NCBI GenBank assembly: GCA_963733195.1
Contig: CAVTCR010000044.1
Span: 1 to 34,868 of the forward strand
DNA length: 34,868 nucleotides
From: an uncultured delta proteobacterium
GTDB lineage: Bacteria; Desulfobacterota; Binatia; Bin18
Direction: 5' to 3'
The notes beneath the pieces were generated by a model. It was not told where the DNA came from, ran no database searches, and saw only the letters and a program-made list of their open reading frames with translations. This document shows positions 1-34,868 of the stretch, one piece after another. Each line of letters starts with the position of its first letter. The first letter of the stretch is position 1. Both the position numbers and the translations under genes were made by a program.

Positions 1-488
1 CCTTTTTTGATGTCTTCTCCGATCCGTAAGATATTTTCCCACGGGGAAGCACTGCGCTGCACCTCGATCGTGCCGTCGCCCATTTCTTCGGTGTATTCCA
101 CCATGATCATCGAGTCGGCTCCCGGCGGAAGCATTCCCCCAGTTGCGATCCGCATGGTCTCGCCTTTTTTGAGGGCACGCTTGACCTCCTTGCCCATCTC
201 AATGTTACCGACGAGCTTGAGGTACATTGGCAGACTGGCTGACGCCCCGAACGTATCTTTGGCGCGCACAGCATACCCGTCCATGTTGGTGCGGTGAAAA
301 TGTGGGGAATCTGCGGGGGAGGTCAGCGCTTTGGCGAGCACCCGACCGCATGCGTCGACCACAGGAATGGTTTCAGTTCCTGTCTTGGGAGCAAACGCTG
401 CTAGGTGTTCGCGTGCTTCCGCTGACGTGACGACACGGAAGAACGCTTTAACCGGGGCTGGGGCTATAGCCGCCGATGCGCGAGGCAT
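1..488 (-). CDS. moeA: Molybdopterin molybdotransferase MoeA, N-terminal part (runs off window start)
   Basis: Not in the ORF track. Manual translation from ATG at 488 gives MPRASAAIAPAPVKAFFRVVT...GRVLAKALTSPADSPHFHRTNMDGYAVRAKDTFGAS...MRIATGGMLPPGADSMIMVEYTE, with the MoeA motifs MDGYAV and IxTGxxLPxGAD. Start overlaps the end of the nitrilase-family gene by 25 nt. Confidence 0.92.
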   Translation of the reverse strand, partial: MPRASAAIAPAPVKAFFRVVTSAEAREHLAAFAPKTGTETIPVVDACGRVLAKALTSPADSPHFHRTNMDGYAVRAKDTFGASASLPMYLKLVGNIEMGKEVKRALKKGETMRIATGGMLPPGADSMIMVEYTEEMGDGTIEVQRSASPWENILRIGEDIKK

Positions 489-1267
489 GGCAACTCTCTC
501 CTTACTTTTTCGAGATAATCACGATCGATTTCAGCGGTAATGATGCACTCTTTGTCCGGTGCGCGAGCGATGACCTTGCCCCACGGATCAATGATCATGG
601 AGTTTCCATAGTCGGCATGGCCATGGACATTCTTGCCGATCTGGTTTGGTGCGATCACATAGGCTTGATTCTCGATCGCACGAGCGCGCAGCAATGGCTC
701 CCAATGGGCTGCACCGGTCGGAAAGGTAAACGCAGAAGGGACAAACAGCACTTCTGCTCCCCGTTGCGCGAGTTGGCGATATAGCTCAGGAAAGCGAAGA
801 TCATAACATACAGAGAGTCCAAAGGTACCGAGTGGAGTATTGTGAACAACGACCTCTGCACCGGGCTTCATCGATGCTGACTCTTTGACCGTGACTTGTC
901 CAGGAATATCGATATCAAAGAGATGAATCTTACGGTAACACGCGAGAATCTCACCAGCCGGATTCAGGAGAAGACTCGCGTTATGCGAACGCGGTTCATC
1001 AGACTGTTCAAGAAAAGACCCCGCGACCAAGTGGATACGATGCTGACGCGCCAGAGCGCTCAAGCGGTCGGATGTCGGACCAGGAATCACTTCGGCCTGC
1101 TTCAGTCCTTCACCTTTCGGTCCACGCCATGAGAACACTTCTGGCAGGACAACTAGTGAAGCTCCACGCTCAGCCGCGAGACGAACGAACGTCTCGGCTT
1201 TGGCAAGATTTTCCTCTTTCGAGGATGAAGCGGTCATTTGCACAGCGGCGGCAAGATAGGATCGCAT
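464..1267 (-). CDS. Carbon-nitrogen hydrolase (Nit1/deaminated-glutathione amidase-like)
   Basis: Catalytic E-K-C triad in LPE, YRKIHLFD and VCYDLRFPE; also AHWEPLLRARAIENQ. Start placed at ATG 1267 behind an AGGAGG RBS. Confidence 0.9.
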   Translation of the reverse strand: MRSYLAAAVQMTASSSKEENLAKAETFVRLAAERGASLVVLPEVFSWRGPKGEGLKQAEVIPGPTSDRLSALARQHRIHLVAGSFLEQSDEPRSHNASLLLNPAGEILACYRKIHLFDIDIPGQVTVKESASMKPGAEVVVHNTPLGTFGLSVCYDLRFPELYRQLAQRGAEVLFVPSAFTFPTGAAHWEPLLRARAIENQAYVIAPNQIGKNVHGHADYGNSMIIDPWGKVIARAPDKECIITAEIDRDYLEKVRRELPCLAHRRL

Positions 1268-1289
1268 CGATGCTCCTCCTGGGGCGAAA

Positions 1290-1703
1290 CTAACGAACAA
1301 TCCGCCCTTTCGCAACAATAACCTCAAACTCTTCTTTCGTCAGCGGGCTGACCGAGAGTTGGCTTTGCCTGATAAGTGCAAGGTTCTGTAGCCGCTTTTC
1401 TTGCTTCATCTCGCTGAGGGTGACAGGTGTCTTGAGTGTTTCGCTTGGTGCAAGGTCAACCACGACCCACCGTGGGTCTTCCGTTGTTGGATCTTGATAC
1501 GATTCTTTGACCACCTTGGCGATGCCCATGACCGCTAATCCTTCGTTGCTGTGATAGAACAACACGGCATCGTCTTTTTTCATCGCCTGCAGGTTATTCC
1601 GCGCTTGGTAGTTGCGCACGCCATCCCAAAAGGTCCGCTTGTCTTTGAGAAACTGATCCCATGAGTATTTGAATGGTTCGGATTTAACCAGCCAGTAATT
1701 CAC
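1290..1703 (-). CDS. EVE domain protein
   Basis: YWLVKSEP, WDGVRNYQARNNL, FYHS and QLSVSP are EVE signatures. Confidence 0.92.
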   Translation of the reverse strand: MNYWLVKSEPFKYSWDQFLKDKRTFWDGVRNYQARNNLQAMKKDDAVLFYHSNEGLAVMGIAKVVKESYQDPTTEDPRWVVVDLAPSETLKTPVTLSEMKQEKRLQNLALIRQSQLSVSPLTKEEFEVIVAKGRIVR

Positions 1704-1759
1704 TCGTTACCTCGTTTGCGTTTCTTGACGCCATTTAGTAGTCAGAGTGTCTGTAAACT

Positions 1760-1855
1760 ATGAAGGATGAACGCTGAACGATGAATGGTGGAAGAAGGCC
1801 TCTCCTGCCGTCCCCTTTTGCATTCTGCATTCATCATTCTGTATTCCGCAATTTC
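1760..1855. repeat. Inverted pair of heptamer tandem arrays (STRR-like) in a divergent intergenic region
   Basis: ATGAAGG ATGAACG CTGAACG ATGAATG GTGGAAG (1760-1794), then CATTCTG CATTCAT CATTCTG TATTCCG CAATTTC (1821-1855). CATTCAT is the reverse complement of ATGAATG. Confidence 0.8.
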
Positions 1856-1870
1856 TAAAGGAGGGTTACT

Positions 1871-3628
1871 ATGCCGTACGGAAGTCGTCCAGAGTATCGC
1901 ATCAAAGTAGAAAAGAATGTTCCCGCCAAAATGCGTGATGGGGTGACATTGTATGCTGATGTCTATCGTCCTGACGCGGAGGGGCGGTTCCCTGTCATCT
2001 TGTTACGCTTACCGTATGGCAAGCAAATGGCCGGGGACTTCGGTGACCATGAGTTTTTCCCGGCACGTGGATACGTCGTCATCATTCAAGACGGACGGGG
2101 ACGGTTTGAATCAGAGGGTGAATATTATCCGCTGATCAACGAACCATTCGATGGGTACGATACCGTCGAATGGGCGGCGTCATTGCCATACTCAAACGGC
2201 ATGGTCGGCACGCAAGGACAATCGTATCTTGGGGCAACACAATACCTGCTCGCACCAACACGTCCACCCCATCTTCGCTGTGCATTCCCTGTGTCAGCGG
2301 CTGCGGATTTTCATGATACTTGGGTTTATCAAGGTGGTGCGTTCTCACTTGGCTGGCAGATTCCGTATGCAATCTTCATGGTACGGAACACCATCGAGCG
2401 TATGGGACTCAAAGATGAATTATGGCCGAAGATCCGCCCCGACCTGTTACGCTCTGTGAATTTTGGTAATCCGCTAACGATCGAGGGCTATAAACGCTTG
2501 CCCTTGATGTATTGGGCGGACCTGCTCAAGGACACCTCACCATACCTTCGCGATTACCTCACCCATCCTGAAGATGGCCCGTATTGGTGGGCGGTGAGTG
2601 TTGAGCGACAACATCGCAATATCAGCATCCCGATGTACCACGTGAGTTCGTGGTACGACATCTTTCTTAAAGATGCGACGATTCACTTTAATGGATTACG
2701 TTCTCGAGCGCTGACACCAGAAGCACGCGGCGGACAACGGTTGCTGCTCGGGCCGTGGGCGCATTTATTCCCGTATACAACGCCGACGACTGGTGGAACT
2801 GGTGACATCGACTTTGGTCCGAATGCTTTTATAGATCTGCATGACATCCAGTTACGGTGGTTTGATTACTGGTTGAAAGGGGTCGATAACGGCATGGCTG
2901 AGGAGTCACCAATCCGACTATTTGTGATGGGCACAAATCAATGGCGGGATGAATACGAATGGCCGCTCGCCCGTACACGCTACACGCCGTACTACTTGCA
3001 CAGTCGCGGAAAGGCCAACACGCTCAACGGCGACGGTACCCTCAGTCTAGAGGCACCGGGAGAAGAGCCTACGGATCATTACCGCTATGATCCTACCGAT
3101 CCGGTACCGACGTGTGGCGGTAACACGCTGATTATTCCTGTCGGCGTGAAAGACCAGCGTGAAGTGGAAAGCCGTCAGGATGTACTAGTGTACACCGGTG
3201 CGCCGCTGGAGAAGCCACTCGAAGTGACCGGACCGCTCAAAGTGGTTCTCTATGCCTCATCGTCGGCGTTCGATACTGACTTTACAGCCAAGTTGCTGGA
3301 TGTCCGTCCTGATGGCTATGCGCAAAATCTTGCCGACGGGATTCTCCGAGCGCGGTATCGTGAGTCGATGAGTTCGCCTAAACTGCTCACGAAAGGCGAG
3401 GTCTACGAATTGACCATCGACTTGTGGGCGACGAGTCATGTGTTTTTGCCTGGACATCGTATTCGCGTAGAAATCTCGTCGAGTAACTTCCCGCGTTTCG
3501 ACCGCAACCTCAACACTGGCGGAGATCAGGCGACCGGAACGACGTTCCAGGTTGCAGAACAGTCAGTGTTCCACAACCAGAAATTCCGCTCGCACCTTCT
3601 TTTGCCAGTGATTCCCTCAGGCACTTAG
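1871..3628 (+). CDS. CocE/NonD family serine hydrolase (peptidase S15-like)
   Basis: MRDGVTLYADVYRP, QDGRGRFESEG, nucleophile GQSYLG, GPWAH and C-terminal SSSNFPRFDRN; GGAGG RBS. Confidence 0.93.
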   Translation: MPYGSRPEYRIKVEKNVPAKMRDGVTLYADVYRPDAEGRFPVILLRLPYGKQMAGDFGDHEFFPARGYVVIIQDGRGRFESEGEYYPLINEPFDGYDTVEWAASLPYSNGMVGTQGQSYLGATQYLLAPTRPPHLRCAFPVSAAADFHDTWVYQGGAFSLGWQIPYAIFMVRNTIERMGLKDELWPKIRPDLLRSVNFGNPLTIEGYKRLPLMYWADLLKDTSPYLRDYLTHPEDGPYWWAVSVERQHRNISIPMYHVSSWYDIFLKDATIHFNGLRSRALTPEARGGQRLLLGPWAHLFPYTTPTTGGTGDIDFGPNAFIDLHDIQLRWFDYWLKGVDNGMAEESPIRLFVMGTNQWRDEYEWPLARTRYTPYYLHSRGKANTLNGDGTLSLEAPGEEPTDHYRYDPTDPVPTCGGNTLIIPVGVKDQREVESRQDVLVYTGAPLEKPLEVTGPLKVVLYASSSAFDTDFTAKLLDVRPDGYAQNLADGILRARYRESMSSPKLLTKGEVYELTIDLWATSHVFLPGHRIRVEISSSNFPRFDRNLNTGGDQATGTTFQVAEQSVFHNQKFRSHLLLPVIPSGT

Positions 3629-3660
3629 AGCGGTTTGCGCTTGGATGTAAGGTGTTCACG

Positions 3661-3770
3661 GGTGAGATTGCTTCGTCGCGGAGTTTATCCTGAGCGTGTC
3701 GAAGGGCTCCTCGCAATGACCCTCAGGGCCGTCATTGCGAGCGACTGACAACGAGCGAAGCAGTCTCACC
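3661..3770. repeat. Composite REP-like inverted repeat between convergent genes (possible terminator)
   Basis: Outer arms GGTGAGATTGCTTCG / CGAAGCAGTCTCACC (14/15 match). Inner arms CTCGCAATGAC (3710-3720) / GTCATTGCGAG (3731-3741). A second motif, GAGTTTATCCTGAGCGTGTCGAAGGG, is nested at 3681-3706. Confidence 0.8.
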
Positions 3771-3795
3771 CCAATATAGGCAAACGGAAACTGCT

Positions 3796-5486
3796 CTAGA
3801 CAGAAAGAGGGATGGTGCCTCTACTATTCCTCTGTTCCTTGTCGACTTCCTGTGAGGGGTGTGTCCGTACGAGCGACTCATCTTCCACAGGGAGGGTAAA
3901 GAAAAACGTACTTCCCTTATCGGGTACGCTTTCAACCCAGATTCGTCCCCCGTGTGCGGTGACCAGATTCTTGACCAGAGCGAGACCTAATCCAGTCCCA
4001 CCGATACTTCGCGTGGCAGTGCTATCGGCCCGGAAAAACTTGCTGAATAACTTGGGGTGAATTTCTGGGGCTATACCAATGCCTGTATCGGAGACCCACA
4101 CCACTATTTCCGTGCCCTTTTGCTGGGCGCCAAGTGTTATTTTTCCTCCTTGGGGGAGAACTTGACCGCATTGGAAAGCAGGTTGGTAAGCACTTGGTGA
4201 ATTCGATCGGGGTCAACGCGGGCAAGCGGGAGCGTTGTCGGAGACTCAATGTGGAAACAAAGTTTGCTGTCGCCAATGTCGAAAAGGGTCACCGCCTTCT
4301 GAAGGAGGGGACCCAAAGCGGTGACTTCAAAACGGTAGCTTTGTTGACAGGTCTCAATTCTTTGCAAGTCGAGGAAATCGTTGATGAGATTTGTAAGCCT
4401 GGTCGATTCACTGTGAATGATGGTTAAGAATTGCCGTTGCTCTTCTGGGGAGAAACTGCGCGTAAGCATCAATTCGGTGAACCCACGTAAACTTGCCAGG
4501 GGCGTGCGCAATTCGTGGCTGACAGTAGAGAGTAACTCGTCCTTGAGTCGCTCGATAGTCGTCCGTTCGGTGACATCTTGGACAAGGGACAGAATGGAGA
4601 TCGCCTGTCCTGTCTCATCGAACAAAACTGAATTGTACCACTCGCAATGGGTGATGGCGCCGTCTTTGGTATAATTTCGGTTTTGTACGACCAACCGCTG
4701 TTCGTTACCACTCAGCAGATGAGCGATAACTGCGTGGACCTTGGCCTTATCTTCATCGACAACAAATGGCCACTCGAAAGGATGCTTGCCGAGCACTTCT
4801 GCTGCTTTCCAACCAAAGATACGTTCTGCCTGGGGTGACCAGCGTTGGATATGGAATTCGTGATTCCACTCGATGACGGCGAGAGGCGAATTCTCTACAT
4901 GAAAGCGAAGGCGTTGATGGGTATTTTGCAACGCTTCTTCTGTCAGTTTTCGCTCGCGGATTTCTTGTTGTAACGTGGTATTTGCCTTGGCCAACGCAAG
5001 GGTCCGCTCTTCTACGCGTTGCTCAAGTTCGTCATGCGCTTTGCGTAGTGCGTTTTGGCTATCATGGAGAGCTTCGATCGCCCGGCTGGCGCGTAAAGTA
5101 TAGTGAATGCGGTGACCAAGCGTCGGCCAATGAATTGGTTTAGTGAGGAAATCTGTTGCGCCCAGTTCATATGCACGATTGATTGATGCGATATCATCAA
5201 GCCCAGTGACCAGCACGATTGGGATGTGTGTTCCGGCAGGGAGGCTCCGTAAGGCCGTACAGGTCGCAAACCCATCCATGCGGGGCATCAGTACGTCTAA
5301 GAGCATAATGTCCGGTTGTTGCTGTGTGAACAACGCGATAGCTTTATCGCCGTCGCTGGCCTCCTCGACTGTAAACCCTGCTTGTTCAAGGGACTCACGC
5401 ATTAACAGTCGCATGGTCGAGTCGTCGTCGACGACCAAAACAAGCGGATCGTTGCCCATGCTTTTCTCAGATGCGGGAATAGCCAT
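3796..5486 (-). CDS. Hybrid sensor kinase REC-coiled coil-PAS-HisKA-HATPase, split by a 1-nt frameshift at about 4152-4156
   Basis: LVVDDD/LLDVLMP/FLTKP receiver, PAS, SHELRTPL and NLLSNAVKFSP. Adding one C to the C5 run continues in frame as QGGKITLGAQQKGTEIVVWVSDTGIG...GGTGLGL (ORF 3796-4104). Confidence 0.88.
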
Positions 5487-5682
5487 CCTACTCGTTTCTT
5501 TTCGCAAACGCAGAAGGACAGCGTGCAATGCACGGTTTTTTGCCAGCCATTGTGTTCCCTAAAGACCACTCCCACTATGGTAAGGATCGGGTATTTGGAC
5601 GAGGGCTTTAGCAACATGCTATTATCTAAGGAAGAGATGCTCTTGCTACAAATCATCACTCTCTATTTCTGGATGCTCGTAA

Positions 5683-5708
5683 GAGTTTATCCTGAGCCCG
5701 TTGAAGGG
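5683..5708 (+). repeat. Second copy of the REP-like motif at 3681-3706
   Basis: GAGTTTATCCTGAGCCCGTTGAAGGG versus GAGTTTATCCTGAGCGTGTCGAAGGG, 23/26 identical. Confidence 0.7.
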
Positions 5709-5970
5709 TGGGCATAATGGGTCTGTACGCAGTTTTCCGTCTTTCTGCAAAAGCGAGAATCCAGGTTTTCGGAGTGGGAGAGGTTTGGGGGTGGATTCTA
5801 AGGTTTCCTCGTATGGACAGCATGGACCATTCCATGGTACCGAAAGAGGAAGCTAACCTAGACCGCGAGGGGGAAGGAGAGGTGGATGATTTATCGAGCA
5901 GAGTGCCTGGGCTAAAGTAGGAGCGGGAAGGCTTTGATAATCTCACACCTCTGATGGAAAGGAGACGTCC

Positions 5971-6585
5971 ATGAGCGCGGCAACTATCAGTATCGCAATG
6001 TCTGAGAACACGACCTCCTCATTGGAAGAACGAAATGGCGTTGCAGAAGAGTCTCTTGATCGCCAACAGGCGACAGTGAGTGACCAAAGTAGTAGTAACA
6101 ACCTCGAGAAAATCCGAGATATCCTCGTCGGAGGTCAAATGCGAGAGGTGGAAAAACGCTTCGCACGCTTGGAGGACCGTCTGACAAAGCTCTCGTATGA
6201 TCTTCGTGAGGATCTGAATAAGAGTCTGACCTCGCTGGAGACCTCTTTTAAAAAAGAAATTGAATCGCTCAATGATCGCTTTCTCACTGAGTCGAACGAG
6301 CGAGGTGGTGCAGTGAAAACCCTTTCTCTCGAGTTGAAGGCGTTAAGCGATTTCTCATGGCAGAAATGGAACCAGCTCGAGGAGCAGGGTACCAAGAATC
6401 TCGGAGAGTTATCGAGAGCTTTAAGTGAGGAAATTCGTCAGAAGCACCAAGAGTTAACTGAAGTCGTGGAACGGGTAGTGCAAGACTTACACTCGAATAA
6501 AACTGACCGTGCCTCACTCGCCGCGCTGTTCAACGAAGTTGCCGCTCGGCTTAATACCGAAGCCCGTCGTCCGGATGGAGAATGA
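5971..6585 (+). CDS. Coiled-coil hypothetical protein
   Basis: 204-aa ORF with AGGAG RBS and helical composition; motifs LEKIRDILVG and KTDRASLAALFNEVAARL. Confidence 0.8.
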   Translation: MSAATISIAMSENTTSSLEERNGVAEESLDRQQATVSDQSSSNNLEKIRDILVGGQMREVEKRFARLEDRLTKLSYDLREDLNKSLTSLETSFKKEIESLNDRFLTESNERGGAVKTLSLELKALSDFSWQKWNQLEEQGTKNLGELSRALSEEIRQKHQELTEVVERVVQDLHSNKTDRASLAALFNEVAARLNTEARRPDGE

Positions 6586-6670
6586 ACAGAGATAAGAGGT
6601 GAGGGAGGAGGGATATCGAAAGCGCTATTGTCGCTATTCCTTTCGTCTTTTCTTTCTTTAAGGAGAGTCC

Positions 6671-8527
6671 GTGAAACAACCGAATAGGGAAGCCCCATCT
6701 CTATTTTCTGCACATCCTGCGCTTAAGGTGCCCAGGTCTTCCCACTCTCCAATCCAGAACGGGGCGGATGAACTTACTGAACTCCGTGCGCTTTTGGTAG
6801 GTTCCGAACTTGCGCAATTAGCTAGTATCCGCGAGCGACTAGACAAACTTCTCATCCGTGCTGAAGATGTTAGCCGCGTTCTTCCTGAAGCTATCCTTGC
6901 CCGCAGCAAGACGAAAGATAAACAACTGACAACGGCGCTCACTCCCACCGTCGAAGCCGCGTTGTCAACTTCTGTCAAGAGAAATCCTCAGCCCTTAGTA
7001 AATGCGATTGCCCCGGTTATAGGGTCTGCCCTCCGTCAAGCAGTTGCCAATGCGTTAGAGGAGCTGACGCAAAAGATTAATCAGATACTGGAACAGCACG
7101 TGTCTCTTAAAGGGCTGCGGTGGCGGTTTGAATCCTGGCGTACCGGAAGGCCGTTTGCAGAAATCGTCCTCAGCCATACGTTGCTCTATCGCGTTGAACA
7201 AGTATTCCTGGTGCATAAAAAAACCGGACTCCTGCTCCATCATGTTGGGATCGAAGGGGAAAGCATGCAGGATACCGACATAGTGTCGAGTATGCTCTCT
7301 GCTATTCAAAACTTCGTGCAAGACTCTTCTGGTACCACGAAAGACGAGTTACTGGAGAGTTTTCAAGTTGGTGAGCTGGCGGTCGATGTCGAGCAAGGAC
7401 CAGAGGCATTTCTTGCTGCGGTGGTTCGTGGCAATCCGCCGCGCCGTCTCCGTCGTGTGTTTCTCGAAGCTCTGGAAAGCATCCATTTAGAGTGTGCCCG
7501 TGAGCTGGAAGAGTTCAAAGGAGATGCCACTCCGTTCATTGCTAGTCGTCCGTATTTGGAAGAATGCCTGCAGATGCAAACTGATACCCCGCCCGGAAAG
7601 GGAAAGCCTATCCTCTCTTGGGGGTTGCGCCTCGTTCTCTTTGGCCTAGGGGCTGCGCTTGTCTGGTGGGGGTATCAGACGCTCCAAGACAATCGTCGCT
7701 GGTCGGATTATTTGGAACGGCTCAAAATAGAACCGGGTGTCGTGGTGGTAGCGAGCGAAAAACAACAAGGGAAACGGGTTGTGAGGGGGCTACGCGATCC
7801 GCTAGCGACAGACCCAGTGTTACTTCTTCAGGAAGCCGGGATAGACCCGGCGAATGTTGTCAGCCAGTGGGAGCCGTATCAAGCGCTTCATCCAGAGTTC
7901 ATCCTAACCAGAGCCAAGGCCATACTTTCTCCGCCTGACAGTATTACTCTGCATTTTGAAAACGGCACGTTGACGGCCGCAGGTTCTGCGCCGCGTCAAT
8001 GGACTGATGATGCTCGCAAGCTGGCCCGGGCTATTCCCGGAGTAGCGAACTTTCTGGAGGCTTCCATTGCAGAGGTGAATACCAGTGATGTTGTGCAGAA
8101 AGATGCCAATGCCGATGCGCAAGAATTGCAACGTAAGGAAATGGTGGCGGCGAAAGAGCAGCTGGAACAACAGACCGTCCAGTTCCTCGTGGACACTCTC
8201 GATCTGGTATCCGGTCAAGAAGCCGCTTTGAAAGAGATAGCGGCGATGGTTCGCATCCTTCTCGCAGCCGCACAGTTTGTCGGACAATCTGTCAAGATTG
8301 ACGTTGTCGGACATGCGGATGGGAGTGGCGCTCCGCTTGGGGATCAAATCCTCGGTCTCACTCGTGCTGAACGGGTCATCGGAGAATTAGCGAAAAACGG
8401 ACTCACTCGAAGTGATCTTGTCGCACTGAAGGCTCGCATAGAAGACGCTTCGCAAGGAAGAGAAACGCCGGAGCCGCAATCACACGGGAAGGTCTCTTTC
8501 CGCGTCAGGTTGCTTGACCAGTCATAG
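6671..8527 (+). CDS. Membrane protein with a cytoplasmic longin/roadblock-like domain, one TM helix and a C-terminal OmpA-like domain
   Basis: AAGGAG RBS plus GTG start. Contains YRVEQVFLVHKKTGLLL...DIVSSMLSAIQNFVQD, TM segment WGLRLVLFGLGAALVWWGY, BON-like LTAAGSAP and OmpA-like VVGHADGSG...RAERV. Confidence 0.8.
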   Translation: MKQPNREAPSLFSAHPALKVPRSSHSPIQNGADELTELRALLVGSELAQLASIRERLDKLLIRAEDVSRVLPEAILARSKTKDKQLTTALTPTVEAALSTSVKRNPQPLVNAIAPVIGSALRQAVANALEELTQKINQILEQHVSLKGLRWRFESWRTGRPFAEIVLSHTLLYRVEQVFLVHKKTGLLLHHVGIEGESMQDTDIVSSMLSAIQNFVQDSSGTTKDELLESFQVGELAVDVEQGPEAFLAAVVRGNPPRRLRRVFLEALESIHLECARELEEFKGDATPFIASRPYLEECLQMQTDTPPGKGKPILSWGLRLVLFGLGAALVWWGYQTLQDNRRWSDYLERLKIEPGVVVVASEKQQGKRVVRGLRDPLATDPVLLLQEAGIDPANVVSQWEPYQALHPEFILTRAKAILSPPDSITLHFENGTLTAAGSAPRQWTDDARKLARAIPGVANFLEASIAEVNTSDVVQKDANADAQELQRKEMVAAKEQLEQQTVQFLVDTLDLVSGQEAALKEIAAMVRILLAAAQFVGQSVKIDVVGHADGSGAPLGDQILGLTRAERVIGELAKNGLTRSDLVALKARIEDASQGRETPEPQSHGKVSFRVRLLDQS

Positions 8528-8542
8528 GTCTGACGTAGCGCC

Positions 8543-8816
8543 AAGATCCAAAAGAAGGTCAGCTTACTCGGCGCGTTTGCGGCAGGGAAGACGAGTCTTG
8601 TCGCTCGGTTTGTTCACACTATACTCTCTGATAAGTATCTGACGACGGTTGGGGTCAAGATCGAGAAGAAAGTCCTTCAAGTTGGTGCCCAGCAATTCGC
8701 CTTTCTTTTGTCGGATCTTGCCCGAGAGGGCGAATTTGTGTAGGTGCGAATGTCATACCTGCGAGGGTCCGCCTGCTATTTCTTGGTAGCTGATGGGACC
8801 CGGCGAGACACAATCA
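8543..8816 (+). pseudogene. Rab/Ras-like small GTPase pseudogene
   Basis: Manual translation: KIQKKVSLLGAFAAGKTSLVARFVHTILSDKYLTTVGVKIEKKVLQVGAQQFAFLLSDLAREGEFV*VRMSYLRGSACYFLVADGTRRDT. G1 GxxxxGKT and G2 TxG are present, G3 has decayed to SDLAR, AAG sits at the expected start, there is an in-frame TAG at 8741, and no G4/G5 is seen. Confidence 0.85.
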
Positions 8817-9647
8817 ATCGCAAAGCTGGTCGTAAATTGCACGCAACTCTGAATGGACATCACGGAAGACGTCAAGTAAGCGCGGCTCAAAGTGCTGCGG
8901 GAGTGTCCGACCATCACCATTCAAGACGATGTCGCAGGCATGCTCATGCGTAAATGCTGCTTTGTACGGACGGACGCTGCGTAACGCATCGTATTGATCT
9001 GCAAGCATCACAACCCGTCCAGGTAGGGGAATTTCTTCGCCTTGTAACCCTTGTGGGTACCCACTGCCGTCCCACTGCTCGTGGTGTGTCAGAGCAATTT
9101 GTCCAGCGACTTCCAGGAGTGGAGAGTGAGCTCCTTTGAGGAGACTCGCGCCGAGTGCGGTATGATTCTTCATGATTCTCCACTCTTCGCCATCAAGCGG
9201 CCCTTTTTTGAGAAGAATCACGTCTGGAACTCCGATTTTCCCCACATCATGCATCGGAGCTGCCGCTGCAATGAAGTTAGCCTCTTGATTGTTTAACCCG
9301 AGGTGCTGAGCGATGACTTTTGTGTAATGGCTGAGGCGTTCAGTGTGAGCCGCACTTTCATCATCTTTGTAACGCATCGCTCGGGTGAGACGCAACAAGC
9401 TTTCATAATGTGCCTGTTCGAGATCGCGACTCTTACGCTTTTCTGCGTCATAGGACGTTTTGAGATCTTTGGCAAAAGCTTGAAGCTGGAGGTTGGCTGC
9501 TCGTAACGCATGCGATTGTTCACGCTCGCGAACCCAGACCTGGCGCAGGTCTTGGGCATAGAGGGCTAACTGGGTTTGTGCTTCTTTCAGTTGTAACTGT
9601 AACTCCGTGACCTGTTGTTCAAGAGAAGGCTGGGTACTAGTTACCAT
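8814..9647 (-). CDS. HD-GYP c-di-GMP phosphodiesterase with N-terminal coiled coil
   Basis: HDVGKIG, HHEQWDGSGYP, ADQYDAL and RPYK motifs. Confidence 0.92.
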   Translation of the reverse strand: MVTSTQPSLEQQVTELQLQLKEAQTQLALYAQDLRQVWVREREQSHALRAANLQLQAFAKDLKTSYDAEKRKSRDLEQAHYESLLRLTRAMRYKDDESAAHTERLSHYTKVIAQHLGLNNQEANFIAAAAPMHDVGKIGVPDVILLKKGPLDGEEWRIMKNHTALGASLLKGAHSPLLEVAGQIALTHHEQWDGSGYPQGLQGEEIPLPGRVVMLADQYDALRSVRPYKAAFTHEHACDIVLNGDGRTLPQHFEPRLLDVFRDVHSELRAIYDQLCD

Positions 9648-9685
9648 AATCTTAGCGTATTGATTTACGCATGCGTCAGCAAAAA

Positions 9686-10921
9686 TTACAGAATAGGAAT
9701 TGGAACATCGATGATGAATGTTGCGCCTTTTCCTGGTCCTGGGCTTTCGGCGCGAATCGTTCCTCCATACCCTTCAGTGATAGCACTCGCGAGCGAGAGG
9801 CTTAAACCGGAACCCCGCGAATGATTTCGGGTGTTTGTGATAGTGAACGGGTGAAATACTTCGCGAGCGAGTTCTGGGAGAAACCCCTGCCCTTGGTCTG
9901 TGACGGTAAGGATAGCGCGTTCTCCTGAAGATCGCAAATGAACACCAATATGCTGCTTAGGATGAGAGAATTTGACTGCATTATCGAGCAACGCCCGTAC
10001 TACAATTGCCCAGTGGTTCGTTGTTCCTCGTATGATGCAAGGAATATCGAGGCCAGAGGAGTGAAATTCTCCTTCCGGGGCAGTAAGAGCTGGGAGCTGG
10101 CTGATAGCATGAGAAACAACTTGTGACAGATCGGTAGTTGCCATTAAATCTGCCTTACTTGCAGCAAGCCAGTTGAAATAGTCGAGACCTTTCTCAGTGA
10201 ACTGGTAGAGCCGTTCATAGCCGCGACGGATAATACCAATAACTTCGAGTTGATCCTTGGGATCTGCTTGCGGATCGAAAATGTCGACCGCACCGATCGT
10301 ATTCAACGGTGTTCGCAGCTCGTGTGAGATAAACGCAAGAAAGTCAGTCTTCAGGCGATCAAGGATTTGGAGGCGAGCGTTTGCTTCGGCAAGCTCCTGG
10401 GCCTTACGTCGCTCTGCATCTGCACTGCGCCTGAGGTCACGAACGTATAAAGCGAGCTGAGATCTCGACATATTGAGTTGCTGCTGCACTTCGACTGGCG
10501 GTTCTGAGATATCAAGGACTGGCAATGTAGGTGCCTGCTGACTCTCGAGTTCGTTCTGAGGCTTCCAGATTTCCTGGATCTTTTGTAAGAGTTCCAGTGG
10601 GCTAAATGGTTTGACAAGATGGGCATGCACACCGATATCACGCCCTTGCGCACGGTCTGTTTCCTGCCCCTTAGCCGTAAGCATGATGACAGGGATGTGT
10701 GCTGTTGTTGGATCTTGACGGAGTAGACGGGCAACCTCAATTCCTGAGAGCCCCGGCATCATCCAGTCAAGGACGAGAAGATCTGGCCGTTCATTCCGTG
10801 CCAATGTCAACGCAGTAAGGCCATCCTCAGCCTCCAGGATACGATATGCTGGATCATCAAGAGTAATGCGAGCAAGCATGCGCAGGTTCGCTTCATCATC
10901 GGCGAGCAGAATCTTTTTCAC
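9686..10921 (-). CDS. Hybrid response regulator / histidine kinase (REC-HisKA-HATPase)
   Basis: Likely GTG start at 10921 (VKKILLADDE); LVLDWMMP, SHELRTPL, LLDNAVKF, DQGQG and GSGLSL. Confidence 0.88.
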   Translation of the reverse strand: MKKILLADDEANLRMLARITLDDPAYRILEAEDGLTALTLARNERPDLLVLDWMMPGLSGIEVARLLRQDPTTAHIPVIMLTAKGQETDRAQGRDIGVHAHLVKPFSPLELLQKIQEIWKPQNELESQQAPTLPVLDISEPPVEVQQQLNMSRSQLALYVRDLRRSADAERRKAQELAEANARLQILDRLKTDFLAFISHELRTPLNTIGAVDIFDPQADPKDQLEVIGIIRRGYERLYQFTEKGLDYFNWLAASKADLMATTDLSQVVSHAISQLPALTAPEGEFHSSGLDIPCIIRGTTNHWAIVVRALLDNAVKFSHPKQHIGVHLRSSGERAILTVTDQGQGFLPELAREVFHPFTITNTRNHSRGSGLSLSLASAITEGYGGTIRAESPGPGKGATFIIDVPIPIL

Positions 10922-11153
10922 GCTTCCCCCATTAGATATACCCCCAACTCTCTCCTTACTAGTATGAAGCGAACCGCATCGAACAAGCAAGAGGCAGTTC
11001 ACTTTTATTGAAGGGTGTCTCAGTTTTCTTTTCGTCAGCTATTCGGTGCCAATAGGAGGAAGCCTCAAACAGGCGACTGTCACCTGTGGGTTTCTTTAGA
11101 CTGTATACAGTAGTAACAGACCCAGACTCAGTGAGACAGTGCCATGTGCTTCC

Positions 11154-11516
11154 TCACTGAAGCGCAGCTTCTACTTTTTCCAGCAATTCCAACGGACTAA
11201 ATGGTTTTACCAGGTAGGCGTACGCACCACACACTTGCCCTTGTTCCTTATCGGCGGTCTGGCCCTTGGCCGTCAGCAGAATGATCGGAATATCGGATGT
11301 ATTTGGATCCTGGCGAAGAAGATGGGCAACTTCAATTCCTGTCAGGCCCGGCATCATCCAGTCAAGGACTAAGAGGTCTGGATGTTCGGTACGAGCGAGG
11401 GTGAGCGCTGTTGTCCCGTCTGCAGCTTCAAGGATACGATAGTCAGGATCGTCTAGTGTGATACGTGCCAACATCCGCAGATTCGCTTCGTCATCTGCCA
11501 GAAGTAGGGTCTTCAT
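11154..11516 (-). CDS. Single-domain response regulator
   Basis: LADDE, LDWMMP, LTAKG and KPFSP; GGAGG RBS. Confidence 0.92.
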   Translation of the reverse strand: MKTLLLADDEANLRMLARITLDDPDYRILEAADGTTALTLARTEHPDLLVLDWMMPGLTGIEVAHLLRQDPNTSDIPIILLTAKGQTADKEQGQVCGAYAYLVKPFSPLELLEKVEAALQ

Positions 11517-11828
11517 AATGCCTCCGTCCGCTGCTTTGTTTCCCAGGTGAAGATTGCTTGTCCGTAGTCTGCATCGGCGCGAAGGCAGGAATGTTTAGTT
11601 TAGTGACCAACCTTCAAAGCATAGTTGTCTTTGGGCAATAATGTTTTATTCTTGTTCACAAGCACAAGGCGTTTGAGGCCGTGTACTCAAGCCTCACTTT
11701 TCCCATCCCGCATAGTAGAAGACAGAGCTCTTGTTGTTGAGGTGTGAGAATATTTAGTTTGTAGTGGAAGTGTTAGCCGCTGGTAACTTCCTATAGCTAC
11801 ACAACGGACTTGATAGAGGAAACAAAGT

Positions 11829-12524
11829 ATGAAACCGAATCGACCTGACTCTTCCAAACTGCTGCGCCGACCGACGGTAAGCAAAAACACAGATAGTCCG
11901 CTAACTCCAGAGATGAAAACCACCCGAGAACGTACGTTCTCGCCAACTGCCATGGTCACTCGTCCGCAAACAGAGAGTGGTGTTGTCGTGATCCGGCGAA
12001 AAGGGAAGGTCGTCCCCCCTATAGCTCCACCTGTAACTGAACGCGTGCGTGAGCAAATCTCTAAGCCTCGCCCCGGAATGCGCAAGTTCCGCGCAAAAAA
12101 AATAGTACCTTCGCCACCCCCACCACCCCCTCGTGCCTTGTATCGTGTCATTATGGAACAGTGGCCTACGGTGTTTCCGGCGCGTCCTAATGAAGTGCGA
12201 CCGTTGGCCATTGGCATCCATCAACTACTTGAAAAGAAGTTTCCTGACCGCTCACCCGAGCAGGTTCGCCGGGCAATTGCCCAGTGGCGCTACCCGCGTC
12301 TCGGAGCGTATCTCCGGGTCGTTGCGCGTGGCGGTCCGAGGTATGACTTAGATGGAAACCCATGTGGAGAAATATCAGCCAGTGAACAAGAAAACGCGCG
12401 TCAACGGCTGCAAGAATGGCGCGAGCGTCGCAAAGCGCAAGCTGCGGCGGCGGCAGTCTCTGTTCCACTCGATAGTGGCACGTCGGATCTGACACCGCTG
12501 CCTCTGATTGCTGACGATTTATAA
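11829..12524 (+). CDS. ProQ/FinO-domain RNA chaperone-like protein with a basic, Pro-rich N-terminal extension
   Basis: RPLAIGIH, YLRVVARGGPRYDLDGNPCGEIS..EQENARQRL match the FinO/ProQ signature; GAGGA RBS. Confidence 0.8.
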   Translation: MKPNRPDSSKLLRRPTVSKNTDSPLTPEMKTTRERTFSPTAMVTRPQTESGVVVIRRKGKVVPPIAPPVTERVREQISKPRPGMRKFRAKKIVPSPPPPPPRALYRVIMEQWPTVFPARPNEVRPLAIGIHQLLEKKFPDRSPEQVRRAIAQWRYPRLGAYLRVVARGGPRYDLDGNPCGEISASEQENARQRLQEWRERRKAQAAAAAVSVPLDSGTSDLTPLPLIADDL

Positions 12525-12525
12525 G

Positions 12526-12563
12526 CCAGGAAAGGAGCCGACTTTTCCCACGGCTCATTTCTG
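12526..12563. terminator. Imperfect hairpin between convergent genes
   Basis: CCAGGAAAGGAGCCG ... CGGCTCATTTCTGG directly after the ProQ-like stop; no clear U-tract. Confidence 0.35.
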
Positions 12564-12613
12564 GGTGTCTATTGCGGGTGGAAATAGCACAGGAGCGTGC
12601 GCTATACGCACGA

Positions 12614-15600
12614 CTATGATTGCAACTTCTCCAACAATGCCTTCGCCTCTTGCAGATCCTTCGTGTCAAACCCTTCCGTAAACCAAGTGTAGACCTCAGA
12701 TAGCATGTTGTGTGCTTCGTCAAGCTTGGCGCGTGCTTCGTGGTGCGTGGTACGTGAGGCGGCCTGCGTCGCTTGTTGTTGTCGTAGGCGGACTAAGCTC
12801 ATCACCGCACGCAGTTCGAGGGATTTGGCCTGTTGTTTTTGGGCGATGTCGATGGCTTTAAGAAAACACGCCTCTGGAGACGAAGGGGCGATTGGGAGAT
12901 CGGGCGATGGGGCGACCTCGGACTTTTCGCCCGTTCGCCCGTTCACCGTTTCGCCCGCTCGGAGCGATAGCTCTCCGTACAGTCGATACAGCTCTGCCTC
13001 ATAGTAACGCTCCCCAGTTTTGTCCACTACAGTTAGTGCTTCGTTCAACGCGCTCAGTCCTTCTTCTGACCTGGCCTGCCTTTCTATACGCTTCAGCCAG
13101 CAGGGCGAGATGGTACGGCCGGTACAGTGCCATCCCTGTGTCCTGGCTGGCGGCCATACCCTGGTGTATCTGTTGGATGCCTTCCTCTACCTGCCCCTGC
13201 TCGGCCAGTGCCCAGCCATGCTGTACGATGGCCCCTGCCAAAGGAACCGAAAACCCCTGCTCGTTAGAAAGCGCGATCAGTGCTTCGGCCTGCTGCTCAA
13301 CAGCCTGTGCCTCGTGCAGGAACTGACGGAGTATAGTATCCAGGAACCAGACAAGACGCCATGCTTAAAGGGTGATCAATCTCCTGAGCCAGGGTCAGTC
13401 CTGCACGACTCCGCTTCAGCGCCTGGTCTGGATACCCGAGTAACCACAAGATGTTCGCCAGATGAAGGAGACTGAAGACCCCGAGATCCACTCCCATAAA
13501 AGCAATGGCAGAGCGACGCTGCCCAGGGTCAGAAAGGGCAAGGGCTTGCTCACAGTGGGCGCGGGCCGAGACCAACTCCCCCAAAGAGTGCAAGACCGAC
13601 CCCAATCCAAAGTGTGCAACTGGGAGGAGAGCAGAGTCGTGCGCGCGCTGGGCCAGGGGGATGAGTCGCTCAGCCAGTTCACGCGCGGTCTGTAGCTCTC
13701 CCCGAAACAAATAAAATCGCCGCGCGCCCCAGAGCACTGGGACAGAGCTGAGGAGTCTCACCGATCTGCTGGCACAGCTCAAGAGCACGACTGTGGACTG
13801 CTCCCACTTCTGGAGCTGTAGGGCCTTTCGTGAGCGCCAACGGCGTCGCCAGAGCGAGTTGCAGCGTGAGTTCCTGTTGCGCACGCTCAGGGGTGTCTGC
13901 CAAGGTCTGGAGGAACTCTAGGGCTGCGGTGAAGTGGGTGATAGCTTCTGTAGTCGCGGACCGCTGCACCGCCTGTTGGCCAGCGCGGTAGAGATAGTCT
14001 ATCGCTTTCGCGGTGTTGCCACTGCGACGTGTAGTGATGCGCCAGATCATCTGTAGTGGTCCTCTAAGCTGATCTGTAGAGCGCTTCTATCGCTTGGGCG
14101 GTGTGCTCGTGTAATGCTTTACGCCGCTCGTGCAGTACCGAGCCATAGGCGACTTCCTGGGTCAGCGCATGCTTGAAGATGTACTCCACTTCCGGAAACG
14201 CCGGCTGCTCGTAGAGAAATTCTTTGCGTTGGAGCGATGACAGCAGGCGATACACCTCATCTTCTGGCTGCGGAACTACGTGCCGGAAGACACTCAGCGG
14301 AAACTCGCGCCCGATGACCGCCAGTTGTTGCAGCAAGGCTTTTTCCTCTGGCGCGAGGCGGTCAATTCGCGCCGCAAGCACGCCTTGCACCGTGGGGGGG
14401 ATATGCAGGTCTGTCGGCGCGCGCTGCGTCACGGCGGCATAGCCGTGCCCCGTACAGCCTCGCGGATCAATCCCCTCTTCCAATAAGTCCTGCACCACTT
14501 CTTCCATGAAGAACGGCGTGCCTTCGGTCTTCTCCAGAATCAGATGCTTGAGGGCCGTGAGGCTGTGGCATCGTTCCCCTAAGCACCAGCAGCACGTCAG
14601 AAATTCTTCGGCTTCGGCTTTGCCAAACGGCGAGAGGCGTAGCTGCGTGTAATACGTCTTTGTCCCCCACTCGTGCCGGTATTCGGGACGGTAGTTCACC
14701 AGCAGCAGAATCCGTGTACTGGCTACGCTTTCACTCAACGTATCGAGAAAGCTTTGTGTCTCACTGTCAATCCAGTGCAGGTCTTCAAAGATGAGCACGA
14801 GCGGCTGGTTGAGACTCTCGCGCAGGAAGAGTTTCTTGAGTGCCTCGAACGTCCGTCGGCGCCGGATCTGGGGGTCCATCTGCTGCAACGGCGAGGGCGG
14901 CTCTTCAATGCCCAGCAACGCATAGAGGTAGGGGAGCGTATCCTCTAAACTGCGGTCCAGCTCCAACACCTTGCCGATGACTTTCTGTCGTTGCGTACGG
15001 TGCTCATCCTGAAGTTGAATCTGAAAATAGCCCTTCAGCAATTCGATCACCGGCAGATAGGGCGACGCTTTGCCATGCGAGACGGAGTAGGCTTGAAGCA
15101 CGAGGCAGGTAGTGCGAGTGTAGGGGCGTATTGCAATACGCCCCTACGAATTCGTGAAACAAGCGCGACTTGCCTAACCCTGGCTCGCCCATGACCCCCA
15201 CGATTTGACCCATGCCCCAGCCTTGGCGTGATCGAGTGCCTGCTTCATCTGTTCCATCTCACTCTGCCGGCCTACGAAGCGTGTCAATCCACGGCGAATG
15301 GCGACTTGTAGCCGCGTGCGTAAGGCACCGACGCCGAGCACTTCGTACACATTGAGTGGCACTTCCACCCCTTTGATCTCCGCGGTCCCCAATGCTTTCA
15401 GCTCAAAATAGCCTTCGACTAATTTCCGGGTGTGATCCGTAATCAGAATCGAACCGGGCGTCGCCATCTGCTCCATGCGGGCTGCCAGGTTCGTTGAGTG
15501 CCCCACCGGCACGTAATCGGTATGCAAATCATCTTTGCGAATCGAGCGCACCACCACTTCCCCGGTGTTCATCCCGACCCGCATCGCCAGCGGTACGCCG

Positions 15601-16208
15601 TGTTTGAGGCGTACCTGATCACTATAGCGATGCATCTCCTCTTGCATACGCAACGCCGCATACAGCGCACGCTGGGGATGATCCTCATGGGCAATCGGCG
15701 CGCCAAAGAGCGCAAAGATGCCATCTCCCAAGGCTTGCGCCACATAGCCTTCATAGCGATGCACTGCGTCCATCATGAGCTGCAGAGCCGGATCAATAAT
15801 CGCTCGCGCCTCTTCGGGATCAAGTCCTTCAATCAGCGCCGTCGAGCCTTTGAGATCAGCAAACAGCGCCGTGATCGTCTTGCGCTCACCGTCGCTCGTA
15901 CTACGGGCTTCAAGTGCCGCTTGTTCGGCGCGGATACGTTCAGCTAGATGAGGAGGGGTATAACTAACAGGAGCTTGTGGCTGACCTGTCGTGCTGGTGA
16001 GTAAGGAAGAAGAAGTGCCGGTGCCCTTCCAGACGAGGACCTTGCCACCTTCATCAATTGCCACTTGTTGCCCGTCGATCAGCTCCTCTGTGAGGACGTC
16101 GAGTTGCTCATCGGTGAGGGAAAATTCGAGCTTGAGCGCACGATAGGTGATCCGTCCCTTGCGCTGTAAGAGCCCGCTGGCCTGATCGACAATCTCTGAA
16201 AACTTCAC
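12614..16208 (-). CDS. Class III nucleotide cyclase-STAND/AAA ATPase-TPR protein, copy 1 (multiple frameshifts)
   Basis: N-terminal GRITYRALK domain, LFADLKGST/LGDG/TNLAARME cyclase, Walker A GEPGLGKS, Walker B FEDLHWID, YIFKHALTQEVAY, TPR region and C-terminal [18 protein letters not shown]. Spread over several ORFs. Confidence 0.88.
15120..15147. repeat. Perfect 28-bp GTAG-type REP palindrome inside coding sequence
   Basis: GTAGGGGCGTATTGCAATACGCCCCTAC equals its own reverse complement and reads VGAYCNTPL on both strands. Confidence 0.92.
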
Positions 16209-16224
16209 TCCTCCTCCTATGTCG

Positions 16225-17238
16225 TTAGTCTCGATAGCCTAAGACAAATCCCACCGGCAACCCTCCTCCTACTTCCGTGCGACTCGCCCCGCACTCGATC
16301 AGCATCTGTCTCAGCTCGGCGGACGAAAAACTACGTCCCCCAGGGGTGGTTCCGTGAATCATGGCGCTAAAGAGCCACGCAAAGGTACTCGCCGGTTGAC
16401 CCGGTTCCGCCAGAAATTCGATGATACTGAGAACCCCGCCAGGCGCGAGGGCTGCCAGACATTTGTGCACGATCGCGCGACACGTCTCTTCTGGATAATT
16501 ATGCAAAATATGCCCGAGGAACACGGCGTCATACGGACCGCCAAACTCCACCGTACGTAAATCACCTGCTAAGCCCCGCACGCGCTCTGCTACGCCGAGC
16601 TGGGCGGCATAGTCTTGCGCCACTGGGACGATCAGGGGCCAATCCTGAGCGGTCAACCGCGCCTGGGGCAAGCGGGTGAGAGCGACGAGGCCGTACACGG
16701 CCGACCCACAGCCCACATCAAGTAACCGCAGCGGCGCCGCGTGACCAGAGGTCCAGCCGAGATGATCGGCCAGTGCTTGCGCCGTCGGATAGCCTAGCGT
16801 GAAGAGCGCCCGGGTGAGGCGAATAATCTGGTCGTTGGATCCCGTCCCATACTGCCACGGATCCACCCGGTGCTTCTCAGTGACCACCCGCTGATAGTCC
16901 TTGAATAGGTCGAACACCGGCGGACTTATCGTCGTGTCGACTAGGAGGCCGCCTATATAGGTGGGTTTAGACGACACCAAAAATTCAGCTGAGACCGGGG
17001 TGAGCGCATACGCTTGCGCCTGGGTGCCGAGAAACCCCAGCGCGACAAGGGCATCCAGCAGAATGCGCAACGCTTGTGGATCACCACCCACTGCGGCGCT
17101 GAGCGCCGCCACCTCGTCTGTCCCGGCGTGAATATGATCAAACACGTGGAGATCCACTCCACTTTTGAGTACTCCGGCCGCCCACAGCCCTGCCACGATC
17201 TGCATGATCGGTCCGGGTGTGATTGCTTCCTTCGTCAT
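16225..17238 (-). CDS. SAM-dependent O-methyltransferase (dimerisation + methyltransf_2 type)
   Basis: LDALVALGFL N-terminal domain, LLDVGCGSA, GDL and ILHNY. Start placed at ATG 17238 after GAGGA. Confidence 0.88.
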   Translation of the reverse strand: MTKEAITPGPIMQIVAGLWAAGVLKSGVDLHVFDHIHAGTDEVAALSAAVGGDPQALRILLDALVALGFLGTQAQAYALTPVSAEFLVSSKPTYIGGLLVDTTISPPVFDLFKDYQRVVTEKHRVDPWQYGTGSNDQIIRLTRALFTLGYPTAQALADHLGWTSGHAAPLRLLDVGCGSAVYGLVALTRLPQARLTAQDWPLIVPVAQDYAAQLGVAERVRGLAGDLRTVEFGGPYDAVFLGHILHNYPEETCRAIVHKCLAALAPGGVLSIIEFLAEPGQPASTFAWLFSAMIHGTTPGGRSFSSAELRQMLIECGASRTEVGGGLPVGFVLGYRD

Positions 17239-17307
17239 AGGCCGTTCCTCCTGTATTGCAGCCAAGAACAAAATCCCCTTCTGGGCCTGCACGTGATGTC
17301 TACTTTT

Positions 17308-18621
17308 TCAGGCTGCTACGCTGGCTAACTCTCCGATCGCTCGCAGCGTCTTATCCACTTCCTCAGGCGAGGTCAGAAGACTGGGCGCTAGCCGAGCATA
17401 GCTCGTGGCGTAGGGCGTTACGCTGGCGATAATGCCACGCTTTAGTAGATGCGCTACCACCTGCGTGGGGCTCATTCCCGCTACAGTAAAACAGACGATC
17501 CCCGCAGACAGCTCGTTAGACAGCGGCGTGTGGAGTGTCACATGGCGCATCTCCGCCAGGCCCTCCTTGGTGTGCCGGTTGAGCGCATGGATCCGGTCCG
17601 CAATACGCTCTTTCCCGATCGCCTGATGGAACTGAAAAGCTGCCCCTAACGCCCACCGATGCTCGAAGGAGTGAAAGCCTCCTGGCGTCATCAACGTACT
17701 CATCGGGCCAGCTGGCGGTGGGAGGCCCTGCAACCACGCCCGGGACGCCTCAGCCGAAAAGGAGGGAATAATAGCCGTGGCGAGGGGCCAAGCCTCAGGT
17801 TTCCCCCACACGAGCCCCGTCCCCCGTGGGCCGAATATCCACTTGTGACAGCCGGCAACGAAGAAGTCGCATCCGAGATCCGCCATGGACACATTCTCTA
17901 CCCCAAACCCATGGACACCATCCACACACAACAACACGCGGTCAGCCTCGTCGCGGCGCGCATTCACCGTCGCCAGAGCTTCTGCCATGCGACGGATGGG
18001 CAGCTTGACGCCCGTGCTTGAGTGCACCCAAGTCACAGCCACGACGCGCGTTTGCGGTTGCACCGCCTTGACGAGCGTGTCGACGATTTCCTCTTGCGAC
18101 GCGGTTGCAGGCTGCTGGTAGAGCGAGACCTGACGCACTGTGCCTCCCGTCCGCGCGGCGCGTAGCTGGAGCGACACGGCCGTGGAATAGTGATCGTGAG
18201 TCGTGGTGAGAACCTCCTGGCCGGCACGGAGCGCTATCCCGCCATAGAGTAACCCTAGGCCCATCGTGGTGCTATCCGTCAAGGCAATCTCCGTCGGTTG
18301 CCCACCCAGATACTCCGCCGCCGCTTGCAATACTGCCCCTTCCAACCGCTTCCCGTGGTCATGTAAGTATTCAGCGGGGTTTTCATCTAACTTGCGCCGA
18401 TGGGTTTCAATCGCCTCCCGTACAGGAGTTGGGTGAGAAGCGAGAAGGAATCCAGCCATGTGGATGCGGTCGCGCGTCAGCGGGAACTGCGCACGGACGG
18501 TCTCCCAACGTTCGAAGGATGGGGTGCTGTCGGCCTGGGCGTTCAGCGGTGAAACCCGCGGAGCAACCGCGCTGGCTCCGACCAGCAAGCCTGTGCGGAC
18601 CAAAAACATTCTCCGATCCAT
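17308..18621 (-). CDS. Tat-exported class V PLP-dependent aminotransferase (PvdN-like)
   Basis: MDRRMFLV...AQA twin-arginine signal; STTMGL, VDGVHG and GCHKWIFGPRGTG with the PLP lysine; AGGAG RBS. Confidence 0.88.
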   Translation of the reverse strand: MDRRMFLVRTGLLVGASAVAPRVSPLNAQADSTPSFERWETVRAQFPLTRDRIHMAGFLLASHPTPVREAIETHRRKLDENPAEYLHDHGKRLEGAVLQAAAEYLGGQPTEIALTDSTTMGLGLLYGGIALRAGQEVLTTTHDHYSTAVSLQLRAARTGGTVRQVSLYQQPATASQEEIVDTLVKAVQPQTRVVAVTWVHSSTGVKLPIRRMAEALATVNARRDEADRVLLCVDGVHGFGVENVSMADLGCDFFVAGCHKWIFGPRGTGLVWGKPEAWPLATAIIPSFSAEASRAWLQGLPPPAGPMSTLMTPGGFHSFEHRWALGAAFQFHQAIGKERIADRIHALNRHTKEGLAEMRHVTLHTPLSNELSAGIVCFTVAGMSPTQVVAHLLKRGIIASVTPYATSYARLAPSLLTSPEEVDKTLRAIGELASVAA

Positions 18622-18775
18622 ATTGTGCCTCTCCTTTTGCGTCTTCCGTGTCTCGAAAAAACGGCTGACAGGGCGAGGAGTCAGAGGTACAGCAAGTGAG
18701 CTCACATCCCCGGAATCACCGCTGCCGTGAGTTGTTCCTTACGGAGGGACTGCCCATGTTTCCTCACACCATAGC

Positions 18776-21700
18776 TCACTGACTTACCTCCTCTAGCAGC
18801 GCCTGGGCCTCTTGCAAGTCTTTGGTGTCAAACCCTTCGGTGAACCAGTTGTAGATATCGGATAACAGCTGGTGAGCTTCGCTTTGCTTGCCCTGTTGCT
18901 GCCACAGACGGGCGAGGCTCGTGGACGCGCGGAGTTCAAGAGACTTAGCTTGCTGCTTTCGCGCGATGTCGATGGCTTTGAGAAAACAAGCTTCGGCCTC
19001 TGACTCCGACCTGTCGTCGCCGTTTAACTTTCGATCCTTGCTCCCTACTCTTTGGTCCTTGCTTTTTTGAGCAAGCGTCAGCTCTCCTTTAAGCCGATAC
19101 AGCTCGGCCTCGCTACAAGCGCTCCCCAGTTTTGTCCACGAAAGCCAGTGCCTCGGCCACCACAGTCAAGCCCTTCCTCTACCTGTCCCGCCTTTCCCAT
19201 ATGCCTCGGCCAGCAGGGCAAGATAATGAAGACCTGATAGACTCTACTCCGTAGCCTGGCACGTGGCCAGGCCCTGACGCAATCTGGGTAATGCCCTCCT
19301 CGCCCTGTCCCTGCTCGACTAGCGCCCAGCCCCGCACGATCGTCCCCAGCGCCAACCAGAACGGAAACCCCTGCTCGGTTGACAGGGTAATCAGTCGCCT
19401 CTGCCCGCTCTCGGGCGAGCGCCCCTCCCGGCGGAGAAGATGGAACACAGGCAGCCACAACTAAAGGCATACGGCCAGACTAAAGGGGTGAGATAACTCC
19501 TGCAGCCAAGGCTAGCTGCCTCCTGGCTCCTCTTGCAGGGCCTGGTCCGGATAGCCCAGCATACCACAGGGTCCAGGAGCCATAAGAGAAGGCAATCCAC
19601 CCTCGGGTTAGTCCTGAGACCAGACGACAGAGGGAGGGTGCGTCTGTGGATCATAGAGGGCAATCGCTCTGCTCTAAGTGTGTCGCGGGCCGAGGTAAAC
19701 TCGCCCAAGAATAGATACAAGGTGTCCCCACGGTCACGCGTGAGCTCCACAGAGGAGATACGGGTCTTGGACGCTCTGGGCCAGATGCAGCATCTGCTCC
19801 GCCAGCTCCTGTGCCGTCTGTACCTCCCCTCGCGACTACGATAAAATACAACACAGTCCATACAGCACCGGGAAGAGCTGCGGAGTTTCTCCCAGCTGCT
19901 GGCACAGTTCCCGGGCCCGGGTATAGTTTTTTCCACTTCCGGGGCCGCATAGCCCTTGACAGGCCATCAAGGCGCACCCAGGGCGATTTGTAGAGGTGAG
20001 TTCTTGCTGGACGCGCTCGGGCGTGTCCGGCAGGGCCTTGAGCACTCCAGTCCCTTGGTGAGGTGAGCTAATCGCTTCCACATAGGCCGAGCGCTGACTA
20101 GCTCTGCTCACCCGCCTGTCTGCCAATAGGGAATGGCCTGCTCTATCAAGCCCTGCCTCGGTGTAGTGATGCGCGAGGAGTTCAGGCTGGGTCTCTTTGG
20201 TATCTGGAAATCGTTCTGCCAGCACCTGAGCAATCTGCTGGTGATACTGCTGCCGCTTGCTCTTCAGGAACGATTGATAGGCCGTGTCTTGAATGAGGGC
20301 ATGCTTGAAGAGGTAGCGTGCCTGTGGCCGAAGCCCGCGTTGATAGAGCAACTCGGCTTCAACTAATTTGCTTAAGGCCGTGCTGTAAGTCAGCTTCGCT
20401 CAGCGGAGACACAGCTTGGAAGAAGTTCGTACGAAACTCTCGCCCGAAGGTCGCTCCGAGTTGGGCTACCTGTCTTGCACCGGTGCAAGCCGGTCGAGCC
20501 GCGCCAGCAAGCGAATCTTGTAGGGTGGCAGGAATCGCCAACGGTGGATGGTGCACGGTACGCTCCCACTCGGACGCCTCTACTCGACTCCCCGACTCCA
20601 GACACTCTTGGTCAACTCTTCCACAAACAGCGGCACTCCGTCGGTCTTGTCACAATCTGCTCCACTACGTCCGCTGGCAGAATCGATTTCCCGCCGTACT
20701 TTCTCGATCATTGCCTCGACATGTTCGTCCCAACCGATTGAGAGTGAGTTGCGTGAGGTAGGAACGCGGCTTCCACGGCGGTATGAACTCAGGCCGAAAG
20801 GTCAGCACCGAGAATAGCCTGGTGGTCGGAATTTGTTCCATGAAGCAGCGAAAGGAACTTCGAGCGACGACGGGTCCGCCCAATGCAGATCTTCCCAGCA
20901 CAGTACACCGTCGCCTTCCGCTGGCTTCTTCCATGATCCACTGCTACCAGGGCTTCTTGCGTCTTTTGCTTCTGTTTCTGCGGCCTCAGAGTCAGCGGTG
21001 GATACCTTGACGGGGTTGGCAACGAAAGTAAGTTCGGTAAACGAGTGGTAAGGATCAGCCTGCAGGAACGATAGAGGCTCAAGCATCTGTTCGAGTTTCT
21101 CGAGTTTGGCCTGACGTGAATCCTGTCGCGCTGAAGAGCAACGTGCGCTGCAGGACGTCGATCAGGGGATAGAAGGCACTGTTTTGGTGATACGGCGAGC
21201 AGCGAGCTTCAAACGCGTAACGTCCCTTCCGCCAGACACCTGCTCCTCGCAGTGTCTACACCAGGCGCGATTTACCAATGCCCGGCTCGCCACTAAGCAG
21301 CACCACTTGGCCCCGCCCTTCTTTGGCTTGCTCCCAGCGATCCTGCAGTAATCCCGCTTCTTGGTCACGACCGATTAAGGGAGTTAAGCGTCGTGCCCCC
21401 GGCAACCTCAAAGCGGCTCTGCGCGTTACTCTGCATGATGATAGACGGCAATCGGAGTGGCGATACCTTTGAGGAGGTGTGAGCCCAAAGGGCTGACACT
21501 CAAACAAGCCCTGGACTAGGTGCTGCGTCACCGCACTCATGACCACCGTGTCAGGCTCGGCCAAGTCCTTGCACGCGAGCAGCAATATTAGGCGTCTCGC
21601 CTAACGCCAGCATACTCCGTCTTCTCACTCGCTGCCGATCTCACCAATCACGACTAACCCGGTGTGAATACCAATGCGGACTTGGATAGGATTCGGTACC

Positions 21701-22193
21701 TCCTGCTGGAGACGAGATATGCGCTCTGACGATCTCCATCCCCGCACGAACGGCACGCTGGGCCTCATCTTCATGCGCGGCAGGATAACCGAAGTAGACC
21801 AGTAACCCATCACCCAGATATTGGGCCATGTAGCCGTCATAGCTGCCGGATCACTGCGGTGCAGGTCTCTTGATACTGCTGCACGACTTCCCGTAACTCT
21901 TCGGGATCAAGCTGTGCGGAGAGTGCGGTCGAGCCCACCAGGTCACAGAACAACACCGTGAGCTGACGCCGTTCGGCTTCCGCCCGGGAAGGAGCCACGA
22001 ACTGCGGGGAAGCCTCTGCAAGCTGCACCCGTGCCGGCTCTCCGGTGAGCGGAGTAGCGCAGGCACCGCAAAACTTGAATCCGGGCGGGTTTGCAAAGCC
22101 ACATTGTGGACAGGGATGCTGGAGGGGAGCGGCACACTGCCCACAAAACTTCATACCCTCGGGATTCGCAAACCCACAGCTCGCACAGCGCAT
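18776..22193 (-). CDS. Double zinc ribbon-cyclase-STAND ATPase-TPR protein, copy 2 (heavily frameshifted)
   Basis: [55 protein letters not shown]-like Walker [12 protein letters not shown] and C-terminal [23 protein letters not shown]. Confidence 0.85.
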
Positions 22194-22430
22194 GCCGCTT
22201 CTTTACTCTTTTAGGTGCTTCGGGGCAAGGAAAAGTTCACCTCTCTCCTTGAGGTCGCCATTTGTGACTACTTGCGCGGGCTTCGCCACACCCCAGCGAC
22301 GTATAGTAAACCGGTCTTCGTCCTGCTGGACGCGGCCTTCCTGTGAACAGTCACCTCTCCAGAGTGCGCTCCTTTTTTTGTGATCCAATCGAGCGAAGAT
22401 TTGTCGACACTCCTTTATGATCCCGGGTAC

Positions 22431-24005
22431 TCAGCGGGCGCAAATGATCACCCCTTCGTCTCCGCGTAAGCGCAGAGCGCCGCTGACCGCCTCACCCTCC
22501 CGGTCGAGAACGGTGGAGAGGATAATCTGTCCTTGGACCTCGGTGTGATTCACTGTGATGGACTCGCTCGCGAAGTTCAGCACCACCACGAATTGCTCCC
22601 GCCTGTAGGCGAGCACACGTTCGTCCGTCAGGACTGGCGCGTACCGGCCAGTTTGCAGGGCGGGTTCGGTGGCACGCAGCGACAGCAGGCGCCGGTAGAG
22701 GGAAAGGAGTGAGCCGGGGTCACGGCGGAGGGTAGCAACGTTAACCTGCGGATAGTTCTCGGCGATCGGCAGCCACGGCGCGCCAGTGGTAAAACCGGCG
22801 TGTGACCCTCCTTCCCACTGCATCGGTGTGCGCGCCGGGTCACGCCCAAGCCCGGGCACGTTTTTCCCCCAGGGATCGTGCGCCGCTGCAGGCGGGATAT
22901 GCACGTCACGCATCCCGATCTCGTCCCCGTAATACAGCGTCGGTGTGCCACGCAGGGTGAGGAGCAGCATGGCCGCCACCCGTGCCTGCCCCGGGCCCAC
23001 CCGCGTCGCGACGCGCGGGTTGTCATGATTCCCTAACACCCAGTTAGGCCAGTGTAGTCCGGCGAGCAGCCCCTCGTAGGAGTCAATCACCGGCCCGATC
23101 AACGTCGGCTGCCACGCCAACTTGACGAGCTGGAAGTTAAACGGAAAGTGAAATCCGGCCTCATAATAGGGCAGCAGCCGGGGGAGCGGCAGGTACGCCT
23201 CGCCGATCATCATGCGGTCGTCGTATTCGTCCAGCACCTGCCGCATGCGGCGAATCACGTCCCGCAGTTCTGGCTGGTCCCGCGAATACGTCGGCAGCAG
23301 TTGGTAGTACGGATCTTGCCCGGGAGTATAATCGGGGTTTGGTGGGTCGTCCCGCCAGGCGGCGTCTTTGATCAACCGCGACACCGCGTCCACACGGAAT
23401 CCGTCGACCCCGCGGTCCAACCAAAACCGCAGGACCGACAGCATCGCCTGCTGGACGTCGGGATTGCGCCAGTTTAGATCCGGCTGCTCTTTGAGATACG
23501 TATGCAAATAATACTGCCCGGTGCGCTCGTCCCACTGCCAGGCACCGCCGCCGAACACGCTACGCCAATTGTTGGGCGGCGCACCGTCGGGTCCGGGGTC
23601 GCGCCACAGGTACCACGCCCGACGTGGATTAGCGCGCGAGGAACGGGACTCTAGGAACCACGGGTGCTGGTCGGACGTGTGGTTCGGGACATAATCCAGC
23701 AGTACTTTCAAACGCAGGCGGTGAGCGGCGGTCAGCAGCGCATCAAAATCCTGCAGCGTACCGAAGAGCGGGTGAATGTCCGTGTAGTCGGACACATCAT
23801 ACCCGAAGTCCGCCATAGGCGACGGAAAGATAGGAGAAAGCCACAGGGCGTTCACGCCGAGCCAGTGCAGGTAGTCGAGCCGGCTGAGAATGCCGGGCAG
23901 GTCGCCCACCCCGTCGCCGTTGCTATCCTGGAATGAGCGCGGGTAGATTTGGTAAATGACTCCGGTCTGCCACCAGCGCGGTGGCGCAGTGATACTCGCA
24001 TCCAT
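22431..24005 (-). CDS. GH13 alpha-glucosidase / oligo-1,6-glucosidase family
   Basis: YQIYPRSFQD, DFGYDVSDY, VPNHTSDQH, GFRVDAV, IGE, NHD and RDPARTPMQW. Confidence 0.94.
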   Translation of the reverse strand: MDASITAPPRWWQTGVIYQIYPRSFQDSNGDGVGDLPGILSRLDYLHWLGVNALWLSPIFPSPMADFGYDVSDYTDIHPLFGTLQDFDALLTAAHRLRLKVLLDYVPNHTSDQHPWFLESRSSRANPRRAWYLWRDPGPDGAPPNNWRSVFGGGAWQWDERTGQYYLHTYLKEQPDLNWRNPDVQQAMLSVLRFWLDRGVDGFRVDAVSRLIKDAAWRDDPPNPDYTPGQDPYYQLLPTYSRDQPELRDVIRRMRQVLDEYDDRMMIGEAYLPLPRLLPYYEAGFHFPFNFQLVKLAWQPTLIGPVIDSYEGLLAGLHWPNWVLGNHDNPRVATRVGPGQARVAAMLLLTLRGTPTLYYGDEIGMRDVHIPPAAAHDPWGKNVPGLGRDPARTPMQWEGGSHAGFTTGAPWLPIAENYPQVNVATLRRDPGSLLSLYRRLLSLRATEPALQTGRYAPVLTDERVLAYRREQFVVVLNFASESITVNHTEVQGQIILSTVLDREGEAVSGALRLRGDEGVIICAR

Positions 24006-27000
24006 TACCGGCCCTCCGACAATTGGTGCAGCAACGCCTTGGCCTCTTGTAAGTCTTTGGTGTCAAAGCCCTCGGTGAACCAGTCGTAGATCTCGGATAA
24101 CAACTGGTGAGCTTCGTCGAGCCTGGTGCGTGTCTCGTGGTGCGTGGTACGTGATTCGGACTGCGTTGCTTGCTGTTGTCGTAGCCGAACAAGACTCATT
24201 ACGGCGCGCAGTTCGAGGGACTTCGCTTGTTGCTTTTGGGCAATCTCAATCGCTCGTAGAAAGTAGGTCTCCGCCTCTTCTACTTTCCACTCTCCACTTT
24301 CAACTTTCAACTGAAGCGTGAGCGTCCCTTTGATCCGATACAGCTCCGCCTCGTAGAAACGCTCTCCAGTTTTATCTACCATGAGCCAGCGCCTCGGCTA
24401 GCGAAGGTCAGCCCTTCCTCAGTTTGTCCCGCTTGCCCATACGCCTCGGCCAGCAGGGCAAGAAAATACGGCCGTTCTATATTTACCCCAATGGCCCGTG
24501 AGGCGGCCAGACCCTGGCGCATCTGGGCAATCCCTTCCTCTCTTTGCCCTTGCTCGGCGAGCGCCCAGCCCCGTAGGCAAGTGCCCGACGCCAACCAGGT
24601 CGGAAACTCCTGCTCGGTAGAAAGCGTAATCACCGCCTCGGCCTGCTCTTGGGCCGCCTGCACCTCTCCACGGCGGTTGATGAAACACGGCGGTAAAGTG
24701 CAGGGTAAAAGCTAGACTAAAGGGGTGAGACAGCTCCTGAGCCAGGATCAGCGCATCGTGCATTTCCGCCCTGGCCCGAGAGGGATACCCAAGCTGCCAG
24801 AGGAGTATCGCTAATTGGGTTTGGATGCCTAGACCGGTGTCGGCCCCGCCGTGCGCAAAGATAAGCGCATGGTGCTGCTGGGGGTCGTACAGGGCAAGCC
24901 GCTGTTCCAGGTGCGGTCGGGCTGGCACCCAAGTCACCGAGATTCAATAATAAGGTTACTCCATCAACTGACAGAGTCTCCAAGAGGAGGGCTGGTCTGC
25001 TGCGTGCGTGTCAGCAAGAGCGCCATACTGCTCGGCTATGCTCAAGTGCTGCGCTGGAGATTGCCGCCCGCATGAAATATAAATACACACAGTCCCCACA
25101 GGACAGGGAAGAGTTGAGGGGAGTCTCGCCGAGCTGCTGACAGAGTTCCGTGCGCCCGTCTGTATGGCTTGCTCTACTTCTGGGGCGGCATAGCCCCTTG
25201 AGTGGCGATCAACAGCTGGGCCAAGGGTAATCTGCAAGAATAATTCCTGCCGGGTGCGCTCGGGGGTGTCCGGCAGGGTCTTGAGCAGTTCAAGGGCAGT
25301 AGTGAGATGAGTGATCGCTTCTGCGTTCGCCGAGTGTCGCACTGCTTGTTGCCCAGCCAGCTAAAGATACTCCACGGCTTTTGCGTATTCCCACTGCGAC
25401 TGTAGTGATACGCCAACTCGCTGTAGTGGTCTTCAAGGTTTAGTGGTGAAGAGCTCTCAATGGCCTGGGCGGTGCTCTCGTGTAAGGCTTTGCGTTGCTC
25501 CTGCAGCACCGTGCCGTAGGCCACCTCCTGCGTCAGGGCATGCTTAAAAATGTACTCGACTTCCGGAAACGCGGGCTGTTCGTAGAGAAATTCTTTGCGC
25601 TGGAGGGAGGCAAGGAGGTGGTACAGTTCGTCTTCGGGCTGGGTGATCACCTGACGGATCAGACTCACCGGGAACTCGCGCCCGATGACCGCCAGCTGTT
25701 GCAAGAGAGCTTTCTCGTCTGGCGCGAGGCGGTCGATACGGGCGGCGAGCACGGCTTGCACGGTGGGAGGAATATGAAGGTCAGTGGGCGGGCTTGTGCG
25801 TCGAGCGCGAGCAGTGCCTTCCTACAGTCGCGGACCAACACGCCTTGCTCGACCAACTCCTGCACGATCTCTTCCATGAAAAACGGCGTGCCTTCAGTCT
25901 TTTCTAGGATGAGGTGCTTGAGGTCATGCAGGGGCGATCGGCCGGTCGCCCCTACGGTGACACCTAAGCAAGACATCCAAGAAATTCTTCCGCCTCCGCT
26001 TGGCCGAAGGGCACTAACCGCAACTGCGTGTAATACGTCTTCTGTCCCCACTCGTGCCGATACTCCGGGCGATAATTAACGAGCAACAGAATTTTGGCAC
26101 GAGGCCACCCCTTCACTGAGCGTGTCTAAGAATCCTTGCGTCTCACTATCAATCCAGTGCAAGTCTTCAAAGACCAGGACCAGCGGTTGGTTCAGACTCT
26201 CTCGCAGAAAGAGTTTCTTCACTGCCTCAAACGTCCGCCGCCGCCGAATCTGTGGGTCCATCTGCTGGAACGGCGAAGGTTGTTCTTCAATCCCCAGCAA
26301 GGCGAACAGATAGGGCAGCGTGTCTTCTAAGCTGCGGTCGAGCATCAGCACTTTACCGGTCGACTTTCTCTCGGCGCTTGCGCTCGTCGTCTTGGGGCTC
26401 AATGCCGGAAGTAACTCTTGAGTAACTCAATCACCGGCAGATACGCCGACGCTTTCCCGTGTGAGACCGAGTAGGCTTGAAGCACGAGGCAGCTAGCTTG
26501 CGAGTGTAGCGATTGCAATAGCCTTAGAATTCGTAGAAACAGCCGCGATTTCCTAACCCCGGCTCGCCCATCACGCCCACGATTTGCCCATGCCCGGCTT
26601 TGGCCTGCGCTAACGCCTGCTGCAGTCTGCTCCATTTCGCCTGCCGGCCGACAAACCGTGTCAACCCGCGGCGGGCAGCGACTTGTAACCGGGTGCGTAA
26701 CTGGTCCCGCCCCAAGCACTTCGTAGACATTCAGCGGCTCTTCGACGCCTTTGATCTGCGGTCTTACCTAAGTCTTTGAACGCAAAGTAGCCATCGGTGA
26801 GTTTGTACGTGTAGGCCGTAACAAGAATCGAACCCGGCGCGGCCAATTGTTCCATCCGCGCCGCTAAGTTCGTCGAATGTCCGATCGGGACGTAATCCGC
26901 ATGCAAGTCATCTTTGCGAATCGAGCGTAGCACCACTTCCCCGGTGTTCACGCCCACACGCATTAACAGTGGTGGATAACCTTTCTGACGAAGAGTGTCA

Positions 27001-27608
27001 GTATAGCGGCTGCATCTCCTCTTGCATGCGTAGCGCGGCATACAGGGCCCGTTGGGGATGATCTTCATGGGCCAGCGGCGCGCCGAACAGGGCAAAGATG
27101 CCATCGCCTAACACCTGGGCGACGTAGCCCTCGTAGCGATGCACGGCGTCCATCATGAGCTGCAGAGGCGGGGTCAATAATGGCGCGGGCCTCTTCGGGG
27201 TCGAGTCCTTCGATCAGGGCGGTCGAACCTTTAAGATCGGCAAACAGCGCCGTGATCGTTTTGCGTTCACCATCGGTGACAGTCGCCGCGCGAATGCGTT
27301 CAGCGAGGTGGGGAGGAGTATAACTCACGGGACTAGGGTCTAGCATCTGAGGTCTAGGGTCTAAGGGAAGGACGGGTTTTGACTCTGGACTCTGGACCCT
27401 AGACCCTAGGACTGTCTTTGCCGACCCACACCAGCACCCTCCCATCTTCGTCAATGGCCAGCCGCTTGGCGTCTATGATTTCCGCGGTGAGGTCTGCTAG
27501 ATAGTCATCATCTATCTCCAGTCGACGCTTCAACGCGCGATAGGTGACACGCCCATCACGTTGGAGCAGCATCAAGATCTGTTCGAGATGTTCGTCAAAC
27601 GTCATCAC
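24005..27608 (-). CDS. Class III cyclase-STAND ATPase-TPR protein, copy 3 (multiple frameshifts)
   Basis: GRVTYRALK N-domain, LFADLKGST, TNLAARME, FEDLHWID, FKHALTQEVAY and [18 protein letters not shown]. Its stop overlaps the GH13 start (TAATG). Confidence 0.88.
25928..25955. repeat. GTAG-type REP palindrome inside coding sequence
   Basis: Minus strand GTAGGGGCGACCGGCCGATCGCCCCTGC, a near-perfect 28-bp hairpin encoding VGATGRSPL. Confidence 0.85.
27333..27408. repeat. Inverted heptamer tandem arrays in the N-terminal linker of copy 3
   Basis: CTAGGGT CTAGCAT CTGAGGT CTAGGGT CTAAGGG ... GACTCTG GACTCTG GACCCTA GACCCTA. Confidence 0.85.
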
Positions 27609-27678
27609 TTCCCCTCACCATTCGCCTATGACACGAGTACGTGGCTTTCCCGTAATCGTGCGAGCCCCTCTCCTACGG

Positions 27679-28077
27679 TTAGGTGAGATTGTCAGTGTCG
27701 TGTAGATCTTGGCGAATTTTCACCCGTTCCCTGCTATTCATATCCAACACCTGTACCGTCGCTCGTCCTACCGGTGTGAGACCTTTAATAACGGCGCCCT
27801 GAAAAACAAAATGTTCGGTCCATATCTGTTCACGCGGATTGAACAATGCGGCCAGTGTTCCCATCACGGGGTCTATACCCGCCAGATTTGGTCCCTTTTT
27901 TAAGTTACATCCTTGGCACGACAGCGAGAGGTTCTCCGGCGAATCGTCGCCGCCGTGTTGTTTGGGTCGGATATGGTCAATGTGGTACGGGATGTAGACA
28001 TCGCGTTCCGCCAGGCCGCAATATTCACAGCGGTGGTACGCCCGCTCGCGGACTAGTCGTCGGACGCTTATCTCCAT
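27679..28077 (-). CDS. HNH endonuclease
   Basis: CEYC...HIDHIRPKQHGG...NLSLSCQGCNLKKG, LFNPR..W..HF and TPVGRATV..L.MN. Confidence 0.92.
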   Translation of the reverse strand: MEISVRRLVRERAYHRCEYCGLAERDVYIPYHIDHIRPKQHGGDDSPENLSLSCQGCNLKKGPNLAGIDPVMGTLAALFNPREQIWTEHFVFQGAVIKGLTPVGRATVQVLDMNSRERVKIRQDLHDTDNLT

Positions 28078-28361
28078 CAGACTGAAGGTGCCGCCGTCGA
28101 CTGGAGAAATTTGCGCGCCTTGGCTTTGAGTAAGGTCATCACCTGATTGACCTGGACGTAACTTTCGTACTCGGCGCGTTCGTCTGGCGTGAGCGTTCCT
28201 TCGTTACATTTGTCGGCCAGCTCTTCGACCCGTGCGACGACGGCTTCGTTCGCTTGCAGGTTAACGAGTTTCTGGGCAACCTCCGGGGTTAAGCAGGCGC
28301 CAAAAGGTTCCAGTAAATCATCAAGCAACGTGCCTTCGGAGGGAGTTGTGTCTGTCGCCAT
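28077..28361 (-). CDS. Small helical protein coupled to HNH (antitoxin-like)
   Basis: 94 aa; ELADKCNEGTLTPDERAEY; TGATG stop/start overlap with the HNH gene; GAGGT RBS. Confidence 0.75.
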   Translation of the reverse strand: MATDTTPSEGTLLDDLLEPFGACLTPEVAQKLVNLQANEAVVARVEELADKCNEGTLTPDERAEYESYVQVNQVMTLLKAKARKFLQSTAAPSV

Positions 28362-28491
28362 GTCGCATACCTCTAGGTGTCCTTGTACCTGAGAGCGAAT
28401 CGACGGTCCACCAGCCGTGGCGTGCGCTCCCTTTCATTTGTTCTCGGACAACATGAAGAGCTCGGAGAATTTCACATGCCCTCCGCACAGG

Positions 28492-29436
28492 TTATGACAC
28501 CCGTCGATACTTCGAAATGCTGCGCAGTTCCCGCGGCGGCTCCAGGTGTCGTCCGCGGATCGAGTAGGACACCTCTGCCACGTAAATGTCGCCATGGGAA
28601 TCCACGGCAATGCCGTGCGGCGCAATGAATTGACCCGGCCCTTCTCCCTCTTCGTCGGCACCGAAGCGGCAGACCATGCGACCCTTCAGATCATAGATGG
28701 AGACGCGGTGTCCCAAGCCAGGGGCGTCATCCACGCCCCCCATGCCATTGAGTTCCCCCACGTAGATATGCTCCCCCCATAGCACCATGGCATCGGGCCG
28801 ATGGATATTATTCCACATGGTGATGAAGGCGCCCTGCGGATCAAAGATCTGGATGCGGTGCGCCTCGCGGTCCACAACATAGACGTGGTCGTCGTCGTCA
28901 ATGGCGATATTGTGCGGACGGATAAATTGACCGGCATCAATGCCAGGGCGACCCCAGGAAAATTTGTACTCGCCTGCCTCCGTATAGACGTGGATACGGG
29001 AGTTGCCATAGCCATCGGACACGTAGACGTCACCGGTGCGTGGCCTGATCGCGGCTGACGTGGGCCGGTTGAACGGTGCGCCACTCCATTTTTTAGCAGG
29101 GGCGTTACGTTGGCCGATTTCCAGCAACTGGCCACCGTCCGTGGTAAACTTCTGGACTGTATGAATGCCGTCGTCCGCCACCAACAGGGAACTATCATGG
29201 GCGATATACAGGCCATGGGTACGGTCGCTAAAATACCCCTGGCCGAATGAGCGGAGGTAGGTTCCCTCGCAGTTGAACACCATGATTGGATGCTGACCGC
29301 GGGTGAGCACGTAGACATTGTCCCGCGCATCAACGGCGACGCCGGGGCATTCGTGAAAAGTGACGCCCTCGGGCAGCGTGCCCCAGCCATCGACATACTC
29401 ATAGCGAAAGTCTCCGATTCCATACACTTCACGCAT
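28492..29436 (-). CDS. NHL-repeat beta-propeller, peptidyl-alpha-hydroxyglycine amidating lyase-like
   Basis: THGL, FNRPT, VSDGYGNSRI, GQFIRPHNIA, DREAHRIQIF and GQFIAPHGIAVDS. Confidence 0.88.
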   Translation of the reverse strand: MREVYGIGDFRYEYVDGWGTLPEGVTFHECPGVAVDARDNVYVLTRGQHPIMVFNCEGTYLRSFGQGYFSDRTHGLYIAHDSSLLVADDGIHTVQKFTTDGGQLLEIGQRNAPAKKWSGAPFNRPTSAAIRPRTGDVYVSDGYGNSRIHVYTEAGEYKFSWGRPGIDAGQFIRPHNIAIDDDDHVYVVDREAHRIQIFDPQGAFITMWNNIHRPDAMVLWGEHIYVGELNGMGGVDDAPGLGHRVSIYDLKGRMVCRFGADEEGEGPGQFIAPHGIAVDSHGDIYVAEVSYSIRGRHLEPPRELRSISKYRRVS

Positions 29437-29501
29437 GACGTGCCTCCCTTCGCGGCGGATAGAGCCTCAACTCGGCTTCCCCAGGCCGATAATCCGCTCT
29501 C

Positions 29502-32500
29502 TTACGATAACGTATCAAGCAGTGCCTTGGCCTCTTGCAAATCTTTCGTGTCAAATCCTTCGGTAAACCAGTTGTAAATCTCAGATAACAGATTGTGAGC
29601 TTCGGTTTGCTTGCCTTGCTGCTGCCAGAGGCGAGCCAAACTCGTCACTGCTCGTAGCCCTAACGATTTCGCCTGCTGCCTGCGGGCAATTTCAATCGCC
29701 TTGAGAAAACACGCTTCGGCTTCGCCTTGGGTATCGGGCACCGGGGCTCGGGGTTCAGTAACTGTTTCCCGTTGCCCATTGCCTGTGACCTGTTGCTTTT
29801 CCCGTTGCAGCAGCAGTTCGCCGGTGAGACGGTGGAGTTCGGCTTCGTAGAAATGTCCTCCGGTTCTCTCCACAGCCGTCCGCGCCTCAACCAATACCGT
29901 AAACCCTTCCTCGACCTGTCCGGTTTTTCCATACGCCTCGGCCAGCAGTGCGAGACTAAGGGCCGTCGCGACTCCGCCCCGGTGGCCCGAACTGCAGCCA
30001 GGCCCTGGTGGATCTGCTGATGCCTTCCTCTTCTTGCCCCTGCATGGCCAGTGCCCAGCCATGCGCGAGGATGGCCACTCCAAACCCAGTCGAAAATCCC
30101 TGCTCGTGACAGAGTACGTGCAGGGCTTCGGCCCACTGCTTGGACGGCCTGCTATATCGTGCAGGTACTCATGGACCTCAATAGTAAAGGCCCAGACCAT
30201 AGCCGTGCTAAGAGGATGAGTCATTCCTGAGCTCGGGTCAGCGCTTCGCGACTGCTTTCCCTAGCCTGATCCGGATAGCCCAGCATCCACAAGACCTGAG
30301 CCAGAGAGGCGAAGGCAATGACACCCATATCCGGCCCATAGCGATGCCTTACAGCGCGCTGCTGCCGAAGATCGTAGAGGGCAATCGCCTGTTCGAAGTG
30401 TTCCCGGGCAGAGCCAAGCTCACCGAGCAAGAACAAGGGTAGCCCCAGCGCCACATGGGCTTCCACGAGGAGAGCCGGGTCTTGTACGCTCTGGGCCAGC
30501 CGCAGCAGTTGTTCCCCTAGCTCACGGCCTGTCTGTAACTCTCCCCGCCCCGTATAGAAAGTGCGCAGCCCCGCGAGCACTGGGAAGAGCTGCGGCGTTT
30601 CCCCCACCTGCTGACACAACGCTAATGCGCGGGCATAGACCGTGCCCACTTCCGGGGCCGCAAAACCTTTGGTCGCCATCAGCGAAGTGCCCAGGGCAAG
30701 TTGCAAGGTAAGTTCTTGCTGGGCACGCTCGGGGGTGTCAGGAAGCGTGTTCGAGCAACTCCAGGCCTGTGGTGAGGTGATTGATCGCTTCCGCATTGGC
30801 CGACCGCTGCATCGCCTGTTGTCCCGCCTAGCTGCAGATACTCTGGCTTTCCCCGTGTTGCCACTGCGGCTGTAGTGATGCGCTAACTCGCTGTAGTGCT
30901 CCTCCAAGCGAGGCGAGTACAGCGCTTCGATCGCCTGGCGCGGTGCGCTCATGCAAGGCTTTGCGCTGTTCGTGGAGCACCGTGCCGTAGGCCACTTCCT
31001 GTGTCAGAGCGTGCTTAAAGAGATATTCGGCTTCTGGAAACGCCGGCTGTTCGTAGAGAAATTCTTTGTGCTGCAGCGAGGAGAGCAGGCGATAGAATTC
31101 GTCTTCAGGTTGGGGGAGGACGTGGCGCACGAGGCTCAGCGGGAACTGGCGCCCAATGACGGCGAGTTGCTGCAGCAGAGCTTTTTCGTCAGGAGTAAGT
31201 CGGTCAATACGGGCCGCGAGGACGCCTTGGACGGTCGTCGGGATATGCAGGTCCGTTGGTAGGGCTGCATCGGCGCGCCGTGCCCCTACAGCTCGCGGAT
31301 GAGAATCCCCTGTTCCACTAACGTCCTGCACCACTTCTTCCATGAAAAACGGCGTGCCTTCGGTCTTCTCCAGGATGAGTTGTTTCGAGGGTCTGTAGGG
31401 GCGCACCGTGCGTGCGCCCGCTGTGGGCCGACACGTCGGTCGTCCACCTACGGAAGCCGAGCAGCGCATCAAGAAATTCTTCCGCCTCGGCTTTGCCAAA
31501 CGGCGCTAACCGTAGTTGGGTGTAGTACGTCTTCTGCCCCCACTCGTGCCGATACTCCGGGCGGTAGTTCACGAGTAGCAGGATCTTCGCTGAAGCCACA
31601 CCCTCACTCAATATGTCCAGGAAACCCTGCGTCTCATTGTCAATCCAATGCAGGTCTTCAAAGATCAGGATCAGCGGTTGGTTGAGACTCTCGCTGAGAA
31701 ATAGCTTCTTGAGCGCCTCAAACGTCCGTCGCCGGCGAATCTGCGGGTCCATCTGCTGCAACGGCGAGGGCTGTTCTTCAATGCCCAGCAGGGCAAACAG
31801 ATACGGCAGCGTGTCTTCCAAGCTGCGGTCAAGCATCAAGACTTTCCCACCGACTTTCTCTCGGCGTTTGCGTTCATCGTCTTGAGGCTGGATGTCGAAG
31901 TAGCTCTTGAGCAACTCAATCACCGGCAGATACGGCGAGGCTTTGCCATGCGAGACGGAGTAGGCTTCCAGCACCAGACAGCCACTCTGGGAGAGCAGCT
32001 TGAATTCGTAGAACAGGCGCGACTTCCCTAACCCCGGCTCGCCCATCACCCCCACGATCTGCCCATGCCCGGCTTTGGCTTGCTCCAACGCTCGCTGCAT
32101 TTGCTCCATTTCGCTCTGCCGTCCGACAAAGCGCGTCAGCCCCCGCCGGGCCGCCACTTGTAACCGTGTGCGTAACGGCCCTGCCCCCAGCACTTCATAG
32201 ACGTTGAGCGGCTCTTCGACTCCTTTGATCTGCGTCTGCGCCCAAGGCTTTGAACTCAAAGTATCCTTCGATCAGTTTCTGCGTGTAGCTCGGTAATCAG
32301 AATCGAGCCTGGTGTGGCCATCTGTTCCATCCGCGCCGCTAAGTTGGTCGAATGCCCCACCGGCACATAGTCCGTATGCAAGTCATCTTTACGAATCGAG
32401 CGGACCACCACTTCGCCGGTATTGATCCCGACCCGCATCGCCAGCGGCAAGCCTGTTTGAGCCGCACGTGATCGCCATAGCGGCGCATCTCCTCTTGCAT

Positions 32501-33089
32501 GCGCAGCGCGGCATAGAGGGCCCGTTGGGGATGATCCTCATGAGCAAGGGGTGCCCCGAACAAGGCAAAGATGCCATCGCCCAGGGCCTGGGCCACATAG
32601 CCCTCGTAGCGATGCACCGCGTCCATCATCAGCTGCAAGGCCGGATCAATAATCGCCCGCGCCTCTTCGGGGTCTAGCCCTTCGATCAGCGCCGTCGAGC
32701 CTTTGAGATCAGCAAACAGCGCGGTGATCGTCTTGCGCTCACCGTCCTCGCCCCGTGCTTCCAGCGCCGCTTGTTCGGCCCGAATGCGCTCGGCCAGGTG
32801 TTGCGGGGTGTAAGTGACTGGTTTTGACTCCGGCCTCCGGACTCTGAACTCCGAACTGTCTTTTTCGCCGTTTCCCCGTTTCGCCTTTCGACCTCTGCAT
32901 TGGGCCGACCCACACCAACACCTTGCCGTCTTCATCAACGGCGACTCGCTCCCCTTCAATTAGCTCTTCTCTCAAAGCGTCTATTGCTTCATTATCCAGC
33001 TGGAACTGTGCCTTTAGCATCCGGTAGGTGATGCGCCCCTTCTTTTGTAACAATTCCCGGGCTTGGTCTAAAACGTCCATCAGGTCCAT
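29502..33089 (-). CDS. Class III cyclase-STAND ATPase-TPR protein, copy 4 (multiple frameshifts)
   Basis: GRITYRMLK N-domain, LFADLKGST/LGDG/TNLAARME, GEPGLGKS, FEDLHWID, FKHALTQEVAY and [18 protein letters not shown]. Confidence 0.88.
31259..31289. repeat. Imperfect GTAG-type REP inside coding sequence
   Basis: GTAGGGCTGCATCGGCGCGCCGTGCCCCTAC, bounded by GTAG...CTAC. Confidence 0.7.
31395..31451. repeat. Inverted doublet of GTAG-type REPs inside coding sequence
   Basis: GTAGGGGCGCACCGTGCGTGCGCCC-GCTGT-GGGCCGACACGTCGGTCGTCCACCTAC. Confidence 0.8.
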
Positions 33090-33305
33090 GTTATTCCCCT
33101 TGCCTGAGCGGATTATAGGCGAGACGAACCGAGACGACTATAGGAATTCTTCGTGCAACCTTTGACCGAGATACCACTGCGCGTTATGATTTCGCGTAAG
33201 AAGACATAAAAGGAGAGATACCTCGCTCCGCGATCACATATACGTAGCGCCGACCACAGCGCCTGCCTTCAACAGTGAGGTCAGTGATTGCGCAGAGGTC
33301 ACATT

Positions 33306-33731
33306 ATGAGTGAGTCAACCGTAGCGATTCATATGCCCGACCTGTTATATCAGCGCCTGCAACGGTTAGCAGAGCTCACCCAACGTCCGCTCGAAAGTCT
33401 GGTGTTGCAAGCGCTGGATGCCAATATCCCACCGCTGTTGGAGGATATGCCCGAACACATACGGGCGGATTTAGCTGCGCTGGAAAAGCTTGATGATACA
33501 GCACTGCGACACGTTGCCCAAGGAAGCTGGAGTGCAGAACAGAGTGCCCGGTACACCGCGCTGTTAGAAAAAGAGAGAGTGAGCACGCTTACGCCGGTAG
33601 AGCGCGGAACGCTGGAAGGACTGTATCAAGAGGCCAACTCTCATATGCTCCGGAAAGCGTATGCCAATGCGCTGCTCAAATGGCGCGGCCACCAACTGCC
33701 GACCTTGGCGCAACTTGAAGCCGCTCAATAA
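33306..33731 (+). CDS. Ribbon-helix-helix-like protein coupled to HNH (antitoxin-like)
   Basis: N-terminal VAIHMPDLLYQRLQRLAELTQRPLESLVLQAL (RHH pattern); LLEKERVSTLTPVER; TAATG overlap with the HNH gene. Confidence 0.78.
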   Translation: MSESTVAIHMPDLLYQRLQRLAELTQRPLESLVLQALDANIPPLLEDMPEHIRADLAALEKLDDTALRHVAQGSWSAEQSARYTALLEKERVSTLTPVERGTLEGLYQEANSHMLRKAYANALLKWRGHQLPTLAQLEAAQ

Positions 33732-34156
33732 TGACATCCTACATCCCGGCGACACTCCAGCAGCAGGTCCGCGAAGATGCGGGTCGGCGCTGCGGGTATT
33801 GTCTCAGCTCGGAAATGGTCACCGGCATTCCGCTCGAAATCGAGCACCTGATTCCCGAATCGGCAGGAGGACCGACAGCGCGAGAGAATTTGTGGCTCGC
33901 GTGCCATCGCTGCAACAAGTTCAAGGGCAATCGAACTGACGTGAGGGACTCGGTCACACAAGAGATGGTGCCATTGTTCAATCCTCGTGTACAAACCTGG
34001 CGTGAGCATTTTCAGTGGAGTATAGATGGAACGCGGGTGACCGGTGTGACTCCTTGTGGTCGTGCAACAGTGGATACACTACAAATGAATAACGATTACG
34101 TTGTTGAAGCCCGACGTTTCTGGGTCTTTGCTGGTTGGCATCCTCCGCTGGAATAG
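33731..34156 (+). CDS. HNH endonuclease
   Basis: CGYC...EIEHLIPESAGG...NLWLACHRCNKFKG, LFNPR..W..HF and TPCGRATV..L.MN. Confidence 0.92.
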   Translation: MTSYIPATLQQQVREDAGRRCGYCLSSEMVTGIPLEIEHLIPESAGGPTARENLWLACHRCNKFKGNRTDVRDSVTQEMVPLFNPRVQTWREHFQWSIDGTRVTGVTPCGRATVDTLQMNNDYVVEARRFWVFAGWHPPLE

Positions 34157-34234
34157 CAGCCTTTATAGGATGATCTTACTCTTCAATCCTTACAATGCTG
34201 CACTGTTCTGCTGACTCCATAGACCCAAGAGGCT

Positions 34235-34868
34235 CTATCGACTCAACGACTCTAAAAGCGCCTTCGCCTCTTGCAAGTCTTTCGTATCAAACCCTTCGGT
34301 GAACCAGTTGTAGATCTCGGATAACATGTGGTGAGCTTCGGTCTCTTGCCTTGCTGCTGCCACAGGCGCGCGAGGCTGGTGGCGGTGCGCAATTCCCAGG
34401 ACTTCACTTGTTGTTGGCGGGCCCAGTCAAGTGAAGCGAGATAGTTTTCTCCGCACCCTCCAAGTCGCCTTGGAGCACCAGCATCCAGCCCTTGAGCCGC
34501 AAGACCTCGGCGAGGTGCGATGCGCTCTTCCCAGCCTGGCCGCGCAATCTGGCCGAGACTCTCTTCGATCAACCGCAATCCGCCCTCGCTATCACCGCTC
34601 AACGCCAAGCCTTCGGCCAGGACCGCTCGAAAGTACGGCATCCCAAGCTCCCCGCCATGCGCCTTCAACGTTTCCAGTGCACCCCGCAGCTGTGGAATAC
34701 CCTCGGCGAGGCGCGCGGTTCGCAGCCAGGCAACTCCTTTCCCAGACCTGTGCCAGTACTTCCGAGATATAGGGCAGACTTGTGCGCAGCACCAGCCGTT
34801 CGGCCTCCTCGACCCACACCAGCATCGCCGCGGGTTCACAGCGGTAATCCCACACCTGGCTACCCGTA
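34235..34868 (-). CDS. C-terminal TPR part of a fifth cyclase-STAND-TPR-like paralog (partial, frameshifted)
   Basis: [32 protein letters not shown] and, in a shifted frame, [23 protein letters not shown]. The cyclase and ATPase parts would lie outside the window. Confidence 0.8.

What the first reader, a model, noticed from the sequence alone, without database searches (positions are those of the whole stretch)
14420..31451. Different GTAG-type REP palindromes occupy the same three sites inside the STAND domain of paralogous genes
Site a, just after Walker A (KSRLFxEF|): copy 4 is empty (FYEF-KLLSQSG-CLVL, about 31980-32010); copy 1 has a perfect 28-bp palindrome (15120-15147, VGAYCNTPL); copy 3 has a collapsed version (26501-26530, GTGTAGCGATTGCAATAGCCTTAG). 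Site b, before LKxLILEKTEG: copy 3 has a single REP (25928-25955, VGATGRSPL), copy 4 an unrelated REP doublet (31395-31451), and copy 1 a garbled segment (about 14550-14585). Site c, before DLHIP: REP-like segments in copy 4 (31259-31289), copy 1 (about 14430-14455) and copy 3 (about 25786-25825). The clear copies start with GTA GGG GC (Val-Gly-Ala) on the coding strand. Established: GTAG REPs are normally extragenic and are mobilised by RAYT HUH transposases; in-frame coding palindromes are known mainly as Rickettsia RPEs. Inference: these loops are repeatedly and independently filled by REPs, either as a diversification route for an NLR-like family or as tolerated landing pads.
Basis: partly seen in the sequence, partly recalled or inferred. 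Interest (0 to 1): 0.88.

Follow-up and report, generated by a model that had tools for sequence, protein, structure and literature searches.

The report
REP palindromes inside NLR-like gene loops
A family of 28-base mobile-type DNA palindromes, normally found between genes, sits in reading frame in the same three flexible loops of dozens of copies of a bacterial immune-receptor-like gene, which shows that selfish hairpin repeats can keep rewriting the surface loops of a whole gene family.

Summary
The genes are paralogs of an adenylate-cyclase + STAND ATPase + TPR family, with 147 loci in this genome. The palindromes belong to a REP-like family, GTAGGGGC-N12-GCCCCTAC.

In related genera the genes are intact 1000-1240 aa frames. 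There the palindromes are translated, always as V-G-A...P-L, in three predicted loops. Orthologs in other phyla have all three sites empty. Occupancy is scattered over the paralog tree, and one genome-specific subtype sits at different sites, so the sites are filled and overwritten repeatedly.

A RAYT-like tyrosine transposase gene carries the same palindromes, one upstream and one in frame inside it. This held at 9 of 9 loci examined.

The many frameshifts in this assembly are probably assembly errors.

Best reading: selfish REPs tolerated in loops and amplified by gene duplication. A role in diversification is not excluded. Intragenic GTAG REPs are already in print, and this scan met the same palindrome family before in other genes.

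The parts
12614..16238 (-). Copy 1 of the cyclase-STAND-TPR gene, broken into several frames in this assembly
   Evidence: Pfam Guanylate_cyc on 15174-16238 and AAA_16 on 14064-15143. ORF list. 70% identical to copy 4.
15120..15147 (.). Site a, copy 1: perfect 28-bp GTAG palindrome, read as VGAYCNTPL. The site-a segment is 52 nt against 33 nt when empty, so it shifts the frame in this assembly.
14553..14583 (-). Site b, copy 1: empty ancestral form with indels, not a REP
14409..14455 (-). Site c, copy 1: degenerate palindrome remnant (GTACGGGGCACGGC...)
18776..22202 (-). Copy 2: distant paralog (about 36% identical in the ATPase part), with no GTAG palindrome seen
24005..27472 (-). Copy 3 of the gene, fragmented
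26480..26526 (-). Site a, copy 3: decayed copy of the copy-1 palindrome with the same downstream junction
25928..25955 (.). Site b, copy 3: imperfect single palindrome GTAGGGGCGACCGGCCGATCGCCCCTGC (VGATGRSPL)
25780..25825 (-). Site c, copy 3: weak remnant starting GTAGGAAGGCAC
29502..33137 (-). Copy 4 of the gene. Its 317-aa ATPase frame at 31318-32271 was used as the query.
   Evidence: Pfam AAA_16
31969..32001 (-). Site a, copy 4: empty ancestral state, KLLSQSGCLVL
31395..31451 (.). Site b, copy 4: two-hairpin doublet bounded by GTAG...CTAC (head-to-head REP dimer layout)
31259..31289 (.). Site c, copy 4: degenerate single palindrome GTAGGGGCACGGCGCGCCGATGCAGCCCTAC

Best explanation
The palindromes are members of a GTAG-tagged REP family whose partner is a RAYT-like HUH tyrosine transposase (shown: co-location and co-occurrence; inferred: that it mobilises them).

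In the Binatia-like lineage these REPs entered three surface loops of a cyclase-STAND-TPR gene whose ancestral state is empty. The loops are the alpha1-beta2 loop after Walker A, an inter-helix loop before the GxP motif, and the wing or loop of the winged-helix domain.

Read in the frame GTA-GGG-GCx, an element has no stop codon and encodes a small Gly/Pro-rich peptide (V-G-A-x4-P-L). Copies brought back into frame are therefore tolerated and translated. Growth of the family to 40-150 loci per genome then multiplied the copies.

Since then the sites have been repeatedly emptied, refilled and, above all, overwritten by whichever REP subtype is current in that genome. The overwriting would be done either by the transposase or by template switching between the conserved 8-nt arms (inferred).

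The elements are selfish passengers in permissive loops, not parts built for the gene. Their side effect is three hypervariable islands in an otherwise very conserved NLR-like protein.
For: - Gene family: Pfam Guanylate_cyc + AAA_16. The model's best fold matches are Apaf-1, CED-4, MalT and plant NLRs.
- Enrichment in this genome: 24 of 36 exact copies lie in 5.1% of the genome, and 26 of 64 GTAG-type palindromes lie in family loci at fixed offsets.
- Enrichment in relatives (my overlay by hand): 18 of 41 copies in G011 and 25 of 44 in G010 lie inside the listed 400-aa match regions, about 1% of each genome.
- In-frame translation: top matches in G005, G010 and G011 have open frames of roughly 630-1240 aa with no stops. 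Every parsed insert reads V-G-A/V-E-T...P-L. In alignment A1 the three sites are the only poorly conserved stretches.
- Loops: site a spans the end of helix 75-86 and the coil before strand 93-98. Site b lies in a coil (265-284) with pLDDT below 50 over residues 268-286. Site c is a hairpin at 319-328 with pLDDT below 50 at 322-326.
- Ancestral state is empty: outgroup loci from many phyla have 11-12, 7 and 14-15 aa at the three sites and no GTAG palindrome. Only 4 Binatia-like loci of 80 have one.
- Turnover: parsimony changes of 9, 7 and 15 against shuffled means of 11.5, 8.3 and 16.0. Three structurally different site-a alleles exist, and the sister paralogs C77 and C50 carry different subtypes. 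The G011-only subtype GCGATTCATGAATCGC sits at site a (L049, L061) and at site c (L035). Clades 30% identical carry copies at site c and in a cyclase loop.
- Transposase link: P0001 has the HUH motif and Tyr, and its best family is NCBIfam REP_Tyr_transpos. 9 of 9 RAYT-like loci have a palindrome inside, and 7 of 9 have one within 400 nt. A second RAYT-like lineage (L073) goes with the GTAGAGAC type. The gene was found in 9 of 10 genomes with 18 or more palindromes, and in 2 of 15 genomes with 0-1 palindromes, both as fragments.
- Not obligate: G009 has 54 palindromes but only 2 family genes. The closer one (L039) is empty at all three sites and the distant one (L044) shows no V-G-A insert. 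None of 20 sampled G009 palindromes is demonstrably inside a domain-bearing gene.
Against: - No transposition event or target motif was shown. The bases before GTAG and after CTAC are not conserved.
- The inserts replace 6-30 nt of the old sequence rather than adding cleanly. This fits patch repair or conversion as well as transposition.
- All inserts, at six or more distinct sites, use the same one of the two open frames. A purely random passenger model does not predict this. It suggests either selection on the peptide or shared descent.
- At site c, occupied copies also share flanks (identity excess -0.022 against -0.071), so part of the pattern is inherited haplotypes.
- The paralog tree has moderate support (median 0.886) and may be blurred by recombination.
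- The RAYT-like protein scores below NCBIfam's equivalog cut-off, 64 and 72 against 80 bits.
- The assembly of this genome is unreliable in these very genes.
Confidence: 0.6

Rival explanations
1. One ancient insert per site, then only vertical descent. A palindrome entered each loop once, before the family expanded, and all copies descend from it. Arm-to-arm correction (quasipalindrome template switching; recalled from the E. coli literature, not read here) keeps each copy symmetric while its interior drifts. Empty sites are secondary deletions.
For: - Same position and same reading frame in all copies.
- 38 of 47 paralogs are occupied at site b.
- The L034-like group is occupied at site a in several genomes, with different but symmetric interiors.
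- Compensatory outer changes GGAG...CTCC occur.
- Flanks are shared at site c.
Against: - Outgroups are empty, and empty paralogs keep the outgroup-like sequence (KLLSQSGCLVL, NDASLTA, GERGxYRLE) rather than deletion scars.
- Occupancy is nearly random on the tree.
- Identical 28-mers recur at different sites, between genes, and at or inside the RAYT-like gene.
- Subtype pools are specific to each genome.
- Clades 30% identical are also hit.
Confidence: 0.2
2. Host function. The in-gene hairpins, or the peptides they encode, are used by the cell. They could be regulatory structures in the mRNA or DNA of a potentially toxic cyclase-STAND protein. Or they could be recombination or diversification signals on which the RAYT-like enzyme acts to vary loops or swap modules among paralogs.
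For: - Palindromes stay perfect while the surrounding coding DNA of paralogs is only about 74% identical.
- One frame only is used.
- The sites bracket functional modules.
- The sliding-window tree-agreement profile has local minima at site a (0.59) and site b (0.59-0.62).
- The transposase family itself keeps an in-frame copy in nearly all of 30 aligned homologues.
Against: - Equally deep minima lie away from the sites, 0.57 at x=500 and about 0.60 at 1140-1160.
- Many family members work without any insert: empty paralogs, and all outgroups.
- Site b also hosts an unrelated hairpin repeat.
- G009 keeps the palindromes without the gene family.
- No expression data were available (offered no RNA holder).
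Confidence: 0.15
3. Artefact. The palindromes are assembly or polishing errors in a repeat-rich, error-prone assembly.
For: This assembly carries 77 singleton 1-nt indels in about 66 kb of aligned paralog DNA. Most paralogs are fragmented here, while relatives' copies are intact.
Against: - The same palindromes sit at the same sites in intact frames of independent assemblies from at least four other genomes and in named public MAG records (L077, L080, L110).
- Two contigs from other public runs bridge 15054-15210 and 15028-15192 with only 2 extra letters each.
Confidence: 0.03

Closest known systems
GTAG-tagged REPs and REPtrons, including intragenic REPs (Di Nocera, De Gregorio & Rocco 2013, PMC3733652: abstract, passages and section 'GTAG families' read; Nunvar et al. 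2010, PMC2817692: search listing only)
   Same: - Short GC-rich palindromes with a GTAG tag, as single units and head-to-head dimers.
- Mostly close to gene 3' ends when intergenic.
- A tyrosine transposase gene is flanked by the repeats.
- Some copies lie in frame inside genes, often as dimers encoding 20-30 aa, and the authors propose they sit in linkers or loops.
   Different: - Here GTAG is paired with CTAC, so the whole 28 bp is one palindrome.
- Copy number is low (25-65 exact copies per genome).
- One third to two thirds of copies are intragenic, nearly all in one paralogous STAND family at three fixed loops. The paper describes scattered, unrelated genes, many of them DNA repair genes.
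- The partner transposase carries an in-frame copy inside its own gene.
Rickettsia palindromic elements (RPE; Ogata et al. 2000, recalled; mentioned in PMC3733652 Background)
   Same: Selfish palindromic repeats inserted in frame in genes that still encode functional proteins.
   Different: RPEs are about 100-150 bp, hit many unrelated genes once each, and have no known transposase. Here the elements are 28 bp, sit at three recurrent sites of one family, show subtype turnover, and have a candidate transposase.
REPIN-RAYT systems of Pseudomonas and E. coli (Bertels & Rainey 2011, PMC3116915, recalled and named in an earlier scan note; Bertels et al. 2017, PMC5581495, search listing only)
   Same: A single-copy or few-copy Y1 HUH transposase is associated with a cognate hairpin repeat population. 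Different RAYT lineages go with different repeat types.
   Different: The protein is only a distant RAYT relative (64-72 bits against a cut-off of 80). The repeats are perfect single palindromes, not inverted REP pairs. Their main habitat is coding sequence.
IS200/IS605 TnpA single-strand transposition (established biochemistry, recalled)
   Same: HUH/Tyr chemistry acting on hairpins in single-stranded DNA. It offers a way to cut at the foot of the 28-mer and rejoin.
   Different: The six IS200-type TnpA genes of this genome are not flanked by these palindromes. No conserved target tetranucleotide was seen.

Membership tests
GTAG-tagged REP | Short (20-40 bp) palindromic unit able to form a stable hairpin | tested here: met
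   Units are 27-31 bp, most of them 28 bp. DNA fold of the window copy: -13.5 kcal/mol, z -5.4.
GTAG-tagged REP | Conserved GTAG tag at the end of the unit | tested here: met
   GTAGGGGC/GCCCCTAC or GTAGAGAC/GTCTCTAC ends. Unlike the published families, the tag is base-paired with CTAC.
GTAG-tagged REP | Many dispersed copies, mainly extragenic and near gene 3' ends | tested here: inconclusive
   The copies are dispersed over many contigs. Non-family copies lie mostly between ORFs, and 0 of 20 sampled in G009 are demonstrably inside a domain-bearing gene. But there are only 36 exact copies in this genome, and 24 of them are intragenic.
GTAG-tagged REP | Cognate RAYT gene flanked by the repeats (REPtron) | tested here: met
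   C26:75262-75879 has one copy ending 17 nt upstream and one inside. 9 of 9 loci have an internal copy and 7 of 9 a flanking copy.
GTAG-tagged REP | Mobilisation by the RAYT | not testable with these tools
   Only indirect evidence: co-occurrence across 31 genomes and one genome-specific subtype at different sites.
RAYT (REP-associated tyrosine transposase) | HUH motif and catalytic Tyr of Y1 transposases | tested here: met
   Invariant N79 H80 H82 (NHxH) and W147 Q148 Y151 E153 H154 in 30 aligned homologues.
RAYT (REP-associated tyrosine transposase) | Score above the curated family cut-off | tested here: not met
   NCBIfam NF047646 scores 64.0 and 71.7 bits against a cut-off of 80. Pfam Y1_Tnp scores 22.9 against 23. 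JGI names several homologues 'REP element-mobilizing transposase RayT'. I therefore call it RAYT-like.
STAND NTPase (AAA_16, NB-ARC-like) | P-loop NTPase followed by a helical domain with GxP and a winged-helix domain, plus a repeat sensor | tested here: met
   Pfam AAA_16. Invariant GxGKSRL and a TxGxPxF motif. Foldseek matches to Apaf-1, CED-4, MalT, NLR resistosomes and PDB 6mfv at probability 1.00, with low TM (0.2-0.3). TPR_12 in the tail of paralogs.
Rickettsia RPE | About 100-150 bp element inserted once in many unrelated genes | tested here: not met
   Units are 28 bp (doublets 55-70 bp) and restricted to one gene family plus the transposase gene.

The most novel reading that the evidence does not exclude
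The REP/RAYT-like pair works as a loop-diversifying or module-shuffling device for a bacterial NLR-like receptor repertoire. The three in-frame palindromes would act as recombination signals. The transposase cuts and rejoins at them, overwriting loop peptides or swapping cyclase, ATPase and TPR modules among the 40-150 paralogs. By analogy only, this would be a prokaryotic counterpart of transposase-derived receptor diversification.
Probability: 0.1. Interest if true: 0.92.

Novelty: new variant of a known kind. Interest (0 to 1): 0.64.

Why it matters
REPs are textbook 'extragenic' elements. Here a REP family lives largely inside coding sequence, in one immune-receptor-like family, in several genera. 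In three genomes it accounts for two thirds (24/36), 44% and 57% of all exact copies.

This gives a natural system for three questions:
- How do hairpin repeats enter and leave reading frames?
- How much insertion do STAND/NLR loops tolerate?
- Can selfish repeats supply loop variation to receptor families?

It also points to a very large, barely studied RAYT-like family (5070 homologues at E <= 1e-10) that almost always carries its own palindrome in frame. That pairing of enzyme and substrate can be tested at the bench.

Practically, it warns annotators that 'VGAxxxxPL' islands and local frameshifts in such genes are repeat-borne.

Tried and rejected
1. IS200-type TnpA genes as the partner. 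Of the 7 Y1_Tnp hits, 6 are IS200-like and are not flanked by these palindromes.
2. A genuine RAYT at C70 (131.7 bits). It is flanked by a different, E. coli-like REP (GTAGGCCGGAATAAGCG..., 8 copies) and is not the partner.
3. The 8-mers GTAGGGGC and GCCCCTAC alone are not over-represented (74th and 71st percentile). Only the paired palindrome is special.
4. Recombination breakpoints at the sites. The sliding-window distance correlation dips at sites a and b but equally elsewhere, so the result is inconclusive.
5. Conversion tracts. Flank identity of occupied pairs is not raised at site a, slightly raised at b, and clearly raised only at c.
6. Homopolymer errors as the cause of the frameshifts. 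Singleton indels are not homopolymer-biased.
7. Reads of the source. No public run holds more than 0.21 of the sampled words. Laying four runs gave only short contigs of relatives, so within-population presence or absence could not be read.
8. PDB sequence search with the family profile found 0 matches.
9. Literature. Full-text searches for the motif and for REP/RAYT/intragenic terms found no report of REPs in STAND genes. The motif search returned unrelated papers.
10. Orthology with same-genus genomes by DNA. Too many paralogs at 70-88% identity to pair genes safely.
11. A regex count of the second hairpin family was imprecise and is not used as a number.

Full report
**What the window holds.** The window is a whole 34.9-kb contig (C44) of a 6.95-Mb, 87-contig genome. 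From about 12.6 kb to the end, the minus strand carries four large paralogous genes and the tail of a fifth. Intact housekeeping genes lie between them: an aminotransferase, an O-methyltransferase, an alpha-amylase and an NHL protein. The paralogs encode an adenylate/guanylate cyclase domain, an AAA_16 STAND ATPase and a TPR-type tail. A model of the ATPase region finds Apaf-1, CED-4, MalT and plant NLR resistosomes as its best fold matches: probability 1.00, but low TM of 0.2-0.3 and mean pLDDT 70. Named relatives of the gene are MAGs labelled Deltaproteobacteria, Candidatus Binatia or Binataceae.

**Checking the observation.**
- The perfect 28-bp palindrome at 15120-15147, the empty site in copy 4, the decayed copy in copy 3, the single palindrome of copy 3 at site b and the doublet of copy 4 are all there.
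- One correction: copy 1's 'garbled' site b is the empty ancestral form with indels.
- The site-c segments are degenerate. Copy 4 is recognisable; copies 1 and 3 are only partly so.

**Scale in this genome.**
- tblastn with the copy-4 ATPase frame finds 147 family loci, 50 of them at 50% identity or more.
- The genome holds 36 exact GTAGGGGC-N10-15-GCCCCTAC palindromes and 20 of a second type, GTAGAGAC...GTCTCTAC. Their interiors vary but stay symmetric.
- 24 of the 36, and 3 of the 20, lie in the 5.1% of the genome that flanks the ATPase start of family loci. Offsets pile up at about 270 (site a), about 825 (site b) and about 920-990 (site c).
- With a looser filter, 26 of 64 GTAG-type palindromes are in family loci.
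- Of the other 38, most lie between ORFs, often a few bases after a stop codon and next to unrelated housekeeping genes. Two lie inside RAYT-like genes.
- 49 close paralogs were aligned; one of the 50 was dropped because its locus starts late in the query. 47 were scored, after dropping one cut by a contig end and one misaligned. Site a is occupied in 13, site b in 38 and site c in 24.
- The inserts replace 6-30 nt of the old sequence rather than adding cleanly, and site a has at least three different junction types.
- Site b also hosts doublets and, in some paralogs, an unrelated CCCTCTCCC...GGGAGAGGG hairpin repeat.

**The frameshifts.** Most close paralogs here are split into several frames; the longest ORF is 1038 aa. 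There are 77 singleton 1-nt indels in about 66 kb of aligned paralog DNA, and they are not homopolymer-biased. Non-family genes in the window are intact. In G001 and G002 (same genus) and in G005, G010 and G011, the family genes are mostly intact, with frames of roughly 1000-1240 aa and no stops. I therefore think the frameshifts are mostly consensus errors confined to repeated genes, but this is not proven. Two contigs from other public runs bridge copy 1's site a with two more letters than the window. Two more letters would restore the frame there if both fall inside the site-a segment, which I could not see.

**Relatives.**
- The exact pattern occurs in 20 of 31 related genomes, up to 65 copies each. 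The reversed control is 0 everywhere.
- G005, G010 and G011 have 53, 54 and 40 family matches. G009 has 54 palindromes but only 2 family genes. The closer one (L039) is empty at all three sites, and the distant one (L044) shows no V-G-A insert.
- Overlaying by hand, 18 of 41 palindromes in G011 and 25 of 44 in G010 lie inside the listed 400-aa match regions.
- In the intact genes every parsed insert is in the frame GTA-GGG-GCx, for example VGAYGRTPL-LVL at site a, TTVGAQHAAPLQD at site b and VLPDVGATHASPLPTD at site c. The three sites are the only poorly conserved stretches of a 25-sequence alignment with 71% mean column identity.
- On the model, site a is the end of the Walker-A helix plus the loop to the next strand. 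Site b is a coil with pLDDT below 50 between two helices. Site c is a low-confidence hairpin or loop between two helices of the winged-helix region.

**Ancestral state and turnover.**
- Of 80 loci from many phyla (Cupriavidus, Ralstonia, Methylomirabilota, Rokubacteria and others), only four Binatia-like ones carry a GTAG palindrome. The rest have short, palindrome-free segments like the 'empty' paralogs.
- On a tree of the 47 paralogs, occupancy needs 9, 7 and 15 changes for sites a, b and c, against shuffled means of 11.5, 8.3 and 16.0 (tree support is moderate).
- A clade only about 30% identical carries palindromes at the equivalent of site c, and two of its members carry one in a cyclase loop. 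G009 and G019 genes of similarly low identity (30-32% to L034) lack them.
- Subtype pools differ between genomes. A subtype seen in G011 but not in the G000 or G010 lists sits at site a in two paralogs, at site c in another and in a distant paralog.
- Together this rules out one insert per site followed by simple descent. It does not separate new insertion from overwriting or short conversion patches.
- Flank tests show shared flanks only at site c. A search for breakpoints at the sites was inconclusive.

**The transposase.**
- The genome's six IS200-type TnpA genes, and one genuine RAYT with its own different REPs, are not linked to these palindromes.
- A RAYT-like gene at C26:75262-75879 is linked. 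It has a palindrome 17 nt upstream and another in frame inside it (VGAQHAAPL), just after the HUH motif. A second copy on C62 has the same layout.
- Its only NCBIfam match is REP_Tyr_transpos, below the cut-off.
- In 9 of 9 RAYT-like loci from eight genomes a palindrome lies inside the gene. In 7 of 9 another lies within 400 nt, usually of the same subtype. One divergent lineage goes with the GTAGAGAC type.
- The gene was found in 9 of 10 genomes with 18 or more palindromes, and in 2 of 15 genomes with 0-1, both as fragments. Kin are not independent.
- The family has 5070 homologues at E <= 1e-10. JGI names several of them RayT. In 30 aligned members from many phyla, V-G-A...P of the in-frame palindrome is nearly invariant.

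**Reading.** The best-supported mechanism is a selfish REP family with a RAYT-like partner. It entered three permissive loops of a STAND gene in this lineage, was multiplied by the expansion of the gene family, and is continually lost, regained and overwritten (confidence 0.6). The exclusive use of one of the two open frames, the persistence of perfect symmetry and the module-bracketing positions keep a functional reading alive (0.15). Within that reading, the boldest form, transposase-driven diversification of an NLR-like repertoire, gets about 0.1.

**Compared with what is known.** Intragenic GTAG REPs and their likely placement in loops are already described by Di Nocera et al. 2013 (PMC3733652; abstract, passages and one section read; its Additional file 3 on intragenic REPs was not opened and may list related cases). 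This scan has met the same 28-nt palindrome family before, in T9SS sorting domains and in kinase genes. My full-text searches found no report of the following:
- concentration in one STAND family at three fixed loops across genera;
- subtype turnover at those sites;
- a cognate RAYT-like gene that carries its own in-frame REP.

Noticed in passing
G000 C26:75262-75879 (locus L020 1763-2380) and C62:139081-139629 (L024): A RAYT-like HUH transposase carries its own GTAG palindrome in frame (VGAxHAxPL) right after the HUH motif, plus one just upstream. The same holds in 9 of 9 loci from eight genomes and in nearly all of 30 aligned homologues from many phyla. Some homologues hold several tandem copies. 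The family has 5070 homologues at E <= 1e-10.
   Followed up: partly
window 12600-33200 and about 50 paralog loci genome-wide: Family genes in this assembly carry about 1.2 singleton 1-nt indels per kb and are split into many frames. Neighbouring unrelated genes, and the same family in five related genomes, are intact. This looks like unpolished consensus errors confined to repeated genes.
   Followed up: partly
G000 C70:93736-94206 (locus L007 1456-1926): A genuine RAYT (NCBIfam 131.7 bits) with a frameshifted C-terminus. It is flanked on both sides by E. coli-like REPs (GTAGGCCGGAATAAGCG...CCGGCA), a separate small REP family with 8 copies of the 16-mer in 3 contigs.
   Followed up: partly
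window 27679-28433 (-) and 33288-34156 (+): Two HNH endonuclease genes (42% identical) sit beside copies 3 and 4 of the STAND gene. Each is preceded by, and overlaps or abuts, a small ORF with no Pfam family. The small ORFs are barely alike (E 0.007).
   Followed up: partly
site b of G000 paralogs C73:30116, C19:64900, C35:3272; relatives L046, L049, L051, L054, L055, L061, L064: A second, unrelated hairpin repeat (CCCTCTCCC..GGGAGAGGG, often doubled, read as SPQPSPQRGEGESPRPSGERARVRG) occupies the same loop. Similar hairpins occur elsewhere in the genome.
   Followed up: partly
locus L073 (G001:C255) and G000 intergenic sites such as C50:132806, C56:37015, C81:20888, C83:10186: The GTAGAGAC..GTCTCTAC palindrome type goes with a divergent RAYT-like lineage (40% identical to P0001). 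In G000 it is mostly intergenic, next to housekeeping-type genes.
   Followed up: no
G000 C54:33118-33474, C25:48592-48912, C56:9091-9414: Three of the six IS200-type TnpA copies contain in-frame TAG stops, so they are likely decayed copies.
   Followed up: no
loci L032 (C70:53822) and L033 (C59:84835); L031 (C84:33048): Additional in-gene palindrome sites in distant paralogs: a cyclase-domain loop just before the RIGIHTG strand (two genes), and a site inside the ATPase domain (one gene).
   Followed up: partly

Follow-up and report, generated by a model that had tools for sequence, protein, structure and literature searches.

Tandem arrays of heptanucleotide units, classed among the long SSRs, have been reported from several bacterial lineages: STRR in heterocystous cyanobacteria, GGGNATC in Xanthomonas and Nostoc (PMC4692102), and TAACTGA in the Beggiatoaceae and in cyanobacteria (PMC4679880). 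In these two reports, heptamers are given as the most abundant class of long SSR in many bacteria, and polymerase slippage by 7 nt has been proposed (PMC4679880, PMC4692102). The account of TAACTGA places a few arrays within ORFs, where they are translated as LSVISYQ and lie mostly at the protein periphery (PMC4679880). A coding heptanucleotide repeat is described for the poly-psi region of neuO in E. coli K1; there, AAGACTC is repeated perfectly, in 2-93 copies, at the 5' end of the gene, and slippage by a single unit turns the gene on or off (PMC3046976). Finally, the Rickettsia palindromic elements (RPEs), which like other MITEs can be inserted into genes in frame, are portrayed as discrete elements of ~150 bp that fall into a few conserved families (PMC10969869).

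The window, i.e. the whole stretch of 34,868 nucleotides that was analyzed, is a single contig of a metagenome-assembled genome and contains five copies of a signaling-protein gene, all on the minus strand. Copy 1 (12614-16208) encodes a class III cyclase, an AAA_16 STAND ATPase and TPRs, and it also harbors a 28-nt perfect palindrome. According to its ORFs and to tblastn, it is split into five frame pieces (frames -1, -2, -3, -1 and -2); independent contigs are one base short at 13068, 13354, 13745 and 14027. Copies 2 (18782-22193) and 3 (24017-27605) each consist of several frame pieces, and in copy 2 independent contigs omit single bases at 19394 and 21844. The frame of copy 4 (29499-33110) is broken, and its alignment with a twin on contig C3 has 63 single-base gap columns. 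Only the 3' part of copy 5 (34252-34868), with two frame breaks, is present before the contig ends. Pfam finds Guanylate_cyc, AAA_16 and TPR, in that order, in two intact paralogs, and the cyclase domain of the family matches solved cyclases. The family is very large: ~150 C-terminal domains occur in the 6.9-Mb genome, and the family regions amount to 629 kb.

A first-pass annotation had claimed that one C-terminal loop of these proteins is built from a different 7- or 8-nt tandem repeat in each paralog. The loop is the turn between the last TPR helices; we anchored it on its conserved flanks, which reproduced the annotated coordinates to within a few bases, and tested it on the coding strand. 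The claim held for copies 1, 3 and 4, with periods of 8, 7 and 7 nt, respectively (0/2000 shuffles each); copy 2 gave a weak signal. The loop of copy 1 (12881-12961, 81 nt) comprises two inverted arrays of 8-nt units with a lag-8 identity of 0.63. TRF resolves them as two period-8 arrays (12881-12915 and 12926-12961), and they are predicted to form a two-armed hairpin (-45.4 kcal/mol, z -3.67, 0/200 shuffles). Copy 3 has a short loop (24278-24313, 36 nt) of five heptamers; its lag-7 identity is 0.83, TRF reports period 7 with 5.0 copies and 85% matches, and the fold test revealed no hairpin. Twelve heptamer rows of two unit types make up the loop of copy 4 (29724-29807, 84 nt; lag-7 identity 0.56). 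This array went unreported by TRF at score 30, its fold was no better than that of shuffles (z 0.05), and the sole look-alike of the loop is its twin on C3. The periodicity of the copy 2 loop (19001-19072, 72 nt) is weak and not clearly above chance: the best lag was 14 (0.45, with 0.40 at lag 7), a value reached by 108/2000 shuffles. TRF did not report it, and it had no look-alike among 258 loops. Copy 5, from a divergent subfamily, has a plain six-residue turn at about 34455-34472 in the translations of the window and of its C3 twin; its lag profile is flat, and it is indeed free of an insert, as had been proposed. The annotation's statement that the ORF reads through the loops was also borne out, and it extends to copy 2; the loops of copies 1-4 all have lengths divisible by 3 and are stop-free. 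In an AF2 model, the loop sits between helices 54-70 and 117-134 with a pLDDT of 53-59, and it is thus predicted to be disordered.

Is the periodicity a property of the DNA or of the protein? The related loci come from records whose titles name Binatia or Deltaproteobacteria MAGs. Among their loops of at least 36 nt (n = 122), the best lag was 7 or 14 in 94, 8 in seven and 11 in another seven. The flanking coding DNA peaked at lags 3, 6 and 15, and lag 7 was best in just 8 of 244 control pieces; the median lag-7 identity was 0.56 in loops vs. 0.23 in flanks. These results corroborate the proposal that the periodicity is a DNA-level feature. Units of 8 and 11 nt are also found at the TPR turn. 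In homologues labelled as other phyla, the turn has only 7-8 residues, and it measures 21-24 nt in loci labelled Anaerolineales, Nitrospinota, Entotheonellaceae, Actinomycetota, Rhizobiaceae and Clostridia. The 258 loops group into 133 clusters, of which 117 have a single member. On a gene tree of the flanks (99 columns, quick method), the loop classes required 32 changes, compared with 46.7 (minimum 42) when the labels were shuffled. Because the loop classes cluster on this tree, the loops were probably not deposited separately in each paralog, as the annotation had supposed; the copy 1 loop type likewise recurs in a same-genus genome, again at 81 nt and with 85% identity.

The arrays are not peculiar to this family. 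In the whole genome, TRF found 967 arrays of period 7; period 6 accounted for 205 and period 8 for 332. The period-7 arrays are divided among family gene regions (265), sequence outside long ORFs (429) and other long ORFs (273), although for 114 of this last group the position is within the initial fifth of the stop-to-stop frame, possibly ahead of the true start. They are short and imperfect, with medians of 3.9 copies and 84% matches. Unit classes numbered 100 among family arrays and 248 among the remainder, with a few recurring dozens of times and one present in 48 arrays; 62 classes were common to family and non-family arrays, vs. 21 expected. Such recurrence and sharing suggest that particular units have spread or been selected. 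The expectation that the repeat families reach beyond the paralogs was therefore confirmed at the level of unit classes, but units identical to those in the loops of the window hardly occur elsewhere (0-1 non-family arrays). Units free of stops on the coding strand numbered 185/245, compared with 69% of all heptamers, so the stop-free filter is only modest.

We also examined where the arrays sit in the proteins. All positions were counted in one genome with family genes of doubtful accuracy; there, 351 family arrays were distributed over the N-terminal linker (118), residues 250-399 around the cyclase/AAA junction (44), the TPR turn (110), and the C-terminal insert or gene end (65), with just 9 at residues 400-1049. 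Family arrays are thus concentrated in four linkers, the domain cores being almost free of them, and the single fixed site envisaged by the annotation is not supported. Several examples are present in the window. At a second C-terminal insertion site, an array of period 7/14 was detected by TRF in copy 1 (12727-12756, minus strand), 14 residues after a conserved LVRLRQQQ; copy 3 holds the same insert at 24124-24153, as do many paralogs. The N-terminal linker of copy 3, ahead of the cyclase domain (27329-27413, minus strand), contains two inverted heptamer arrays (TRF, 27329-27363 and 27381-27413) with a predicted hairpin of -31.5 kcal/mol (z -3.62, 0/200 shuffles). In the corresponding linker of copy 4 (32826-32882, minus strand), TRF found a heptamer array and, after it, a short array of 8-nt units, and a fold signal was absent (z 0.15). 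An intergenic pair of heptamer arrays to which no strand is assigned (1756-1850; TRF, 1756-1785 and 1819-1850) has a fold z of -2.06 on the minus strand; it is a non-coding form of the repeat population that is also found in the loops.

Housekeeping genes are affected as well. In GlnE, CysRS, ProRS, LeuRS and histidine kinases, in-frame arrays occupy linkers or adjoin them, and all 13 of the non-family host ORFs that were checked are open, with their domains present. One CysRS linker has five copies of a unit in this genome, three in a same-genus genome, and four copies of a different unit in another genus, all in frame across the three genomes. The CysRS linker is a case of array turnover in a single-copy gene.

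How do these arrays compare with the known systems? Within the scope of the accounts cited, they share with the heptanucleotide SSRs the tandem 7-nt units, the roughly four copies, the hundreds of dispersed loci, the restriction to a lineage and the lack of a known function (PMC4692102, PMC4679880). The traits in common with STRR are head-to-tail 7-nt arrays, genome-wide dispersal and an excess of period 7; unlike STRR, which is mainly intergenic and cyanobacterial, the loops are coding and the relatives are labelled Binatia or Deltaproteobacteria. This likeness is one of array form and dispersal. The known SSRs are depicted as mainly intergenic, with one or few units per genome (PMC4692102, PMC4679880), whereas here the unit classes number in the hundreds, and a large share is translated, in a family of >100 members and in housekeeping enzymes, at turns and linkers whose internal position is fixed. 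The small-repeat habit as such is already known; what is new is its setting, a translated loop of a very large signaling-protein family. With neuO, as described, the loops have in common that the heptanucleotide repeat is coding, that three units make a seven-residue repeat, and that the encoded stretch is disordered and tolerated (PMC3046976). Unlike neuO, they are short, imperfect, internal and almost always in frame in related genomes, with no unit-wise switching. RPEs and MITEs resemble them as small repeated DNA lodged in genes at structurally permissive places (PMC10969869); some of the loops are two-armed modules predicted to form hairpins. However, the loops consist of many different 7- or 8-nt units and, unlike RPEs, have no conserved element sequence.

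The reading that we favor, with a probability of about 0.6, is that a heptamer process of STRR type, common to the lineage, sows arrays all over the genome, of which selection retains the in-frame ones at permissive sites. The tandem arrays that form in this uncultured soil lineage strongly favor 7-nt units over units of 8 or 11 nt, which are used less often. Replication slippage is the likely mechanism, with template switching presumably added for the inverted, two-armed forms. The arrays would arise throughout the genome and, within genes, survive only in disordered linkers or turns, provided that they are in frame and stop-free; three heptamers would then encode a single peptide repeat of seven residues. 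In the cyclase-STAND-TPR family, a permissive surface turn, ancestrally of 7-8 residues, would have been filled by STRR-like short tandem repeats and so expanded to 12-54 residues, after which the loop types would have moved with the paralog subfamilies, turning over slowly. The loop would be mostly neutral filler and not a tuned sensor element. Some observations sit uneasily with this explanation. Differences in unit number between close alleles are limited to CysRS and one related locus, which is out of frame and lacks 7 nt relative to the look-alike nearest to it; the units are a non-random set, and their stop-free filter is modest; some of the longer loops form strong hairpins and intergenic arrays are also two-armed, so that part of the loops may have been inserted as modules instead of growing locally; and the gene tree still requires its 32 loop-class changes.

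A coding array whose unit length is no multiple of three raises the question of phase variation: the gain or loss of one 7-nt unit might toggle each paralog, as in neuO. Indeed, of the 121 loops that this genome has, 66 do not keep the frame (55, 36 and 30 have lengths of 0, 1 and 2 mod 3), and the related locus just mentioned, 7 nt shorter, would fit a lost unit. We nevertheless regard such switching as close to refuted. The arrays are both short and imperfect; in related genomes, the frame is kept in 134 of 137 distinct loops; and single bases separate the out-of-frame loops of this genome from their in-frame look-alikes, gap runs of 1 nt making up 141 of 246 and those of 7 nt only 4. Such 1-nt breaks are scattered along the whole length of the family genes. 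The out-of-frame loops are therefore attributable to scattered 1-nt indels, not to unit slippage, and the broken frames in this genome are probably errors of the assembly consensus. Selection for frame, as the annotation had claimed, is evident in the related genomes but not in this one, with 55/121. It had named lengths random mod 3 as evidence against its claim; such lengths are, to the letter, what we found here, though the sequence of these genes is probably inaccurate. Very improbable, too, is a seven-residue peptide repeat under selection, with the 7-nt period as its by-product. The loops do translate into repeats of seven residues in which K, Q, S, V and P are abundant, three units giving one repeat when in frame. 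A protein repeat, however, predicts a 21-nt period, while here identity at lag 7 is at least that at lag 14; moreover, the same unit classes occur in non-coding arrays, and 8- and 11-nt units occupy the same site.

A dedicated or mobile process might instead place ready-made two-armed modules of 7- or 8-nt units at preferred targets, the TPR turn among them. The hairpins of the copy 1 loop and the copy 3 N-terminal linker and the two-armed intergenic pair are in keeping with this idea, as are the 22 of 89 related loops (at least 60 nt) with a fold z below -2, vs. 3 of 89 flanks. So are the restricted set of units common to the family and the rest of the genome, the different units in one CysRS linker in different genera, and the palindrome in copy 1, which implies that small elements do enter family genes. 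Yet the hundreds of distinct units do not fit a single template, neither conserved ends nor target duplications were seen, and most heptamer loops are without a hairpin (median z -0.22). The near-absence of the window's exact units outside the family, the clustering of loop classes on the tree, and the constant length of the copy 1 loop across genomes also weigh against it, and we consider such placement unlikely. Slightly less probable in our estimation is that the loop is an adaptive, hypervariable sensor element, its variation selected for changed TPR recognition as in the diversification of immune receptors. The sheer size of the family, the position of the loop in the C-terminal TPR region, and the joining of a cyclase effector to a STAND ATPase and TPRs all invite this view; between twin segments, divergence is ~10 times higher inside family genes than in their neighbors, with 161/259 substitutions at third codon positions. 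Similar arrays, however, are found in the N-terminal linker, at the cyclase/AAA junction and in linkers of housekeeping enzymes; therefore, the loop is not special to the sensor surface. The loop is also disordered by prediction, and PADLOC matches to the family are weak and confined to the cyclase domain. The hypervariable sensor loop of the first-pass annotation is conjectural. More doubtful still is a combination in which an active, Binatia-type mutational process writes the 7-nt arrays and inverted two-armed modules and the family exploits it to diversify loops of its sensor region. Were that so, the family would offer a repeat-driven analogue of immune-receptor diversification, and the roughly tenfold excess divergence of family genes between near-identical genome segments would be accounted for.

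The family was also compared with TIGR03903, the TOMM system kinase/cyclase fusion. Membership was rejected: 596.5 bits fall short of the curated cut-off (705.75), profile position 279 is where the match begins, and a kinase domain was not found by Pfam. Unlike that fusion, the host proteins are composed of Guanylate_cyc, AAA_16 and TPR only (Pfam). The alignment nonetheless covers the cyclase, AAA and TPR parts that the two have in common, spanning residues 116-1078 (E 1e-178) and ending just before the loop.

Five paralogs of one gene sit on the minus strand of the window, which comprises the entire contig C44 of a genome of 6.95 Mb (87 contigs) whose rating, 93% complete and 4.5% contaminated, marks it as metagenome-assembled. 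Intact paralogs elsewhere in this genome combine a class III nucleotide cyclase, an AAA_16 (STAND-type) ATPase and TPR repeats. The nearest NCBIfam model, the TOMM kinase/cyclase fusion, matched below its cut-off, and the family proteins differ from that fusion in that they are without the kinase. The C-terminal domain gave 226 tblastn segments in this genome; the public loci closest to it come from metagenome-assembled genomes labelled Candidatus Binatia or Deltaproteobacteria bacterium.

The first-pass annotation had proposed that one C-terminal TPR loop is built from a different 7- or 8-nt tandem repeat in each paralog. This loop is the turn between the last TPR helices; we used the conserved helices at both sides to fix its limits and compared the coding strand with itself at lags of 1–16, using 2000 shuffles as the reference. 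The loops of copy 1 (12881-12961, 81 nt; lag-8 peak of 0.63), copy 3 (24278-24313, 36 nt; lag-7 peak of 0.83) and copy 4 (29724-29807, 84 nt; lag-7 peak of 0.56), all on the minus strand, had peaks that none of the 2000 shuffles equalled. The proposal thus held for these three; for copy 2 (19001-19072, minus strand, 72 nt) the signal was weak, with a value of 0.45 at lag 14 that 108 of the 2000 shuffles reached. Copy 5, said to have no insert, indeed has a six-residue turn on the minus strand without periodicity. Run on the window, TRF detected arrays in the loops of copies 1 and 3 and gave no array row for the loop of copy 2 or copy 4. All four loop lengths are multiples of three, and all are stop-free. 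The inverted octamer arrays reported in copy 1 are present, and the pair folds as a two-armed hairpin (-45.4 kcal/mol, z = -3.67). At the other array sites of the family proteins, TRF placed minus-strand arrays at 27329-27413 and 32826-32882 (N-terminal linkers of copies 3 and 4), 12727-12756 and 24124-24153. The last two encode, in copies 1 and 3, a 14-residue insert with a 7/14-nt repeat after a conserved LVRLRQQQ; unit classes similar to it (TQHATRN-like peptides) occur in unrelated ORFs across the genome.

We then turned to loops beyond the window. In this genome, 121 could be paired with both anchors. From 20 related genomes, 67 loci were picked among the matches listed that reached the loop; 60 of these gave 61 loops, and seven had no anchor pair. 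The best 80 public loci supplied 80 more, and dropping four duplicates left 137 distinct loops, of which 134 are in frame. The best lag of the 122 loops of at least 36 nt was 7 in 78 of them, 14 in 16, 8 in seven, 11 in seven and another value in 14, whereas 124 of 244 equal-length flanking coding pieces were best at 3, 6 or 15, and only eight at 7. Median lag-7 identity was 0.56 for loops vs. 0.23 for flanks, with 101 of the 122 loops above the top flank value. Where loci are labelled as other phyla, the homologues have a turn of 21–24 nt that is free of repeats; expansion of the loop by repeats is therefore derived in this lineage. From 7–8 residues, the TPR turn has lengthened to up to 54 residues, in many genomes and well over 200 genes. 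In an AlphaFold2 model of the C-terminal region (pTM 0.74), the loop lies between two helices and has a pLDDT of 53–59.

Loop types are in part inherited. The copy 1 loop and one from a same-genus genome are of equal length and 85% identical across all 81 nt, and loops of the octamer type, marked by a characteristic signature in their flanks, come up in several genomes. A quick tree built from 129 flank sequences required 32 changes of loop class, vs. 46.7 for shuffled labels (sd 1.6, minimum 42); since labels are common to related sequences and the tree rests on only 99 alignment columns, this result speaks of clustering and gives no rate. A separate deposit of repeats in each paralog, as the annotation had it, is accordingly not the general case. 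Turnover is nevertheless real, since nothing closely resembling copies 2, 3 or 4 turned up in a set of 258 loops, except for the counterpart of copy 4, its twin on contig C3 of the same genome. Flanks were at least 80% identical in four loop pairs only, too few for a comparison of loop and flank rates.

The repeats extend far beyond the loops. Genome-wide, TRF found 967 period-7 arrays, whereas periods 6 and 8 account for 205 and 332. Of the 967, family gene regions (629 kb in total) contain 265 and other long ORFs 273, and the remaining 429 are outside long ORFs. The units are very diverse but not random: canonical unit classes number 100 within the family and 248 beyond it, with 62 common to both against 21 expected, and an individual class can be repeated as many as 48 times. 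In their exact form, the units in the four window loops are almost private (0–1 arrays outside the family). When 351 family arrays were mapped onto one intact 1209-residue paralog, 118 fell in the linker ahead of the cyclase domain, 44 around the cyclase/AAA junction (residues 250–399), 110 in the TPR turn, 65 in another C-terminal insert or the end of the gene, and nine in residues 400–1049. Outside the family, all 13 array-bearing long ORFs that were checked, among them GlnE, CysRS, ProRS, LeuRS, MurC, a UvrA-like protein and three histidine kinases, are open and keep their Pfam domains; where position was compared, the array lay between domains or at the protein end. In-frame heptamer arrays occupy the inter-domain linkers of CysRS (C73:199854-201326), GlnE (C3:42716-45937), ProRS (C56:110944-112719) and LeuRS (C31:21401-22780). 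The CysRS linker has five heptamer copies here, three of the same unit in a same-genus genome, four of a different unit in a genome of another genus and none in other relatives; its arrays are in frame in every genome compared. The initial observation is real and much broader than first described, and deposition at one fixed site gives way to arrays in several family linkers and in unrelated genes.

The reading that best accounts for the loops, to which we assign a probability of about 0.6, is that a lineage-wide STRR-like repeat process (resembling the short tandem heptamer repeats of heterocystous cyanobacteria) would generate arrays, by a mechanism that we infer, and that the tolerance of the proteins would filter its output. 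Two reports (PMC4692102, PMC4679880) rank heptamers first in abundance among the long SSRs of many bacteria, with polymerase slippage suggested as a connection, and place the GGGNATC, TAACTGA and STRR repeats mainly between genes, the few ORF cases being at protein ends. The textbook coding heptamer repeat, in neuO of E. coli K1, is perfect and 5'-terminal and acts as an on/off switch (PMC3046976); the present loops are not read as a switch. That small repeats can reside in frame within genes is known from the Rickettsia palindromic elements (PMC10969869). Our searches of main-text literature, on STRR or heptanucleotide repeats in coding DNA, on Binatia with cyclases or repeats and on small dispersed repeats, yielded no account of the family or of coding heptamer arrays in Binatia.

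Some loops may instead be inserted or template-switch-generated modules. Such an origin would suit the two-armed modules in the copy 1 loop, the N-terminal linker of copy 3 and an intergenic pair at 1756-1850, as well as a hairpin-forming subset: 22 of 89 related loops of at least 60 nt fold with z < -2 against mononucleotide shuffles, vs. three of 89 flanks. The median z of these loops was -0.22. Diversity-generating retroelements were set aside, as the variation is in repeat units and not in adenine-specific substitutions. If the lineage-wide process is correct, protein loop sequence can be written at scale by a mutational habit of the DNA and not by protein-level selection, and the same habit reaches aminoacyl-tRNA synthetase linkers. 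The unexplained heptamer-repeat phenomenon now takes in coding DNA and a soil lineage that is uncultured, and the arrays form a natural map of insertion-tolerant positions in these proteins.

Selection had also been said to keep the frame at the loop. This stands for the related genomes, but here the frame is kept in only 55 of the 121 loops. All five window copies consist of several frame pieces, beside intact non-family neighbors; genome-wide, three of 103 single-gene family regions are unbroken, with a median of ~6–7 breaks per gene. These breaks are probably consensus errors rather than decay or switching. None of 17 listed public sequencing runs shared half of the window's words, the best share being 0.09, and no RNA run that shared them was listed. 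Contigs from four independent public runs, related to the window at a likeness of 90% or more, are without exactly one base at 13068, 13354, 13745, 14027, 19394, 21844 and 30907, and no such differences are listed in genes neighboring family copies; the first four positions are the frame junctions of copy 1, which favors consensus error. So do the family genes of related genomes, mostly open across more than 1000 residues, and the differences between out-of-frame loops and their nearest in-frame look-alikes, which are of single bases: runs of 1 nt make up 141 of the 246 gap runs, and those of 7 nt only four. The latter count and the in-frame related loops led us to reject a phase switch.

A twin of the window's end points the same way. 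Window 28525-34865 matches C3:1-6323, the start of that contig, at 92% identity overall: ~99% in neighbor genes (~2 kb, ~1% difference, gap-free) and ~88% in two family genes, with 8–30 mismatches per 200 nt. In copy 4 by itself, alignment with the twin shows 63 single-base gap columns; even so, third codon positions take 161 of the 259 family-gene substitutions, so these genes look functional and their gaps again favor consensus error. The twins may stem from two strains, from a recent segmental duplication or from double assembly of a single locus. Three observations speak against a simple artefact: inserted bases lie mostly outside homopolymers (12 sites inspected), both frameshift directions occur genome-wide (125 vs. 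106) although the window copies lean to +1, and break number barely follows nearest-paralog identity (Spearman 0.17, p = 0.09, 103 regions). Homopolymer errors, a one-way frameshift bias and cross-mapping between similar paralogs were rejected on these grounds. Nearly every family copy in this assembly resembles a pseudogene, and because the breaks bear the signature of consensus error, pseudogene counts, frame tests and accounts of a decayed family drawn from such metagenome-assembled genomes are unsafe.

Several smaller features were seen in the window. Just past the P-loop of copy 1, a perfect 28-nt palindrome (15117-15144) shifts the frame by +1; contigs of three independent runs have two extra letters behind 15112, with which the insert would keep the frame at a length of 30 nt. 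With up to two substitutions allowed, the genome has 16 occurrences of the palindrome's 18-nt core, ten of them in family regions. Beside family copies, 27679-28361 and 33288-34156 each hold a pair of small adjacent ORFs, one of ~132–141 residues with an HNH-like motif discerned by eye and a partner of 94–147 residues. Finally, a stand-alone response-regulator ORF (11154-11516) and the receiver domain that starts the adjacent histidine-kinase ORF (9686-11002) share a near-identical N-terminal stretch, which suggests a local duplication.
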